The position numbers and the translations under genes are program-made. Shown here piece after piece: positions 1 through 64,000 of a stretch of 64,000 bases of DNA (position 1 is the first letter of the stretch; each line of letters opens with the position of its first letter). A model generated the notes under the pieces. The model had not been told where the DNA came from. It made no database searches and worked only from the letters and a program-made list of their open reading frames with translations. The DNA is taken from NCBI GenBank assembly GCA_963768055.1, contig CAVYGN010000001.1, positions 384,001 to 448,000 on the forward strand, read 5' to 3'. The DNA comes from an uncultured Spirochaetota bacterium (GTDB taxonomy: Bacteria > Spirochaetota > Brevinematia > Brevinematales > JAOACQ01).

Positions 1-446
1 GAAACCCCGGGCATAAGCTGCAGCGTCTTGAAAGAGTCGTTCATTAAAGTCTGGGAATTTTCTTTCAATTCCTCTTTCTTCAATGTTGTCTCAGTGTCCG
101 CTTTGCCCTTGTTCCGTTTGGATTCGACGTTTATCTCGCCAAGGGAATACACCGTCTTTTTAAGGCGTATGCCGATATCCTGGTCGGCGCCTTTTATTTC
201 TATGGTGTTGGAGTATTTTTCATAACCCGGGAGGATTGCGTAAATGGTGTATGCGCCGTCAGTCAGGTTTTTAAAAACGCAGACGCCCCTGTCGTCAGTC
301 AATTGGCTTATTTTGAGTTCCGCGATCGAGACGCTTGCATCCTCCAGGGTTATGGCGCCGTCAGTCACTTTTATAGTCAGGTTTGAAGAGAAAATCCGGG
401 CGTTCGCCGCGAGGAACAGGGCCAGGATAATTGCCGATACTTTCAT
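1..446 (-). CDS. TonB-dependent receptor, N-terminal part (signal peptide, carboxypeptidase-regulatory-like domain, start of plug); runs off the window edge
   Basis: Not in the ORF track. Manual translation from ATG 446 is open to the edge: MKVSAIILALFLAANARIFS...TDDRGVCVFKNLTDGAYTIYAILPGYE...LGEINVESKR...NDSFKTLQLMPGV, the typical TBDR N-terminal pattern. Confidence 0.75.
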   Translation of the reverse strand, partial: MKVSAIILALFLAANARIFSSNLTIKVTDGAITLEDASVSIAELKISQLTDDRGVCVFKNLTDGAYTIYAILPGYEKYSNTIEIKGADQDIGIRLKKTVYSLGEINVESKRNKGKADTETTLKKEELKENSQTLMNDSFKTLQLMPGV

Positions 447-483
447 AAAAAATAATCCTTAAACGATATTATAGAATCTTTTG

Positions 484-498
484 GCAAATACCGTGCCA
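484..498 (-). promoter_or_regulatory. sigma54 (-24/-12) promoter for the TonB-dependent receptor
   Basis: Minus strand TGGCACG-GTAT-TTGC matches TGGCACG-N4-TTGC, about 38 nt upstream of ATG 446. Confidence 0.75.
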
Positions 499-671
499 TA
501 ACAGATTACTCATGCTAACAGCAAGCCCGACGATCAAAATTTCTTTAATACACAATCTATTAGAACACATGAAAAAAGAAAAAATGTCACTATTTTTTTT
601 GTTTTTCCCGGATTTTAGATGCGGGATTGAATCGCCCGATCACTTATGATATATCTATTTTGAAAAGGATA

Positions 672-863
672 TCAGAGGATCTCTTTAACCCTGCCTATCC
701 GGCCGTCTTCCAGGCGGACCTTGATGCCATGCGGATGGGTCGGGGAACTAGTCAGTATGTCCCTGACTATCCCTTCCGTTAATGCTCCCGTCGGCTGGTC
801 TTTTTTTAAAACAATGAAAACCTTCATCCCCGGTTTGATCCGGGCCCGGATCGTTCCGTCCAT
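672..863 (-). CDS. YwbE family (DUF2196) small protein
   Basis: VLKKDQPTGALTEGIVRDILTSSPTHPHGIKVRLEDGRIGRV is the characteristic YwbE pattern; SD GGAG upstream. Confidence 0.85.
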   Translation of the reverse strand: MDGTIRARIKPGMKVFIVLKKDQPTGALTEGIVRDILTSSPTHPHGIKVRLEDGRIGRVKEIL

Positions 864-1012
864 TTAAAACTCCTGCCTGCATTATTTTTTTATTACTATA
901 ACCGGTTTTTATGGATACTTCCAATCCTGAAGCCGCCGAGAGGCATGTAAGACCGGTCTTTCGTTTCTTTCCTTGTCAAAACGCAAGGAACGTGCCGTAA
1001 TGAATTATTTCG

Positions 1013-1042
1013 TTGACATCCGGCGGCCTTTATCTTTACAAT
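1013..1042 (+). promoter_or_regulatory. putative sigma70 promoter
   Basis: TTGACA-N18-TACAAT upstream of the 1087 CDS. Confidence 0.5.
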
Positions 1043-1086
1043 AAAGAAAGAATTTTATATTCCAAACGTCGGCCAGGGGGAAAATT

Positions 1087-1539
1087 ATGGAAAATGATGT
1101 CCTCGACATTATGATAGGCGTTGAAGACGAACTTGCGTCCCTGTATACTAAAATTAAAAACGTATCGCGTCTTGAATCTGTCAAAGAAGTGCTGGATTAT
1201 TTAATTGAAGAAACCGTATTTCACTCGAAGAGGATCGAAGGCCTGAAAACGAAATTCGATAAACCGGTTCTTCAAACGGAAATGATTCAGGTTTTATACG
1301 GGCGCATTAAGGATTCCCTTTACAATACGCTGAGCAAAACATACGATTATAACAGCAGCATCGATATCATGGCGAATACTGAAGACAGCATAGGTAAAAT
1401 ATACAAAACAATTTCAAATCACTTCTCCAGGCTTTCGGATTACTATCAAAAAGTTTCGGATGAGATCAATCAGCTTTCCACGGAGGAAGCGGAGCATAAG
1501 AGTATTTTGCTGCAGAAAAAAACGGGAATAGCCGGGTAA
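1087..1539 (+). CDS. ferritin-like / rubrerythrin-type four-helix protein
   Basis: Two E...Y / ExxH-like half-sites (EDELASLY..EETVFH; EDSIGKIY..EEAEH); the first is degenerate. Confidence 0.55.
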   Translation: MENDVLDIMIGVEDELASLYTKIKNVSRLESVKEVLDYLIEETVFHSKRIEGLKTKFDKPVLQTEMIQVLYGRIKDSLYNTLSKTYDYNSSIDIMANTEDSIGKIYKTISNHFSRLSDYYQKVSDEINQLSTEEAEHKSILLQKKTGIAG

Positions 1540-1630
1540 TAATCTGACGCTACTGGCCTGTTTTTTGAATATTATCCCGTCCTGTGCCATAATATCAGGT
1601 TGAAAAACATCATGGAATAAGGAGGCGCAT

Positions 1631-2488
1631 ATGTCCTGTAAAAAATTGTCTTTATCAGGAACTATTATATTCTGTTCTTTTATCGTTTTTACCGCAATGG
1701 GCTGCGGCATGATCTCTTCGGTATGGTTCAATAACAGCGGGCTTCAGAAATATAAAAAAGGGGATTATACCGGCGCCGTTAAAGATTTCAGCGAAGCCGT
1801 GAAGCAGAACCCTAAAATGGCTGAAGCCTATTACTACCTCGGCCTTTCCCAGCTCGAACTCCCGGATAATAACGGCGCAGTAGATAGTTTCAATAAGGCT
1901 CTTGATCTGGATTCGAGAAACGCTGACGCTTATAACAAGCGGGCCCTTGCTGAAAACAACCTCAGGAATTTTCAGTCGTCAATCGAGGACTGCAACCTTG
2001 CCATTAAAATCAATCCGAAACTGGCCGATGCCTATAATAACCGGGGATTTGCAAGGTTTTCTATCGGCGACTTGATGTTTGCGGCACAGGATTATACCAC
2101 TGCGTTAGAGATCGACACCAACTTTGCGAAGGCTTATAATAACCGCGGCATGTTGAAAAACGATTACAGGAACTTTAAGGGTGCAATAGAGGATTTTACA
2201 AAGGCTGTGCAGATAGACCCGAAACTCGCTGTCGCTTTCAATAACCGGGCCATGTCTAAATTATATCTTGGAGACTTTAAAGGCGCGGCGGACGATTGCG
2301 GCGAGGCGCTTAAATTGAGCCCGATGATGGGCGAAGCCTTGCTGAACCTGGGGGTCGCGAAATTCAGCCTGGGCGATAAAAAGGGCGCCAGAGAGGACCT
2401 GGCAAAGGCTAAAAAGATAGGCGAAGACAACGCCGATGTGATCCTGATCAAAGCCAGCGACGACCTTTTGAAAAACCTAGTTAAATAA
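1631..2488 (+). CDS. tetratricopeptide repeat lipoprotein
   Basis: Hydrophobic N-terminus with AMGC lipobox-like site; repeated AYNNRG-type 34-aa TPR units. Confidence 0.85.
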   Translation: MSCKKLSLSGTIIFCSFIVFTAMGCGMISSVWFNNSGLQKYKKGDYTGAVKDFSEAVKQNPKMAEAYYYLGLSQLELPDNNGAVDSFNKALDLDSRNADAYNKRALAENNLRNFQSSIEDCNLAIKINPKLADAYNNRGFARFSIGDLMFAAQDYTTALEIDTNFAKAYNNRGMLKNDYRNFKGAIEDFTKAVQIDPKLAVAFNNRAMSKLYLGDFKGAADDCGEALKLSPMMGEALLNLGVAKFSLGDKKGAREDLAKAKKIGEDNADVILIKASDDLLKNLVK

Positions 2489-2503
2489 TCCGGAGGATAA
2501 TAG

Positions 2504-3850
2504 ATGGATATACTTATATATATAATAGCGCTCCCTATTCTGGGAATACTTGTTTTTGTGCATGAACTTGGCCATTTTGTAGTTGCGAAACTTAACGGTA
2601 TAGGTGTCGATGTATTCTCGCTCGGTTTTGGAAAAGAATTGATAGGTTTTACCTTGGGGGACACTCGCTACCGGGTGTCGCTGATACCCTTCGGGGGCTA
2701 CTGTAAGCTGAGGGGTGAGGAGGCGAAGGACCGCAACGATAATACGGAAAAGGACCCGAAGGCCTGGTATAATAAACCGCCTTTATCGAGGTTCGCGACA
2801 GTAATAGCGGGCCCGGTTTTCAATTATTTGTTTGCCGTAGTTCTCATGGCGGCTCTTCTTTACGCCGGGTATAAGGCGACATACCTGTCCTCCCAGGTCA
2901 CCGTGCTCCAGGATAAATCGGCTCCCGCCATGATATCAGGCCTCAGATCGGGCGATACTATCTTGTCCATCGATAATAAAAAGATAGAGAATTTCGAACA
3001 AATACTTCCGGCGGTTATGTTTAACGCTAAAAGGGAACTCGAGTTCACCTATCTGCATGAAGGCGCTACAAACCATTCTCATGTGACCCCTGTTTTCAAC
3101 AAGCAGAACGGCGCAGCTTACATCGGCGTGCTTCCCCTCTTTTACTCCTTTGTGGGTTCCGTCGGCTCGAACACCCCGGCCCTCGAAGCTGGCATTAAAC
3201 CCGGAGACGAGATAAAATCCATCGACGGGGTGAAGACAGCCTATTTTTATCAGATTGAAGATTTTATAGAGCATAAAACTAACGGGCAGGCGGTATCTCT
3301 CGTTATTTCGAGGGCAACCAACAACCTGACCACCACTATTACTAACGTTGTAAGGCTTGCGGGTTTTAACGGCAGGGGATATCTCGGCATCGAGCCCGAC
3401 GGTTCCCAGAGCCCTAAATTTTCAAAAGTAATCAGGGCCGGCAGTTTATACGGAGCCTTTATCGGAGGCATAAAACAGTCTGACGATCTCATCATCATGA
3501 CACTCAAGGGTCTTCGTGCGATGGTCACCGGAAAGATCGACGTGCGCAAGAGCGTGGCGGGGCCTTTAAGGATACTTCAGTTCACGGGGACGATTGCGAC
3601 GCGGGCCGACCTGTGGTATATAATCTGGTTTATATCTTATATAAGCATCGCGCTGGGTATAGCCAACATACTGCCCCTTCCCGGTTTCGACGGAGGACAT
3701 GCGATCATAAGCTTCGGCGAATTCGTATCCAGGAGAAGGCTTCCGGAAAGGGCCCGGGCTGTAATAGAAATGATAGGCCTTATATGCATAATAATGCTGG
3801 GAATATTCGTTGTGCAGAACGACATTATCAATATGTTCTTCGGAAAATGA
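2504..3850 (+). CDS. rseP: RIP metalloprotease RseP (M50, two PDZ domains)
   Basis: HELGH, IPFGGYCKL, AGPVFN and NILPLPGFDGGH motifs; two PDZ-like segments. Confidence 0.93.
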   Translation: MDILIYIIALPILGILVFVHELGHFVVAKLNGIGVDVFSLGFGKELIGFTLGDTRYRVSLIPFGGYCKLRGEEAKDRNDNTEKDPKAWYNKPPLSRFATVIAGPVFNYLFAVVLMAALLYAGYKATYLSSQVTVLQDKSAPAMISGLRSGDTILSIDNKKIENFEQILPAVMFNAKRELEFTYLHEGATNHSHVTPVFNKQNGAAYIGVLPLFYSFVGSVGSNTPALEAGIKPGDEIKSIDGVKTAYFYQIEDFIEHKTNGQAVSLVISRATNNLTTTITNVVRLAGFNGRGYLGIEPDGSQSPKFSKVIRAGSLYGAFIGGIKQSDDLIIMTLKGLRAMVTGKIDVRKSVAGPLRILQFTGTIATRADLWYIIWFISYISIALGIANILPLPGFDGGHAIISFGEFVSRRRLPERARAVIEMIGLICIIMLGIFVVQNDIINMFFGK

Positions 3851-4476
3851 AGTTCAGGATAGCGGTCCTGGTTTCCGGGCGCGGCTCGAACCTTGAGGCT
3901 ATAATAAAATCTATAGAATCCGGATACCTGGAGAATGCACGAATAGTACTTGTGTTAAGCGATAACAAGGCCGCGAAGGCGTTTGACATTTGCTCCCGTC
4001 ACAGGATAAAGGCCGTTTATATCGATCCCGGGAATTACAAAACCAAACTCGAGGGAAGCGCGGAATACATGTATATCGAAAGGCTTAAGAAAGCTAAACC
4101 GGATCTTATTGTCCTCGCGGGTTTCATGAGGATCCTGAAAGAGAATTTCATCAGGAGCCTTGGTCATGACCGCATAATCAACATCCACCCCTCTCTGCTC
4201 CCGAAATATCCCGGCCTTCATACTCACAAAAAAGCACTCGAAGCGGGCGACCGGTTCACCGGCTGTTCAGTTCATTATGTGAACGAGGTGACTGACGGGG
4301 GGAAACTTATCATGCAGGCGAGGGTCCCGGTCATGCTGGGAGACACGGAGGAAAAACTTGCCGCGAGGGTGCTCGAACAGGAACACCTGGTCCTTCCCGA
4401 GGTTATAAAAATGATAATCGAAAAAAAGATAATTTATGAAAAGCTGAGCGGAGAACCGATTATTTACGGCGGGTAA
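3847..4476 (+). CDS. purN: phosphoribosylglycinamide formyltransferase
   Basis: IAVLVSGRGSNL, LAGFMRIL, INIHPSLLP. Start moved to ATG 3847, which overlaps the rseP stop (ATGA). Confidence 0.95.
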   Translation: MKFRIAVLVSGRGSNLEAIIKSIESGYLENARIVLVLSDNKAAKAFDICSRHRIKAVYIDPGNYKTKLEGSAEYMYIERLKKAKPDLIVLAGFMRILKENFIRSLGHDRIINIHPSLLPKYPGLHTHKKALEAGDRFTGCSVHYVNEVTDGGKLIMQARVPVMLGDTEEKLAARVLEQEHLVLPEVIKMIIEKKIIYEKLSGEPIIYGG

Positions 4477-4480
4477 TTCC

Positions 4481-5128
4481 ATGAATAAAAGAAGGATGCT
4501 CCTGCATACATGCTGCGCTCCCTGCCTCTCCCAATGCCTCAATGTCCTTTCGGGTTCGGATTCCTGGGAAAGGATCCTCAGGAAGAGGCCCGATTTCAAG
4601 GTTTCCCTCTTTTTCGACAACCCTAACATCTACCCGCAGGAAGAATTCGGCAGGAGAAGGAATGAGTTGAAAAAGGTTTTCAGCTTATTTTCAGGCAGCG
4701 GACTTGGCCTTACCCTGACCGGGGACTCTTCCGAATCAAGGCGCGGACTATGGCGGGAATCGGTAAAATTATACCATGAAGAGCCGGAAAAGGGGTTGAG
4801 GTGCCGTATCTGCTATTCTTTAAGGCTCGAGGAAACATTCAGGAAGGCCCGGGAGGGTTCTTTCGACGCTGTCGCGACCACCCTGACGCTTTCGCCATGG
4901 AAGGATTCTGAAAAAATAAACTGCATAGGCTGGGAATTATCCCAAAAATACGGACTTGAATATATTGAATCGGATTTTAAAAAAAACGGAGGCTACGCAA
5001 AATCGGCAGCAATATGCGCGAAGTCGGGGATTTACAGGCAGAATTACTGCGGATGCGTATTCTCGCTTTCAGCGCAAGCTATCAAGAATACTGATAATCC
5101 ACAAACGAAAGCTCGGCGTTGTCTATGA
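4481..5128 (+). CDS. queH: epoxyqueuosine reductase QueH
   Basis: LLHTCCAPC, NPNIYP, RCRICY..RL, YRQNYCGCVFS. Confidence 0.9.
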   Translation: MNKRRMLLHTCCAPCLSQCLNVLSGSDSWERILRKRPDFKVSLFFDNPNIYPQEEFGRRRNELKKVFSLFSGSGLGLTLTGDSSESRRGLWRESVKLYHEEPEKGLRCRICYSLRLEETFRKAREGSFDAVATTLTLSPWKDSEKINCIGWELSQKYGLEYIESDFKKNGGYAKSAAICAKSGIYRQNYCGCVFSLSAQAIKNTDNPQTKARRCL

Positions 5129-5393
5129 TCCTCTTGACGACGTCGGTCGGGTTCTTGATGATGAGCCTCTTTCCCTTGGTGTCGTTATATTTGCCAGCCA
5201 TAATAAGAAGGCTGATAGCCGCCGAATCGATATAATTGACGTTGCGCATCTCGAAAATCAGGCTCGACACATGACCGCTGGCTATATCCTTTTCAATATC
5301 GAGCTTTATATTGTTTAAAAAAAAGATTGTGAAGTCGCCGCTTATCGTATACTGGATAACGTCTCCTTCAAGGCTGTTCCTCGAGTACTGCAT
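5082..5393 (-). CDS. STAS-domain anti-sigma factor antagonist
   Basis: MRNVNYIDSAAISLL motif, 103 aa, SD GGAGG; overlaps the queH 3' end by 47 bp (convergent). Confidence 0.8.
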   Translation of the reverse strand: MQYSRNSLEGDVIQYTISGDFTIFFLNNIKLDIEKDIASGHVSSLIFEMRNVNYIDSAAISLLIMAGKYNDTKGKRLIIKNPTDVVKRIIDNAELSFVDYQYS

Positions 5394-5480
5394 AAGACCT
5401 CCTTATTATTCACTTTCAAATTATAAAATAAAAGCAGAAATTTACAAGTATTTTACCGTTACTTTACAATATTTAATTTA

Positions 5481-5647
5481 GGGCACTTCTAATAACTGCC
5501 CCCCTTACGGGGACAAGCCCTTTGGGGCAGCAAGGTAGCGCACCTGTCCTGGGGACTGGCACCAGTCCAGGCACCAGGGCCCATTAGGCGGAATTATTTG
5601 ATTCATTATTACGATTGTTTTTTAAAATCTGGTTTTTGGAACCGCTC
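5481..5647. mobile_element. 167-bp MITE-like element with imperfect terminal IRs and a TTTA duplication
   Basis: Left end GGGCACTTCTAATAAC, right end (reverse complement) GAGCGGTTCCAAAAAC; TTTA at 5477-5480 and 5648-5651; GC-rich hairpins inside. Confidence 0.55.
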
Positions 5648-5679
5648 TTTATACTTACAGTACTTAAAATAAACTTTTG

Positions 5680-6960
5680 TTAATTTCCGGCAGTGACCGC
5701 GACCGCACCGTCAAGGTATTTCTGCAATATCCCGGGTATGGCGACGCTTCCGTCCTCCTGCTGGTAATTCTCAAGGACCGCCACCAGAGTCCTTCCCACG
5801 GCAAGGCCTGAACCGTTGAGGGTGTGCACGAACTCAGGTTTACCCGTCGATTCCCTTCTGAATTTTATATTTGCCCTTCTTGCCTGAAAATCCATGCAGT
5901 TTGACACGGATGAAATTTCCTTGTAATTATTAAGTCCCGGCAGCCAGACTTCAAGGTCGTAACACTTGGCCGCGGAGAAACCCATATCTCCGCTCGAAAG
6001 CAGGACGACCCTGTAAGGAAGTTCCAGGAGCTGGAGGATCTTCTCGGCTTCTTTAAGCATATCCTGATGCAGTATTTCAGAATCTTCGGGCCTGGAGAAA
6101 TTGACAAGTTCGACCTTGTTAAACTGGTGCTGGCGTATGAGGCCCCTTGTCTGGCTGCCCCAGCTGCCGGCTTCGAGCCTGAAACTGGGGGCGTAAGCCG
6201 TGAACTTTAAAGGAAGGTCCGGTTCGCCGATCACTTCATTGCTGTAGATGTTCGTGAGCGGCACCTCGGCCGTGGGATTCAGGTAAAGGTCCGAGGATTC
6301 TATCCTGTAAATGTCCTCCTTGAATTTCGGAAGCTGTCCAGTTCCCCGGAGAGAAGAGGAATTGATTAAAAAAGGAACGAATTTCTCCTCGTAGCCCGCA
6401 CCCGAATGCGTGTCGAGCATGAAATTGATAAGGGCCCGCTCTAGCCTTGCCGCTCCCCCGTTATAGAGGGTAAAACCGCTGCCGGCTATCTTTGCGCCCC
6501 TTTCAAAGTCGAGGATGCCGAGTTTTTGAGCTAATTCGTAATGGGGCAGGGGTTCGAACGTAAATTCGCGGACCTTCCCCCATTTTTTTATTTCCATGTT
6601 GAATGTTTCGTCGGGACCTTCCGGCACGCCGTCCATAGGCATATTCGGGACCATGAGGAGCGCGGTTTCGAGTTCGACGTTTAACGATTTTTCCATTTCC
6701 TCGACCGTCAGGAGTTCCGCATTGATGCCGGCGACCTCTTTCATCTGCCCTTCGGCGTCCCCTCCCTTCGATTTCAGAAGGCCGACTTCTTTTGAGAGAG
6801 ATTTCTTCCGGTGCCTGAGCTCGTCAGCGGTCTTCTGGGTTTCTTTTTTTTTATAATTCAATACGGATATTTTTTCGATAAGTTCCATGGTTTTAAGCCT
6901 GAATTTAAGCTTTGCTTTTACTCCCCGTTCGTCTTCCATTATCCGGTTGATGTCCAGCAT
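5680..6960 (-). CDS. serS: serine--tRNA ligase
   Basis: PTAEVPL, FRLEAGS..TRGLIRQHQFNKVEL, YKEISSVSNCMDFQARR, HTLNGSGLAVGRT. Confidence 0.98.
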   Translation of the reverse strand: MLDINRIMEDERGVKAKLKFRLKTMELIEKISVLNYKKKETQKTADELRHRKKSLSKEVGLLKSKGGDAEGQMKEVAGINAELLTVEEMEKSLNVELETALLMVPNMPMDGVPEGPDETFNMEIKKWGKVREFTFEPLPHYELAQKLGILDFERGAKIAGSGFTLYNGGAARLERALINFMLDTHSGAGYEEKFVPFLINSSSLRGTGQLPKFKEDIYRIESSDLYLNPTAEVPLTNIYSNEVIGEPDLPLKFTAYAPSFRLEAGSWGSQTRGLIRQHQFNKVELVNFSRPEDSEILHQDMLKEAEKILQLLELPYRVVLLSSGDMGFSAAKCYDLEVWLPGLNNYKEISSVSNCMDFQARRANIKFRRESTGKPEFVHTLNGSGLAVGRTLVAVLENYQQEDGSVAIPGILQKYLDGAVAVTAGN

Positions 6961-6977
6961 AATCTTCCGCCTTACAA

Positions 6978-9900
6978 TTATTGAACATGTCTTTCAAATA
7001 TCAGTTCCACGTAAGCCCTCGATATTTTCAGGCTTTTAGATATATCCTCGATGCTCCATGCCTGCTCCTTGAGCCGCAATATGTTCTTGATCACATCCTC
7101 GTCCGCGCCGGATTCTTCCGAAAGAGCCCTTCTCGAGCCCGGCCTCGAGCCGAGTGACGTTTCCTGAGAATCCTTGACCCTTTCGAGCCTGTTTTCCAGC
7201 TTCGCTACCCAGTCCCTCATTTTCTGCACCTTCTTCGATTCCTCCTCGATAAGCACAAGGAGGTTATCGATATCGACGATCTTGTCGACGGCGTAACTCA
7301 CCTTATCCTGGTCGCCGAAAATTTTTGTTATGTTGGCCTGGGCGTTCTTGATGTCGTCCTCGATCTTTTTGGAAGTTTTGACTATCCCCCCGAGTTTTTC
7401 TTCGGCGCCGGCGATCTTTGAATGAACGTCTTTAAGGTCTTCCTTGGACGTTTCGATCGAATTCATTATTTTATTGATGACTTCTTTTTTCTTTTCTACA
7501 TCGGCCGCTTTTAACTTGATGTCCTCGTATGATTTCAGGGTTTCGAGAAGGACGTTCCTGACCTCCTCGGCTTTTCCCTGCTGTTTTTCTATAAGGGTGA
7601 GAATGCCTTCGGTTTCCCTGGCTTTCTGAAGGGCTTCCGTCACGGTCTGGTAGATAAGCGCCGTTTCTTTTTTATTATTGCCGATATTCACGAAAAGCGC
7701 GCTCAAATCCCTGTTTTCGATCCTTATCAGGTCTATTGTTTTCAGCGACTCTTCAATGTCTTTTCTCCGGGAGTCCAGTTCTTTCAGGAACTGGCTTATT
7801 ATCTCTATCTGGGAATTAGACTTTGCCGCAAGTCCTTCAGCTCTTTCGAGGACCGAGGACTTTTTCAGCAGGCCGTCGTAACGGGCTTCAATTTCCCTTG
7901 TCTTCTTGTTCAGCTCCTTGATATCTTCGAGGATCTCGGCCTTGAAGTCCTCTTTTTCATTTTTAAGCTGTCCCGCCAGGGCAGTAATATCCTTTTTACC
8001 CGAGTTATAAACCTGCATTATCTCTTCACCGCCTTTCTTCACATACGAATCGAATTCGGCAGCGATCTCTTTTATCTTTTTCGATATCTCGCCTTCGACG
8101 GTTATCGCCTTATTGCGGATGGAAACTATTGTCTTTTCCTCGAAATTCCTGAGCTCCTTCTCCATTCCGGCTATCCGGTCGAATACTTTTTTATATTCCT
8201 CGCTGGATTTGGTCAGATATACGCCGATGCCGTCGGAAAAGGTATTTTTATACTCTTCTATTTTAGAGGCGTAGCCTGTAATAATGGCTTCGGTTTTTTT
8301 GGAGAGTTCGTCCTCCCTTTGCTTAGCCCGTGCGGTGAAATCGCCGATCTCCCTGGCAAAGGCTCCGGCCTTTTTTTCCATATCGTCCTGTATCTCCAGC
8401 GCCCTGCCGTTAAGTTTTTTAACGATTTCGTCGGCGGGAGGGGTGAACGAATCCTTGAAACTGTCTATTTCTTCTTCCATTTTCACCCTGTATTCATTAA
8501 GCGCCGACTGGAGCATTTTCACGTTTTCATCGGAGTTTTTAGCGATGAATTTCCTGTCCTGTTCCCTGAGCCCCTCGAGGAAATTGGTGTGAACCTGCCT
8601 TAATTTTGAGAGTTCTTCATCCATCCCGGTTTTTTCAAGGTCGATCTTATCGTATATTTCCTTTATCCTGTCTTTAATAAGTCCTTCAAAGCCCGCCTTT
8701 CTCTCTTCGATGGCCTTTTCAAGGGTAGATATCTCACGCCTCATTTCCTCGTAGGTAAGATGCATGGCGTTCAATTCCTCCGCACTTTTTATCCTGGCCG
8801 AATCGATGACATTCCTAGACTGATCCAGCTCTTTCTGCAAATTAATAATCTCGCTTTTATTGTCCGACAGGGCCCCTTTGAGGCCTGCAAGCTCCTTTTT
8901 ATAAAATTCGATGTTGTTCATGGTATCGAGTTTTACCTCTTCAAGGATGCCGTCTATATCATGCCGGAAGTTCTGCAGCCCGCTCTCGCCCTTTCCCGAC
9001 AGTTCTTCATAAAATTTCTGGAAACGCTGTTCTATATTTTTGTTGATGGAATTAAGCTGAATGTCGGCCTTCCTGACAGCTTCATCCATTATCGAACTGA
9101 GGCGCTCGATTTTTTTGTTCATTTCTTTGTCTTTTTCGTTGACCTGTACGATCATTTCGTTCGTGAGGTTCCTGAGCTCCGTTCTCTTCGCTATGAAATC
9201 GCCGTCGGACCCCTTGAGGGCCTCGGCGAGCTTTTGAGCGAGGGCCGAGTTATATTCATTCAGCTTTGATTCGGATTCTTCCCTTAAGTCCTCGATCATA
9301 GCCCCGGTCCTGAGTTTCGCGCTTTCTATTTCGTCTTTCAGGGTCCCGATCTGCGTCAGGCTCCAGCTTCTCGCTTCTTCAAGGGAAGAAGATATTTCTT
9401 TTATTACATGATCCTTCCGGTCTGCGGCGGCTTTGTGGGCCGCGGCAATCTCGTTTTTCAGTTCTTTTATCTCGTTCCTGGTGTTGCTGATCAGTTCTTT
9501 ATAGTCCCCGACGAAGCCTATTTTGAGATCGTCGACAAACTTATCCATTTCCTTCGATTTCCCCGCGATGATATCCTGTATCCCGGTCTGCGCTTTCAAG
9601 CCTGCGGTTTTAAGGCTTTCCACGTTATTCTTGTATTCCTCGAGTTCTCCCATAAGGGACGTCTGCGAGCTTTTCAGCTTCTTGCCGAATTCCGTCTCAA
9701 AGTGGGTGACTGTCCGTTCGAGAAGGGAGAGCTTCTCGGAGATCGAAACAGTCGACTTGTCGATCCCTGAAAAAATCTCTTTTTCCTTGTCCCTGATCTT
9801 CTGCAGAGCGGATTCGGCCGCCTCCTTTCCCTGACCCTTGATTTCGTTCCCGACGCCCGACAATTCGGTCTTCACCGATTGCAGGAGCGATCCGAGCTCT

Positions 9901-12900
9901 TTCTCTTTTTCCGCAATTTCGCCTATCAAAGCGTTTGTCTCGATCGAGGCCTGTTTCTGGAGTTCGGCGACGTCGTCCTTGAATTTATCTGTAATTTCTT
10001 TCACGAACTTCGAAAGTTTTCCGCCCATTTCATTTACCGCTCCAGAATTCGCTGCGAGTTTTACGTTTATATTCTTCATATTTAAGTTGAATTCCTCTTC
10101 GAACTTCTTTTCAGACCTGGAATACTGCTCGTCAAGAGCGTTAAGGCGTTCTTCGGTTTTTTCGATGGCCGATTTTTTCATGTTTTCGATTTCTCTGGTA
10201 ATCTCGGTTCCTGCCCGTTTAAACATGGCGTCGGCTTCCCCGGAGATTTTAGCCTGAAGGGCTTCGATCTCGTTATTCATAGACCCGAATTTTTCTTCCA
10301 TGCCGGCGACCTTGGAGTTGTAGCGGGTTTCGATTTCTTTTACGCCGCTCTCAATGGAAGAGATCTTCTGGGTTAAAGTCGATTCGATGTTCTTAGAAAG
10401 GCTGTCGGATTTCGCCTTCAGCAGGGCCTCGGTATCCTCAAGTTTTTTATTTACGATCTTTTCACTCTGTTCGAGCCTCGTTTCAAGTTCCGAACTCTTT
10501 GAGAATATCTCCCTGCTCATCTCGTTGAAGCGTTTGACGGCCTCGGCGAGTTTCCCGCTGTATTCGGAGAGCGTAGAGCCTGTGCTGTTTTTCAGGTTCT
10601 GCACGGCAGTTAAAAATTCCTTTTTAGCTTCGTTCACTTCGCCGGCGACTTCCTTTGCCGCCTTGTCCGACTCTTCCCTGTAAGCTGCGATCCTGCTCTC
10701 GAAAGTTTCCCTGATGTCTGAAGCCTCCTCCTGGTATTTGGAGGTGAGCCCTACGAGGTTCTTCTCAATCTCTTCGCGCGTCACTTCGTATCTTCCGTCG
10801 AGGCCGGAAAGCCTTTCCTCGACGCTCGTCTCGAGGGATTTCTTAAGTGAATCTATTTCCTTCATTATCTCTGCGTTGGCCCTTGTAAAGAGGTTCTCAG
10901 CCTCGCTCTGTATTCTCTTCTCGAGGACCGAGATCTCCGAATTAATCTTGCCGAATTTCTGCTCCATGCCGGTGATCCTCGAGTTGTAGCCGGACTCGAT
11001 CTCCTTGAACTGTTTGTCGAGGCCCGAGGCGAGGGCTTCCATCCTTCCGCCGATCTCGGTCTTCCTTTCTTCGAATTCCTTGACGGTTTGCCGGAGTTCA
11101 ATTTCAATCGAAGAAACCCTGTCCTCCATCGATTCCCTGAGTTCCTTTTCAGTCTGGGAGAGGTTTATCTCGAGGGTCTTTGCGATGCTGTCGGTCCTGG
11201 CCTTCACGCCCGATTCCATCTTTGAAAATTCCTTATCGTACTGTTCGCTCTTTCGTGAGATTATATCTTCGAGCGAGGATTCGAAGCCCGTTACGCTCTT
11301 TGAAAGCAGGGCCTGGGTATCCTCGAGTTTTTTATTAACTGTCTTTTCGCTCTGAGCGAGCCTCGTTTCAAGTTCCGAACTCTTGGAGAGTATCTCCCTG
11401 CTCATCTCGTTGAAGCGCTTGACGGCCTCGGCGAGTTTCCCGTTGTATTCGGAGAGCGTAGAGCCTGTGCTGTTTTTCAGGTTCTGCGCGTTCGTTAAAA
11501 ATTCCTTTTTAGCTTCGTTCACTTCGCCGGCTACATCATGAGCCGCCTTATCCGTGTCCGCCCTGTAAGAGGCTATTTTTTCCTCGAAGGTCTCTCGTAT
11601 GTCTGAAGCCTCCTCCTGGTACTTCGAAATGAGACCTACGAGGTTCTTCTCTATCTCTTCCCGGGTCTGTTCGTATCTTCCGTCGAGGCCGGAAAGCCTT
11701 TCCTCGACGCTCGTCTCGAGGGATTTCTTAAGCGAATCTATTTCCTTCATTATTTCAGCGTTGGCCTTTGAAAAAAGCGTCTCAGCCTCGCTCTGTATCT
11801 TCTTCTCGAGGACCGCGATCTCGGAATTAATCTTGCCGAATTTCTGCTCCATGCCGGCGATCCTCGAGTTGTAGCCGGACTCGATCTCCTTGAACTGTTT
11901 GTCGAGGCCCGAGGCGAGGGCTTCCATCCTTCCGCCTATTTCGCTCTTCCTTCCCTCGAATTCCTTGACGGTTTGCCGGAGTTCAATTTCAATCGAAGAA
12001 ACCCTGTCCTCCATCGATTCCCTGAGTTCCTTTTCAGTCTGGATAAAACCGGATTCGATGTTCTTTGAAAGGCTGTCGGATTTTGCTTTGAGAAGGGCCT
12101 CTGTATCCTCAAGTTTTTTATTAACTGTCTTTTCGCTCTGAGCGAGCCTCGTTTCAAGTTCCGAACTCTTGGAGAGTATCTCCCTGCTCATCTCGTTGAA
12201 GCGCTTGACGGCCTCGGCGAGTTTCCCGTTGTATTCGGAGAGCGTAGAGCCTGTGCTGTTTTTCAGGTTCTGCGCGTTCGTTAAAAATTCCTTTTTAGCT
12301 TCGTTCACTTCGCCGGCTACATCATGAGCCGCCTTATCCGTGTCCGCCCTGTAAGAGGCTATTTTTTCCTCGAAGGTCTCTCGTATGTCTGAAGCCTCCT
12401 CCTGGTACTTCGAAATGAGACCTACGAGGTTCTTCTCTATCTCTTCCCGGGTCTGTTCGTATCTTCCGTCGAGGCCGGAAAGCCTTTCCTCGACGCTCGT
12501 CTCGAGGGATTTCTTAAGCGAATCTATTTCCTTCATTATCTCAGCGTTGGCCTTTGAAAAAAGCGTCTCAGCCTCGCTCTGTATCTTCTTCTCGAGGACC
12601 GCGATCTCGGAATTAATCTTGCCGAATTTCTGCTCCATGCCGGCGATCCTCGAGTTGTAGCCGGACTCGATCTCCTTGAACTGTTTGTCGAGGCCCGAGG
12701 CGAGGGCTTCCATCCTTCCGCCTATTTCGCTCTTCCTTCCCTCCAGCTCCTTTGCGACCTGGCGCAGGTCGTTATCGATCGAAGAGACCTTGTCCTCCAT
12801 AGCCTCCCTCAATTCCTTTTCAGTCTGGGAGAGGTTTATCTCGAGGGCCTTCGCGATGCTGTCGGTCCTTGCCTTCACGCCCGATTCCATCTTTGAAAAT

Positions 12901-15800
12901 TCCTTGTCGTACTGTTCGCTCTTACGGGAGATTATATCTTCGAGCGAGGATTCGAAGCCCGTTACGCTCTTTGAAAGCAGGGCCTGGGTATCCTCGAGTT
13001 TTTTATTAACTGTCTTTTCGCTCTGAGCGAGCCTCGCTTCAAGTTCCGAACTCTTGGAGAGTATCTCCCTGCTCATCTCGTTGAAGCGCTTGACGGCCTC
13101 GGCGAGTTTCCCGTTGTATTCGGAGAGCGTAGAGCCTGTGCTGTTTTTCAGGTTCTGCGCGTTCGTTAAAAATTCCTTTTTAGCTTCGTTCACTTCGCCG
13201 GCTATATCATGAGCCGCCTTGTCCGTATCTGCCCTGAAAGCTGCGATCCTGCTCTCGAATGTTTCCCTGATGTCGGAAGCCTCCTCCTGGTACTTGGAGG
13301 TGAGCCCTACGAGGTTTTTCTCTATCTCTTCCCGGGTCTGTTCGTATCTTCCGTCGATTCCCGAAAGCCTTTCCTCGACGCTCGTCTCGAGGGATTTCTT
13401 AAGCGAATCTATCTCCTTCATTATCTCCGTGTTAGCCCTTGTAAAGAGGTTTTCCGCCTCAACCTGCAATTTCTTCTCGAGGACGGCGATCTCGGAATTA
13501 ATCTTGCCGAATCTCTGCTCCATGCCGGCGATCCTCGAGTTGTAGCCGGACTCGATCTCCTTGAACTGTTTGTCGAGGCCTGAGGCGAGTGCTTCCATCC
13601 TTCCGCCGATCTCGGTCTTCCTTCCCTCCAGCTCCTTTGCGACCTGGCGCAGGTCGTTATCGATCGAAGAGACCTTGTCCTCCATAGCCTCCCTCAATTC
13701 CTTTTCAGTCTGGGAGAGGTTTATCTCGAGGGCCTTCGTGATACTGTTCGTCCTGGCTTTCACGCCGGATTCTATCTTTGAAAATTCCTTGTCGTACTGT
13801 TCGCTCTTGCGGGAGATTATATCTTCGAGCGAGGATTCGAAGCCCGTTACGCTCTTTGAAAGCAGGGCTTCCGTATCCTCGAGTTTCTTATTCATGATCT
13901 TTTCGGTCTGAGAGAGCCTTGTTTCAAGTTCAGAACTCTTCGAGAGTATCTCCCTGTTCATCTCGTTGAAGCGCTTGACGGCCTCGGCGAGTTTCCCGTT
14001 GTATTCGGAGAGTGTGGAACCCGTGCTGTTTTTCAGGTTCTGCAGGTTCGTTAAAAACTCCTTCTTCGCTTCGTTCATTTCGCCTGCGATATCCCTGGCC
14101 GTTTTGTCCGTATCGGCCCTGAAAGTCGCGATCCTGCTCTCGAATGTTTCCCTGATGTCGGAAGCCTCCTCCTGGTACTTGGAGGTGAGCCCTACGAGGT
14201 TTTTCTCTATCTCTTCCCGGGTCTGTTCGTATCTTCCGTCGATTCCCGAAAGCCTTTCCTCGACGCTCGTCTCGAGGGATTTCTTAAGCGAATCTATCTC
14301 CTTCATTATCTCCGTGTTAGCCCTTGTAAAGAGGTTTTCCGCCTCAACCTGCAATTTCTTCTCGAGGACGGCGATCTCGGAATTAATCTTGCCGAATCTC
14401 TGCTCCATGCCGGCGATCCTCGAGTTGTAGCCGGACTCGATCTCCTTGAACTGTTTGTCGAGGCCTGAGGCGAGTGCTTCCATCCTTCCGCCGATCTCGG
14501 TCTTCCTTCCCTCCAGCTCCTTTGCGACCTGGCGCAGGTCGTTATCGATCGAAGAGACCTTGTCCTCCATAGCCTCCCTCAATTCCTTTTCAGTCTGGGA
14601 GAGGTTTATCTCGAGGGCCTTCGTGATACTGTTCGTCCTGGCTTTCACGCCGGATTCTATCTTTGAAAATTCCTTGTCGTACTGTTCGCTCTTGCGGGAG
14701 ATTATATCTTCGAGCGAGGATTCGAAGCCCGCTACGCTCTTTAAAAGCAGGGCTTCCGTATCCTCGAGTTTTTTATTCACGATCTTGTCGCTCTGGTCCA
14801 GGCGTTTTTCAAGATCCGAGCTCTTTGAAAGGACTTCCCTGTTCATTTCGTTAAAACGCTTGACCGCTTCGTTCCACCGGCTGTTTATCTCGCCAAGGGT
14901 GCCGGATACATTCGTTTTTAATTCCTTGGCCCCGTTAAGCAATTCCTCCTTCGATTCCCTTATCTGTTCTTCGAGGGACCTGGAGGCTGTTTCGGTTTCT
15001 TTTTTGAACGATTCTATTTTCTCGTTTAAAACCGCCTGTAAGTCCGAAGCCATGCCCTCATAATGCTTCGAGAGTTCCGTGAACTGAGTGCCGATCGTTT
15101 CCTCGATCTCCCTTTCCCTATCGTCAAGTTCCACCAGCGCCGATGAACGGAATTCATCCATGCTCTTCCTGGCGGTATCTACAGACTGGTCTATTTCGGA
15201 AACAAGCGACTGCACTTCTTCCGACTTTTTTTCAAGGCCTTCCTCTATGTTCCTTATGTCCTGGATTGAATTGTCCTTGTACCCCGAAATTTCCTCCCGG
15301 GCGTTATTCATGAATTCCTCGATGTTTTTTCTCGCCCATTCCTTGGACTGTTCGATCTCGCTTCTGGTTTGAGCCGAGGTCTTTTTCATCTCGGACATTT
15401 CCCGTTTTAATGTTTCGAATCTGCCGGAAATTTCGTTTATATCGGAGAGCTTTTCCTTTACCGATGAGATCTCGCTGTCGAACTTGGACGCCTGTTTGAG
15501 GTCGCCGGAAAGCCCTTCCCTGATCTCCTGGAATCTGGCCAGGGTGTCTTTTATGTCAACAAGCTTGTTATTTATATAGGTAGTGGCTTTATCCAATTTT
15601 TTAAGCGAAATGTCCAGATTTATGGTTTTATCGAGAAGATCCTTTTCCCGGTCCCGGAACATCATTTTCATATTGGTAACGGAGGTCGAAATAAAATTTT
15701 TAAGGGTGCTCAACTGGGTGTTGCGCTTGTCCTTCCTTCTGAAATATAGAATTAAAAAAAAGCATAGAAATGCCGTTGTTACGCTGATAAATATTTCCAT
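6978..15800 (-). CDS. giant membrane-anchored coiled-coil protein (spirochete SpiroCoCo-like) with internal 262/295-aa repeats and a C-terminal HTH
   Basis: N-terminal TM helix followed by RRKDKR; E/K-rich helical body; C-terminal WSIEDISKSLKISRAYVELI HTH-like motif. ATG 15800 has SD GGAGG; the track start 15818 is TTG. Confidence 0.8.
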   Translation of the reverse strand: MEIFISVTTAFLCFFLILYFRRKDKRNTQLSTLKNFISTSVTNMKMMFRDREKDLLDKTINLDISLKKLDKATTYINNKLVDIKDTLARFQEIREGLSGDLKQASKFDSEISSVKEKLSDINEISGRFETLKREMSEMKKTSAQTRSEIEQSKEWARKNIEEFMNNAREEISGYKDNSIQDIRNIEEGLEKKSEEVQSLVSEIDQSVDTARKSMDEFRSSALVELDDREREIEETIGTQFTELSKHYEGMASDLQAVLNEKIESFKKETETASRSLEEQIRESKEELLNGAKELKTNVSGTLGEINSRWNEAVKRFNEMNREVLSKSSDLEKRLDQSDKIVNKKLEDTEALLLKSVAGFESSLEDIISRKSEQYDKEFSKIESGVKARTNSITKALEINLSQTEKELREAMEDKVSSIDNDLRQVAKELEGRKTEIGGRMEALASGLDKQFKEIESGYNSRIAGMEQRFGKINSEIAVLEKKLQVEAENLFTRANTEIMKEIDSLKKSLETSVEERLSGIDGRYEQTREEIEKNLVGLTSKYQEEASDIRETFESRIATFRADTDKTARDIAGEMNEAKKEFLTNLQNLKNSTGSTLSEYNGKLAEAVKRFNEMNREILSKSSELETRLSQTEKIMNKKLEDTEALLSKSVTGFESSLEDIISRKSEQYDKEFSKIESGVKARTNSITKALEINLSQTEKELREAMEDKVSSIDNDLRQVAKELEGRKTEIGGRMEALASGLDKQFKEIESGYNSRIAGMEQRFGKINSEIAVLEKKLQVEAENLFTRANTEIMKEIDSLKKSLETSVEERLSGIDGRYEQTREEIEKNLVGLTSKYQEEASDIRETFESRIAAFRADTDKAAHDIAGEVNEAKKEFLTNAQNLKNSTGSTLSEYNGKLAEAVKRFNEMSREILSKSSELEARLAQSEKTVNKKLEDTQALLSKSVTGFESSLEDIISRKSEQYDKEFSKMESGVKARTDSIAKALEINLSQTEKELREAMEDKVSSIDNDLRQVAKELEGRKSEIGGRMEALASGLDKQFKEIESGYNSRIAGMEQKFGKINSEIAVLEKKIQSEAETLFSKANAEIMKEIDSLKKSLETSVEERLSGLDGRYEQTREEIEKNLVGLISKYQEEASDIRETFEEKIASYRADTDKAAHDVAGEVNEAKKEFLTNAQNLKNSTGSTLSEYNGKLAEAVKRFNEMSREILSKSSELETRLAQSEKTVNKKLEDTEALLKAKSDSLSKNIESGFIQTEKELRESMEDRVSSIEIELRQTVKEFEGRKSEIGGRMEALASGLDKQFKEIESGYNSRIAGMEQKFGKINSEIAVLEKKIQSEAETLFSKANAEIMKEIDSLKKSLETSVEERLSGLDGRYEQTREEIEKNLVGLISKYQEEASDIRETFEEKIASYRADTDKAAHDVAGEVNEAKKEFLTNAQNLKNSTGSTLSEYNGKLAEAVKRFNEMSREILSKSSELETRLAQSEKTVNKKLEDTQALLSKSVTGFESSLEDIISRKSEQYDKEFSKMESGVKARTDSIAKTLEINLSQTEKELRESMEDRVSSIEIELRQTVKEFEERKTEIGGRMEALASGLDKQFKEIESGYNSRITGMEQKFGKINSEISVLEKRIQSEAENLFTRANAEIMKEIDSLKKSLETSVEERLSGLDGRYEVTREEIEKNLVGLTSKYQEEASDIRETFESRIAAYREESDKAAKEVAGEVNEAKKEFLTAVQNLKNSTGSTLSEYSGKLAEAVKRFNEMSREIFSKSSELETRLEQSEKIVNKKLEDTEALLKAKSDSLSKNIESTLTQKISSIESGVKEIETRYNSKVAGMEEKFGSMNNEIEALQAKISGEADAMFKRAGTEITREIENMKKSAIEKTEERLNALDEQYSRSEKKFEEEFNLNMKNINVKLAANSGAVNEMGGKLSKFVKEITDKFKDDVAELQKQASIETNALIGEIAEKEKELGSLLQSVKTELSGVGNEIKGQGKEAAESALQKIRDKEKEIFSGIDKSTVSISEKLSLLERTVTHFETEFGKKLKSSQTSLMGELEEYKNNVESLKTAGLKAQTGIQDIIAGKSKEMDKFVDDLKIGFVGDYKELISNTRNEIKELKNEIAAAHKAAADRKDHVIKEISSSLEEARSWSLTQIGTLKDEIESAKLRTGAMIEDLREESESKLNEYNSALAQKLAEALKGSDGDFIAKRTELRNLTNEMIVQVNEKDKEMNKKIERLSSIMDEAVRKADIQLNSINKNIEQRFQKFYEELSGKGESGLQNFRHDIDGILEEVKLDTMNNIEFYKKELAGLKGALSDNKSEIINLQKELDQSRNVIDSARIKSAEELNAMHLTYEEMRREISTLEKAIEERKAGFEGLIKDRIKEIYDKIDLEKTGMDEELSKLRQVHTNFLEGLREQDRKFIAKNSDENVKMLQSALNEYRVKMEEEIDSFKDSFTPPADEIVKKLNGRALEIQDDMEKKAGAFAREIGDFTARAKQREDELSKKTEAIITGYASKIEEYKNTFSDGIGVYLTKSSEEYKKVFDRIAGMEKELRNFEEKTIVSIRNKAITVEGEISKKIKEIAAEFDSYVKKGGEEIMQVYNSGKKDITALAGQLKNEKEDFKAEILEDIKELNKKTREIEARYDGLLKKSSVLERAEGLAAKSNSQIEIISQFLKELDSRRKDIEESLKTIDLIRIENRDLSALFVNIGNNKKETALIYQTVTEALQKARETEGILTLIEKQQGKAEEVRNVLLETLKSYEDIKLKAADVEKKKEVINKIMNSIETSKEDLKDVHSKIAGAEEKLGGIVKTSKKIEDDIKNAQANITKIFGDQDKVSYAVDKIVDIDNLLVLIEEESKKVQKMRDWVAKLENRLERVKDSQETSLGSRPGSRRALSEESGADEDVIKNILRLKEQAWSIEDISKSLKISRAYVELIFERHVQ
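10385..14870 (-). repeat. about five near-identical long tandem repeats inside the coiled-coil gene
   Basis: Anchor TTGAACTGTTTGTCGAGG recurs at 11005, 11890, 12676, 13561 and 14446 (spacings 885, 786, 885, 885 bp). Outer boundaries are approximate. Confidence 0.95.
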
Positions 15801-15833
15801 GATTCCCTCCCAATCCAATCGCCAGGGCCGCCG

Positions 15834-16724
15834 CTATCTGACGATAACCCCTCCTGTTCCGGTTGAATAAAATGTGTAAATTTTATCGGGCACAGGGATT
15901 ATCCCTAATGCCTCGCCGTACGAGGTCCTTATGCCCATTTTCCTGGCAGCATTGGCATTAGTTACCGCGGCTACGAATTTCAAAACTTCAGCCTGGTAAT
16001 CGTTTTTATCGAGTATATACAGGTCTTTATCTTCGACATTAAAAGTATTGGGAAAATTTTCCTTTCCGTTAAATAAATCGACCCCGTTTTCATGGCTTAC
16101 GGTTTCGCTGAACAGCCTGTCCGGAAAAGCTATATTCTTAGCTTCGCCCTTTTCGATCATGGAGTAATCGAAATTAAGCACCCCGAAGTCCACGAAAAGC
16201 TTCCTACCCTGTATTGTGTATTCAGAAGCGCCGCTGGGTACGTCGGCATCTTTTACTGAGGAATAGGCGAAATATGTGATTTTTACCTGGATCGACCTGT
16301 TGTCGCCGTTTATCAAAGGCGCGGTTTTAACCTCCATGACTTTTCTCTCGGCTTTAAGGTTTTTGAGAGCGGCTTCCATTATTTTTACATCCCGGTAAAG
16401 CGAAAGTCCCGACGCCAGGTCTTTAAGCGTGGAATAAACAAAGGTCATAAAAAAGATCACAACCAGGCCGATTACAATGTTAGTAAGGTTCGAATAAAAA
16501 GCGAAGAGAAGTTCCGGCAATGAAGCGAGAAGATTGCCCGGTGAGAAATGGCCGTTTTTATCCCTGGATTTTCCTATTATTATCAGAATGATAAAAAAAA
16601 CAATAATGAGCCATCCCCAGACTGTAAGGAAAAGGAAATTGGCCACAGCCGCTATCGGGCCGATAAAATTCAAAAGGGAATTCACGACATTTTCAAGGTT
16701 CTGCACGATTTTAAGATTATCCAT
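15834..16724 (-). CDS. hypothetical membrane protein
   Basis: 296 aa, N-terminal hydrophobic helices, co-oriented and tightly spaced with neighbours. Confidence 0.7.
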   Translation of the reverse strand: MDNLKIVQNLENVVNSLLNFIGPIAAVANFLFLTVWGWLIIVFFIILIIIGKSRDKNGHFSPGNLLASLPELLFAFYSNLTNIVIGLVVIFFMTFVYSTLKDLASGLSLYRDVKIMEAALKNLKAERKVMEVKTAPLINGDNRSIQVKITYFAYSSVKDADVPSGASEYTIQGRKLFVDFGVLNFDYSMIEKGEAKNIAFPDRLFSETVSHENGVDLFNGKENFPNTFNVEDKDLYILDKNDYQAEVLKFVAAVTNANAARKMGIRTSYGEALGIIPVPDKIYTFYSTGTGGVIVR

Positions 16725-17378
16725 TTAATTTACCTCCGTCAGCTCAAGACCGCCGCCGGGATGCACCGAACATCTGAATATCATGCCTTCTTCAATTCTC
16801 CTGGAAAAACCGGGGTGCAGAGATACGTCCATTATCCTTACCTTGCTGTCCCGGACCATGATATTCGTTTCGTTTCCCGAGGCTTCCATGGCGTTTTCAA
16901 ACAGGAAAGAGACCGTATTTTTATATGAAATGTCCATGTTCGCAAGGGTGAAAATCGACGGGAAACCGTTTATATAATAAAGGTTCGTAACGGATTTGCC
17001 GCTACCCGGGGGGATCGTATCGGTGTAAAGGTTGAACGGAAATACGAATGCGTTGCTAAAGCTTCCGCTCCGGGCGGCTACAACCTTGCATTCGAGAAAT
17101 ATATCTCTGCCGTCAAGCGTGAAAGTCTCGTCAGTAACCGCAGTCCCGCCGATATTAATAAGCTTCAGGTTATAGAGAAACGAATTCCCGGTTTTCGAAA
17201 GGACTGATATTTCAGCGAAAGAGTATTCGGATTTAATATACGCCAGCGCCTTTTCCAGGTCTATCTTCCTGTTCTTCAGGGAAAAATTGAACAGGTATAT
17301 CGCCGCTCCGGCAAGCATGACCAGGAACAGAAGCAGGATGATCCTTCCTCCTGCGCTTGTTTTTCCTCTTTCCGACAT
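16725..17378 (-). CDS. hypothetical membrane-anchored protein, probable distant paralog of 15834-16724
   Basis: Single N-terminal TM; SD GGAG; stop abuts the next start; shared motifs listed in findings. Confidence 0.7.
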   Translation of the reverse strand: MSERGKTSAGGRIILLLFLVMLAGAAIYLFNFSLKNRKIDLEKALAYIKSEYSFAEISVLSKTGNSFLYNLKLINIGGTAVTDETFTLDGRDIFLECKVVAARSGSFSNAFVFPFNLYTDTIPPGSGKSVTNLYYINGFPSIFTLANMDISYKNTVSFLFENAMEASGNETNIMVRDSKVRIMDVSLHPGFSRRIEEGMIFRCSVHPGGGLELTEVN

Positions 17379-17458
17379 GAAATACTCTCCGGAAATTTAT
17401 GGATTTATCTTACAATATATAGCCGATAAAATCAAATAGTAGATAACCGGGGATGCTT

Positions 17459-17532
17459 CAGTCGTCAGTCTGCAGTCGTCAGTCTACAGTCAACAATCTT
17501 GACTGCCGACTATCGGCTGTCGACTGTTGACT
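17459..17532. repeat. heptamer tandem repeats arranged as an inverted pair (hairpin)
   Basis: CAGTCGT CAGTCTG CAGTCGT CAGTCTA CAGTCAA ... TTGACTG CCGACTA TCGGCTG TCGACTG TTGACT. Confidence 0.85.
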
Positions 17533-17630
17533 TTGGTTATTTAAATTTGATAAATTTGTGAAAAATAATTATAATTCACCGATAAATTAATATGAAATGA
17601 TAGGATCGGAAAAATCAGCGAGGAGGGCAA

Positions 17631-18755
17631 ATGAAGTTCACCGTAAATAAGGAAGAATTTATACGTAATTTAGGCATTGCCGATTCCATCATAAATATCA
17701 AAACGCCGCTGGCGATGCTGCTTAACGTGTATATTGAGGCCCAGAGCGACGGAACGATTATGCTCCTTTCTTATAATGGAGAAAACGGAGTAAAGGTTGA
17801 AGCAAGCGGGACCGTGGAAGAGGGGGGGAAGATATCTCTCCTCTCGAAAAAACTCCTTGAGGCGGTTAAAAAGCTTCCCGGCGAAAGGATTTCTTTTAAA
17901 ACGAAAACCGACAACGAACATGAAATCATTCTCCATTCCGAAGCCTCGGAGAACCCGATATTCAATATCAACGGAGTATCCGGGGACGCTTATCCTATTT
18001 TCTACGAATTCAACTGGGAGACATATATTAAAACAGCCCAGGAAACCCTTCTCGATCAGATAACTTCCACGGAATTTTCAATTTCGACCGATTTCGCGAA
18101 ACCCGCTTTTACAGGCACGTATATTGAAGAATCCGTTGACGGATATATATCTTTCGTTACCAGCGACGGCAAAAGGCTTGCTGTTATTACAAGGGAGTAC
18201 GAAGAAAAGAAGGGCGAGGTTAAACTCGGCGTTATAGTTCCCCAGAGGATATTCAAAACCCTCCAGCCGATACTGACCACCGGCGATGTTCTTTTTTCTG
18301 TGCATAATAACCAGGCTTTTTTCAAGATCGGGCAGGTCTATGTCTTTTCCAACCTGGTCGACGGCAAATTCCCGAATTATAAAGACGTGATCCCGGCCGA
18401 AAGGGTAAATATTGCTACTATCGACAGCGCGGATTTTCTGCAGGCCATAGACGTCGTATCGGTTATGAGCGACCCTGAAACAGGCAAGACCAAGTTCGAG
18501 CTTTCGGAGAATAAATTAACGATTATAACCACACATCCCATTTACGGCATCGCTAAAGAGGAAATGGAAATCGATTACAAGGGCACCCCGATAACGATAA
18601 TGTGCAATTACAAGGCAATCGTCGATTTCCTCAAGGTTACCCAGGGAAAGAGGATCGAGTTCGTAATAAATTCACAGGGAAGCCCGATGCTCTTCAAGAC
18701 CATCGGCGATGAAAATTACATCTACATATCGATGCCGCTGAAGCTCTACGAATAG
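17631..18755 (+). CDS. dnaN: DNA polymerase III beta sliding clamp
   Basis: MKFTVNKEEF start, VTSDGKRLA, LVDGKFPNYKDVIP, C-terminal YISMPL; 374 aa; SD GGAGG. Confidence 0.93.
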   Translation: MKFTVNKEEFIRNLGIADSIINIKTPLAMLLNVYIEAQSDGTIMLLSYNGENGVKVEASGTVEEGGKISLLSKKLLEAVKKLPGERISFKTKTDNEHEIILHSEASENPIFNINGVSGDAYPIFYEFNWETYIKTAQETLLDQITSTEFSISTDFAKPAFTGTYIEESVDGYISFVTSDGKRLAVITREYEEKKGEVKLGVIVPQRIFKTLQPILTTGDVLFSVHNNQAFFKIGQVYVFSNLVDGKFPNYKDVIPAERVNIATIDSADFLQAIDVVSVMSDPETGKTKFELSENKLTIITTHPIYGIAKEEMEIDYKGTPITIMCNYKAIVDFLKVTQGKRIEFVINSQGSPMLFKTIGDENYIYISMPLKLYE

Positions 18756-18785
18756 CGTCGAATCGATCAATATACAGATCTCTTC

Positions 18786-19003
18786 TTGAAGTAAATTTTT
18801 TCCGCGTAGTATTCGACAGCTTGAGTCGCTAAGGCTCAAAACATCAGCAAACGCTGATTGAATTCTTTTTTAATAAAAGAATTTTTCATTATCTGCAATA
18901 ATCGATTAAATTAAATAAACAGTCTTGGAAAGCGCCTGCTATGCTGTTTTTCGCCTTGCGTCTCTACACTGTCTCATAAGGCCGCGGAAAAAATTTACTT
19001 CAA
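18786..19003. repeat. 218-bp palindromic intergenic element (MITE/REP-like)
   Basis: Perfect 21-bp IR TTGAAGTAAATTTTTTCCGCG (18786-18806) / CGCGGAAAAAATTTACTTCAA (18983-19003), with imperfect pairing continuing inward. Confidence 0.8.
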
Positions 19004-19093
19004 ATTGAGTCTTATAGTGTCTTAAATTCGTTGAGAAAGGATTGGGATTTCATATCGCCGTTTTTCGCCGGTTGAATCCGGCGGGAAAGGATT

Positions 19094-19942
19094 TTAGTCG
19101 AACTGGTAATAGACATGCTGGCGGCCCAGGCCTATAAAGCCGTAATCCTTCACCCTTTCCTCGTAAGTTTCCCAGTTGTCCCCGTAATGGGTGAGGACTG
19201 TTTTCGCCTTTATCTCCGGGGGCAGGCCGTTGAGTTCGTCGAGAGACGCATGGACCCCGCCGGTAAAGAGCTGGCAGTCATGAAATATGTTTTCAAGCTT
19301 GAAAAGCTTGTCGTAAGAGACTATCAGTTCGTCGTCGTACCTGGTATCGCTTGTGAACATAACCCTGTCGTCTATAATCAAACCGCAGCTCCAGAATGAA
19401 GTTTCCCAGCTTTTTGAAGTATCCGGAATATGTTTGGTCCGGAACATTTTTATATTAATGGAACCGATACTTGTTTCGAACGTTTCCCTTGGATAATTCT
19501 TCAGCCATTCCGGGCGGATAACTTTCCAGAAATCCCCGAAGTCGAGGACGAAACCTTTTTTTTCTTCATTAAAGGCGCATCCCCCCCTGAGCGACATGTT
19601 CCAGAGGATATGCTGGTAATTTTCAGTTATGACCATCACGGGTTTCCTTTTTGCGAAGTATTTCCCCATCAGGGCCGCTTCTTCAAGTCCTCCTATGTGG
19701 TCGGCATGGGAATGGGTTATAAGATAATTATCGATGTCCGTCATATTAATACCCATTTCGAAAAGGGCCTGCGAACATTTTGTGCCGCAATCGACAAGGA
19801 GATGGTCGTCGCCTTTAACGATCAGAAGGTTGGTTTGATATAACCTCTTTGTGAAAGCGCTTCCTATCCCTATAAAAAAAAGGGACAGCTTTCCGCTGTT
19901 TTTCAGGGACAGCTTCGAGCCCTTCATTTCCAGAATTTTCAT
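19094..19942 (-). CDS. MBL-fold metallo-hydrolase
   Basis: LLVDCG, THSHADH, FTSDT, HDCQ, LTHY; probable start ATG 19942. Confidence 0.85.
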   Translation of the reverse strand: MKILEMKGSKLSLKNSGKLSLFFIGIGSAFTKRLYQTNLLIVKGDDHLLVDCGTKCSQALFEMGINMTDIDNYLITHSHADHIGGLEEAALMGKYFAKRKPVMVITENYQHILWNMSLRGGCAFNEEKKGFVLDFGDFWKVIRPEWLKNYPRETFETSIGSINIKMFRTKHIPDTSKSWETSFWSCGLIIDDRVMFTSDTRYDDELIVSYDKLFKLENIFHDCQLFTGGVHASLDELNGLPPEIKAKTVLTHYGDNWETYEERVKDYGFIGLGRQHVYYQFD

Positions 19943-20054
19943 CGGCCCCCCTAACAATATTCCACTATATATTGTTATCGACTGTAATTAGTTAATCTTT
20001 AGTGAAATTTAAAACACAAGTTGAAATCAAAAACCGGCACCGGTGCCGGAGAAA

Positions 20055-20083
20055 TTGACAAAGAAGGGTGCCCGGTGTATGAT
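20055..20083 (+). promoter_or_regulatory. sigma70 promoter of thiG, possibly leaderless
   Basis: TTGACA-N17-TATGAT ends 5 nt before ATG 20089; perfect 16-bp palindrome CCGGCACCGGTGCCGG at 20034-20049. Confidence 0.65.
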
Positions 20084-20088
20084 TAATT

Positions 20089-20880
20089 ATGGTCAATGGA
20101 AACAAAAATCAAAGCGGCGATACGTTCGAAATCGGAGGCAAAGCTTTTACAAACAGGCTTTTTATCGGGACCGGCAAACTCTCTTCTTCTGAACTGATAC
20201 CCCGGATCCTGGAGGCCTCGGGAAGCGAAATGATAACCGTGGCCTTGCGGAGGGTCGATTTCGACGCCGGGAAAAACAATATTTTATCCTTCATCCCCGG
20301 GAACGTCACTCTCCTTCCCAATACGTCGGGGGCAAGGAATGCGGAAGAAGCCGTGAGGATAGCCCGGATAGCAAGGGAGCTCGGCTGCGGTAATTTTATA
20401 AAAGTCGAAGTAATTCATGAAATGACATACCTTATGCCGGACAACGAAGAGACCGTGAGAGCCACCGAAACCCTCGCCAGAGAAGGATTCATAGTCCTTC
20501 CCTACGTTCAGCCGGACCTTGTAATAGCGAGAAAACTTTATGACGCAGGAGCGGCCGCGGTCATGCCCCTCGGTTCTCCTATAGGCTCGAACAGGGGCCT
20601 CTTGGCCAGGGACTTCCTCGAAATGATTATTGAGAATTCGATGCTCCCCGTCATCGTGGACGCAGGAATAGGCAGGCCTTCCCACGCGGCGGAAGCAATG
20701 GAAATGGGCGCCGACGCTGTCCTTATAAATACCGCGATAGCTACCGCCCCGGATCCTGTCGCCATAAGCGGGGCGTTTTCTCTTGCCGTCAGGGCCGGAA
20801 GGATCTCCTACCTGTCGGGATACGCGGAAGAGAGCAGAACAGGGTCCGCCAGTTCCCCGCTGACAGGTTTCCTCGGGTGA
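20089..20880 (+). CDS. thiG: thiazole synthase
   Basis: RLFIGTGK, ITVALRRV, LPNTSGARNAEEAVRIA, VMPLGSPIGSNRG, VDAGIG. Confidence 0.96.
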   Translation: MVNGNKNQSGDTFEIGGKAFTNRLFIGTGKLSSSELIPRILEASGSEMITVALRRVDFDAGKNNILSFIPGNVTLLPNTSGARNAEEAVRIARIARELGCGNFIKVEVIHEMTYLMPDNEETVRATETLAREGFIVLPYVQPDLVIARKLYDAGAAAVMPLGSPIGSNRGLLARDFLEMIIENSMLPVIVDAGIGRPSHAAEAMEMGADAVLINTAIATAPDPVAISGAFSLAVRAGRISYLSGYAEESRTGSASSPLTGFLG

Positions 20881-21626
20881 ATAAAGTTCCTAAAGAAAGG
20901 CTCGATCTGCTTCTTGTTTCAAGGGGCTTCTGCGAAACCAGACAGAAGGCGAAGGCCCTTATCCTTGCAGGCGAAGTCGCTGTCAACGGGTCCGTCGTTA
21001 CCAAGAGCGGCATGTCTCTGCCGGCAGATTCCGAAATAACCGTAAAAAAAAAGTTCCCGTATGTAGGCAGGGGGGCGCTTAAACTCATCTCCGCACTCGA
21101 CTATTTCAAGATCGACCCGGATAAGAAAATTGCCATCGATATCGGCTCTTCGACAGGAGGCTTCACCCAGGTCCTTCTCGAAAGGGGGGCAATGCTGGTC
21201 TATGCGGTGGATTCGGGGACCAACCAGCTCGACTGGAGGATCAGGAACGACCCCCGGGTAGTAGTGATGGAAAACACCAATGCCAGGAATATCACTCCGG
21301 ACATGTTCGGGGAAAAGCCGGAAATCGGCGTCATAGACGTTTCGTTTATATCAATTACAAAAATCCTTCCCGCATTGCAGGCCGTTATGACAGGGGACTA
21401 TTCCATAATTGCATTGATAAAGCCCCAGTTCGAACTGGAAAAGAAAAAAATAGGCAAAAGGGGCCTGGCCGGCGAAAAGTTCAGGGAAGAGGCCGTCAAA
21501 AGGGTCCTCGATTTCGCGAAGGGCCTGGGCCTTGAAGCGGGGGAGGCGATCGAGTCGCCGATACGAGGCCTAAAGAGCGGGAACGTGGAGTATCTGGTGA
21601 GGTTCGGGAGGTCTTGCTTGCTGTAG
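20877..21626 (+). CDS. tlyA: TlyA family rRNA 2'-O-methyltransferase
   Basis: S4 domain KERLDLLL, YVGRGALKL, DIGSSTGGFT, DVSFIS, LIKPQFE, GNVEYL; GTGA overlap with thiG. Confidence 0.95.
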   Translation: MNKVPKERLDLLLVSRGFCETRQKAKALILAGEVAVNGSVVTKSGMSLPADSEITVKKKFPYVGRGALKLISALDYFKIDPDKKIAIDIGSSTGGFTQVLLERGAMLVYAVDSGTNQLDWRIRNDPRVVVMENTNARNITPDMFGEKPEIGVIDVSFISITKILPALQAVMTGDYSIIALIKPQFELEKKKIGKRGLAGEKFREEAVKRVLDFAKGLGLEAGEAIESPIRGLKSGNVEYLVRFGRSCLL

Positions 21627-21690
21627 ATAGATAAAAAAGTTGCGTAATGGAAAATAAACATGGGTAATGGAAAAAAAGTTGCGTAATTTC
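21622..21690 (+). mobile_element. transposon end (TGT, 8-bp terminus, three tandem ~20-bp repeats), Tn7/Tn5053/IS21-like architecture
   Basis: TGTAGATA-GATAAAAAAGTTGCGTAATG-GAAAATAAACATGGGTAATG-GAAAAAAAGTTGCGTAATT; 21631-21654 recurs as a perfect 24-bp inverted copy at 26426-26449. Confidence 0.6.
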
Positions 21691-21849
21691 AAGCTGTGAT
21701 AAAGTTATTTTAAACAAAGCAATAACTCCTGATCTCTAATAAGCCAATTATATTTAATCGTCAATTTCCCGAGTACAAATCATCTTGTTGAGGTCATTCC
21801 CGCCATCCAGTTAATTCGAACTCGCTGTTGTACGCTGCCAGGCCGAAAA

Positions 21850-22734
21850 TCAGTTTAAAATTATGCTTTGTCTAAACATATCTTCAATATTCACATTTGG
21901 GTGGTGGTAATCCTTCCCCTCAAATTTACTCCAATGATGAATCGCCTTTGCCGGACACCACTCGTCACAGGCAAGGCACATCTCACAATGGTGCTGCCAA
22001 ACAGGCTTATTTTCAATTATTTTTATATTTTGGACAGGACAAACCTTAGCGCAAGTCCCACAACCATTACATTTATCATTAACATAAATACTTTTATCAG
22101 TCAATGGTATTAATTCATGAAAGCTAAGATTTGAATCTTCCGGTACTTTTGCAGTCTTCTTGAGGGATTTTTCAATATATTTATGCATTATAGAATACAT
22201 TGGGGCCAAAAGTACGTTAAATAGTGATTTTATAATTTTATATTTGGTATTTTTTCTTTTGATAATTCGCTGGCAAATATCCTCTATTTTTTTATGACTA
22301 TTTTTAAATATTATTTCATGATTTCTCTCAACAGGAACAGGAATATGATCATAATCTAAGTTGTTCAAAGGAAGTCTGACTGAAAATTCTCCAGAAAGTT
22401 TACCGCCCATTGACTGAATTAATTTAGATAAGTTTTTTAGAGCCGGAAGGGCGTTAACAGGACCATAACATCCATAAGTGCATACTGCAAAAATGTTTTT
22501 TAACTCTATGTTATCTAATTTTTTGATAAATTTCTCTACTATTAATGGTATACCATAGAGTTGGGAAAGATAACATGGAAATACAATCCCAACAATATCA
22601 GCTTCAGTTTTTATAATTTGTTTATTAATAATCGACGGAATGGATATCAAAGTCCCCTTTATTTTATCAGCTATATCCCTTGCCACAGCCAATGAATTGC
22701 CAGTTCCGGTAAAATAGTAAACTTCTCTATTCAT
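21850..22734 (-). CDS. EFR1-type flavodoxin-ferredoxin fusion protein
   Basis: YYFTGTGNSLAVA flavodoxin start; CNGCGTCAKVCP and CEMCLACDEWCP 4Fe-4S motifs. Confidence 0.9.
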   Translation of the reverse strand: MNREVYYFTGTGNSLAVARDIADKIKGTLISIPSIINKQIIKTEADIVGIVFPCYLSQLYGIPLIVEKFIKKLDNIELKNIFAVCTYGCYGPVNALPALKNLSKLIQSMGGKLSGEFSVRLPLNNLDYDHIPVPVERNHEIIFKNSHKKIEDICQRIIKRKNTKYKIIKSLFNVLLAPMYSIMHKYIEKSLKKTAKVPEDSNLSFHELIPLTDKSIYVNDKCNGCGTCAKVCPVQNIKIIENKPVWQHHCEMCLACDEWCPAKAIHHWSKFEGKDYHHPNVNIEDMFRQSIILN

Positions 22735-22868
22735 AAAATAATTTTCCCATACTTTTTATTCTTCACAGAATTATAAATTATCAAACCATATTTGACAATA
22801 GGTATTATCATTAATCCCTAATTTGCCTTTTTACTAGGGAATCTGGGTGGCCCCGGACAACCGAACAA

Positions 22869-23192
22869 TTAACAAACAAAATAATTGATAGATTGTCGGA
22901 GCTTTTTGTTGAACGCGGAGCCCCGGAGTATATACGAAGCGATAATGGATCTGAATTTACGGCAAAGGCACTATGGAAATGGCTAAAAAGAGTCAATGTA
23001 AAAACATTGTATATTGAACCCGGGAGCCCATGGGAAAATGGGTATATTGAATCTTTTAATGGAAAATTAATGGATGAGTTTCTTAATGGAGAGCTGTTCG
23101 ATACCCTGCTTGAAGCAAAAGTATTGACCGGGAGATGGAGAAGGGAGTATAATCATGTACGGCCGCATAGTTCACTGGGTTATCGGCCGCCT
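22869..23192 (+). pseudogene. IS3-family transposase (rve integrase core) fragment
   Basis: PEYIRSDNGSEFTA, IEPGSPWENGYIESFNG, YNHVRPHSSLGYRPP; N-terminal part missing. Confidence 0.92.
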
Positions 23193-23819
23193 TTTCCTTG
23201 CCGCCATGATCAGATAGGCTCTTTCGATATTTTCTCTCTCGTGAATTTCATAATGAATATCTTTAAAATTTGACGCCGATAATTTCCCGACGACTTCATC
23301 TAATGTGTATTTATTAAATATTTCATCGTCCACGTTGCTGAGATTATCCAGTGTCGAGGGGCTGGCCATATATAAATATAATAGCCCGCCGTCTTTTAAT
23401 AAACCGTATATTTTGCTAAAATATGTTCCAAGGTCATTCCAGAAATAGAGGACATTGATCCCGATTATTTTGCTGAAGCACTTTTGGGAATTATCAGAAT
23501 TATATGTCAATAAATCGTCATGCGACAGAAAGACAGTTCCCGCGCCGATATGGTCTTTATTTTTCCTTAAGGCTTTTTTATACATGACCTTCGAGAAATC
23601 GATCCCGGAAACCGTTATATTTTGATCCCGCCCGGCCAGGATATTTATCCCCGTTCCGGCGCCGTAGCCGATCTCCAGGACATGATCACCGTCTACGGTT
23701 TTAACGCGGGGCATGATCCACTGGTACAGCTTCGCGTTTTTCCTCTCCATCCTTCCGGATATTATTTTACCTAATAAACCCGAGGGTTTTCTATACTGTT
23801 TTGCGATCAATTTTGACAC
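23172..23819 (-). CDS. class I SAM-dependent methyltransferase
   Basis: QYRKPSGLLG N-terminus, VLEIGYGAG, GIDFS, NVLYFW; its stop codon lies inside the IS3 remnant. Confidence 0.85.
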   Translation of the reverse strand: MSKLIAKQYRKPSGLLGKIISGRMERKNAKLYQWIMPRVKTVDGDHVLEIGYGAGTGINILAGRDQNITVSGIDFSKVMYKKALRKNKDHIGAGTVFLSHDDLLTYNSDNSQKCFSKIIGINVLYFWNDLGTYFSKIYGLLKDGGLLYLYMASPSTLDNLSNVDDEIFNKYTLDEVVGKLSASNFKDIHYEIHERENIERAYLIMAARKRRPITQ

Positions 23820-23888
23820 GATTTCCTCTGTTTTGTATTAAAATTATCCGGCGATATTCTATAATGTTTTTGTTCCTGGTTAATAATA

Positions 23889-23986
23889 TTAATTCGAAAT
23901 TTCCAAAATGCCTCAACATTTTTGCCAATCTCGAAAACACCTTCATCCCAGTAATAAATTATAACAAGACCAAAACATCATGTCAA
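23889..23986 (-). promoter_or_regulatory. outward sigma70 promoter plus IS1380-like end motif (module a)
   Basis: TTGACA(23986-81)-N17-TATAAT(23963-58) with TG extension; CATTTTGGAAATTTCGAATTAA at 23910-23889. Confidence 0.7.
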
Positions 23987-24134
23987 ATCAGTTTTTGATT
24001 GTCGGCTCAACACAAACCTTCTCAAATGGGGCTTCCCCTTTATCGGCTTTGATAAAATATTTAAGACAAGATTTAACCAGCCTGGTGGAAGATAGAAGAT
24101 CTTGTTTCGAAAATTAATAACCTTGGGATCGAGA

Positions 24135-25292
24135 TCAGGGAAAAGCATAACCCGGATAGGTTGACCGGTTTGTCATTAAGTCTCTCACAAATTTCCCTGA
24201 CCGGGTTAAATCCGCCTCTCCCCAGCCGCCGTCAGTTTTAGTCCCATTAATTAAAAAAGATGTCGTTTCCCAGGGCACGTCTGAAAGAGAATAGTTGCAC
24301 CAGCTGATATTTTTACTGTTCAGGAAATTTATCCAGAGCCTGGCATTATTTAAATCAAGCGGTGTTGAAGGATTTAATCCTGAAATACAGGCTCCCCATT
24401 CCGTACAGAAAATGGCAATATTGGTTAACGCCGATGAAATACGGTTTGTCATCGAGAGAGGTTCTCCTGTATAAAAATGGGAAGTATACATAATATTTTC
24501 ATATTTCAGCGGATTGGCGGATGCATGGTGCTGGTCGATGCTCCAAAACTCGGTTCCGACAATTATAAGCGCATTGGAATCCCCCGCGCGGATTGCGGGT
24601 ATAATATACTCGGCATAAGGTTTTATACTGCTGTTCCACTTAACATGATTAGGCTCATTGCAGATCTCATAAATAACTTGTTTTTTCGCCCCATACAGAA
24701 ATGCCATCCTTTTAAAGAAATCATAAGCATTGGTTTTATGCAGATTCGGATCGCCGTCAAATAGGATTTGCCAATCGATTATACAGTAAATTCCGCATTC
24801 TTCAGTTATCCTTACGGCATCCTTTATATAATTTTCAAGAGCCGGATTATCTAAATATCCGGGTTCAATGACAGAGCCCGTACCGCTGCCCCAGTGTCCG
24901 CCTGCCGGCCAGAGTGGAACTCTAAGCACATCCATTTTCCAATTTTTTGACAGATATGATATAGCTTTATAGTTTATGAATTTTGCTTCATAATTCAGGC
25001 CGCGGAGGTACAGCCCCCTGAGCTGTACGGGATTGCCATATTCGTCGCAAAGCTGTGTCCCTACAATTTTCAATTTGCCGTGCCTGGCAACAGGCGATCC
25101 TTCAGGGTAAATTCCCAGTACCCCGCTATTGGTAAAAGGGAGATATTCCTGCCGGACCTGTAAGCTTGTCGTGATAGTTTCATCAGGTTCGGTATAGAAT
25201 GGTTCTAAATCAATACAGGATGTTAAACAGGCAATAACTGCAAGCATACAAGAAAATAAAAGGCATTTAATTCGAGATTTCCCATTTAGCAT
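24135..25292 (-). CDS. GH5 endoglucanase-like lipoprotein
   Basis: LTSC lipobox; HGKLKIVGTQL, IIDWQ, YEICNEP (acid/base), HFY, IFCTEWG (nucleophile), ISWCNYS. Confidence 0.9.
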   Translation of the reverse strand: MLNGKSRIKCLLFSCMLAVIACLTSCIDLEPFYTEPDETITTSLQVRQEYLPFTNSGVLGIYPEGSPVARHGKLKIVGTQLCDEYGNPVQLRGLYLRGLNYEAKFINYKAISYLSKNWKMDVLRVPLWPAGGHWGSGTGSVIEPGYLDNPALENYIKDAVRITEECGIYCIIDWQILFDGDPNLHKTNAYDFFKRMAFLYGAKKQVIYEICNEPNHVKWNSSIKPYAEYIIPAIRAGDSNALIIVGTEFWSIDQHHASANPLKYENIMYTSHFYTGEPLSMTNRISSALTNIAIFCTEWGACISGLNPSTPLDLNNARLWINFLNSKNISWCNYSLSDVPWETTSFLINGTKTDGGWGEADLTRSGKFVRDLMTNRSTYPGYAFP

Positions 25293-25541
25293 ATTGAAAC
25301 TCCAAAAATCCGAGCCCTAATGCGTTATACCAATACTTTATAAACCTTATCAGGACATGTCAATATAAATTCCGTCTTTCACAAACTTAAATTGGGCTGA
25401 TAAGCAGCATCGCCTTGGAAGTAGCGATCCGGAATATGATCTCTATATCTTTCAACAATAGCCTTTATTCATTCTTTCATCAATAATTATATCATTGTGT
25501 AAATTGATATTCAAAGTTTCATCTGGGAAATCCCGTTTTAT
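25267..25541. mobile_element. 275-bp segment bounded by two outward-facing IS1380-like end motifs (b, c)
   Basis: TAAATGGGAAATCTCGAATTAA (minus, 25288-25267) and CATCTGGGAAATCCCGTTTTAT (plus, 25520-25541); internal minus-strand TTGACA(25363-58)-N17-TAAAGT(25340-35). Confidence 0.5.
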
Positions 25542-26197
25542 ATTTGCTTCTTTTTTAAACTATCATGCGCCATAGCGGTAATCACTGTTAATATAATTAA
25601 ACCAAGCACAGTCAAACCGCTGGCGATTGATAGTGTTACAAAGACATCCGGGTCCGGGTTTGGTCCATTCAATCCGGAGAGATAACCATAAATGATAGGC
25701 ACAGGGACCATTAAAAGCTCCGCTGTAAAAAACCAGGGCCAAAGCAGAGCAAGAAATCCCCTGAAAACAGAAGGTGTTTTGTTCCATAACTTGAAGGATG
25801 ATTTTATTTTAAAACCGGCAATACCGCTTAGGATTAAGAACAAAATCGGCGCAAATCCTCCTCCAACAAGCAGGAGCAGAATCAACAGTAAATAAAGAAT
25901 GATACTGCCGAACTTTTTATGGATAAAAAAAGCGGACCAGGCCATGATGATTAGTCCTGTTATCACGGCCAGGATTCCTGTTATTAAATAGTTCGGAATG
26001 ATAGTCATCGCCGGTTCAACGCCAAAGGGGAAAGGCAACCCTTTGCCGGTATAGGCGTTGATAACTGTGGTGGTTATAGCGATATTGCCATGGAGGATTT
26101 CGCCAATCCCATGTTCCAACCCTAATATTCCGCCCAACACGCCGAAAGAAGACGCGGTGATCCTGGATGCGTTAATCCCTTTTTTGAAATCTAACAT
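25538..26197 (-). CDS. hypothetical multi-pass membrane protein
   Basis: Several TM segments, GLEHGIGEILHGN and EPAMTIIPNYLITGILA motifs; start moved to ATG 26197 after SD AAGGAG. Confidence 0.75.
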   Translation of the reverse strand: MLDFKKGINASRITASSFGVLGGILGLEHGIGEILHGNIAITTTVINAYTGKGLPFPFGVEPAMTIIPNYLITGILAVITGLIIMAWSAFFIHKKFGSIILYLLLILLLLVGGGFAPILFLILSGIAGFKIKSSFKLWNKTPSVFRGFLALLWPWFFTAELLMVPVPIIYGYLSGLNGPNPDPDVFVTLSIASGLTVLGLIILTVITAMAHDSLKKKQI

Positions 26198-26425
26198 TAT
26201 AATACTCCTTTTCAACAACAATTGTTAAAATTATAATAAATTTCTTTGTTGATAAAAAATCACTCCAAATTCTTACTGTTTACTATATCTTACTTTTGAA
26301 TTTATTATTAATCAATAGGTATTTTATCCTATTTAAATTTATTAGAAACGCCAAGGAAGGCGGGCATCATTTTATAAATAAACTTCGGCACGGCTTTTGT
26401 ATAGATTTTTATCTATGATAAAATT

Positions 26426-26458
26426 TTTTCCATTACGCAACTTTTTTATTCACTTATT
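26426..26458 (-). mobile_element. degenerate partner end of the 21622 transposon end
   Basis: Perfect 24-bp inverted copy of 21631-21654; the terminal CA expected at 26457-26458 reads TT. Confidence 0.5.
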
Positions 26459-26511
26459 TATATATAGGGCGGTTCCAAAAACCAACTTTAATTTTCGTTT
26501 GATTTATTGTT

Positions 26512-27435
26512 TTAATAGTCGGCAATTCTTTTTTCAATTCTATTTATTAAAAATGTAATCCATCTGGAGGGTTCATTTTTTTGTCCGAAATCAAAATCCG
26601 AATAATGCTTAACTATTGATTCAGCGTAAAACCTCCCATCTTTTGATTTCTCCCGAACATAATTTATCATACTATTGAAACTTTTGCTCTTTATAGCATA
26701 CGGAAACAGTGAAAGTACATCAATGACTCGTAAGATACCATAGGTTACAGCAGGATATTTTAATTTGGTAAAATCACTTCCTATCCCAAAACCATAAGGC
26801 CGCCATTTTTCGTTTCTTCTGTCCCAATGGGTCAATAATAAGTCAATTGCTCCGTTTAATTTTGGATCATTTCTATATTCTTCAAATTGGCCGAGCAGCA
26901 ATAAAATATTCTGATTATCCATTGGACATGATTCACTGTCTTGAAGCTTTTGACCGACGGCACGCTGTTTTGCGCAATGCCAGCCACCGTCTAATCTCTG
27001 TGTTTTAAAAATCAACTGAATGAATTTTTTATTCTTTTGTTCATTATTATATTTCATTTTTACTAATGAAGACAGAAGAATTGTTGGAATACAAAAATAG
27101 CTCGGTTTCATCTCTTTCGAAGTAATAAATGTCCCATCAGCCGATTGAAGATCGTACATTGTTTCCGCTTCTTTTTCAAGATTAATATCATTAACAGTTA
27201 ATCCAATATCTGCAAGGAAATACAGATCCCAATAAACATTCCCTTTATAAGAAAGTTCGCCTGTTATTAATGCCGTAAGTCCTTGAGAATCTTTTAGTTC
27301 ATTTACAATATTTTTTATTGAAATATCTGATAAAACATGTTTTACATCCGACTTTTTATCTAATAGCTGTAATTCTACTGCGTATTTCAACCATTTTGGT
27401 CCTTCAAGCAGCCAATCTATAATATTTTCATCCAT
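26512..27435 (-). CDS. hypothetical protein with prenyltransferase/squalene-cyclase-like repeats
   Basis: LQSADG, TQRLDGGWHC, FTKLKYP, EPSRWITF motifs; 307 aa. Confidence 0.6.
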   Translation of the reverse strand: MDENIIDWLLEGPKWLKYAVELQLLDKKSDVKHVLSDISIKNIVNELKDSQGLTALITGELSYKGNVYWDLYFLADIGLTVNDINLEKEAETMYDLQSADGTFITSKEMKPSYFCIPTILLSSLVKMKYNNEQKNKKFIQLIFKTQRLDGGWHCAKQRAVGQKLQDSESCPMDNQNILLLLGQFEEYRNDPKLNGAIDLLLTHWDRRNEKWRPYGFGIGSDFTKLKYPAVTYGILRVIDVLSLFPYAIKSKSFNSMINYVREKSKDGRFYAESIVKHYSDFDFGQKNEPSRWITFLINRIEKRIADY

Positions 27436-27480
27436 TTATAGGGCCTCTTATATATTCCAAGCCGTATACAATAAGCTTAA

Positions 27481-27997
27481 AGGCGGTTTAAAAACTGCCC
27501 TATCATGTACAAATAGACTAATTTAAGATAAAATAATAGTCAAGGTTAACATTGTAGAGGGGAATGTTAAAATGACAAAAATCAAGAAGCAGACGAATCA
27601 AGGACTGTTTGAATACCAGGAACGAATTGAAAAACTTGGCAAAACTCCATTAGACAAGCTTAACGAAAATATAGAATGGGAAGACTTCCGACCTATTCTA
27701 ACTGAACTGCTCGCCCTCAAAGAACAAAAGGCTCCAGGCGGCGCTTCACATTATGATTATGTTTTTATGTTCAAAATCCTCATTATTCAGAAGTATTATA
27801 ACCTTTCCGATGAGCATACAATTCATTTATAATGAGGCAAAAGGCGCAATATTTTACATAAACCCCATTGAAAATGGGGATATTTATGCCATGCTAAAGG
27901 TATTGATTAGAAATTTTGAAAATAAATTGGAATAAGAATTTTAATCAAATTGATGTTTGTGGATCACGGTTATAAAGAGTAGATATTGGAACCGCCA
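27481..27997 (+). mobile_element. internally deleted IS5-family element with TTAA duplication
   Basis: Ends AGGCGGTTTAAAAAC and (reverse complement) TGGCGGTTCCAATATC; TTAA at 27477-80 and 27998-28001; contains a transposase 5' fragment. Confidence 0.65.
27572..27832 (+). pseudogene. IS5-family transposase N-terminal fragment
   Basis: PLDKLNENIEWEDFRPIL...GGASHYDYVFMFKILIIQKYYNLSDE, then a premature stop. Confidence 0.88.
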
Positions 27998-28011
27998 TTA
28001 AATTCTTTTAT

Positions 28012-29037
28012 ATGAGGGCTATTATGCAATTAATCGATTTCAGGGGAAATAAAGCCTACCCCGACAGCTTCTGGGCAAATTCATCACCGGAATCCGAGGG
28101 ATTGGATTCGGAATATTTATTAAAAGCGCTTGAATACATAGACAAGCAGGATTATGAAATACATAGTTTCCTGGTTATCCGTCATGAAAAACTGGTTTTC
28201 GAATATTACGGCCGGGACAAACAGGCCGGCGGCATTCAGTTGACCCCGAATGACCTGCATAAAATGTGGTCGACCACTAAAACTATCACATCGGCTTTAA
28301 TTGGGATTGCAATTGATGAAGGATTCATTCCCGGCGTTAAGGCTAAGGTAATGGATTATTTCCGTGATGACGGCATCATAAATTTAACTGAAACCAAAGA
28401 GAAATTGACCATTGAAGACCTTCTGACTATGCAAAGCGGCCTGGATTATTCAGAGGATAGCGACAGCTCTCTGTTTTCAAGCACATATAATTCCAGTAAA
28501 TTTTTTCTTGACAGGCCTATGGTATCCATTCCCGGATACTTATGGAATTATAGCACAGGTAACTCGCAGATCCTGGCGGAAATCCTGCGGAAAGTTACAG
28601 CTAAAACGCTTTCGGATTACTGCTCGGAAAAGCTTTTTTTGCCGATGGGAATAGTTGATTTTAACTGGCTCTGGGATAAAAACGGGACATACTTCGGCGG
28701 CTGGGGCCTTTCCATCAAGCCGAGGGACTTGGCCCGTTTCGGCTGTCTTTACTTGAAAAAGGGACTTTGGAAAGACCGGGAACTGGTCCCTTCATCATGG
28801 GTGGAGACATCCACAAAAGCTTATGCGGCTACGCCATGGGCAGGCGGCAAATACGGCTATCACTGCTGGATACCCGATTTTGGAGGATTTGCCACCCTCG
28901 GGAAAATGGGACAGAGCATGTATATATTTCCTGATAAAGATTTAATTGCCGTTTTTACGGCTGCGCTTCCCATACAGATGGCGGATACTATTCTCAACTA
29001 TATAGTTGAGAATTATGTTCTTCAAGAATTGAATTAA
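28012..29037 (+). CDS. serine hydrolase, beta-lactamase-related (class C / nylonase-like)
   Basis: SxxK (STTK), LLTMQSGL, WNYST, PRDLARFG, YGYHCW; alternative start 28024. Confidence 0.88.
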   Translation: MRAIMQLIDFRGNKAYPDSFWANSSPESEGLDSEYLLKALEYIDKQDYEIHSFLVIRHEKLVFEYYGRDKQAGGIQLTPNDLHKMWSTTKTITSALIGIAIDEGFIPGVKAKVMDYFRDDGIINLTETKEKLTIEDLLTMQSGLDYSEDSDSSLFSSTYNSSKFFLDRPMVSIPGYLWNYSTGNSQILAEILRKVTAKTLSDYCSEKLFLPMGIVDFNWLWDKNGTYFGGWGLSIKPRDLARFGCLYLKKGLWKDRELVPSSWVETSTKAYAATPWAGGKYGYHCWIPDFGGFATLGKMGQSMYIFPDKDLIAVFTAALPIQMADTILNYIVENYVLQELN

Positions 29038-29124
29038 TATAAAACGCATTTTCCCCACGGATGTTATCGTTCATATATAGTTCTAGCATAGAAATAAGAT
29101 TATTTTTTGCTTTCCGTAAAAAGG

Positions 29125-29220
29125 CTATATTTTTATCACCAAAGCGTCCAATATTTTTCTTTGATCCTCTTCAGGCGTAGTGACGATCTTGCAGGCCGTT
29201 CCATTCATTGTAATGCTTCC
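29125..29220 (-). pseudogene. transposase C-terminal remnant, IS1634-like
   Basis: Manual translation GSITMNGTACKIVTTPEEDQRKILDALVIKI* resembles the T-P-x3-Q-x2-I-L-x2-L tail of IS1634 transposases; an end-like motif follows at 29039-29060. Confidence 0.45.
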
Positions 29221-29473
29221 CGCTTAATTATCTGGATTTTAACGAAACCGGAACACACCGGGAAGTAATGAGAAAGATAAAGAATATTGGCGATAAAAAA
29301 GGCTGGCTTTCAGCTTCTTCCGAATTACCTTCTGAGAAAGACTTGGATCTGGCGTATTATTCTCAATTTTTTACAAAATAAAATTGACTTTTATATTTTT
29401 TGTTATATTATATAATAACAATTATTACTTAATATTAATGAAAAAATCTTATTAATTAAAATGAGGAAAAATT

Positions 29474-30610
29474 ATGGGAAAAGGTAAATCGCCAAACAAT
29501 AATGATTCAAAGGGGATTTATGGCATATTGATTGCAATGGGCATAGGACTTATTATAGTTTTTCTGTCCGCTTTGAATTCCGGATGGTTATCAATCAGCA
29601 TTGGTCTCCTGGTTGCCGGTGCATCGATTATGGCAGGAGGCTTGCTGGGATTCCTGTTCGGTATTCCTCGATCGCTTCAAATCAGTGAATTAACAGGCGG
29701 GCAAGCGGATAAAACGGATAAAGGGGCATACAAAGCAAATACCAACCTCGAACAGATCTCGGACTGGCTTACTAAGATTCTCGTAGGAGTCGGACTGACA
29801 CAATTAACAAAGGTGCCTGAAAAATTGAATGATCTGGCAAAATTCCTTTCACCGGGATTCGGGGGTACGCCTCAATCGGAAATAATGGCTGTAACTATTG
29901 TGTTGTTGTTTTCTATTTCGGGTTTTTTGTTCGGTTACCTTTATACAAGATTGTTTGTTGGAGAACAGCTTAGAAAAGCTGACGATGCGGCTTTAGGAGA
30001 AATGATAAATGATGAAATTGGAAAACAGATGTCCCAGGATGCAAGAGCGCTGACGCTTGTTCAGCAGCACCTTAACCCGCGTAACGACACTCGGGCAGTA
30101 TCGTATGAAGAGTTAAGTGATGCTATCGCTAAGGCTTCTCCCGAAGAAAAAACAACAATATTCTATCAGGCAATGGAAATAAGAAACCAGAACTGGCAAA
30201 ACAATAAAGAGAAAATGGAGCGGACCATTCCGGTTTTCCAGGCCCTCGTTGATAGCGATAAGGAGAATTTATATCATAAAAATCATGGTCAATTAGGTTT
30301 CGCATTAAAGGACAAGAAAAAACCTGATTGGGAGGATGCAGAAAAGGAATTAAACACTGCTATTCGGATCCGCGGGGATTCGAAGACTCATGGCTGGCTG
30401 TATTATGAGTTCAATCGTGCAATCTGCCGAATCAACCTTGAATTACTAAAAGGAACAACTGGTCTTTCGCCCTATCATGATCAAATAATAGCTGATCTTA
30501 AGGAAGTCTATAGCAAAAGTGAACTTCAAAAATTGATTGAGGAAGACCAGACCATAATGGCATGGATGAATAGAAATAATGTGAAATTAGATGATCTTAA
30601 TTCCAACTAG
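29474..30610 (+). CDS. uncharacterised protein: N-terminal TM domain plus C-terminal TPR-like helices
   Basis: GLLGFLFGIPR, NTNLEQISDWLTKILVGVGL, FLFGYLYTRLF; then HGQLGFALKD...AIRIR...YEFNRAICRI. Confidence 0.7.
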   Translation: MGKGKSPNNNDSKGIYGILIAMGIGLIIVFLSALNSGWLSISIGLLVAGASIMAGGLLGFLFGIPRSLQISELTGGQADKTDKGAYKANTNLEQISDWLTKILVGVGLTQLTKVPEKLNDLAKFLSPGFGGTPQSEIMAVTIVLLFSISGFLFGYLYTRLFVGEQLRKADDAALGEMINDEIGKQMSQDARALTLVQQHLNPRNDTRAVSYEELSDAIAKASPEEKTTIFYQAMEIRNQNWQNNKEKMERTIPVFQALVDSDKENLYHKNHGQLGFALKDKKKPDWEDAEKELNTAIRIRGDSKTHGWLYYEFNRAICRINLELLKGTTGLSPYHDQIIADLKEVYSKSELQKLIEEDQTIMAWMNRNNVKLDDLNSN

Positions 30611-30794
30611 ATGATCATAATGATAGCAGTAAGTCCTTTGTTACAAATGATATTTATATTATATTAGCTTCAAAAAATTAAAGTGAGGGTCAACATCGTC
30701 TGGATTTCATCGAAAATTCTTGAAATCCACTAGCAATTTTTTTGAATAGTTCTTCTTTTTCGAGGAAAGAATGTGGTGAAGCTAATTCGATATA

Positions 30795-32408
30795 TTATAA
30801 CAGATTGGAGCCACTTTTGATACTATTGCTTTGGGAATTTAGATTATTGGTAATTTCTGTTTCGAGTTTTTCATTGTGGTCTTTCGGCAGTCCAAGTTGA
30901 ACTAGAAGATCACTACTGTAAAATGCTTGATTCCAATTCTCAGCGCTCTTGATCATTTTGATTAGAAGAGGATTAACTTTTATTCCTTTGAGATCTGCAT
31001 ATTTGAGATCGGCTCCATCGAGGTGAGCCCCCTCGATGTCGGCTCCAGAAAAAACAGCATATTCGAGGATAGCTCCATTGAAATCCGCATATTTGAGATC
31101 GGCTCCATCGAGGTGAGCCCCATCGAAGTCAGCCGCAGAAAAAACAGCATATTCGAGTATGGCTTCATTAAAAAATGCCTTTTTAAAGTTGGCGCTTTTA
31201 AAGTTTACCTTCATAAATTCGGCATGTTCAAGTCTAGCTTCTTGAAGATCGGCGCCCTCAAAGTCAGCGTGGATAAAATTTGTGTCCGAGAAATACGAGC
31301 CTTCGTTACCCCTAGGAAGAATAGAAGCATATTTGAGGTCAGCTCCTTGAAGAATGGCCTTCTTAAAGTTGGCGCCATAAAAACGTGCATATTCGAGATT
31401 AGCTCCTTGAAGATTGCCTTCCCTGAAGTCGGTCATCTCTAAATCTATCAATCGCAGGTTGTTTCCCTGGAATTGGGCACCTTTTAAGCTGGCCCCCTTG
31501 AAATGGGCTTTATCAAGGATAGCTCCCTGGAAATTGGCGTTATTCAGGTTAGCTCCATTGAAAATAGTCCCCGTAAGATGTGCTTTTTGAAGATTCACGG
31601 AATGCATGAATGCGGAATGCAGATCCATAAACGCTAGCCATGATTCTTTGAGATCTTCCTGGTGAAGATCTAATGTCCGACGAAAAGATTCCGGGTTAAA
31701 AGGTAAATATGTCATTATGATGACGAGCAGACATAGGGTCATCCAACGAGGTTTATTCCATTCACGGCGTTGATTCTCAGAGCAACGACGTATTTGCAAG
31801 AAAATAAGAGAGAATGTGATTAAACATGCAACATAGATCAGAGGATATCCTAATTCAGGGCGAGCCGAAGCCTTCCAGGCTATTATCCACAAAGCTATCG
31901 ATACCATCCAATAGAAAATAAAGGATGAAAGGATACGCGGCATAGTATTTGTAATATTGAAAATGGTTGTCATGCTCTCTATAGGAGGGGCGTTTGTCTT
32001 GGCTTTATTTTGATTAATTTGCCTGAGCTCATTTTCAAGCTGCAACCAGAAACCAAAGAAGATGTGAAGGTAGACTGTTATTATAATAAGAAGCATGGGA
32101 CCGACGATCAAAAAACCCAGAAACGAGATTGATGAGTCCACAAAAGGTATCTTAATCGAACCATTAGGTGCAAGAAGCAATTTATCGGATGCGCCAAGGG
32201 CGGTCAGCAAATTGAAGAGCACAACACCTAGAAGGGTTAGCATCGTTTTATTTGTCGTTTCCGAACAATTCTGATGTAATTTTAGAACCATATCATTGTG
32301 ATGCAGCGGGTTATGAGACAGTGGGTACCACCAGCAACGTGGAACCTTATTTCTATCAGAGAGGTTTGCCAGGAACGTTTTTAGAATAGAATTCGACTTT
32401 CCGATCAT
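30795..32408 (-). CDS. membrane protein with a C-terminal pentapeptide-repeat domain
   Basis: About five TM segments, then A(D/N)LxG repeats; recent 90-bp tandem duplication at about 30995-31170. Confidence 0.88.
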   Translation of the reverse strand: MIGKSNSILKTFLANLSDRNKVPRCWWYPLSHNPLHHNDMVLKLHQNCSETTNKTMLTLLGVVLFNLLTALGASDKLLLAPNGSIKIPFVDSSISFLGFLIVGPMLLIIITVYLHIFFGFWLQLENELRQINQNKAKTNAPPIESMTTIFNITNTMPRILSSFIFYWMVSIALWIIAWKASARPELGYPLIYVACLITFSLIFLQIRRCSENQRREWNKPRWMTLCLLVIIMTYLPFNPESFRRTLDLHQEDLKESWLAFMDLHSAFMHSVNLQKAHLTGTIFNGANLNNANFQGAILDKAHFKGASLKGAQFQGNNLRLIDLEMTDFREGNLQGANLEYARFYGANFKKAILQGADLKYASILPRGNEGSYFSDTNFIHADFEGADLQEARLEHAEFMKVNFKSANFKKAFFNEAILEYAVFSAADFDGAHLDGADLKYADFNGAILEYAVFSGADIEGAHLDGADLKYADLKGIKVNPLLIKMIKSAENWNQAFYSSDLLVQLGLPKDHNEKLETEITNNLNSQSNSIKSGSNLL

Positions 32409-32496
32409 AATTGTGTCCTCCCCAGAGAGATTTATTAAAAAAAAGGAACAAAGATCCTTCTTCGCTTTTAAAAATGATGCTTTTCACATAGCAGTA

Positions 32497-32900
32497 ATAA
32501 GCCGAGATTACCCAAATGACTAATTATTTTTTCCACTTTCAAAGATCTTTTATACCCATATTGATTATATCATGACAAAAAAATGGTGTCAAACCATTTT
32601 TGGACAGTCGGCTCATTAAAAACCTACTTGATTCTCTCTACGCTTTTAGGGCATTATTCCTTCCCTATCCAATTATTTTATCAGATTATCTAAATCTAAA
32701 AAATAAGGAAGAAGTAGAATTATATCTTGGCTTTAGATTGAATGGTGATCTTGATACAATAATATACAAAACAGACAGTTTCATTGAAGAGGATAAATTA
32801 TCATTGACGGCTAATAACAGAGGGTTTATAATGATACCAATGCGGATTTGGAGGCATTTTTTCGGAAGAACAAGGCGTCAAATGGGAAATATTGGATAAA
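32497..32900. mobile_element. 404-bp segment bounded by two outward-facing IS1380-like end motifs (e, f), each with an outward promoter
   Basis: Minus: TTGACA(32592-87)-N17-TATAAT(32569-64), then CATTTGGGTAATCTCGGCTTAT(32518-497). Plus: TTGACG(32804-09)-N17-TATAAT(32827-32), then CAAATGGGAAATATTGGATAAA(32879-900). Confidence 0.6.
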
Positions 32901-35235
32901 ATATATTACGAACCGTTGGAGGTTAAAAATCAAAATCATATACGGCGTTATCATCATATCCGTCTTCTGCTTAAATGCCTATGCGGTTGACTATGACCGC
33001 AGTATAAATTCCTTCAGGCTGAAACCCGTTAAAAATGAGATCCTGCAGAATCAAAAATACGTCGATGAGATGACAAAAAATGTCACGGGAGAAATGAATT
33101 TCGAGGGTGCGGTTCCTTCAAGACTGGAATTATGGGGGAACAATGCATTTCCGCTGCTTCAGGATAAGGACGGCGGAGTCATTGCAGCGGGCATTTGTTC
33201 GAATTCGCGGGCCGTTGTGCTCGGGCATGACTGCTTCCTCAGCGAAAAATGTATTGAGCAGCCCCCGGTAAAGGCCTTTTTGATGAATTCCGTAAACTGG
33301 CTCCTGGACAGGAAAAAAAATGCTAGGGTATTGCTGTTTAACGCATCCGATCTCGTCAAAATGCTTGAGGAAACCGGCAGTAAATGCGACGCCGTGTCTA
33401 AATTCCCGGATAATCTGGACGGCTATGATCTTGTAATAATAAGGCTTCCGTATAGTCTGGATCAGAATTTTACTGAAGACTCTGAAAAAATATTAAGCGG
33501 GTATTATAACGGCGGGGGGCCGGTTCTCTGCGCAGGCGAGGGCTGGGTTTACTGTTCTTACGGGGACGGCAAAAACGGAAAAAGCCTTGAAAATGACTGG
33601 ATAGCCAATAAACTGTTCGTTCCCCGGGGTTTATTTATAAGCCCGATTTACGGCGGATCGATGGTCAAAAAAGTATCGAGGAATATCGGTGAATGGAATC
33701 ATTTTTTAGTTAATTTGTCACAGTTCATCGAGATTTTAAACGGGGAGAAATTTCTGGACAGGCAGAGACTGATTGATTTCGCCGCGAACTTCTATGAAAG
33801 CTCCCTCCTGCGAAAAGACTGGAGGGAAGTCCTGGGAAGCGATAACTTCGAAATATTAAAAGACTTTCTTATAACCAATCTCCCTTCAATAAGCCCTGAT
33901 GAAAATGCCCCGATATCCCCCGCGAATCCGAAAAAATATCTGATGGTTTTACTATACGATCTGTTATACAGAAGCGATTATGAAGATTTCAGCCCGCTGA
34001 GAGAGGTATTTTATAAATTTCCCGGTTTAAACGTCCATGATTTCGAAACTGGCAGAACGAACAGGTTCGAGGCAAAAGTGAATCCGAACATTCCAAGATG
34101 GCATAATCTCGGGGTCTGGGCCAGGCCAGGCGAGAATCTTGAAATAAAAATCCCGGAAAATCTGGTTAAGCGGGGCATCTGCCTGCAGATAGGCTCCCAT
34201 ACCGATTCATTATTATGGGCTCCCGGAGACGGGTGGATGAGATGGCCGGTTATCTCCCAGAGAATAAGCATTACAGGTGAAATCACTGAAGTCAGATCAT
34301 TGTACGGGGGAATCGTTTACCTCGATCTGCCTGACAGAGCGGATACAAATGAAACTCTGAAAACTGAAACTGTCAGAGTAAAGGGAGGAGTGTATTCTCC
34401 TCAGTACACCCTGGGCGACGATCCCGAAAGTTGGAAGCTGAATTTGAAAGAGGCAAAGAGCCCATGGGTTGAGTTCGCCTCGAAAGGAATGGTAATAACA
34501 TCGCCAAAGGACAACGCATTAAAGGTGGATGATCCCGGGAGGCTGATGGCATTCTGGGAAAAAGTTGCAGAAGCTTATCCTGAACTGCTGGGTAAAAAAA
34601 TAAAAAATTATGCGGACAGGTATGTCAGCGACAGGCAGATTTCAGCAGGCTACATGCACGCGGGATATCCCGTAATGACGTATATGGATGTCTGCGATTA
34701 CGTTCTGGGCAATGAATGCGACGCGGCGGGGCTCAAGGATTATAATTTATTTACAAACGGATCTTGGGGACATTTTCATGAGGTCGGGCATAATCATCAG
34801 GGGCTGGAAACTTTCAGCCAGGCAATCGAAGTAACGGTAAATATCTTCACTCTTTATGTAATGGATAAGGTCGTAGGAATAAGGCCGGGAGACGATCCGT
34901 ATTTGCGATCCTATCCTCCGAAAGTCAGGAAATATCTCGCAAATCCGGATTTCAGCAGGTGGAGTGAAGACCCTTTTGTCGCCCTTTTTACCTATATATA
35001 TACGATAAGGGAATTCGGGTGGGAAGCGATAACAAAAACATTTTTAAGCTATGACAGGCTCTCCAAAAAGCCTTCAACCGATAATGAAAAAATAGACACA
35101 TGGGTCGTTCTTTACTCCAGGGCCGTGGGGAAAAATTTAACCTCATATTACAGGGCCTGGGGATGGCCCGTCAGTGAAAATGCGGAAAAGGAGATTTCGG
35201 ACCTTCCCATGTGGCATTGGAAAGCCGATTTGTGA
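32848..35235 (+). CDS. M60-family (enhancin-like) metallopeptidase, secreted
   Basis: LGVWARPGE, LQIGSHTD, YGGIVY, SPWVEF, ISAGYMHAGYP, WGHFHEVGHNHQ...EVTVNIF. Start is uncertain: an SD-preceded ATC at 32929 begins a signal peptide. Confidence 0.9.
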   Translation: MEAFFRKNKASNGKYWIKYITNRWRLKIKIIYGVIIISVFCLNAYAVDYDRSINSFRLKPVKNEILQNQKYVDEMTKNVTGEMNFEGAVPSRLELWGNNAFPLLQDKDGGVIAAGICSNSRAVVLGHDCFLSEKCIEQPPVKAFLMNSVNWLLDRKKNARVLLFNASDLVKMLEETGSKCDAVSKFPDNLDGYDLVIIRLPYSLDQNFTEDSEKILSGYYNGGGPVLCAGEGWVYCSYGDGKNGKSLENDWIANKLFVPRGLFISPIYGGSMVKKVSRNIGEWNHFLVNLSQFIEILNGEKFLDRQRLIDFAANFYESSLLRKDWREVLGSDNFEILKDFLITNLPSISPDENAPISPANPKKYLMVLLYDLLYRSDYEDFSPLREVFYKFPGLNVHDFETGRTNRFEAKVNPNIPRWHNLGVWARPGENLEIKIPENLVKRGICLQIGSHTDSLLWAPGDGWMRWPVISQRISITGEITEVRSLYGGIVYLDLPDRADTNETLKTETVRVKGGVYSPQYTLGDDPESWKLNLKEAKSPWVEFASKGMVITSPKDNALKVDDPGRLMAFWEKVAEAYPELLGKKIKNYADRYVSDRQISAGYMHAGYPVMTYMDVCDYVLGNECDAAGLKDYNLFTNGSWGHFHEVGHNHQGLETFSQAIEVTVNIFTLYVMDKVVGIRPGDDPYLRSYPPKVRKYLANPDFSRWSEDPFVALFTYIYTIREFGWEAITKTFLSYDRLSKKPSTDNEKIDTWVVLYSRAVGKNLTSYYRAWGWPVSENAEKEISDLPMWHWKADL

Positions 35236-35250
35236 CTTCTGCAAGGATCG

Positions 35251-36087
35251 ATGATGGAGGATGAAATGCCGGATAAGATCGCCGCTCTGCTCGGGCCTGT
35301 CCAGGAAACCCTGCTTCTCCCCTTATGGGGACGGGCTGTAGAATCGCGTAAGAAAAATGGAAAACTTTTCGACAAAACCGCCCTCGAAGTCATCGAAAGG
35401 ATCGATTACGACTTTTCTGCGATCGCCGGGAATATAACTTTTTACAGTCTTTATGGCTGGATAGCCCGCAGCCTGCATATAGATCAGACGATAAAGAAAT
35501 TCGCCGGCGGCAGGAAAAATCCCGTTATTGTCAATATAGGCTGCGGCCTGGACACGACATTTAACCGCGTCGATGACGGAAAAATGACCTGGTATAATCT
35601 CGATCTTCCGGATGTAATAAACCTCCGGTCGAAATTCATTTCAGAAAATGAAAGGAGCGCCTCCATCGGCTGCTCGTTTCTTGATTACCGGTGGATGGAA
35701 AAATTAAACAACATGGAAAAGCCTCTCTTTATTGCTGCCGGCTTGCTTTATTATTTCGATGAAGAAGAGGTAAGGGATTTCTTTTTAAAAATAGCGGAAA
35801 AATTCCCGGGCAGTGAAATGATTTTAGACATATCTTCCCCTTTTGGCGTAATATTAGCGAATAAATTTGTTCTTGAAAGCACCGGCATGAATAAAAGCGC
35901 GGTTATGAAATGGGGCGTTAAAAACGCTAAAATCCTCGAAGGCTGGGATAAAAGAATAAAAATCCTGGAACAATATCCGATTTTTATAGGCATGAAAACA
36001 GGTCTTCCGATCGGCCAAAAAATAATGCTTTTCATCGGGGATTATTTTTTTAATGCCTGTTCGATGGTTCACCTTAAATTCGTTTAG
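35251..36087 (+). CDS. class I SAM-dependent methyltransferase (LCM/TcmP-like)
   Basis: VQETLLLPLWGRA, VNIGCGLDT, WYNLDLPDVI; likely start 35266 after GGAGG. Confidence 0.88.
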   Translation: MMEDEMPDKIAALLGPVQETLLLPLWGRAVESRKKNGKLFDKTALEVIERIDYDFSAIAGNITFYSLYGWIARSLHIDQTIKKFAGGRKNPVIVNIGCGLDTTFNRVDDGKMTWYNLDLPDVINLRSKFISENERSASIGCSFLDYRWMEKLNNMEKPLFIAAGLLYYFDEEEVRDFFLKIAEKFPGSEMILDISSPFGVILANKFVLESTGMNKSAVMKWGVKNAKILEGWDKRIKILEQYPIFIGMKTGLPIGQKIMLFIGDYFFNACSMVHLKFV

Positions 36088-36134
36088 TAATCAATAAAAG
36101 CACTAAAGGTTTATCACTATTCCAATTCAGGCTT

Positions 36135-36356
36135 ATGAAAGATGGAATTTTGATCGGCACTACCGCCTATGATGTCACTGACGAAACCCGTGTTGAAACA
36201 GCAATCGGAGGCAGGGGAAAAAGACGCCTGCACATTCAAATCTTGTATCCTGCCAGATCAACCAACAATTGTATCCAGGCAACTAACAGAAGCATATCAT
36301 TAACTGCAGCTTTAGAAAAAAATTGGGCTCAATACGGAGCAATGCGAGGTTTTTAG
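36135..36356 (+). pseudogene. N-terminal fragment of an alpha/beta hydrolase (PAF-acetylhydrolase-like)
   Basis: IGTTAYDVTDETRVE...RRLHIQILYPA resembles the N-terminus of that family; the ORF stops at 73 aa. Confidence 0.5.
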
Positions 36357-36503
36357 GAAAACCTGAAGCTATTAATGCCCGAATATATTAATGGGCTTTA
36401 GAAACTTGATGGCTTCCCGTTTGTTTTAAAAAGTCTGAGTGTTATAATACAAAAGCTAAACAAATATTGAAATAAATATTAAATGGTATCTTATCGGGTA
36501 TAT

Positions 36504-38051
36504 TTATTCGAAATGCTTGAAAGGATAACTTTTCCATGCTTCCCTTAATGGTTTATGCAACCCCCTGCAAAGAAAAATCTCTGAGTTTTTTTCATCCGGC
36601 ATCGCATATTTAGCCCCGATTTTCCCTTCGATTTCCACCTCGGTAAAATAATCGGGCAGGATTTTGTCAGCATAGTCGGGGGCTATAAAAAGCATCACAT
36701 CGCCGGTATTATTGCCCGGCCCCCAGAAATACCAGATATTATGTCCGCAGACAGGCTCGGGCAAGCCGTATTTCGGACCGTAATAATGGAGGGCGCCGGC
36801 TTCTCCATAATTTGCAGTCATAATACATACCTTCTTTTTATCGGAATCGCTCAATTTTTGATAGACTCCGGCGACAGCTTCCGTCATTTCCTCCCACCCG
36901 AAACAGTCGGCGAAAACCTGCGGAAGGGATCCGGAGCCATACTTTTCATCCGAGTCAAACTTTTTCCCGCCTGAATATTTAATAAAGGCTTCCGGCGAAA
37001 GTACGGGCCGGTTGTTTGGTATGGATATTACAGCGCGTATTGAGATGATTAAAGTGACGAGCGCGGTGATGGCTGCGGCCGCTCTTTTAAGCCAGATTAT
37101 TTTAATTTTTTCGATAAGCCGGGTTATGAAAACCGCTCCCCCGGCAAAAAGGACGGTATAATACGGGTAAATAAGGTAAGACTTTGCCTGCTGCAGACTA
37201 AAAATCGCCCAGAGGATAAAAAAAGAAAGCCCGAAAACCCTGTATTTTTTGCCTTCGTTGTTGAACAGGAAAAATATTATTCCCGATATCCAAACAGGAA
37301 AAGCATATTGGTTAAGATATTGAAGCGGGGATGAAAATCTGAGTTTGGCCGCATAACCTTTAAAATACTCGATAATGGGGAAATTGTAATAAGCCTGCCA
37401 GAGAATGAAGGGAAGGAAAATAGACGCTGCGATCAAACCGCCGAGCAGAAAACGCCTGTCAAAAAGAAATTTCCTGTCTTTAAGGGCCAGGAACGACAGG
37501 AATAACGCAAAACCCAGGTAAAGCATAGTGACCTTGGACATCAGACCGAGACCGGCAAAAAGCCCGAAATACAGCCAGTATTTTTTATCCCCCGATACAA
37601 GCAGAAGCAAAATCATATACAGGGAAAGCGTCCAGAAGATCCTGTCGAACGCATTATAATCAAAATTGCTATATATAAAGTAAGGGGCCAGGGTTACGCA
37701 GACGAGGCAGATTAACGTGGCGTAAATGCTCCCTCCCATTTTTTTTACCATCAAAGCCGAAACAATAATAACACCGGAACTGAGCAATGCCGGTACCAGG
37801 TGCAGGGAAAAGTAAGAAGTCCCCAATAAAGCCCGGACTCCCGCCAGGATCAAAGGAGCGATAGGCGGCACTTCGAGATAAGCCCAGCCTAGGCGGTCGG
37901 AAAGGGATATATACAGAAGTTCATCACGGAAAATACCGTAATGGTAAGGATAGAGACAGATAATCAGATTAATGATAATAAAAAATGAAATAACCGCTGT
38001 TTCCCAGAGTAATATTTTCTTCTTTAATAACCAGGATATAAAATCCTCCAT
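36504..38051 (-). CDS. GT39/ArnT-like (PMT_2) membrane glycosyltransferase
   Basis: YGIFRDELLY, EVPP, GLGLMSK, FADCFGWEE, NYGEAGAL; many TM segments. Confidence 0.85.
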   Translation of the reverse strand: MEDFISWLLKKKILLWETAVISFFIIINLIICLYPYHYGIFRDELLYISLSDRLGWAYLEVPPIAPLILAGVRALLGTSYFSLHLVPALLSSGVIIVSALMVKKMGGSIYATLICLVCVTLAPYFIYSNFDYNAFDRIFWTLSLYMILLLLVSGDKKYWLYFGLFAGLGLMSKVTMLYLGFALFLSFLALKDRKFLFDRRFLLGGLIAASIFLPFILWQAYYNFPIIEYFKGYAAKLRFSSPLQYLNQYAFPVWISGIIFFLFNNEGKKYRVFGLSFFILWAIFSLQQAKSYLIYPYYTVLFAGGAVFITRLIEKIKIIWLKRAAAAITALVTLIISIRAVISIPNNRPVLSPEAFIKYSGGKKFDSDEKYGSGSLPQVFADCFGWEEMTEAVAGVYQKLSDSDKKKVCIMTANYGEAGALHYYGPKYGLPEPVCGHNIWYFWGPGNNTGDVMLFIAPDYADKILPDYFTEVEIEGKIGAKYAMPDEKNSEIFLCRGLHKPLREAWKSYPFKHFE

Positions 38052-38071
38052 GCTTTTAACATTTGTTTCAC

Positions 38072-38185
38072 TTAATCTGAGATTTCCCAGATATCACTGT
38101 TTTATCCGATTTTTCCCAAATGACACCCAACACTCTCCCGTTTGAGAGATTATTTTATTATAATCCCGGAATACATGCCTGTCAA
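38072..38185 (-). promoter_or_regulatory. outward sigma70 promoter plus two tandem IS1380-like end motifs (module d)
   Basis: TTGACA(38185-80)-N17-TATAAT(38162-57); CATTTGGGAAAAATCGGATAAA(38122-101) and TATCTGGGAAATCTCAGATTAA(38093-72), downstream of the IS1380 transposase remnant. Confidence 0.7.
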
Positions 38186-38319
38186 TGTCAAAATCAGGTT
38201 TTCTTTCCATAAAATCCCTTCGATATTAACTTAAAATCAGATTTCAGGCGATTTCCTGATAACCTTTATACAAAAAGGGGACAGTAACACCTTGTAAAAT
38301 CTGATATCGAATTATAGTG

Positions 38320-38610
38320 TTAACCAACGCCAAACAGTAACCTTAATCTATGTAATCTATCAAGGATAGCGGCAAACAACCCTTTCGGTACGGCTACTTC
38401 CGCCATCTGGAAAACCACATAGCGAGCATGGCTGACAACCTTTGCTCCGATTTTGATTAGCTTTTCCCTGAGAGTCGTCATGGTCCAGTGTTTCATTACT
38501 CTGGGTAAAGCTGAATGCCGGAAGAAGTTTCCAAGATTATAGGCAAGAACAAATAACTGGAGCCTGACATGATTATCGATAAAATCATGACAGGAGAGCC
38601 TTGTCCAAGC
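38320..38610 (-). pseudogene. IS1380-family transposase C-terminal fragment
   Basis: Not in the ORF track. Manual translation: AWTRLSCHDFIDNHVRLQLFVLAYNLGNFFR...WTMTTLREKLIKIGAKVVSHARYVVFQMAEVAVP...*. Confidence 0.9.
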
Positions 38611-38674
38611 TGGAAAGGAAATACAACGGAGCTGAATTAATAAGAGCGTTTTGATAAAGGATTTTACTCATCGT

Positions 38675-39466
38675 TTAAGCAAATAAAAATTCTTTTACCG
38701 CACGGAGCATATCCCGGTTCATCAATATCTTCTGATGACCGGAACCTTTGGTTAATACCAGTCCGGATCCTTTATTTGCTTCTTTCAGCATAAGCGCATC
38801 AGAAACAGGGATTTCATCATCCTGCTCGTCATGAACGATCAGAATCCCGGCATCCAGATATTTTAATACCGCAGACAGACTGTAGTCCGATGCTTTAAAG
38901 TCAAATGCATGTTCCAGGCTTTTCGTCAGTTCTTCCATCTTATCCGTTTCATTCCTGTTCCGGCTGAAATTTTCAATCATTCTCGATATGCTTTCCGGAG
39001 CGCTGATTAAAATAAGTTTTTCCGCTGAGAATCGGTATTTGTTCAGAAGCCCGGTTCCCGCCATGGTAAATGCAGCGGCGCTCGCTCCGAGTGAATGCCC
39101 GATAACGGCATAAAGATCGCCCATTTTTTTTGCCGCACATGAAACGGCCCTGCCGAATTCGAACATGCTCGACAAATCTTTTTTCCCCTTTCTTCTGGAA
39201 CATCCATGAGCAGGTCCGTCAAAAACCAGGACATGAAATCCGTTATTTGCAAGGTATCTGGCAAGAAGCGTCATATGGCTGGCGCGGGATCCCCATCCAT
39301 GAATGAGTAAAATATTCTTTCCGGAGCCCATAGAATAACCTTTCAGGATTCGGTTTTCAAACTCGATATCCATGGTTTTTGCATCCGTAAAAGCCTTCAT
39401 ATCAAAATCGGTATCATCCTGGCGGGGAGGAGCGCAGAATTGTTCGACAAGAATATCATTATACAT
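38675..39466 (-). CDS. alpha/beta fold hydrolase
   Basis: LLIHGWGS, FDGPAHG, GHSLG nucleophile, HDEQD, GH. Confidence 0.9.
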   Translation of the reverse strand: MYNDILVEQFCAPPRQDDTDFDMKAFTDAKTMDIEFENRILKGYSMGSGKNILLIHGWGSRASHMTLLARYLANNGFHVLVFDGPAHGCSRRKGKKDLSSMFEFGRAVSCAAKKMGDLYAVIGHSLGASAAAFTMAGTGLLNKYRFSAEKLILISAPESISRMIENFSRNRNETDKMEELTKSLEHAFDFKASDYSLSAVLKYLDAGILIVHDEQDDEIPVSDALMLKEANKGSGLVLTKGSGHQKILMNRDMLRAVKEFLFA

Positions 39467-39486
39467 TTTTTACTCTTCACCCCGCA

Positions 39487-39930
39487 TCATAAATTGGCCT
39501 GGAATTTAATTTTTCCTTTTTCAGCCAGCTTTTTCAGGAAATACATAATGCTGTCTTTTGAGAGTTTAAAATGTTCTGCTATTTTTTCGGGGTTGACTTC
39601 TCCCGCTGTTTTTATAAATTCATAAATCTCTTCCTCGATCTGTGCCGACCATTCCTCGAAAAGATTTCTCACTTCAGGCGTTGCAAATTTGGCAGATTCG
39701 GCTGTCTCCTGAAAAGATCCCATCATTTTTTGGCACATATCCATAGGCCCTTCGCCTCCACCCATCATCGTACCCATCATTTTCGGCATCATATCTTTCA
39801 TCATATCCTGCTTTTCCTCTTTGGTCATATTGGAGAAGAAGCTTTCCATCATCTTGTCCATCATATCTTTTCTTTCCTGTGAAGACATTCTTCCCATCAT
39901 TCCATCCATCATTTTTTCCCTGAATCCCAT
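39487..39930 (-). CDS. methionine-rich protein with a C-terminal winged-HTH-like domain
   Basis: 23 Met in the first 70 aa; C-terminal VNPEKIAEHFKLSKDSIMYFLKKLAEKGKI; SD GGAGG. Confidence 0.75.
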   Translation of the reverse strand: MGFREKMMDGMMGRMSSQERKDMMDKMMESFFSNMTKEEKQDMMKDMMPKMMGTMMGGGEGPMDMCQKMMGSFQETAESAKFATPEVRNLFEEWSAQIEEEIYEFIKTAGEVNPEKIAEHFKLSKDSIMYFLKKLAEKGKIKFQANL

Positions 39931-39963
39931 TATACTCCTCCTTTATAATTATAAACAAAAGTG

Positions 39964-40302
39964 TTACTTACACATATTCCACCAGCCTGGTATGGAGAAC
40001 ATCGGCATCGACATTTTCTCTTCATTTAAACAGCTGACTATTTCCAGAAATATCCCAAGGGCGCTTAGAAGCCTGCTGTCCTTAAGCTTATAAAAGATAA
40101 ACGCTCCTTTCCGGTTTGTTTCAAGGACCTGGTTCTCTCTTAAAACTCGGAGATGATGCGATACAAGCGGCTGGGAAAGTTTTGTGTTTTCGACGATCTC
40201 GGAAACGGAACATTCCTTGTCTCCAATATATTTAATGATTCTTAAACGATTGGAATCCCCGAGAATTTGAAAATAAATCTGCAGTTTTAACGCCTCATCC
40301 AT
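39964..40302 (-). CDS. ArsR/SmtB family transcriptional regulator
   Basis: LGDSNRLRII, ECSVSEIV, LSQPLVSHHLRVL. Confidence 0.92.
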   Translation of the reverse strand: MDEALKLQIYFQILGDSNRLRIIKYIGDKECSVSEIVENTKLSQPLVSHHLRVLRENQVLETNRKGAFIFYKLKDSRLLSALGIFLEIVSCLNEEKMSMPMFSIPGWWNMCK

Positions 40303-40379
40303 ATAAGCATCCTTTTATATAAACAAACATATATATAAATAATCATTTATATGATATCACTAAAAAGTTTTGTTGTCAA
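40301..40379 (-). promoter_or_regulatory. sigma70 promoter with ArsR-type palindromic operators
   Basis: TTGACA(40379-74)-N17-TATCAT(40356-51); ATATAAAT-N4-ATTTATAT at 40333-40352 and ATATAA-N8-TTATAT at 40301-40320. Confidence 0.7.
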
Positions 40380-40545
40380 GGGGAATGCCAAATTAATTTT
40401 CGGTCTTTTAGTCGGCGGTCAATGGTTTTCACCTTTAGCATATCTCTTTTTCAGTATATCATGAGATAGCAAAGCAGATTGTTTTTGAATTTTATTTCGA
40501 GGTGTTTTATACTTCTACATGATAGTTAATAAATTGGAGAATAAG

Positions 40546-40899
40546 ATGGCCAAAGATCTGCTTAAAATTTTAAAAGCTGTTTCCGACGAGACCAGGATGA
40601 GGATTTTATGTCTGTTAAATATAAAAGATTTGTGTGTTTGCGAGATAGAAGAAATACTCGGGATGAACCAGTCGAACGTTTCAAGGCATCTGATCAAATT
40701 AAAAGAGGCCGATCTAATTCTTTCCGAAAAGCAGGGCCAGTTTGTTTTTCACAGACTCAATGAAGAAAAGTTTGGCCTTTACTCTTTTCTCAGGCAGCTG
40801 TTATCGATGGCTTCCGATATCGGCAAATTCAAAAAGGATATCGGTTCATTAAATATTTTGATTGATGAAAACAGGTTAACCTGCAGAACAGTAAAATAG
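40546..40899 (+). CDS. arsR: ArsR family regulator of the arsenic cluster
   Basis: LKAVSDETRMRIL, DLCVCEI (CxC As-binding motif), QSNVSRHL; start ATG 40546 after GGAG. Confidence 0.88.
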   Translation: MAKDLLKILKAVSDETRMRILCLLNIKDLCVCEIEEILGMNQSNVSRHLIKLKEADLILSEKQGQFVFHRLNEEKFGLYSFLRQLLSMASDIGKFKKDIGSLNILIDENRLTCRTVK

Positions 40900-40960
40900 T
40901 TGACAGAAATATTTTTTTTAGTTAGCATATGAACGTATGCGAATATAAGAATATTCTGAT
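40900..40960 (+). promoter_or_regulatory. promoter between arsR and acr3
   Basis: TTGACA(40900-05)-N17-TAGCAT(40923-28), followed by GAATAT repeats that could be an operator. Confidence 0.55.
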
Positions 40961-41014
40961 TGTGCCCAAATTGAGGCTAAAGAAATCGTCGGGAAATATA
41001 TTAAGGAAGCATTT

Positions 41015-42058
41015 ATGAATGATACGCCTATAAAAAAATTGAACTTTATAGATGAGTTCCTGACCCTATGGATATTTATGGCAATGGCTGCCGGGATCGC
41101 CCTGGGTTATTTATTTCCGCCTTTTACAGCCTGGATAAGCAAGTTTCAGATTGGAACAACGAATATACCGATCGCTGTAGGTTTGATCCTGATGATGTAC
41201 CCTCCATTGGCAAAGGTTAAATACGAGGGGATGGCCGTAACTTTCAAAAATAAGAGGCTTCTCTTTTTATCGCTTATTCAAAACTGGCTTATCGGACCGC
41301 TGGTCATGTTTATACTGGCCGTAATATTCTTGAGGGATAATCCCGGATATATGATCGGTGTCATCCTTGTGGGCCTTGCCCGTTGTATTGCAATGGTAAT
41401 TGTATGGAACGACCTTGCAAAAGGCGACAGGGAACTTGGAGTGGGGATAGTCGCATTTAACGCGATATTCCAGGTCCTGTTTTATGCGCTTTATATTTTT
41501 GTTTTTATAACTCTATTTCTAAATATTTTGAATATTGAAAAAGGCCTTAATATAAACATCTCGATCCTGGAATCTGCAAAAACCGTTATGGTTTACCTCG
41601 GAATACCATTCTTTGCCGGGCTCATAACGCGTATATTTCTTATAAAATTAAAAGGGAAGGATTGGTATGAAGGTGTGTTTGCACCTATTATAAGCCCTAT
41701 GACCCTGATCGCATTATTATTCACAATCATTGTTATGTTTTCACTTAAAGGAAAATTTATTGTCCAGGTTCCTTTAGACGTGGTCAGGGTGGCTGTACCC
41801 TATATTATCTACTTTTTTGTAATGTGGTTCGTAACCTTTTTTGCATCAAAAAAATTGGGCGCGAGTTACGAACAGAGCGCTACTGTTTCGTTTTCAGCTG
41901 CATCCAATGATTTTGAGCTGGCTATAGCTGTGGCTATTTCCATATTCGGTATCGATTCAAACCAGGCTTTCGCAGCAGTCATAGGACCGTTGATCGAAGT
42001 ACCTGTAATGATTATACTGGTTAATATTTCATTAAGGTTCAAAAAATATTTTATTTAA
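41015..42058 (+). CDS. acr3: ACR3 family arsenite efflux transporter
   Basis: [54 protein letters not shown]. Confidence 0.96.
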
Positions 42059-42069
42059 AGGAGATCGTC

Positions 42070-42846
42070 ATGACTTACAAGAATGTCGGTTTTATCGGTG
42101 CAGGTAGAGTAGTTAATATTATTTTAGGCGGCTGGAAAAAAAAAGGAGTTATGCCTGAAAAAATTGCGGTAACGGACGTGAAAAATGAGCCGTCCGATAA
42201 TTTAAAGAAAGAATACTCTGAATTACAAATCGTTGCAAGTATTCGGGATTTAAAATATACTGAAATTATATTTTTATCATTACATCCGCCTGTAATGGAG
42301 CAGGCAATATCCGAACTGGCAAATGTTATTAATCCTTCAACTATCATTTGCTCACTTGCTCCGAAAATTAAGATAAGTAAAATATCGGAATTACTTCATG
42401 GGCATAATAAAATCATCAGAATGAACCCCAACGCCCCTTCAATTGTCAATTCCGGATATAATCCGGTTGTATTTTCCGGAGGAATAACACTTAATGAAAA
42501 AAATGGCTTCCTGGCACTTATGGAATCTCTCGGCCAATGCCCGGAAACAAAAGAAGAAAATATTGAGACTTATGCGGTTATCTCAGCCATGGGACCGACC
42601 TATCTCTGGTTTCAATTATATCAGATCATTGAATTGGCAATATCATTCGGACTTAGTAAAAAAGAGGCAATGGAGGCGGTAAGCGTTATGGCGATTGGTG
42701 CAGTTAAAACGATTAACGAATCATCTCTTCCTCCTGATAGGATTATGGATCTTCTACCGGTCAAACCTTTGATTGAAGATGAAGCCTTATTCAAAAATTC
42801 ATATAAAAACAGGCTGCAAGCTATTTATCAAAAACTCAGAGCATAA
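42070..42846 (+). CDS. pyrroline-5-carboxylate reductase-like NAD(P)-binding oxidoreductase
   Basis: VGFIGAG Rossmann motif, IRMNPNAP, AVISAMGPTY. Confidence 0.75.
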   Translation: MTYKNVGFIGAGRVVNIILGGWKKKGVMPEKIAVTDVKNEPSDNLKKEYSELQIVASIRDLKYTEIIFLSLHPPVMEQAISELANVINPSTIICSLAPKIKISKISELLHGHNKIIRMNPNAPSIVNSGYNPVVFSGGITLNEKNGFLALMESLGQCPETKEENIETYAVISAMGPTYLWFQLYQIIELAISFGLSKKEAMEAVSVMAIGAVKTINESSLPPDRIMDLLPVKPLIEDEALFKNSYKNRLQAIYQKLRA

Positions 42847-42994
42847 ACTTATCGGAGGATAAAATGCCGGATCAAGTAGAGAGAAATTTCAAAGTAAAAT
42901 ACAACCGTGCTCATAAATTAATTCTTCAAAAATAAACAAAATTTAAACTGAAAGTTCACGGATGGGTTATATACTAGTAAAATGGAGGATGTTT

Positions 42995-43432
42995 ATGGAA
43001 AAGATTAAAGTACTATTTGTTTGTTCTCATAACTCGGCAAGAAGCCAGATGGCCGAAGCTTTTTTAAACCGGATCGGCGGAAATTTTATTGCAGAGAGCG
43101 CGGGTATTGAGGCGGGGATTTTGAACCCGATCGCTGTCGAAGTCATGAAGGAAGCGGGTATCGATATATCCGGAAATAAAACAAAAAGCGTTTTCGATTT
43201 TTATAAACAGGGTAAAATATACAATTATGTAATAACTGTTTGCGACAGTAAAACTGCGGAAAGATGTCCTCTTTTCCCGGGAACACTTAAATATCTTCAC
43301 TGGGACTTGGATGACCCTGCCTCATTCCAGGGTTCTTATGAAGAAAAACTGGGAAAAACAAGGGTAGTCAGGGATCGGATAAAAGAAAAAATATCAGAGT
43401 TTATTACTGAAGTAAACAAACTTGTCTCATAA
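42995..43432 (+). CDS. arsC: arsenate reductase (LMW-PTP/thioredoxin type)
   Basis: VLFVCSHNSARSQMAE, VITVCD, CPLFPG, WDLDDP; start ATG 42995 after GGAGG. Confidence 0.93.
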   Translation: MEKIKVLFVCSHNSARSQMAEAFLNRIGGNFIAESAGIEAGILNPIAVEVMKEAGIDISGNKTKSVFDFYKQGKIYNYVITVCDSKTAERCPLFPGTLKYLHWDLDDPASFQGSYEEKLGKTRVVRDRIKEKISEFITEVNKLVS

Positions 43433-43446
43433 TCCGGGGACAGGTA

Positions 43447-43986
43447 TTATCTGGCGCCTGCATCCTTTAGCATCTTTACAGCCGCTTCATGCTTGTTGAA
43501 GGATGCGATCGACAGCGCTGACACGCCAAGGTATTCCCAGTTCAAATCAGTTCCGGCATCGATCAATATTTTCATTTCATTGGTATCCCCCAGGGCGCTC
43601 GCATGCATCAATGCAGTCAAGCTTGTAGAGTCCTTGAAGTTGGGATTAGCCCCCGCGTCCAGCAGCAATTTGATGATATTAGCGTATCCGTTATCAGCTG
43701 CGAACATTAACGGGGTTGCTGAAGAGAGGCCGTCTCCCTGATTCACGTCCGCTTTAGCGCTGATAAGAAGTTTGACAATATCTGCATGGCCCCTGTTCAC
43801 CGCGAAAATCAAAGGCGTCCACCAGTAATAATCTTCTAACATGCATTTCGCGTTGACATCTCCGCCGTTTGCTATGTAAGAAACTATGAAATTAGAGTCG
43901 CCTTTTGACGCCGCGTCGAATATGCTTTCCTTTGCGCAAGTCAACACCGGGAGTGCGATAATCAGCAACAAAAACAACTTTTTCAT
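43447..43986 (-). CDS. ankyrin repeat lipoprotein
   Basis: MKK start, hydrophobic stretch, LTC lipobox; TPLIFAV, TPLMFAA and TALMHAS ankyrin units. Confidence 0.88.
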   Translation of the reverse strand: MKKLFLLLIIALPVLTCAKESIFDAASKGDSNFIVSYIANGGDVNAKCMLEDYYWWTPLIFAVNRGHADIVKLLISAKADVNQGDGLSSATPLMFAADNGYANIIKLLLDAGANPNFKDSTSLTALMHASALGDTNEMKILIDAGTDLNWEYLGVSALSIASFNKHEAAVKMLKDAGAR

Positions 43987-44055
43987 GCTCAATCCTCCTA
44001 ATAAGATATTCCGGAAACGATTAAAAGAATATAAGCCGCTTTCCTGAAAACATTT

Positions 44056-45282
44056 TCAGGCTTCATCCCCTGGTATATTAAAGAAATAAGGATTCACCGG
44101 CTTAAAACCGATTTTGCCCTCGCACCCTGAGGGGATAACCAGTGTAACCGCAGCGCCGTCCTGCAGTTTGCACTGTGCAAGCTGTTTATGGCTGTCATAG
44201 AAACTGGATTTGGTAATAAAAGCCTGTATTCCGGCGTTATCGATTTCAATTTCATCAGCTCTGAAAACAAACTGATAGCTCCCGTCGGGTTGTTTAACCG
44301 GTATTCCGAAAGGCAGTATTTTATCATCCCTGATTTCTACAACGATATGATTCACTTCCAGCTTTGATGTCAATTCCATTACACGGATATTTGCAGGATG
44401 CCTGTAAACGTCCTGAGTGTTGCCGAACTGGATCAGCTTGCCTTCATCCAGAACAGCAGTATAATCGCATAGAATTAAAGCGTCGTCGGGATCGTTAAGG
44501 CTCATAATAATAGTGGTGTTGTAAGATTGAAGAATCTTCTTGATAAAACCTCTCATTTCGATGTGATTTTTCTGGTCCAGATGACTCATAGGCTCGTCAA
44601 GAAGCAGCAGATCGTAAACCTTATTAGTTTCCCTGGCTATAGCGATCATTTGCTTAAACCCTTCGGGAATTTTCGAAGGGTAGCTTCCAAGGTAACTCTC
44701 GTCTATATGAAGTTCATCGATTTTATCGGCAGCCGATTTTTTCCGTTCTGTTTTCGGGGACCCTTTGATAAATTGAGGAAAATCGATATTTTCTTCAACA
44801 TTCCTGTTCGGGTAAAGCGCGTAATCCTGGAACACAAAACCTATATTTCTCTTTTGCAACGGTATGTTATCCAGTTTTTTTTTGCCCAGGAAAACCGAAC
44901 CGGGCTGGTAATTTTCCAGGCCGTTTATTGAACGGAGAAGGAGAGTTTTTCCTGAACCGGAAATGCCTAAAACCGCTAAAATTTTACCCCTTGGAAATGA
45001 GAAGGATATATCCTTTAATTGAAAACCGCCTTTCAGCAGATTTAAATTCTGCACCGCAAACAATGAATCGTCCGGGTTGGCGGCGCTGAGGTTTTCTTTA
45101 ACAAATTCCTTTTTTTGCTCGTTTATGAAGTCAATGAGGTCTGAATACATGATCCTGGTGGCGCTTCCCAGTTTGAATGCTTTCAGCCTCCCGTCGCCGA
45201 CCATATTATAAACCATCTGTTTCGATATTCCGAGGAATTTGGCGACCTCCTTGATATTCATCGCCATATCTTTTATATCCAT
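44056..45282 (-). CDS. excisionase-type HTH fused to a degenerate ABC ATPase (MalK/ModC-like)
   Basis: MNIKEVAKFLGISKQMVYNMVGDGRLKAFKLG HTH; Walker A GISGSGKT, VFQDYALYP, LLLLDEP; signature motif reads IPEGFKQ and H-loop reads SLND. Confidence 0.8.
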   Translation of the reverse strand: MDIKDMAMNIKEVAKFLGISKQMVYNMVGDGRLKAFKLGSATRIMYSDLIDFINEQKKEFVKENLSAANPDDSLFAVQNLNLLKGGFQLKDISFSFPRGKILAVLGISGSGKTLLLRSINGLENYQPGSVFLGKKKLDNIPLQKRNIGFVFQDYALYPNRNVEENIDFPQFIKGSPKTERKKSAADKIDELHIDESYLGSYPSKIPEGFKQMIAIARETNKVYDLLLLDEPMSHLDQKNHIEMRGFIKKILQSYNTTIIMSLNDPDDALILCDYTAVLDEGKLIQFGNTQDVYRHPANIRVMELTSKLEVNHIVVEIRDDKILPFGIPVKQPDGSYQFVFRADEIEIDNAGIQAFITKSSFYDSHKQLAQCKLQDGAAVTLVIPSGCEGKIGFKPVNPYFFNIPGDEA

Positions 45283-45464
45283 AATCAACCGCCTGATAAC
45301 AGTATATCACATATTATAATGTATGTCAACAGATTATAATAAATTATAACACTATAAAATAGTAATATGAATTTAATGCCAGCAGCCAAAAGAAAAATTT
45401 TTGCGGAAAATCCCGCCCGGGCTTATACTGATAAGTGTGTTTAAAAAATAAATTAGGGGCTCAT

Positions 45465-46595
45465 ATGAAAAACGGAATATGTCTTTTAACGGTTTTAAGC
45501 ATGTTATTAATTTCGGCCCTTTACGCGGACAACCAGGGTCAGACCCTGAAAATAGGCGGAAACTACGAGATTACCGGGAGCGTAGCTACTTTTGGAACTT
45601 CCTGCGCCAACGCCGCCAGGCTCTTTTTTGATAAGATCAACGCCTCCGGAGGGCTTCTCGGCAAAAAAGTCGAACTGATCATAGCCGACAACAAATCCGA
45701 TCCGTCGGAATCGGCGTCGGCGGTTAAAATGCTGATCGCCCAGGATAAAGTCGCGGCCCTCCTTGGACCGGTCATAAGCAGGAATTCGCTCTCCGCGGCT
45801 CCGATAGCCGAGGATGCCGGGTATATTATGATAACGCCGACAGCGACCAATCCTGATGTTACAAAAACGGGAAAATATATTTTCCGGGCCTGCTTCATAG
45901 ACGATTTCCAGGGAACAGTAATGGCGAATTTCGCTCTCAAGAACCTCGGGGCAAAAACTGCGGCGATATTCCTTGACAGTGCAAATGATTACAGCATGGG
46001 TCTTGCAAAGTTCTTCAAAGCTAGCTTCGTGAAAGGCGGCGGAAAGATCGTTTCTGAGGAGGCGTTTATCGCCGGCGACAAAGATTTCAGGACCCAGCTT
46101 ACAAAAATGAGGATGAAAAAGCCTGATATAATATACGTTCCCGCTTATTATCAGGAAGACGGGCTCATCGCGAAGCAGGCCCGGGAGCTCGGCATCATGA
46201 CCCCGATTCTGGGGGGAGACGGCTGGGATTCCGACCAGCTTGTTAAAATAGCCGGAACCGGCAGCCTTAACGGAATATATTTCAGCAACCATTACTCTCC
46301 CGAAAGCGCCAACCCGATAGCCCTCGATTTTATAAAAGCGTACAAGGACAGATACGGTTCGAGGCCCGATGCTCTCGCGGCGCTGTCCTATGACTCGGCC
46401 CTTATACTATATGAAGCGATAAAGCTCGCAGGAAGCACCGACACTGAAAAGATCAGGAAAGCGCTTGTCGGGCTGAAGGTAAACGGGGTTACGGGCAGGA
46501 TATCGTTCGATGAAAACAGGAACCCTGTAAAATCAGCGGTCGTCCTTGAACTTGTAAACGGTTCCCAGGTATATAAGACCACTATCGAGCCCTAG
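45465..46595 (+). CDS. livK: branched-chain amino acid ABC transporter substrate-binding protein
   Basis: Signal peptide; INASGGLLGKKVELIIADNKSD, YIFRACFIDDFQG, DKDFRTQLT, LGGDGWD. Confidence 0.9.
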   Translation: MKNGICLLTVLSMLLISALYADNQGQTLKIGGNYEITGSVATFGTSCANAARLFFDKINASGGLLGKKVELIIADNKSDPSESASAVKMLIAQDKVAALLGPVISRNSLSAAPIAEDAGYIMITPTATNPDVTKTGKYIFRACFIDDFQGTVMANFALKNLGAKTAAIFLDSANDYSMGLAKFFKASFVKGGGKIVSEEAFIAGDKDFRTQLTKMRMKKPDIIYVPAYYQEDGLIAKQARELGIMTPILGGDGWDSDQLVKIAGTGSLNGIYFSNHYSPESANPIALDFIKAYKDRYGSRPDALAALSYDSALILYEAIKLAGSTDTEKIRKALVGLKVNGVTGRISFDENRNPVKSAVVLELVNGSQVYKTTIEP

Positions 46596-46612
46596 AGCAG
46601 GGGAGATACGCC

Positions 46613-47848
46613 ATGGAGGAATTCCTCGTAAACCTGCTTCAATACCTGATCCAGGGTATTTCCACCGGAAGTGTTTACGCTTTGTTAGCTCTGGGTTATA
46701 CGATGGTTTACGGAATCTTGAAACTCATAAATTTCGCCCATGGCGATGTATACATGGTCGGTTCTTACACCGGGTATTTTGCCGCCTCGTATTTTTTCGT
46801 CAATACGATGCCGCGCTGGGCGTTTATTCCCGTACTTCTGATTTCGATGGCTTTCTGCGCCTTTCTTGGAATTTTAATAGAAAAGGCGGCGTATAAGCCG
46901 CTCCGTCAGAAGCCGTCGATAGCTTACCTTTCAGCCGGCATAGGCGCCTGTCTCGGATTCTTCGCCTCCGTTTTTTTGAAATGGGACGCGCTCCTCTCGG
47001 CGGCAGCGGCCTGCGCCGCATGCGGTTTTACGGGCCGGCTTATCGAAAATAATGTTAAAATATCCATCGTTATTTTAATAGCCTCCGCAACAGGTCTTAT
47101 TGCGGGTATTCTTCCTGCCGTAATATGGCACACCCCTGTTTTCCCGGCCCTGGAGATTACGCTATTCTCCTTCCCGCTTTTTTCCTGGGCAGTTTATTTA
47201 TACCATAAACGCCCTTTCAAGGCAGCCCCACGTATAGCCTACCTGATAACCGCGATAGGGGTATCTCTCTTCCTCGAATATGCGATGATGTACTGGCAGA
47301 CACCTGACCAGAAATACTTTCCCCCGATTCTTAAGGACATTCCCATTGAGATCAGGGTGAACCCGGGTGAAAGTATTTTCATTTTCAGCCAGCACATTAT
47401 TTTCTTTTCATCCGCCGCGGTTTTATCCGTCATTTTATGGGTCCTCGTAAAATTCACAAGGATAGGCAGGGGAATGAGGGCCGTTTCCTTCGACGCCGAA
47501 GCGGCAAGGCTCATGGGGGTGAATGTAAACAACACTATCTCCTTTACTTTCGCGGTAGGCTCGGCGCTCGCCGGCGCCGCCGGCGTTCTCTTCGGGGCTT
47601 TTTATCCCTTCGATCCTCTGCTCGGGATCATGCCGGGCCTCAAGGCTTTTATTGCCGCAGTTCTAGGGGGAATAGGGAGTCTGCCCGGAGCGATGCTGGG
47701 AGGCATTCTAATGGGTATCGCCGAACAGCTGTCGGTGGGATTCGGAAATTCCTCGTTCCGGGATGTGACGGCTTTTATAATATTGATAGCGATACTGATG
47801 ATCAAACCCGGCGGGCTTCTAGGAAGGGGGACAAATGACAAGGTTTGA
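46613..47848 (+). CDS. livH: branched-chain amino acid ABC permease with an internal insertion
   Basis: GSVYALLALGYTMVYGILKLINFAHGD, GRGMRAVS, GLKAFIAAVLGGIG; 411 aa. Confidence 0.92.
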   Translation: MEEFLVNLLQYLIQGISTGSVYALLALGYTMVYGILKLINFAHGDVYMVGSYTGYFAASYFFVNTMPRWAFIPVLLISMAFCAFLGILIEKAAYKPLRQKPSIAYLSAGIGACLGFFASVFLKWDALLSAAAACAACGFTGRLIENNVKISIVILIASATGLIAGILPAVIWHTPVFPALEITLFSFPLFSWAVYLYHKRPFKAAPRIAYLITAIGVSLFLEYAMMYWQTPDQKYFPPILKDIPIEIRVNPGESIFIFSQHIIFFSSAAVLSVILWVLVKFTRIGRGMRAVSFDAEAARLMGVNVNNTISFTFAVGSALAGAAGVLFGAFYPFDPLLGIMPGLKAFIAAVLGGIGSLPGAMLGGILMGIAEQLSVGFGNSSFRDVTAFIILIAILMIKPGGLLGRGTNDKV

Positions 47849-48842
47849 CCCGCTTGCAAAGGTATTAAACCGGGATTGGGTGAAGGTCGTATTGATAACC
47901 GTAGCCCTTTATGTCCTGTGGTCCCTGATCTACAATTCGGTAAACGATTTCTGGAAGTTCAACCTCCTTGTCCTTGGAATAAACATAATCCTTGCCGTCA
48001 GCCTCAACCTCATAAACGGCTTTGCCGGACAATTCTCGCTCGGCCATGCCGGATTCATGGCAGTCGGCGGATACGCTTCGGCAATAATAACTTTATATCA
48101 TTCGGGAGAAATGTCGCAGCTCGGCATGCCGGGCTTTATGATCTTTTCGATTGCGGTGATCGCAGGGGGAATAACATCGGCTGTTTTCGGCTTCATAATA
48201 GGTCTGCCGGCACTGCGTCTAAAGGGAGATTACCTCGCGATAGCCACGCTCGGGTTCGGCGAAATCATAAGGCTTTCAGTCCTGAACGTCGATTACCTGG
48301 GAGGAGCTGCAGGGCTCAAGGGTCTGCCCGCCTATACTAACGGCAACTGGGTCTTTTTCATGGCTGCCGCTGCGGTTATCGTCGTATCGAACCTGATAAA
48401 TTCTTCGCACGGAAGAGCCCTTCTCGCGGTCAGGGAGGACGAGATCGCCGCCGAATCGATGGGGATCTCTTCAACCCGGTACAAGGTAGCCGCTTTCGTG
48501 ATCGGAGCCTTTTTCGCCGGGATTGCGGGGGCTCTTTATGTACACAATATAAGATTAGTCAATTCGGGCTCATTCACCTTTATGAAAACGGTCGAGATCC
48601 TTGTAATGGTCGTGATAGGAGGCCTCGGCAGCACAACGGGGGTGATCATAGGGGCGGTGTTTTTTACGCTCACGAACTCGTTTTTAGCCGATTATCCGTA
48701 CGAAAGGATGATAATATTTTCGATCATAATGATTATCCTGATGCTGTTAAGGCCGGAGGGGCTTATGGGCTCGCGTGAATTCAGGATCCCTTTTTTGAAA
48801 CACGGCTCCTTCGGAGGCGACAATGCCGATCCTGAAGACTGA
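47835..48842 (+). CDS. livM: branched-chain amino acid ABC permease
   Basis: SLNLINGFAGQFSLGHAGF, LRLKGDYLAIATLGFGEI, AVREDEIAAESMG. Confidence 0.95.
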   Translation: MTRFDPLAKVLNRDWVKVVLITVALYVLWSLIYNSVNDFWKFNLLVLGINIILAVSLNLINGFAGQFSLGHAGFMAVGGYASAIITLYHSGEMSQLGMPGFMIFSIAVIAGGITSAVFGFIIGLPALRLKGDYLAIATLGFGEIIRLSVLNVDYLGGAAGLKGLPAYTNGNWVFFMAAAAVIVVSNLINSSHGRALLAVREDEIAAESMGISSTRYKVAAFVIGAFFAGIAGALYVHNIRLVNSGSFTFMKTVEILVMVVIGGLGSTTGVIIGAVFFTLTNSFLADYPYERMIIFSIIMIILMLLRPEGLMGSREFRIPFLKHGSFGGDNADPED

Positions 48843-49599
48843 GAATTTAAACAGGTCTTTCGGCGGCCTCAGGGCTGTGGCGAACCTCGGTTTTGAAATC
48901 GCGAAGGGAGGGCTTGCCGGACTGATCGGGCCCAACGGCGCCGGTAAAACCACAACGTTCAACCTCCTGACGGGTATAATAAAGCCCGATTCGGGGAAGA
49001 TCATATTCAACGGCAGAAATATAGCGGGACTCCCGCCTTACCGGGTGACAAGGCTGGGGATCGCGCGTACTTTCCAGAACATAAGACTTTTCAGGGATCT
49101 CCCTGTCCTTGATAACGTCAGGATAGCCTGCCATCACAGGATAAAATACGGGCTGCTGGAATCGATGGTTTTCCGTTTCGGCCGGTTCGGGGTTGAAGAA
49201 AGGGAAATAACTGAAAGGTCGAGGGAATTTCTCGATATATTCGGGCTCCTTAAATATTCCTCCGACAGGGCAGGCAGCCTGCCCTACGGGCTTCAAAGAC
49301 GCCTTGAGATCGCAAGGGCTCTTGCCACGGGGCCTCTGCTTCTCCTGCTGGACGAACCTGCGGCGGGCATGCACCCCGGAGAAAAAAAAGACCTGATGGA
49401 GCTCATCGGGTTTATCAGAAAGAAGTTCGATCTCACAATCCTTCTTATTGAGCACGACATGAATCTCGTCATGGGTATCTGCGAATCCATATTCGTGCTG
49501 GATTACGGGGAATTGATAGCCGAGGGGCTCCCGGCCAAAATAATGGCCGACAGGAAAGTCATAGAGGCATACCTCGGAGAAGAGGCGCCCGATGCTTGA
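48823..49599 (+). CDS. livG: branched-chain amino acid ABC ATP-binding protein
   Basis: GPNGAGKTT, GIARTFQNIRLF, LPYGLQRRLEIARAL, LDEPAAG. Confidence 0.95.
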   Translation: MPILKTENLNRSFGGLRAVANLGFEIAKGGLAGLIGPNGAGKTTTFNLLTGIIKPDSGKIIFNGRNIAGLPPYRVTRLGIARTFQNIRLFRDLPVLDNVRIACHHRIKYGLLESMVFRFGRFGVEEREITERSREFLDIFGLLKYSSDRAGSLPYGLQRRLEIARALATGPLLLLLDEPAAGMHPGEKKDLMELIGFIRKKFDLTILLIEHDMNLVMGICESIFVLDYGELIAEGLPAKIMADRKVIEAYLGEEAPDA

Positions 49600-50296
49600 A
49601 GTAAATAATATCAATGTGTTCTACGGGGCGATACATGCAGTCCAGGGAGTGTCTTTTTCGGTTGACGAAGGCGACATTGTTACCCTGATCGGGGGGAATG
49701 GGGCCGGGAAAAGTACCGTACTCAAGACGATTTCGGGGCTCATGAGACCCGGGAGCGGGAGCATGACGTTCAATGGAGTAAACCTGGCGAAGGAGGAGGC
49801 CCACAACATAGTAAAACTCGGAATATCCCACGTTCCGGAGGGGCGCAGGATTTTTTCAAACATGAGCGTCCTCGAAAATCTTGAAATGGGTGCATACATC
49901 CGGCATGATCCGCTTCAGGTAAGGAAGGATATGCACAAGGTTTTCGATCTGTTTCCCAGGTTGAGGGAAAGGCTGCACCAGCAAGCCGGTACCCTGTCGG
50001 GCGGCGAGCAGCAGATGCTCTCGACAGCCAGGGGTCTCCTGTCGAAACCGAAGCTGATGCTTCTTGACGAGCCTTCAATGGGGTTGTCGCCGATGCTTGT
50101 AAAGGATATTTTCAACCTAATAAAGGAAATAAACCTGGGCGGAACTACGATACTCCTTATCGAACAGAATGCCAGGATGGCCCTCTCCATCGCCCATAAA
50201 GCCTACGTCATGGAGACGGGCAGGATAGTCCTTGAGGGCAGAGCCGGGGATCTCGCCGACAACGAAAAGGTTAGAAAGGCTTATCTCGGCGGGTGA
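49592..50296 (+). CDS. livF: branched-chain amino acid ABC ATP-binding protein
   Basis: GGNGAGKST, HVPEGRRIF, LSGGEQQML, LDEPSMGL. Confidence 0.95.
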   Translation: MLEVNNINVFYGAIHAVQGVSFSVDEGDIVTLIGGNGAGKSTVLKTISGLMRPGSGSMTFNGVNLAKEEAHNIVKLGISHVPEGRRIFSNMSVLENLEMGAYIRHDPLQVRKDMHKVFDLFPRLRERLHQQAGTLSGGEQQMLSTARGLLSKPKLMLLDEPSMGLSPMLVKDIFNLIKEINLGGTTILLIEQNARMALSIAHKAYVMETGRIVLEGRAGDLADNEKVRKAYLGG

Positions 50297-51507
50297 ATGT
50301 AGTTAGGATATTTCTTTCTGTATTCCTTCGGGGTTGTCTTCTCGATGATTTTAAAGGTCCTGTTAAAGTGCGTCACATTGTTAAATCCGACTGCGAAAGC
50401 AATCTCGGTTATAGAAAGATCGGTGGAGGTCAGGAGCCGTTTTGTTTCGGACATCCTGACAAAGTTAAGATACCGCCTGAAGCTCATTTTGTAATTCTTG
50501 TTCAATATATCTCCTATCCTGGCCTGATGAATACCCAAATCTCCGGCTATTTTTAACAATGAAAATTCCGGGTTTTTGTAATTAGCAGCGAAATAACTCA
50601 CGACCCTGTCGCTTTCGTTGTCCGCCCTGTTTCCCGCTGCGATTTTTTCATAGGGAACAGCAATGGCCGTGGTATTTTTTCTTCCCAGCAATAGAAATGC
50701 AATTGATATAACGGCTGAATAAACAACAAGGCCGGCAAATACCCGGAGCAATAATAGTGTGTGATCCTGTCCTATCATGAGTCCATTTACTGTAAAGCCG
50801 GCTTTTTTATCGACGGGCGACCGGTATCCGGTCTGGATTAAAAGGCTCAATATATGCGAATAGTCATTGTATGATTTAAAGTTATTCTTAATATTATTAA
50901 TAGCGAACCACCAGGCCTGGATCTGAAAATCTTTTAGAGGAATAAAATATGATCCTTTTTTTTGATTCATTACGCAGTCATAGCTCATAAATACATAAGA
51001 CATCGGATTATTTTTTAGCGTGATATTTTTGTCATAATTTATCAATTCGAAAAGGATATCTCCGCTCCCGGAATCCTCAACCTCCGCCCGGAGATAATCG
51101 TAACCGTTTAAATCGGGGAATTTATAACCGGTGTAGTCGAATACCAGATCGATTTCCTGATCAGGGCTGAGGCGGTTTAATTGACCGGCGCTTAAATTCG
51201 TTGGTAGTTTTATCCCTAACTGAATCCAAATCCCCGCTAACCCGGTAAAAGGAAAAGTATTATTATGCTTTTTCAACATGTATTCTAATCCGATTATATT
51301 TTTTGCAGAGGTAAACCCAAGGATCTCCGATTTACCATGAAACATGTAATCGTTAAATGGAAGTATCAAATAATTATGGAAATTTGGAACGATGCTTATA
51401 TTGTTTTTATATGAAGCCGCAATATAAAAAATCCCTGCTGCGATGGGTGCCGCTATTAAAAAAATAAGAGGGAGTATCGGTATTTTCTGCCCGGCGAATT
51501 TCAGCAT
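50281..51507 (-). CDS. membrane-spanning AraC-family regulator (TM, extracytoplasmic domain, TM, HTH)
   Basis: Two hydrophobic helices flanking about 220 aa; C-terminal SITEIAFAVGFNNVTHFNRTFK..TPKEYR; overlaps the livF end by 16 bp. Confidence 0.88.
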   Translation of the reverse strand: MLKFAGQKIPILPLIFLIAAPIAAGIFYIAASYKNNISIVPNFHNYLILPFNDYMFHGKSEILGFTSAKNIIGLEYMLKKHNNTFPFTGLAGIWIQLGIKLPTNLSAGQLNRLSPDQEIDLVFDYTGYKFPDLNGYDYLRAEVEDSGSGDILFELINYDKNITLKNNPMSYVFMSYDCVMNQKKGSYFIPLKDFQIQAWWFAINNIKNNFKSYNDYSHILSLLIQTGYRSPVDKKAGFTVNGLMIGQDHTLLLLRVFAGLVVYSAVISIAFLLLGRKNTTAIAVPYEKIAAGNRADNESDRVVSYFAANYKNPEFSLLKIAGDLGIHQARIGDILNKNYKMSFRRYLNFVRMSETKRLLTSTDLSITEIAFAVGFNNVTHFNRTFKIIEKTTPKEYRKKYPNYIHPPR

Positions 51508-51529
51508 AATCCAGATTTTAGCAAATTTA

Positions 51530-51610
51530 ACTGAAAATGTAAATTAAAACTTCGATTATGTAAATTTATTAAAGATCATGTAAAGTAATACTTCGATAAT
51601 GTAAATTAAA
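51530..51610. promoter_or_regulatory. four phased direct repeats (probable AraC sites)
   Basis: ATGTAAA at 51537, 51558, 51578 and 51599 (21/20/21 spacing); ACTTCGATWATGTAAATT occurs twice. Confidence 0.7.
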
Positions 51611-51687
51611 ATCTATCGCAATGTGTTAGAGTATTATCGATTGAAATTACTAAAGGATAATATTTATAAATCTAAATGGAGGTGACT

Positions 51688-53535
51688 ATGCTAAATAAAG
51701 AAATCGGATTTTCAGGATCATTTGCCGCTTTGTTTTTTGCATTATTAATTTCAGGCTGCTCGCAGAAAGAAGTTTCAAAACCGGACCTATCTGCTATCAA
51801 GGGAAATCCCGATAACTTTTGTAATTATATCAGCAATGTTATTATTTTTGAAATGGCCAAAGAAAGTATTACAGGCCTTGCCGTTGCTGTTGTAGATGAC
51901 AGGGAAACCATTTACCAGGCCGGATTCGGATATGCCGACACCGCAATAAAGGCACCCGTTACTTCCGATAGCATTTTCGAACTATGTTCTATATCCAAGC
52001 TTTTTACCGCTACGGCCGTAATGCAGCTCTATGAAAAAGGGCTGATCGATCTCGATAAACCCATTACAACTTATCTTAGAGAATTTTCAATACGCATGCG
52101 TACAGCGAGCGAATCCGTCCCTACCGTAAGGATGCTTCTTTGCCATCATTCGGGCATCCCCTCGGATAGGGCCGGAGGGGCTTTCATCGGAACTAATTAT
52201 AACGTCGAGTACACCGGCGAATTCAAAAAAATAGCCAGCTTATTCAGCAATGAAACTATGGCTTATCCGCCGAATAAGGTGTTTTCATACGGCAATCTGG
52301 GCTACAGCCTACTGGGCGATATCGTGGAAAGGACGAGCGGCATGGATTTTGAAAAGTATGTTCAGAAGAATATATTGATCCCGCTTGGAATGAAAGATTC
52401 GTCGTTCGTTTTCAGGGATGATTTCAAAACCCGTTATATAAAGGGGTACCTGGAAGGGAAGGAGACCATCATTCCCGTAATCCGGGATATCCCCGCCGGA
52501 GGATTGAAAGCACCCATCGCCGATATGGCCAGATTCCTGAAAATGGTTATCGCGGGGGGAAGCCTGGATGGGGAAACGCTTTTGAAAACCGAAACCATGC
52601 ATGAAATGCTTAAAATCCAGAACCGAAACGTACCCCTGGACGGGAGCTTTAAAATAGGACTGGGCTACTGGAATTATAGTTTTCCGCAAATGCATGACGA
52701 AGTCGTTTACGGACATGACGGCGACTTGCCGCCGTTCCATTCTCTGATCCTTTTCATGCCTGAAAGAAAGATAGGGCTGGTCGTAATGATCAACTCGATT
52801 CACGGTGCGATGGGCTCGTCTTTGGATCTCTTTCCGATAGCGATTAAAACCCTCTCCGCGCTGATAGAGATGAAAACCGGAAAACCTTATGATACGATTC
52901 CAGCTGAATCTCCCCGGCGGGATTTTACGGCAGGCGAAATCTCAAACTTGCCTGGATATTACGCGGGCTGGCTTGGATTTTCAAGGATTAAGATAAACGG
53001 TTCCGGGCTTCAGGCTGAAATATCCGGAACCGACCTTGATCTATCGGCCCACCAGGATGGAACAATCAGTGAGCAGTATAAATTATTCGGGTTTATTCCT
53101 TTGAAAATTGAGTTTCTCGATCTGATGAGTCTCGAGCCTTTCGAATTCGAAGGAAATCCATGTTTCATGGTAAAATTATACGGGATTCCCTTTGCGACCG
53201 ATATTAAAGTCAAGCCGGCACCTGTACCGGAAAGCTGGGTAAAAGCGGCCGGGACATACATCTCAACCGAAGCGATGCCGTATGCGTCGGAATCGGAAAA
53301 CAGAATAAATCTTGTCTACGATAAAAAAACCGGCTTTTACTTTTGCAAAGTATGGGTGTTCGACGGTCCTGCGAATGCAATCGATTACCCCCTGGAAATA
53401 TTGAACGACCATGAAGCCGTTTTTATGGGTTACGGCAGACACCTGGGCGAGACTCTCCGGATTGAAAGAAGCGGTTCGAACTATATTCTTTATGGCAGCG
53501 GGATGATTTTGAATAAGCTGAATAACAATAATTGA
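51688..53535 (+). CDS. serine hydrolase (beta-lactamase/AmpC-related) lipoprotein
   Basis: ISGC lipobox; SISK, YGN and HDG motifs; start 51688 after GGAGG. Confidence 0.9.
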   Translation: MLNKEIGFSGSFAALFFALLISGCSQKEVSKPDLSAIKGNPDNFCNYISNVIIFEMAKESITGLAVAVVDDRETIYQAGFGYADTAIKAPVTSDSIFELCSISKLFTATAVMQLYEKGLIDLDKPITTYLREFSIRMRTASESVPTVRMLLCHHSGIPSDRAGGAFIGTNYNVEYTGEFKKIASLFSNETMAYPPNKVFSYGNLGYSLLGDIVERTSGMDFEKYVQKNILIPLGMKDSSFVFRDDFKTRYIKGYLEGKETIIPVIRDIPAGGLKAPIADMARFLKMVIAGGSLDGETLLKTETMHEMLKIQNRNVPLDGSFKIGLGYWNYSFPQMHDEVVYGHDGDLPPFHSLILFMPERKIGLVVMINSIHGAMGSSLDLFPIAIKTLSALIEMKTGKPYDTIPAESPRRDFTAGEISNLPGYYAGWLGFSRIKINGSGLQAEISGTDLDLSAHQDGTISEQYKLFGFIPLKIEFLDLMSLEPFEFEGNPCFMVKLYGIPFATDIKVKPAPVPESWVKAAGTYISTEAMPYASESENRINLVYDKKTGFYFCKVWVFDGPANAIDYPLEILNDHEAVFMGYGRHLGETLRIERSGSNYILYGSGMILNKLNNNN

Positions 53536-53684
53536 ACAGGACTATCCGAAACCGGCTTTCTGCCCTGCCCGGTATGAGACAAAACAACCGGCTTGACGAT
53601 CATATTGGTTTTAATGTAAATTTGATATTCGGATGACATTTTAAACACCAATTAATAATCAAAGGGGCGCAACCGCGCCGGGCT

Positions 53685-53735
53685 TCCCATGGCCAGGACG
53701 CCGGCAATGTACGGAATGGTCCAGCTTAAACCGCT
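53685..53735 (-). pseudogene. tiny relic resembling a subtilase (S8) catalytic-Ser motif
   Basis: Manual translation SGLSWTIPYIAGVLAMG in intergenic DNA. Confidence 0.35.
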
Positions 53736-53770
53736 CAATATGCAGATTGGGGCAAATGTGCGAATGATTT

Positions 53771-55117
53771 CTAAAAGTCTTCCTCGCTGGCGGGTTTGTC
53801 AGCGTCGGCCATTTCCGAGGTATAAGCGTAAGCTTTTTTCACAGCCATGTCCTTCGAGATCTCGAGGCATGTGATGGATAAGGGCGCGAATTTATATTCG
53901 AGAGTTGTTTCCCCAAACAAACCATTGAAATCGATCTTTATGTCCTGAAACGAATTTTTGCTCCAGTTGATGCAGAAAACGCTGACATTGCCCTGGCCGT
54001 CCCTGTAGGCGTAAACCCGGGTATCATTATTGATTTTGGATGCAAATATGTTGTACTTTTTCACGTGGTTTGAAAAAAGCATGTAAGCGTAATACATGGG
54101 TGTAGGCTTGAGGGAAACCGGCATGATGAAGCCTTCTCTCCAGAATTCGGAAATGCTCCATGGCATTACCGACATCAGGTCAGATTCGGAACTTGAAATA
54201 CCCAGGTTGTCGGCTATCCACAGTCCCGCTCCGAAAGAGCCCGGCATGGCGAAAGTTGCGGGTTTGGAAGGGTCACCGTCCGCCGAGGAATTCATCTCGC
54301 CGATGATGAGCGGGATGCCCGGGGCGGACGGGTCTGTCATCGTCCTGATATCTTTATAAAATTCAGTAAGATTGTCGTATTCTCCAATAGCGTTTTCGTA
54401 CGTAGCATTAGTCATTGGCCAATAGCCGTACCTGTGGATTGACAGGATATCAATATAAGGCCTGCATGCCGAAATGAAGGGAGGTATCCATTCGTCGTAT
54501 TTCCATCCAAGTTCGAGGCCTATTATCTTGATCCCCGGGAACTCTTTTTTTATGGCGGCTGAAATATTCGTAAAATTATCGATATAATTATAAACTGTAA
54601 AATTATTCAGGTTCGCTGCCGTAACATCTACATCGTTGGCCTGTTTGAGGGTCGGATACCCATCGGGTTCGTTGCCGATGCTTACATAACGCAATATGAA
54701 CCCCTTGGCAATAAAGTCTCTGATCAGGTTAGTGGCGCGGCTTATCCTTTCCGGGATCGTACCCCGGCTTATTACCGGAACCTGCAGCAGGGGCTGGGCG
54801 CCTACGGCGCGGCAATAATCGCCGAACTGCGTAAGGAACCTATCCGATAATTCTTCGGGGATTTCCGCGTCGTTGTTGATCCCGCCAGCCCTTAGTAACT
54901 TGATATCAAGCGCTTTAACGAGGGGCTCGGTACCGGCCACATAATTCCCCCATTTTTTTACCCAGCACCAGTAATTAAAACCGAAAAACAAAGGGTTCAG
55001 CTCTTTTGCCGGGGTTCCGCTTACTTTGATTTCAGTGATTATAGCATTGGTCTCAATGGAATATGCCGAAAATACAAAGACCCCCGGGAAAATAATGGCA
55101 ATAAATATTTTTTTCAC
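53771..55117 (-). CDS. secreted glycoside hydrolase, clan-A-like TIM barrel (GH44/51/79-like)
   Basis: Signal peptide MKKIFIAIIF..AYS; LLRAGG, SIGNEPD, LSIHRY, LIIGEMN; GTG start with SD AAGGAG. Confidence 0.8.
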   Translation of the reverse strand: MKKIFIAIIFPGVFVFSAYSIETNAIITEIKVSGTPAKELNPLFFGFNYWCWVKKWGNYVAGTEPLVKALDIKLLRAGGINNDAEIPEELSDRFLTQFGDYCRAVGAQPLLQVPVISRGTIPERISRATNLIRDFIAKGFILRYVSIGNEPDGYPTLKQANDVDVTAANLNNFTVYNYIDNFTNISAAIKKEFPGIKIIGLELGWKYDEWIPPFISACRPYIDILSIHRYGYWPMTNATYENAIGEYDNLTEFYKDIRTMTDPSAPGIPLIIGEMNSSADGDPSKPATFAMPGSFGAGLWIADNLGISSSESDLMSVMPWSISEFWREGFIMPVSLKPTPMYYAYMLFSNHVKKYNIFASKINNDTRVYAYRDGQGNVSVFCINWSKNSFQDIKIDFNGLFGETTLEYKFAPLSITCLEISKDMAVKKAYAYTSEMADADKPASEEDF

Positions 55118-55150
55118 TATTATATCTCCTTTATCAACTTTTGCGGAAGC

Positions 55151-55867
55151 TTACGAATGTCCCCCTCCCAGCGATAAGCCGGACGTCTGTTCATTTGCCT
55201 CGATCTGGAACGCGTAAAGAAAGTCTCCCAGTTGTTTAATCTTTTGATCGGCGGGAATATCTCCTGTTATGTTAGATTTGATCTGCCCGGCGAGATTTCC
55301 TATCGCGCTGTTTAAATTATCCACTCCTGTGGAATTAATAGGCGGATACATGTAACCCGGTTCGGCATTCAAATTGACAATGACCTTTTCATTATCTTTG
55401 AACAGTTTCATAAAATTAGTAAAATCCGGTTTGTAGATAGTCTGGCAGCCCTCGCTATAGTTCGAAACCAGCCCGCCTGTGTGGATGCAGACTTCAGAGA
55501 TCAGCATCTGGTTTTTCATGGACGGATTGATCTTAACGCTGGGGAAAGTCATCATATTTTCGGATAACTCATTCTCCGAATTTATTTTATCTAAAAATTC
55601 CCGCCTGAAAAGCGTGAAATGCCATCCTAATTTGCTGTTCTGATTCCAGATGCCGCAAAAAGTCCCGGGCGCCAGAATACCATGGATATTGTATTGATCT
55701 ATTCCGAATAATAACCGTGAGGGAATGGTCGATACATGATTTAAATGCAGAAGTTGTTTTTTCTCATCATCGAATACATCTATAGTGCTATCGTAAGCGT
55801 CCCCGTTTACAAGCTTGATAGCATCCCTGCTTCCGCCCCTTAAAATATTTATGATCTTTTCGTTCAT
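55151..55867 (-). CDS. putative peptidoglycan-acting enzyme (L,D-transpeptidase/DUF5675-like His-Cys motif) with a holin-homologous C-terminal tail
   Basis: CIHTGGLVSNYSEGCQTI (H129, C141); no signal peptide; aa 181-227 match holin aa 10-56. Confidence 0.6.
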   Translation of the reverse strand: MNEKIINILRGGSRDAIKLVNGDAYDSTIDVFDDEKKQLLHLNHVSTIPSRLLFGIDQYNIHGILAPGTFCGIWNQNSKLGWHFTLFRREFLDKINSENELSENMMTFPSVKINPSMKNQMLISEVCIHTGGLVSNYSEGCQTIYKPDFTNFMKLFKDNEKVIVNLNAEPGYMYPPINSTGVDNLNSAIGNLAGQIKSNITGDIPADQKIKQLGDFLYAFQIEANEQTSGLSLGGGHS

Positions 55868-55881
55868 TATAACCTCCCGTA

Positions 55882-56313
55882 TTAATGGTTATCCTGGACG
55901 GATTGGAGTTTCTCGACCGTCCTCATTGTCCCGAGTCCGAGCATGCCCCCGAGAGTGGTAATAATAAGGCTTGAGTCGGGCGGAGCGATTTTTATAGCCG
56001 AGCCGAATATCGTGAGCCCCCACTGCATAAGGGGATAAAGAATCACGCACCATGCGAAACCCAGACCGCAGATCCAGCCTATGAACGGTCGCCATCCCGC
56101 GACAAACCAGTTGGTCGATTTCGCTTCCTCAAGGTTGACGTCTGCCTGCTCTTTATCTCCAGCCTGGACGGCGTTAAGCGCATCCTCGAGCTGTTTCAGC
56201 TTCAGTTCGGGGGAAGCTTCCCCGGTAATCGCCGATCTCAGCTGGCCGGCAAAATTTCCGACTGCGCTGACCACATCCCCGACGCCTTTAGCGTCTAAAT
56301 TTACCAACGCCAT
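55882..56313 (-). CDS. 3TM (GTA-type) holin family protein
   Basis: NLEEAKSTNWFVAGWRPFIGWICG and LGGMLGLGTMRTVEK are the typical motifs of this holin family; SD GGAGG. Confidence 0.85.
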   Translation of the reverse strand: MALVNLDAKGVGDVVSAVGNFAGQLRSAITGEASPELKLKQLEDALNAVQAGDKEQADVNLEEAKSTNWFVAGWRPFIGWICGLGFAWCVILYPLMQWGLTIFGSAIKIAPPDSSLIITTLGGMLGLGTMRTVEKLQSVQDNH

Positions 56314-56570
56314 AATTTATCCTCCCTCTTCGAATTTTTTGAATAAGCCTTCAACAATATTTAATCATTTTATATCTTTTTTAATGTTAAATCAATAGGT
56401 TTTTAACAAATATTTTAAAATTGGCGATTTTCTATTTCCCTGATCCGGATCTGTCTTCCGGAGCCGGTAAACCTGTAAGCCGCATGAGCAAAAATTCCTA
56501 TAAGGATAGTATCGATTCCCGTTTATAATGTTCCGCAGCCTATTCAATTGATCAATCTCCTCTACATCTT

Positions 56571-56612
56571 TTGCAATCTATGTAATTATATGGGATACTT
56601 TATGTAATTACG
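56571..56612 (+). promoter_or_regulatory. promoter with repeated operator for the AbrB-domain gene
   Basis: TTGCAA(56571-76)-N17-GATACT(56594-99) with TG extension; TATGTAATTA at 56579-88 and 56601-10, the second containing the palindrome GTAATTAC. Confidence 0.6.
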
Positions 56613-56630
56613 TATTTAAAGGAGATTATT

Positions 56631-57044
56631 ATGATCATCCCTATCATCGAGATCGGGAATTCCAAGGGGATCAGGATCCCGCAGGCTGTTTTAAAGCAGG
56701 TAAGTTTCGGGGAAGAGGTCGAAATGCTCGTTTCCGAAGGAAAGATCACTTTACGCCGCAAGACCGGCCAGAACCAGGTCCAGGATTTTTCGACCCTTTC
56801 CGGCATGGACGATGCTTCAATACAGCGGGTGCTTCTTAAGATAACCGGTACCGACATGATCACCGCGCTGGTCGGCGCGGAAGATGGCGTCAAGGAGGCG
56901 GTTTACCGCAATCTCTCAGACCCGGTCAGGAATTATGTCAAACCCAAGGTTGAACGGCTTGAACATGGCGACGCCCGCGATCTGATAATCGAGCGCAGCC
57001 GCAATATGATAGCCGAAGCTTTAATGGAAGTAACGAGAGAGTGA
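56631..57044 (+). CDS. AbrB/MazE DNA-binding domain fused to a FliG C-terminal-like domain
   Basis: IGNSKGIRIP (AbrB/MazE); FSTLSGMDDASIQRVL...ALVGAEDGVKEAVYRNLS (FliG_C-like). Confidence 0.8.
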   Translation: MIIPIIEIGNSKGIRIPQAVLKQVSFGEEVEMLVSEGKITLRRKTGQNQVQDFSTLSGMDDASIQRVLLKITGTDMITALVGAEDGVKEAVYRNLSDPVRNYVKPKVERLEHGDARDLIIERSRNMIAEALMEVTRE

Positions 57045-57051
57045 TCGCCGG

Positions 57052-57447
57052 TCAATCCCTTATAGCTTCCCAGGTGCCCGCAAACGGCAGGGTCATCGTG
57101 CCGGTTATATAATTAGTGCCCTGGATCGCTCCGGACCATACAGGACCGGTGGATATATTGATATTGACCGAGGTCCCGATGAATGAGGTTCCATTAGTGC
57201 TCCAGGTCCCTGTATTGCCGTCATGCTGGCCGAAAGTGTTGTCATTGCTGAATGTTATTGTAGTTGTTCCGGAAGAGGGTACGCTGGGGAAATAATAATT
57301 AAGCGTCCATGGTCCTATTATTGTGACGGCCGACGGCGAACTGGAGCCGGACGACGACGAACTGTTATTCCCGCCCGGGTTTTGAGAGCAAGCTGTCAAA
57401 ACCATCAAGGCTATAAACAATCCGGAAAATATCAACTTCCTGTGCAT
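57052..57447 (-). CDS. small lipoprotein with a Ser-rich linker
   Basis: LTAC lipobox, NNSSSSSGSSSPS linker, beta-rich C-terminal domain. Confidence 0.75.
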   Translation of the reverse strand: MHRKLIFSGLFIALMVLTACSQNPGGNNSSSSSGSSSPSAVTIIGPWTLNYYFPSVPSSGTTTITFSNDNTFGQHDGNTGTWSTNGTSFIGTSVNINISTGPVWSGAIQGTNYITGTMTLPFAGTWEAIRD

Positions 57448-57586
57448 TTTAACACCCCTTTTTAATGTTTGATCTTCATAATTTGCGTTTTACACATATC
57501 TAATAATAATACGCAAATAATCTGCCCGGCAGGAAATAATCAGAAAAAATATAATTTGCCCGTAAGCGGCCTGGCGGCGCGCAAGG

Positions 57587-58021
57587 TCAATCGCCGTCTG
57601 ACGGCAGCCTTTGCTTTTTCTCTTCGTCTTCTTTTTCTTTACCGGCAATGCTTTTGAGCCAGATCTTCGCCGCGCTCTCTTCCTGCGCTGAAAAAAACTT
57701 AAATCTGCTCTTATCCCTGTTGGCCATTGCCAGCGCGACATTGTAGAGCATCCGCATTTCAGGGGATAAGCCCATAATAGCCGTAGCCCTGGCAAAATGG
57801 CCGTTATAGCGGGAAAAATTGGTAAAATCCCTTATTGTTTTGACGGTATAATTAACTCCCGAGGCATTGACCAGGAATAAAACGCTGTCAGGGAGGCATT
57901 TCGATACTATCGCCTTGGATTCTTCCATATATTCCCTGACCTCCTCGTTCGAGAGGCCCTTGAATTCAAGATAATAAAGATCCACGCCTTCAAATTGAAT
58001 AAAACATGGCTTTTTCACCAT
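57587..58021 (-). CDS. hypothetical protein (SpoIIAA/STAS-like fold possible)
   Basis: Start ATG 58021 after AAGGGGG; TAIMGLS...KFFSAQEESAAKIWL pattern. Confidence 0.6.
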   Translation of the reverse strand: MVKKPCFIQFEGVDLYYLEFKGLSNEEVREYMEESKAIVSKCLPDSVLFLVNASGVNYTVKTIRDFTNFSRYNGHFARATAIMGLSPEMRMLYNVALAMANRDKSRFKFFSAQEESAAKIWLKSIAGKEKEDEEKKQRLPSDGD

Positions 58022-58405
58022 AAAAAATCCCCCTTCTCTTGACAAATCCTTTAACAACAGCTATTAAATTAACTCATGATCGTTCATAAAATTTTTTTCC
58101 AGAAAATTTTATTTTAATTAATGCTTATTGTCAAATTCAGTAAACTTCAGGAATGAGTAAAGAATGCCTCGATTGGCATTTATCTCAAAGCGCATGGGAT
58201 AAAAACAGCCGGAGTTATTATCGATTTCAATCCGTCGCCCGTTATCGAATATAAGGCTGAAAACGGAAAGGTGCGGTTTCGGATTTATTTGCCTTGCCGC
58301 GTTTATCGGCATCCTGATTTTTTTTCGAAAATGATTTCAATCGGAACGAACTTGATCTTTTCATGATTTGCCTCTAAGATTGTTTTTATTATAAGAGGGA
58401 ATATT

Positions 58406-60439
58406 ATGTCAAAAAACGGGGGCTTGAAGGATAAACTGCTGGCCGATCTCAACCCGGCGCAGTATAAAGCCGCGGACTTTGGCGAAGGCCCGCTGATAAT
58501 CGTTGCGGGCGCGGGCACGGGCAAGACTAAAACCCTGGCTTCCAGGGTAGCCAATCTTGTTCTATCGGGAGTCGATCCTCAAAAGATATTGCTGCTGACC
58601 TTTACACGGCGGGCCGCCGAAGAAATGCTGAAAAGGGCCGATAGCATAGTAAGCAGGATGGGGCTGAATACCTTAAGCGTTTGGGGCGGGACTTTCCATT
58701 CCATAGCTAACAGGATTTTGAGGATTTATGCCGACCGGGCCGGATTGCCGAAAGAATTCACGATCATGGATCAATCCGATTCCGAAGACTTGATGGATAT
58801 TCTCCGGAACGGATTAAACCTGGATAAAACCGATGCCCGTTTCCCGAGAAAGGGCACCTGCCTTGCTATCTATTCGAGGAAAATAAATTCGAACGACAGC
58901 CTGGAAAACGTTTTAAAAGAACAATTTCCATGGTGCACCGAATGGAAAGATCAATTATCGGCTTTATATAAATCCTATATAGACCGGAAGTTTGAACAAA
59001 ACGTCCTTGATTACGACGACCTTCTTATATTCTGGGACCATCTTCTGGAGGATCCCGGCATATCCGGATCGATCGAATCCCGATTCGATCATATTCTGGT
59101 CGACGAATACCAGGATACCAATATAATCCAGTCTAACATTCTGCGTAAAATGAGACAAAAAAATAAAAATATCACGGTAGTCGGCGATGACGCTCAGGCT
59201 ATCTACAGCTTTCGGTCGGCAACGATACGGAATATGATGGATTTTCCAAAGCATTTTCCCGGCGCCGCCGTAATCATGCTTGAAGAAAATTACAGGTCCA
59301 GTCAAGCCATACTCGATACGACAAATGTTTTAATATCCCAGTCCGAAGAACATTACAGCAAAAAGCTGTTCTCCAGCCGTCAGACCGGCGGGAGCCCCGA
59401 GCTTGTAATCTGCATGGATGAATCCTTTCAGGATAAAGCGGTTATTGAAAGGGTGCTGAAGAGGCGCGAGGAAGGTATCGCCCTGAACCGGCAGGCGGTT
59501 TTATTCCGCGCCGCTTCCCATTCCGCATCCCTTGAAATAGCCCTGACAGGGCACAAAATCCCGTTTATAAAATACGGAGGCCTTAAATTCCTGGAAGCCT
59601 CCCATATTAAAGATTTGACAGCCATGCTAAGAATTACTGAAAATCCCAGGGACGATCGGGGCTGGTTCCGCGTGCTTCAAATGATAAAGGGTGTCGGGCC
59701 GCAAACCGCGGCAGATATCATCGGGCATATCAAACAAGCGGGGTTTAACCCGTTATCTCTTACGGCGTTTAAAAGTCCGCCGGAATCAAAAACAGGGCTG
59801 GATTTATTGCACTCTTATTTCATGGATGTTTCAGGCAAGGCTCTGAGTCCCATGGTTATAATCGAAAGAGCGATAATTTTTTACCGGCCTCTGCTTAAAG
59901 AAAATTACGACAATCCGGATCAAAGGTTCGCCGATATTCAGCAGCTGGCCGGTTTATCATCCGGATATCAAAACTTATCGAAGTTCCTTTCCGATCTGAC
60001 TCTCGATCCCCCTATGTTTACAGGCGACCTGGCAGGAAAGCCGGTCCCTGACGAAGAGTATCTGATTTTATCGACGATCCATTCCGCCAAGGGGCTTGAA
60101 TGGGATAGCGTATATATTATTCATGCTGCGGACGGATGGATCCCCTCCGATATGGCAACCGGCAGCAGGGAAGAAATCGAAGAGGAATTGAGGCTTTTAT
60201 ATGTCGCAATGACCCGTGCTAAAGACTACCTTACCGTTTTATATCCGAAAAGGCATTATACCAAACCGAAAACGCACTCCGACAATCATATCTACGGCCA
60301 GCTGTCGCGATTTTTGAACAGGGAAGTAACCGGCACTATGAGAGAAATTTATGAGGGAAAAGCCGAAGAACCTGAAATTAAACAGGAGAAAATGAAAACA
60401 GCCATCAAATTAAGGGATAGAATGAAGGAATCTTTCTGA
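58406..60439 (+). CDS. UvrD/PcrA-family ATP-dependent DNA helicase
   Basis: LNPAQ, AGAGTGKT, LTFTRRAA, GTFH, VDEYQD, GDDAQAIYSFR, LEENYRS, STIHSAKGLEW, YVAMTRA. Confidence 0.95.
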   Translation: MSKNGGLKDKLLADLNPAQYKAADFGEGPLIIVAGAGTGKTKTLASRVANLVLSGVDPQKILLLTFTRRAAEEMLKRADSIVSRMGLNTLSVWGGTFHSIANRILRIYADRAGLPKEFTIMDQSDSEDLMDILRNGLNLDKTDARFPRKGTCLAIYSRKINSNDSLENVLKEQFPWCTEWKDQLSALYKSYIDRKFEQNVLDYDDLLIFWDHLLEDPGISGSIESRFDHILVDEYQDTNIIQSNILRKMRQKNKNITVVGDDAQAIYSFRSATIRNMMDFPKHFPGAAVIMLEENYRSSQAILDTTNVLISQSEEHYSKKLFSSRQTGGSPELVICMDESFQDKAVIERVLKRREEGIALNRQAVLFRAASHSASLEIALTGHKIPFIKYGGLKFLEASHIKDLTAMLRITENPRDDRGWFRVLQMIKGVGPQTAADIIGHIKQAGFNPLSLTAFKSPPESKTGLDLLHSYFMDVSGKALSPMVIIERAIIFYRPLLKENYDNPDQRFADIQQLAGLSSGYQNLSKFLSDLTLDPPMFTGDLAGKPVPDEEYLILSTIHSAKGLEWDSVYIIHAADGWIPSDMATGSREEIEEELRLLYVAMTRAKDYLTVLYPKRHYTKPKTHSDNHIYGQLSRFLNREVTGTMREIYEGKAEEPEIKQEKMKTAIKLRDRMKESF

Positions 60440-60629
60440 TCTTGACCTTTAACTCCCGAAGGTAACACAAGCGTTTTATCGGCAGCCTGCTCCCGGCAGA
60501 GCTTCCCGAGAAGTCCCGCAAAGCGGTCTATAAAAAACCTAATACAGGAATAAAAGTTTGTAAAAAAAATTTTATTCATTTTAGACTTTGGATTTATTGA
60601 CCTGGTTATCTTGTGAAGTTATACTTACA

Positions 60630-60717
60630 TGACATTTCGAGGATAACAGCCCTTAGAGGGGCCGTATGACGAGAAATCTTGCATCGGGGAAGATTTCTCC
60701 CTGCGCTCGAAATGACA
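60630..60717. repeat. 88-bp nested-palindrome REP-like element
   Basis: Outer IR TGACATTTCGAG / CTCGAAATGACA (11/12); inner IR GAGAAATCTT(60671-80) / AAGATTTCTC(60690-99). Confidence 0.75.
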
Positions 60718-60759
60718 AATTGCAACAATAGGCTTTTTATTAAGCTTTTGGAATCAAGA

Positions 60760-61593
60760 ATGAATAAACTCCACTTTCTGACTCCAGGAATTCCGCATTC
60801 ATCAAAACCTAAAAAAACGCTTGAAAACGGCCTGAGGCGTATAAAAGAATTAAGCCTTGACGGTATGGAGCTTGAATATGTGCGCGGCATTATTATAGAT
60901 TTTCCGAAGATGCAGAAAATCGGTAAATTGGCGAAAGAGCTGGGACTGATATTAACCGCTCATGCGCCTTATTATATAAATCTTTATGCGCGGGAAAAAG
61001 AAAAGATCGATAAAAGCTATCAATATATTCTTGATACTGCAAGAGCTCTTGACGCCGCCGATGGATTCGGCATGGTATTTCATGCCGCTTATTATCTCGG
61101 GACAAAACCCCATGAAGTATACGCTTATGTCAAGGACCACATAGAGCATTTAGCCGCTATAGCCCGCAAAGAGGCCTTAAGGGTCTGGCTTCGCCCTGAA
61201 TTGATGGGTAAAAATTCTCAATTCGGCACACTGGATGAAATTATCCGGCTTTCAAAAGATGTCGGCGGCAGGATAGGACCATGCGTAGATTTTGCCCACC
61301 TTCATGCGAGGACAGGCAGGTACAATACATATGAAGAGTTTGCAAGCGTTTTTGAATTCATCGGCGAAGAATTGGGCGAATCTGCGCTTGAAAATATGCA
61401 TATGCATTTTTCGGGCATAGTTTATTCGCATAGAGGCGAACAAAAGCATGTTAATTTAAGGCATAGCGATATCCGCTCCAGGGAATTTGCTAAGGCTTTA
61501 AAAGACTTTAATGTTATGGGTGCGCTGACCGTCGAAAGCCCTAATATCGAAGGCGATACTTTGATGATGAAGCTGATCTACGAATCTATGTGA
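60760..61593 (+). CDS. endonuclease IV-like TIM-barrel protein (AP endonuclease family 2)
   Basis: HAPYYINL, VFHAAYY, RPELMGKNSQFGTLDE, CVDFAHLHAR, HMHFSGI, ESP; start moved to ATG 60760. Confidence 0.88.
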   Translation: MNKLHFLTPGIPHSSKPKKTLENGLRRIKELSLDGMELEYVRGIIIDFPKMQKIGKLAKELGLILTAHAPYYINLYAREKEKIDKSYQYILDTARALDAADGFGMVFHAAYYLGTKPHEVYAYVKDHIEHLAAIARKEALRVWLRPELMGKNSQFGTLDEIIRLSKDVGGRIGPCVDFAHLHARTGRYNTYEEFASVFEFIGEELGESALENMHMHFSGIVYSHRGEQKHVNLRHSDIRSREFAKALKDFNVMGALTVESPNIEGDTLMMKLIYESM

Positions 61594-61602
61594 TCCCGGC
61601 TC

Positions 61603-62637
61603 TCATAGCCGCCAGGTTTCTACCCCATGCTCGCAGAAATGAAATTCGACGAACCGGCCTCCGAATTCTTCCAGCCCTTTAAATATCTCGTATCTCTTCA
61701 GGCCGTCGCAATAAATCATCATGAACCCGCCCCCGCCTGCTCCCGTCACTTTACCCCCGATTGCCCCGTGTTTCATTGCGCTGTCATAGATCGAGTCTAT
61801 GACCGGGTTCGAAATGCTGCCCGCCATCTCTTTTTTATACAGCCAGCCGTAATTAAGTATTTCTCCTATCCTGTTTATCTCGCCCTTCAGGAGGGCCTCT
61901 TTCATCATTACTGCCTGCTCTTTAAGTTTGTGCATCGCTTCTATCGATTTGTGATCGCCGTTTGTGACGTTTTTCACCTGGTTCCTGATTATTTCAGCGG
62001 ATAATCGGCTTGTACCGGTATAATAGAGGAAAAGATTGTATTGCAATTCGTTGATATATTTCTTTTTTATCCTGAGAGGGTTCACAATAACCTTATCGCC
62101 GTTGTTGAATTCAATGAAATTAAAACCCCCGAAGGTTGCCGCGTATTGGTCCTGCTTGCCCCCTTCCATAGAAAGGTCTATCCTTTCAATTTCATATGCA
62201 AGATGAGCCATTTCATATTCGCCCAGGGGCAGGCTGAGCAGTTCCTGGAAGGCTGCGATGATCGAAACGGCAAGGGAGGATGAAGTGCCGAGGCCGGATC
62301 CGGCAGGTGCGTCGCTGTGTGTGGTTATCTTTACCGGAATTGCCGTACCGCTGTTGAAGTCTTTTATGATTCGGTTGTAAACGCCTTTATGCATATCAAG
62401 ATTCCCATCGATTTCAAGGCGGGGAGAAAGGGGATATTCAAAGATTTCATTCCTATCCAGAGCTTCAAGGATGATCATGGGCCTGTCAAGCACTTCAATT
62501 GTCGTATAAGTGCTTTTGTCTATCGTCGCGTTGAGAACTACCCCGCCGTAAAGTTCCGAATAAGGAGAAACGTCGGTTCCTCCTCCGGCAAGCCCGAGCC
62601 TCAGGGGCGCCTTGCTTCTAACTATCACGCCGGTCAT
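61603..62637 (-). CDS. hddA: D-glycero-D-manno-heptose 7-phosphate kinase (GHMP)
   Basis: APLRLGLAGGGTDV, PAGSGLGTSS, GGKQDQYAATFGGFNF, GKVTGAGGGG. Confidence 0.9.
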   Translation of the reverse strand: MTGVIVRSKAPLRLGLAGGGTDVSPYSELYGGVVLNATIDKSTYTTIEVLDRPMIILEALDRNEIFEYPLSPRLEIDGNLDMHKGVYNRIIKDFNSGTAIPVKITTHSDAPAGSGLGTSSSLAVSIIAAFQELLSLPLGEYEMAHLAYEIERIDLSMEGGKQDQYAATFGGFNFIEFNNGDKVIVNPLRIKKKYINELQYNLFLYYTGTSRLSAEIIRNQVKNVTNGDHKSIEAMHKLKEQAVMMKEALLKGEINRIGEILNYGWLYKKEMAGSISNPVIDSIYDSAMKHGAIGGKVTGAGGGGFMMIYCDGLKRYEIFKGLEEFGGRFVEFHFCEHGVETWRL

Positions 62638-63865
62638 TTTTTATGTCCTCCAGTATTTCATTGAAATTCGAATAAACCTTTAGAGATTCATCTATGATAT
62701 ACCCGCCCTTCAGAATATAGTTCCGCAGATACGGCAGGCGTATACGGTCGCTGTCCTTGTCCCCTATCATAACGCTTTTCCCGACATCAATATGATGCTT
62801 ATCCGCGGCGGCGAGGATCATGCCGGGTTCCGGTTTCCTGAGAAGGCTATCCTTCCTGTAAGCGCTGACGGCCGCTTCGGGATGATAGGGGGAGTAAAAA
62901 CTATCTAAAATATCGATCCCTTTCGAAGAGAGCTTTTTAATAAGTGTATCCTGGAAACGGAGATAATCTTCCGTTCCGAAAATACCCTTACCGATCCCCG
63001 ACTGGTTTGTTACAATGATAAAGCTGAAACCCATTTTTTTCAAGCTCTTTAGAAAAGGAATAGCGCCTTCAATTAAGCGGAGGCCGCTGATTTCATGCAT
63101 ATATCCTTTGTCTTCGTTAAGTATTCCGTCGCGGTCAAGAAAGGCCGCCTTAATGCCCTGTTTCCTGCTCCATAACGGCAGCTGATTTTGAGCAGCACCG
63201 TAATCCTCCGGTATCCCGATATCGATGAATTTTCCTCCGAATGGAACCCCGAAAACCCTGCCGGTACCGAGCAGTTTCGGCATTACCTCCCTCTCGAGTG
63301 AAAGGAAACCGCTCCCCTGAAAATAGGAAAGTGCATCGGAGGAAAGGATGAAGACGCCTCCGTTGATATAGCCGTTGCCCCGCAACTTTCTTTTTTCCGA
63401 GAAACCTGAAACCCGGTAGTCCCTTATTTCAACCGAACCGTAGCGGCTTAAATCATCCATGTATTTGAGGGCCATAGTAAGCAGGGCCTTTTTCCCTTTA
63501 TGAAAATCGATAAGGGCGCTGTAATCGACATCGAAGTAAGTGTCGCCGTTAAGCACTAAAAAATCCTTGTCGTCAGGAAAAGATCCGGCGGCAAGTTTGA
63601 CCGCTCCGCCGGTGCCGATGGGTTCGCTTTCGACGGAATATCCTATATTAACTCCGAATCTCCTCCCGTCCCTGAAATGGTCTTCAATGAAACTGCTTTT
63701 ATAGCCGGTGAGGAGAGATATATCCTCAATCCCATGCTTTTTAAGCAGCCCTATGATGAATTCAAGAAACGGCCTTTTTCCGACCGGGGCCATAGCTTTT
63801 GGTTTTTCTTTGAGGACAGGGGACAGCCTTGTTCCCAGGCCTCCCGCAAGAATAAGAGCGCGCAT
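62618..63865 (-). CDS. heptose-1-phosphate guanylyltransferase (HddC-like) fused to heptose bisphosphate phosphatase (GmhB-like)
   Basis: ILAGGLGTRL, VLNGDT, FIDIGIPEDY; then AAFLDRDG, VTNQSGIG, RKPEPGM, MIGDKDSD. Confidence 0.9.
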   Translation of the reverse strand: MRALILAGGLGTRLSPVLKEKPKAMAPVGKRPFLEFIIGLLKKHGIEDISLLTGYKSSFIEDHFRDGRRFGVNIGYSVESEPIGTGGAVKLAAGSFPDDKDFLVLNGDTYFDVDYSALIDFHKGKKALLTMALKYMDDLSRYGSVEIRDYRVSGFSEKRKLRGNGYINGGVFILSSDALSYFQGSGFLSLEREVMPKLLGTGRVFGVPFGGKFIDIGIPEDYGAAQNQLPLWSRKQGIKAAFLDRDGILNEDKGYMHEISGLRLIEGAIPFLKSLKKMGFSFIIVTNQSGIGKGIFGTEDYLRFQDTLIKKLSSKGIDILDSFYSPYHPEAAVSAYRKDSLLRKPEPGMILAAADKHHIDVGKSVMIGDKDSDRIRLPYLRNYILKGGYIIDESLKVYSNFNEILEDIKNDRRDS

Positions 63866-64000
63866 TTAAATCTCCCTGAATATAATATCAAGCTCCCGAA
63901 GGTATTCCTGTTCGACCTTTTCGCGGGTGAACTTCGCGGCCTGTAAAAAACCCTCCGAGATCATGCGTTCCCGTAATTCGTGTGAGCCTGTCACATTCAG
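63866..64000 (-). CDS. C-terminal end of a probable GT4 glycosyltransferase (partial)
   Basis: Manual translation ...HELRERMISEGFLQAAKFTREKVEQEYLRELDIIFREI*; its stop abuts the next ATG. Confidence 0.5.
   Translation of the reverse strand: MNVTGSHELRERMISEGFLQAAKFTREKVEQEYLRELDIIFREI

Follow-up and report, generated by a model that had tools for sequence, protein, structure and literature searches.

The 22-nt motif that recurs upstream of genes in an island of an environmental spirochaete genome is the 17-bp right-hand terminal repeat (IRR) of IS1380-family elements followed by their 5-bp target-site duplication. With a probability that we put at about 85%, the motif marks decayed tails of such elements whose outward promoters now act as the promoters of the genes downstream. 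The identity, anatomy, number, orientation bias and junctions of the elements were observed directly, and their promoters are predicted from sequence to fire. About two dozen worn-down tails located just upstream of ordinary genes represent a known route by which mobile DNA rewires expression.

Motif sites and promoters

In the stretch of 64,000 nt analysed here (the window), seven sites match the 22-nt motif with at most three mismatches, against 0.83 expected, and none of 100 shuffles reached seven matches, although the test is partly circular because the motif was derived from these same sites. The seven sites, all located where the first-pass annotation had placed them, carry between zero and two mismatches, and only 25267-25288(-) matches the IUPAC motif exactly. 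The 8-mer core TGGGAAAT alone showed no enrichment in the window (4 matches against 5.6 expected). The search of the whole genome, which is independent of the circularity affecting the window sites, returned 37 matches with at most two mismatches, and in 24 of them a promoter scoring at least 10/12 lies just inside the motif.

Near-consensus -35 and -10 boxes had also been described just inside five of the sites, and they were recovered at 23889, 25267, 32497, 32879 and 38101, each with a spacer of 17 nt. The near-fixed distance from the -10 box to the motif was borne out as well: it is 47, 46, 45 and 46 nt at four modules and 34 or 63 nt at 38.1 kb, the counts being one lower than those given earlier through a counting convention. 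An internally deleted element of 265 bp extends between 25520(+), which is its left end (IRL), and 25267(-), its right end; this accounts for the lack of a promoter at 25520(+). The window sites sort into four tail subfamilies, and each has nearer relatives elsewhere in the genome than among the other window sites. The proposal that different IS1380-like elements gave rise to them is right: the sites belong to different IS1380 lineages. The sequences between promoter and motif, described as dissimilar, are not so for 23889 and 32497, which belong to one subfamily (70.6% over 136 nt).

The motif as an IS1380 right end

Three intact IS1380 copies, 1659 bp each and 99.6-99.9% alike, are present in the genome. 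They terminate in CCCACATTTCCCAGATG and CATTTGGGAAATATCGG, are flanked by perfect 5-bp duplications (TTTAA, TTAAA and TTTAA) and code for an IS1380 transposase of 445 aa, which scores 378.9 bits with NF033539 (cut-off 180). These copies end in the motif itself, which confirms its assignment to IS1380 and, since it lies at the transposase-distal end, to the right end. The 22-mer as a whole had been taken for the IS end; this is correct for the 17-bp inverted repeat (IR), but the last 5 nt are the target-site duplication (TSD). Beside the IRR, a 223-nt non-coding tail carries a complete outward promoter, TTGACA-N17-CATAAT, 34 nt from the IR, as anticipated from ISEcp1, whereas no such promoter was found at the IRL end of the intact copies.

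Remnants in the window and the genes they face

The features of the island and the genes into which the modules point, which are those named before, are as follows.

23889..24022, minus strand: solo IS1380 right-end tail, subfamily B1, about 134 bp (nhmmer 64.9 bits; similarity to other tails ends near 24022); TSD-like sequence 23889-23893, 17-nt IR 23894-23910, -10 TATAAT 23958-23963, -35 TTGACA 23981-23986
23172-23819, minus strand: methyltransferase gene, starting 71 nt beyond the profile end of the 23889 tail
25267..25541, minus strand: MITE-like internally deleted IS1380 derivative, subfamily B2, 265 bp (element 25272-25536; the span includes flanks); in its left part IRL 25520-25536, adjoining an inward TTGAAT-N17-TATAAT, then a 76-nt transposase-gene scrap; in its IRR tail -35 TTGACA 25358-25363, -10 TAAAGT 25335-25340, GGAG-N8-ATG (ATG 25290-25292) and IR 25272-25288
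24135..25292, minus strand: GH5 (cellulase family) lipoprotein gene (Pfam PF00150, 147 bits)
32497..32664, minus strand: solo IS1380 right-end tail, subfamily B1, about 168 bp (profile 58.5 bits; inner extent 167 nt); IR 32502-32518, -10 TATAAT 32564-32569, -35 TTGACA 32587-32592
30795-32408, minus strand: pentapeptide-repeat gene, starting 90 nt beyond the profile end of the 32497 tail
32788..32900, plus strand: solo IS1380-type right-end tail, subfamily B3, about 113 bp (profile 49.4 bits); -35 TTGACG 32804-32809, -10 TATAAT 32827-32832, IR 32879-32895
to 35235, plus strand: M60 peptidase gene, into which the B3 tail points
38072..38100, minus strand: lone IR (38077-38093) and flank of an older IS1380 element (20/22 match to the IRR of remnant G000:C1:644445)
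38101..38607, minus strand: remnant of a type-A IS1380 that is intact elsewhere in the genome (89.7% over 506 nt); TSD-like sequence 38101-38105, IR 38106-38122, -10 TATAAT 38157-38162, -35 TTGACA 38180-38185
38323-38607: transposase C-terminus within the 38101 remnant, residues 351-445 (98.9% aa identity; NF033539 74.8 bits)
36504-38051, minus strand: GT39 gene, into which the 38101 remnant points

For three of the five genes (methyltransferase, GH5 and GT39), comparison with homologues places the IS end within what is natively the promoter, the 5′ UTR or the first codons. In G004, the homologue of the methyltransferase is preceded by an upstream region of its own, and similarity begins 29 nt past the IS end. 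The GH5 gene takes its first nine codons (MLNGKSRIK) from the IS tail and IR, which replace the native N-terminus seen in three paralogues or orthologues (M[RK]NIL.M[RK].S[KR]K); DNA similarity to G006 extends to window position 25268, and the GH5 paralogues have native upstream regions. The Shine-Dalgarno sequence and ATG of the B2 element, read through the IR, would supply the N-terminus of the protein, if the ATG is used. The pieces of this 265-bp element match a B2 tail, a transposase remnant at C1:1580228-1580302 and an IRL region, and its 5-nt flanks, TTAAT and TTTAT, agree at only four of five positions. A comparable case exists in G001, where a 192-bp B2 MITE with a perfect TTAAG duplication lies about six codons into GT39 with its ATG in frame (MLNGKFQLR-KEILL). 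Of about 12 B2 tails examined, 3 have the ATG in frame with the gene, no more than chance if selection is ignored.

At 38.1 kb, a type-A IS1380 has inserted 7 nt inside the older 38072 element and cut off its remainder, and native GT39 5′ UTR sequence directly adjoins the lone IR. The transposase remnant reported just upstream of this copy is the C-terminal piece listed above. GT39 genes in G009, G006, G002 and on G000:C2 have native upstream regions.

The 32879 tail stands back to back with the 32497 tail, and the reading frame of the M60 peptidase is already open inside it, from TTG 32848. It is 85.2% identical over 115 nt to C1:555021-555134, and no B3 tail linked to a transposase turned up in this genome. 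Its IR, the position of its promoter and 69% similarity over 72 nt to a B2 tail make an IS origin probable.

Decayed tails across the genome

The search of the genome with a tail profile identified 26 complete tails, 23 of them decayed, and in all 26 the similarity stops at the end of the IR. A promoter scoring at least 10/12 is present in all 23 decayed tails (at least 11 in 19, perfect in 11), whereas just 2.1% of 118-mers drawn at random from the genome score 10/12 or more. Of the 23, 21 face an ORF of at least 70 aa that runs in the same direction, with starts from -24 to +90 nt and one at +171, compared with none of the three intact copies having such a start just downstream. This bias is significant against an expectation of 0.5 (binomial P = 3e-5) and, for the 20 of 23 whose ORF starts no farther than 90 nt away, against a background measured at 0.34 (P = 2e-7), the test being made on raw ORFs rather than curated genes, one of the 21 (C1:644445) only 82 aa long.

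Several B2 and B1 tails adjoin transposase remnants (C1:977823-978636, 1579611-1580330 and 644671-645206; C2:1359428-1359538). In G003, the B2 tail is paired with a transposase-gene piece in seven copies, the one examined encoding an IS1380 transposase (379.7 bits), and intact B2 elements there have the same promoter, Shine-Dalgarno sequence and ATG as the B2 element of the window. Among IS1380 relatives from other phyla, 65 of 80 have a recognisable IRR, and in those 65 promoter-like matches of at least 9/12 occur 20 times at offsets 36-37 and 46-47 and 10 times at the other 81 offsets. Since the matches cluster at these distances, the fixed spacing between -10 and IR can be taken as largely inherited. 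Promoter function alone does not explain the conservation of the IR in decayed copies.

Probable insertion and decay, and alternative explanations

The sequence of events that best accounts for these data is probably the following. In a flexible, IS-scarred island, TTWAA-like sites received insertions of different IS1380 lineages, with tails A, B1, B2 and B3, and these struck the promoter, the 5′ UTR or the first codons of genes. In these elements, a non-coding tail of 211-264 nt between transposase stop and IRR contains a complete sigma70-type promoter predicted to fire outward through the IR into whatever follows. Later deletions would have stripped the transposase and the left end, leaving 113-506 bp that always include promoter and IR, and the remnants would now serve as promoters for the five genes (methyltransferase, GH5, pentapeptide, M60 and GT39). 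Tails of type B2 contain, in addition, a Shine-Dalgarno sequence and an ATG from which an uninterrupted frame leads through the IR, so that an insertion within the first codons could survive as an N-terminal fusion, as in GH5. The native upstream regions of homologues elsewhere fit insertion followed by decay. What lies upstream of the modules differs from the native neighbourhood of the genes, so rearrangement or movement after insertion must be assumed.

This last point also speaks for the capture of each promoter-end-gene unit by one-ended IS1380 transposition, as for ISEcp1 units and ISPme1 modules, with later loss of the IS bodies. IS1380 members are presented as the classic case of the one-ended mechanism in section 7.3 of PMC9330008, the five tails fall within 14.3 kb where 0.09 were expected (Poisson P = 4e-8, about 1e-5 after window correction), the island has no synteny in 30 relatives, and GH5 and GT39 come from multi-copy families in which the island copy is the one bearing the IS tail. 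Capture is nevertheless unlikely. The array of captured cargo units is not supported in the form proposed in the first-pass annotation, as the four modules with a spacing of 45-47 nt contain no transposase, whose sequence is kept only in the 38.1-kb remnant, and a left end exists only at 25267. For three of the five genes, homologues elsewhere are preceded by upstream regions of their own, as simple insertion predicts. A G003 copy of GT39, 97% identical, has no tail upstream, and comparison with the paralogues shows the GH5 gene joined to the IS end within its coding region, again as simple insertion gives. A PWM scan found no correctly oriented IR-like sequence downstream of the five genes, a soft argument as surrogate ends match weakly, and the clustering is explained equally well by an IS-tolerant, recently acquired island. 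Other IS scraps in the island are an rve_3 match at 22893-23273 and a DUF772 match at 27572-27832.

It is improbable, too, that all short modules are active MITEs mobilised in trans by intact IS1380 transposases rather than remnants left in situ by full-length insertions. Both ends are kept by the B2 elements at 25272-25536 (265 bp) and in G001 (192 bp, with its perfect duplication), and 32497(-) and 32879(+) form outward right ends 404 bp apart whose flanks, ATAAG and ATAAA, agree at four of five positions. Such agreement is, however, expected by chance at TTWAA-like targets, and no left-end-like sequence lies within reach of the 23889 or 32497 modules. The inner limits of the 23 decayed copies vary from 77 to more than 1000 nt with no fixed unit length, and the decayed tails of this genome are 60-92% identical with no near-identical pair. 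As for a transcription-factor operator or part of a cis-regulatory leader RNA, defining a regulon of surface- and glycan-related genes, this can hardly be upheld. The motif does lie in the predicted 5′ UTR at a constant distance from the -10 box, the downstream genes mostly encode envelope or secreted proteins, and a hairpin can form between -10 and IR or with the IR itself, with modest covariation in relatives (60.6% of cells paired against 52.3% in shuffled alignments, 0/500). Yet no Rfam family matched, intact transposable elements with target duplications end in the same motif, and the motif is present in IS1380 elements of many phyla. The similarity takes in the promoter and the spacer and reaches as far as 1 kb into the IS; a stand-alone transcription-factor site is refuted, since the whole tail is similar and the similarity stops exactly at the IS end.

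Comparison with known systems

The IS1380 elements described here find a close parallel in ISEcp1, which likewise consists of one transposase gene and a non-coding tail of about 200 nt with a complete outward promoter, followed by the IRR. The ISEcp1 copy in the E. coli plasmid locus L089 (transposase stop at 2754, TTGAAA-N18-TACAAT at 2858-2887) presumably ends about 208 nt after the stop, its IRR being placed by the end sequence of ISEcp1 rather than by an annotation of the record. Pairing of the IRR with an inverted copy in a subterminal position next to it is possible in ISEcp1 and in the B1 tails alike. The gene downstream is driven from the IS, which for ISEcp1 means blaCTX-M and others and for the present tails is predicted. 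The same promoter hexamers, TTGAAA and TACAAT, are given in PMC9330008, whose section 9 describes truncated ISEcp1 copies retaining just about 200 bp with the promoter. The differences are that the transposases are just 24.7% identical, the IR sequence is another, the -10 box lies about 61 nt from the IR instead of 34 or 45-47 nt, and the host is enterobacterial rather than an environmental spirochaete, in which the genes driven do not confer resistance. ISEcp1 has a documented one-ended capture, which for the present tails is the less likely reading.

Within the family, IS1247 of Paracoccus (1672 bp, IRs of 16/13 bp, 5-bp duplication; PMC3281130, Table 2) resembles the 1659-bp element with its 17-bp IRs and 5-bp duplication, and the 3′ end of ISPme1 contains a strong promoter directed outward (PMC9330008, section 7.3). 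The transposable modules of ISPme1 and IS1247 keep the whole IS and flanking DNA, whereas the window units have lost the IS body, and the PWM scan downstream of the five genes found no module boundaries around them.

Promoter-bearing MITEs offer another parallel, a further example being the Correia elements of Neisseria. MITEAba12 of Acinetobacter is also a short non-autonomous IS derivative with an outward sigma70-type promoter, and start codons read out of its terminal repeat give its neighbours their first four residues, MQQS (PMC6382973), the same principle as MLNGK... from the B2 tail. It is 113 bp long and not derived from IS1380. Most of the present modules are remnants with a single end, not MITEs with two, and the B2 cassette, which occurs in the autonomous parent IS as well, includes a Shine-Dalgarno sequence. 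Multiple IS copies likewise influence flanking transcription genome-wide in Bordetella pertussis with IS481 (PMC6161684), where more than 230 copies are intact, in contrast to the decayed tails from several lineages and just three intact copies found here. The outward promoters of ISEcp1 and ISPme1, and the fixation of the promoter after most of ISEcp1 has been lost (PMC9330008, sections 4.4, 7.3 and 9), together with promoter-bearing MITEs, already define the kind of system to which the spirochaete tails belong as a new member.

Identity of the motif

A search of the whole genome (3.69 Mb in two contigs, C1 and C2; 41% G+C) returned 37 matches to the 22-nt motif at up to two mismatches. Among them, three inverted pairs about 1.65 kb apart form the boundaries of three copies, 99.6-99.9% alike, of one element, here called type A. 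Its ends, fixed by flank comparison among the three copies, read CCCACATTTCCCAGATG on the left and CATTTGGGAAATATCGG on the right. The element is 1659 bp long, its 17-bp ends both start with CC, as is usual in the IS1380 family, and each of the three copies is flanked by a perfect 5-bp target duplication (TTTAA, TTAAA and TTTAA). Because the ends were placed in this way, the final 5 bases of the 22-mer can be assigned to the target and not to the element. The sole ORF, of 445 aa, encodes an IS1380-family transposase (NF033539, 378.9 bits; cut-off 180). Type A therefore shows the family's size (about 1.65 kb), single ORF, short imperfect terminal inverted repeats and 4-5 bp target duplication, and the DDE transposase of the family is encoded both by the intact copy and by a remnant in the window.

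Read from the left end, the transposase gene leaves 223 nt between its stop codon and the right end (IRR). This non-coding stretch, the tail, contains an outward TTGACA-N17-CATAAT located 34 nt from the inverted repeat (IR), and nothing comparable was found at the left end of type A. In its original orientation, the motif runs from the inside outward at the transposase-distal end, that is, at IRR. The intact copies support the proposal of the first-pass annotation that the motif is an IS1380-type end with an outward promoter, the activity of which is predicted from sequence alone.

Sites and promoters in the window

At up to three mismatches the window contains seven motif matches against 0.83 expected, a number reached by none of 100 shuffles, although this enrichment is partly circular because the motif was written from the same sites. 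The matches are the seven sites originally reported, with 0-2 mismatches each, and a single one, 25267-25288(-), fits the IUPAC motif exactly. The 8-mer core by itself was not enriched in the window (4 matches against 5.6 expected). Five sites have a sigma70-type promoter sequence inside them, with a 17-nt spacer in all five.

Motif sites in the window: -35, -10, distance from -10 to motif, tail type and downstream gene
23889-23910 (-): TTGACA, TATAAT, 47 nt; B1; methyltransferase (23172-23819, -)
25267-25288 (-): TTGACA, TAAAGT, 46 nt; B2; GH5 (24135-25292, -)
25520-25541 (+): no promoter
32497-32518 (-): TTGACA, TATAAT, 45 nt; B1; pentapeptide (30795-32408, -)
32879-32900 (+): TTGACG, TATAAT, 46 nt; B3; M60 (to 35235, +)
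38072-38093 (-): no promoter
38101-38122 (-): TTGACA, TATAAT, 34 nt; A; GT39 (36504-38051, -)

The seven sites and five inner promoters stand as first described, with spacings 1 nt shorter throughout owing to a counting convention. The same holds for the downstream genes, which encode a class I methyltransferase, a GH5 cellulase-family protein, a pentapeptide-repeat protein, an M60 peptidase and a GT39/PMT_2 glycosyltransferase. No relevant Rfam family turned up when the entire window was searched at gathering thresholds or when 22500-39500 was searched at E up to 5; the sole match, a snoRNA at E 1.5, was taken as chance.

Element remains in the window
23889-24022: B1 tail, 134 bp
25272-25536: internally deleted B2 element, 265 bp, consisting of left end, 76-nt transposase-gene scrap and right tail
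32497-32664 and 32788-32900: B1 tail and B3 tail, back to back, one directed into the pentapeptide gene and the other into the divergent M60 gene
38072-38093: lone IR of an older element, equal at 20/22 positions to the IRR of remnant C1:644445
38106-38607: type-A remnant, 89.7% identical over 506 nt to the intact element

The site at 25520(+) has no promoter because it is the left end of the 265-bp B2 element. A MITE would be short and non-coding, with two terminal repeats, a flanking target duplication and several copies. The 265-bp element retains both ends, and its flanks, TTAAT and TTTAT, agree at 4 of 5 positions; the other four modules have one end only. At 38.1 kb, a type-A element inserted 7 nt inside the IR of the older element. 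Its remnant encodes transposase residues 351-445 (98.9% identity; NF033539, 74.8 bits over model positions 347-417), in agreement with the earlier suggestion that this site is a right end following an IS1380 transposase remnant.

The island holds further IS scraps. An rve_3 integrase-core ORF (22893-23273, 97.8 bits) is an IS3-like transposase fragment that lies on the strand opposite the methyltransferase gene and overlaps its 3′ end. An ORF at 27572-27832 matches the N-terminus of the DUF772 transposase domain, and the stretch of about 450 bp around it (27477-27927) has many copies in the same-genus genome G003 (88% identity) and in the related genome G004 (69-74%), with single copies in remoter relatives. 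Elsewhere, the 10 kb at 6001-16000 show a strongly negative AT skew (-0.27 to -0.34) and a negative GC skew, unlike the remaining window.

Tail subfamilies across the genome

A tail profile extending from just 5′ of the -35 to the IS end detected, at E <1e-8, 26 complete tails in the genome, 3 in intact copies and 23 in decayed ones. At the sequence level, all 26 contain an outward TTGACA-N17-CATAAT or TATAAT at 34 or 45-47 nt from the IR. This is a predicted complete outward promoter, of a kind known from ISEcp1 and ISPme1 and not shared by every family member. Their alignment gave four subfamilies, A (-10 to IR, 34 nt), B1, B2 and B3. In every tail the similarity breaks off where the IS ends, and the flanking sequences are unrelated. 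This is the signature of a transposable-element terminus and argues against reading the motif as an operator. The intervening sequences, described at first as dissimilar, are so between subfamilies; those of 23889 and 32497, both B1, share 70.6% identity over 136 nt.

Tails of type B2 and one B1-like tail adjoin transposase remnants elsewhere in the genome. The B2 tail at 25267 is 78-82% identical to tails at C1:977591, C1:1579382 and C2:1359763, each of which follows a transposase remnant, and it is also similar to the tails of intact copies in G003. In that genome, the B2 tail is paired with a transposase-gene piece in seven copies, an IRL match about 1.65 kb away being listed for 5 of the 7, and the one copy examined encodes an IS1380 transposase (379.7 bits). 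B1 shows a weak similarity to the tail of remnant C1:644445 (through C1:667030 and C2:1885066, 62% over about 165-225 nt), and IR and promoter are in register. Continuous similarity to a transposase-linked tail up to the IR was thus found for 23889 and 32497 (B1) and for 25267 (B2). Type B3 has a single other copy, C1:555023 (85.2% over 115 nt), with no linked transposase in this genome, and for this reason its IS origin is an inference; it shares 69% identity over 72 nt with a B2 tail, and its IR reads CAAATGGGAAATATTGG, similar to the IRRs that intact relatives such as L010 and L017 carry (CAAATGGGAAATCCCGG). At C1:359345-359384, a right tail with its promoter (+ strand) meets a lone IR (- strand) head to head, the two IS1380-type ends being separated by TTTAA alone. 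An ATG inside the IR opens a 163-aa ORF. This arrangement could represent two insertions at one target or a fossil IRR-IRL junction.

Retention of promoter sequences in decayed tails

The inner limits of the 23 decayed tails range from 77 nt, where the -35 is just included, to more than 1 kb, a spread expected from random deletion from the inside. All 23 nevertheless have a promoter scoring at least 10 out of 12 (at least 11 in 19, perfect in 11), whereas 2.1% of random genomic 118-mers alone score 10/12 or more. Further, 21 of the 23 face a co-directional ORF, counting raw ORFs with a minimum length of 70 aa, one of them just 82 aa long. Their first start codons are located -24 to +90 nt from the IS end, with one at +171, and many of these ORFs have their own Shine-Dalgarno 13-35 nt past the IS end. 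The 20/23 within 90 nt correspond to P 2e-7 against a measured raw-ORF background of 0.34, and 21/23 to P 3e-5 against 0.5. None of the three intact copies, which are evidently recent, faces such an ORF, and two of them face or interrupt opposite-strand ORFs. The -10 is a perfect TATAAT in two of three decayed type-A tails (window 38157-38162 and C2:572855) and CATAAT in the three intact elements; this difference could be lineage drift or selection for a stronger promoter after fixation.

This 3.7-Mb genome of an environmental spirochaete contains 23 decayed IS1380 tails with promoters that are all intact by sequence and that mostly stand before genes, as those of the intact copies do not. The contrast provides a clean natural example of promoter fixation following IS decay. 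To our knowledge, countable cases of IS-borne promoters turned permanent for ordinary genes are few outside clinical resistance genes. The tails are also useful for annotation, as they point to probable transcription starts and, in the case of GH5, to the likely true start codon.

A putative start codon within the B2 end

Intact B2 elements of G003 present, in order, TTGACA-N17-TAAAAT, about 30 nt, GGAG, 8 nt, ATG and the IS end, with the frame ATG CTA AAT GGG AAA TCC CGA up to the IS end. Shine-Dalgarno and start codon read outward through the IR and are part of the autonomous element. The roughly one dozen B2 tails examined include three in-frame fusions, a number not above chance: the window GH5, C1:1579382 and the GT39 of the related genome G001, where the ATG of a B2 MITE is in frame (MLNGKFQLR-KEILL). 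At C1:313301 the leader frame ends in TAATG, overlapping the gene start, and in the remaining B2 tails it stops before a gene with its own start. The window GH5 and the G001 GT39 have no alternative plausible start left, and use of the IS-borne ATG is predicted in the fusions. An autonomous IS can accordingly hold a promoter, a ribosome-binding site and a start codon that reads through the terminal repeat, replacing the N-terminus of a gene.

The M60 frame (32848-32990) has no ATG or GTG near the signal peptide (..KIKIIYGVIIISVFCLNAYA) and is open from a TTG at 32848, inside the B3 tail; the in-frame ATG of the other B3 copy, C1:555023, is GCG at the corresponding position.

Insertion or capture

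Three of the five cargo genes were compared with their homologues. The methyltransferase homologue in G004 (74% identity) has its own promoter-like upstream region, and the similarity with the window starts 29 nt past the IS end, about 45 nt 5′ of the start codon. Three GH5 paralogues/orthologues share the N-terminus M[RK]NIL.M[RK].S[KR]K..LLF...SC. The window GH5 begins MLNGKSRIK-CLLFSCMLAVIACLTSC, its first nine codons being encoded by the B2 tail and IR, from which it follows that the element landed inside the N-region of the signal peptide. GT39 lies downstream of an ankyrin-repeat gene, with its own ribosome-binding site, in three related genomes (G009, G006 and G002) and in a paralogue in this genome; in the window, the older IS end is about 25 nt 5′ of the native ribosome-binding site. 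Independently, a 192-bp B2 MITE flanked by a perfect duplication of TTAAG entered the G001 GT39 about 6 codons after its start. The homologues, which had been proposed as a check of whether they begin at the same junction, have native 5′ regions instead, and on these comparisons the junctions of methyltransferase, GH5 and GT39 are as simple insertion would leave them. This genome has three GT39 paralogues (C2:12479-14049, which is the one following the ankyrin-repeat gene, C2:1192959-1194566 and window 36504-38051), and GH5 is likewise multi-copy.

The first-pass annotation had read the island as an array of captured cargo units. One-ended capture by an IS1380 element, with later loss of the IS bodies, agrees with an island that is not syntenic in 30 relatives, with non-native flanks upstream of the modules and with five tails in 14.3 kb, far above chance; yet no unit has kept an IS body, and the G003 GT39, 97% identical over 1546 nt, has no tail. 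A surrogate right end is also absent: a scan with a PWM built from 25 IRs found no IR-like site in right orientation downstream of the five genes, and the sole extra match scoring at least 9 within 20000-42000, at 23481(+) (score 13.1), falls within the methyltransferase gene and has the wrong orientation. An ISEcp1/ISPme1-type transposition unit would consist of a complete IS, left end and transposase included, its neighbouring cargo and a surrogate right end past that cargo, with equal 5-bp duplications flanking the left and surrogate ends. The units here, with left ends gone and neither IS body nor surrogate end, differ from this. Capture is therefore improbable, and the array of captured units is unproven. 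A candidate second IS-bounded GT39 unit at C2:1192453-1195535 was rejected, as its two IR-like sites are lone left ends, and the GT39 copy there starts at a codon of its own and lacks a right-end tail. The tail profile at E up to 1 found no tail beside the homologues in G003, G009, G006, G004 and G012, and partial tails in G001 and G002.

Spacing and hairpin in IS1380 relatives

Eighty IS1380 relatives from many phyla were fetched (63-81% aa identity to the type-A transposase), the nearest being from Spirochaetota MAGs. An IRR motif was present 120-400 nt past the transposase stop in 65 of the 80, with tails of 211-264 nt (median 230). In these 65, promoter-like matches of at least 9/12 fell at offsets 36-37 in 11 loci and 46-47 in 9, against 10 at the other 81 offsets. 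This concentration indicates that the fixed spacing is inherited within the clade, in two classes about one helical turn apart. Conservation of the predicted promoter position across many phyla suggests that the outward promoter serves the element itself.

A GC-rich hairpin with compensatory changes lies about 25 nt inside IRR in many relatives (L004-L044 and others), including other phyla, for example CCCACG..GGTCGTGGG and CCGACG..GGTCGTCGG. The helix, specified by eye, had 60.6% of cells paired against 52.3% in shuffled alignments (0/500 as high) and 36-46% when slid, which is modest support, and RNAalifold returned no consensus structure for 56 tails from the relatives. The B1 hairpin consists of the IR paired with a subterminal inverted copy. 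Possible roles are a transposase site, 5′ UTR stabilisation or attenuation.

Interpretation and comparison with known systems

Taken together, we tentatively propose, with a probability of about 30%, that a phylum-spanning IS1380 clade keeps a right-end outward cassette for its own ends. The cassette would combine a sigma70 promoter, held about 35 or 46 nt from the IR, with a conserved hairpin, to which one lineage adds a Shine-Dalgarno and an ATG translated through the IR. One use may be transposase expression in circular or tandem intermediates, where transcription would cross an IRR-IRL junction. The spirochaete genus would have exapted two dozen decayed copies as ready-made promoter, ribosome-binding site and start-codon units, even donating the charged N-region of a lipoprotein signal peptide. 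If true, surface-protein genes acquired horizontally would have in IS tails a lasting supply of new expression signals.

The size of type A is close to that listed for IS1247, 1672 bp with a 5-bp DR (PMC3281130, Table 2). The ISEcp1 transposase has 24.7% identity to that of type A, and the layout of ISEcp1 on an E. coli plasmid (L089) is like that of the tails described here: the stop codon is followed by some 208 nt of tail containing TTGAAA-N18-TACAAT, and then come the IRR and the driven gene. The same hexamers, TTGAAA and TACAAT, are given in PMC9330008. The ISEcp1 right end can pair with an inverted copy situated 31 nt deeper in the element (14 nt, 86%; L089 2902-2960), the same arrangement as in B1 tails. 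Strong outward promoters and capture of flanking DNA are described for ISPme1 and ISEcp1 (PMC9330008). The same source cites as 'promoter fixation' a truncated ISEcp1 of about 200 bp that kept its promoter 5′ of blaOXA-232, and states that the IS1380 transposition pathway is not known (PMC9330008); the suggested role of the conserved outward promoter for the element itself bears on that pathway. The N-terminus that B2 is predicted to supply to GH5 and to the GT39 of G001 is comparable to the MQQS that the terminal repeat of MITEAba12 gives to adjacent genes (PMC6382973). In conclusion, outward promoters and promoter fixation were already known in the IS1380 family from ISEcp1 and ISPme1, and the present case is new in its host and scale, in how decayed copies differ from intact ones, and in having an autonomous IS1380 element that carries a promoter-RBS-ATG cassette.
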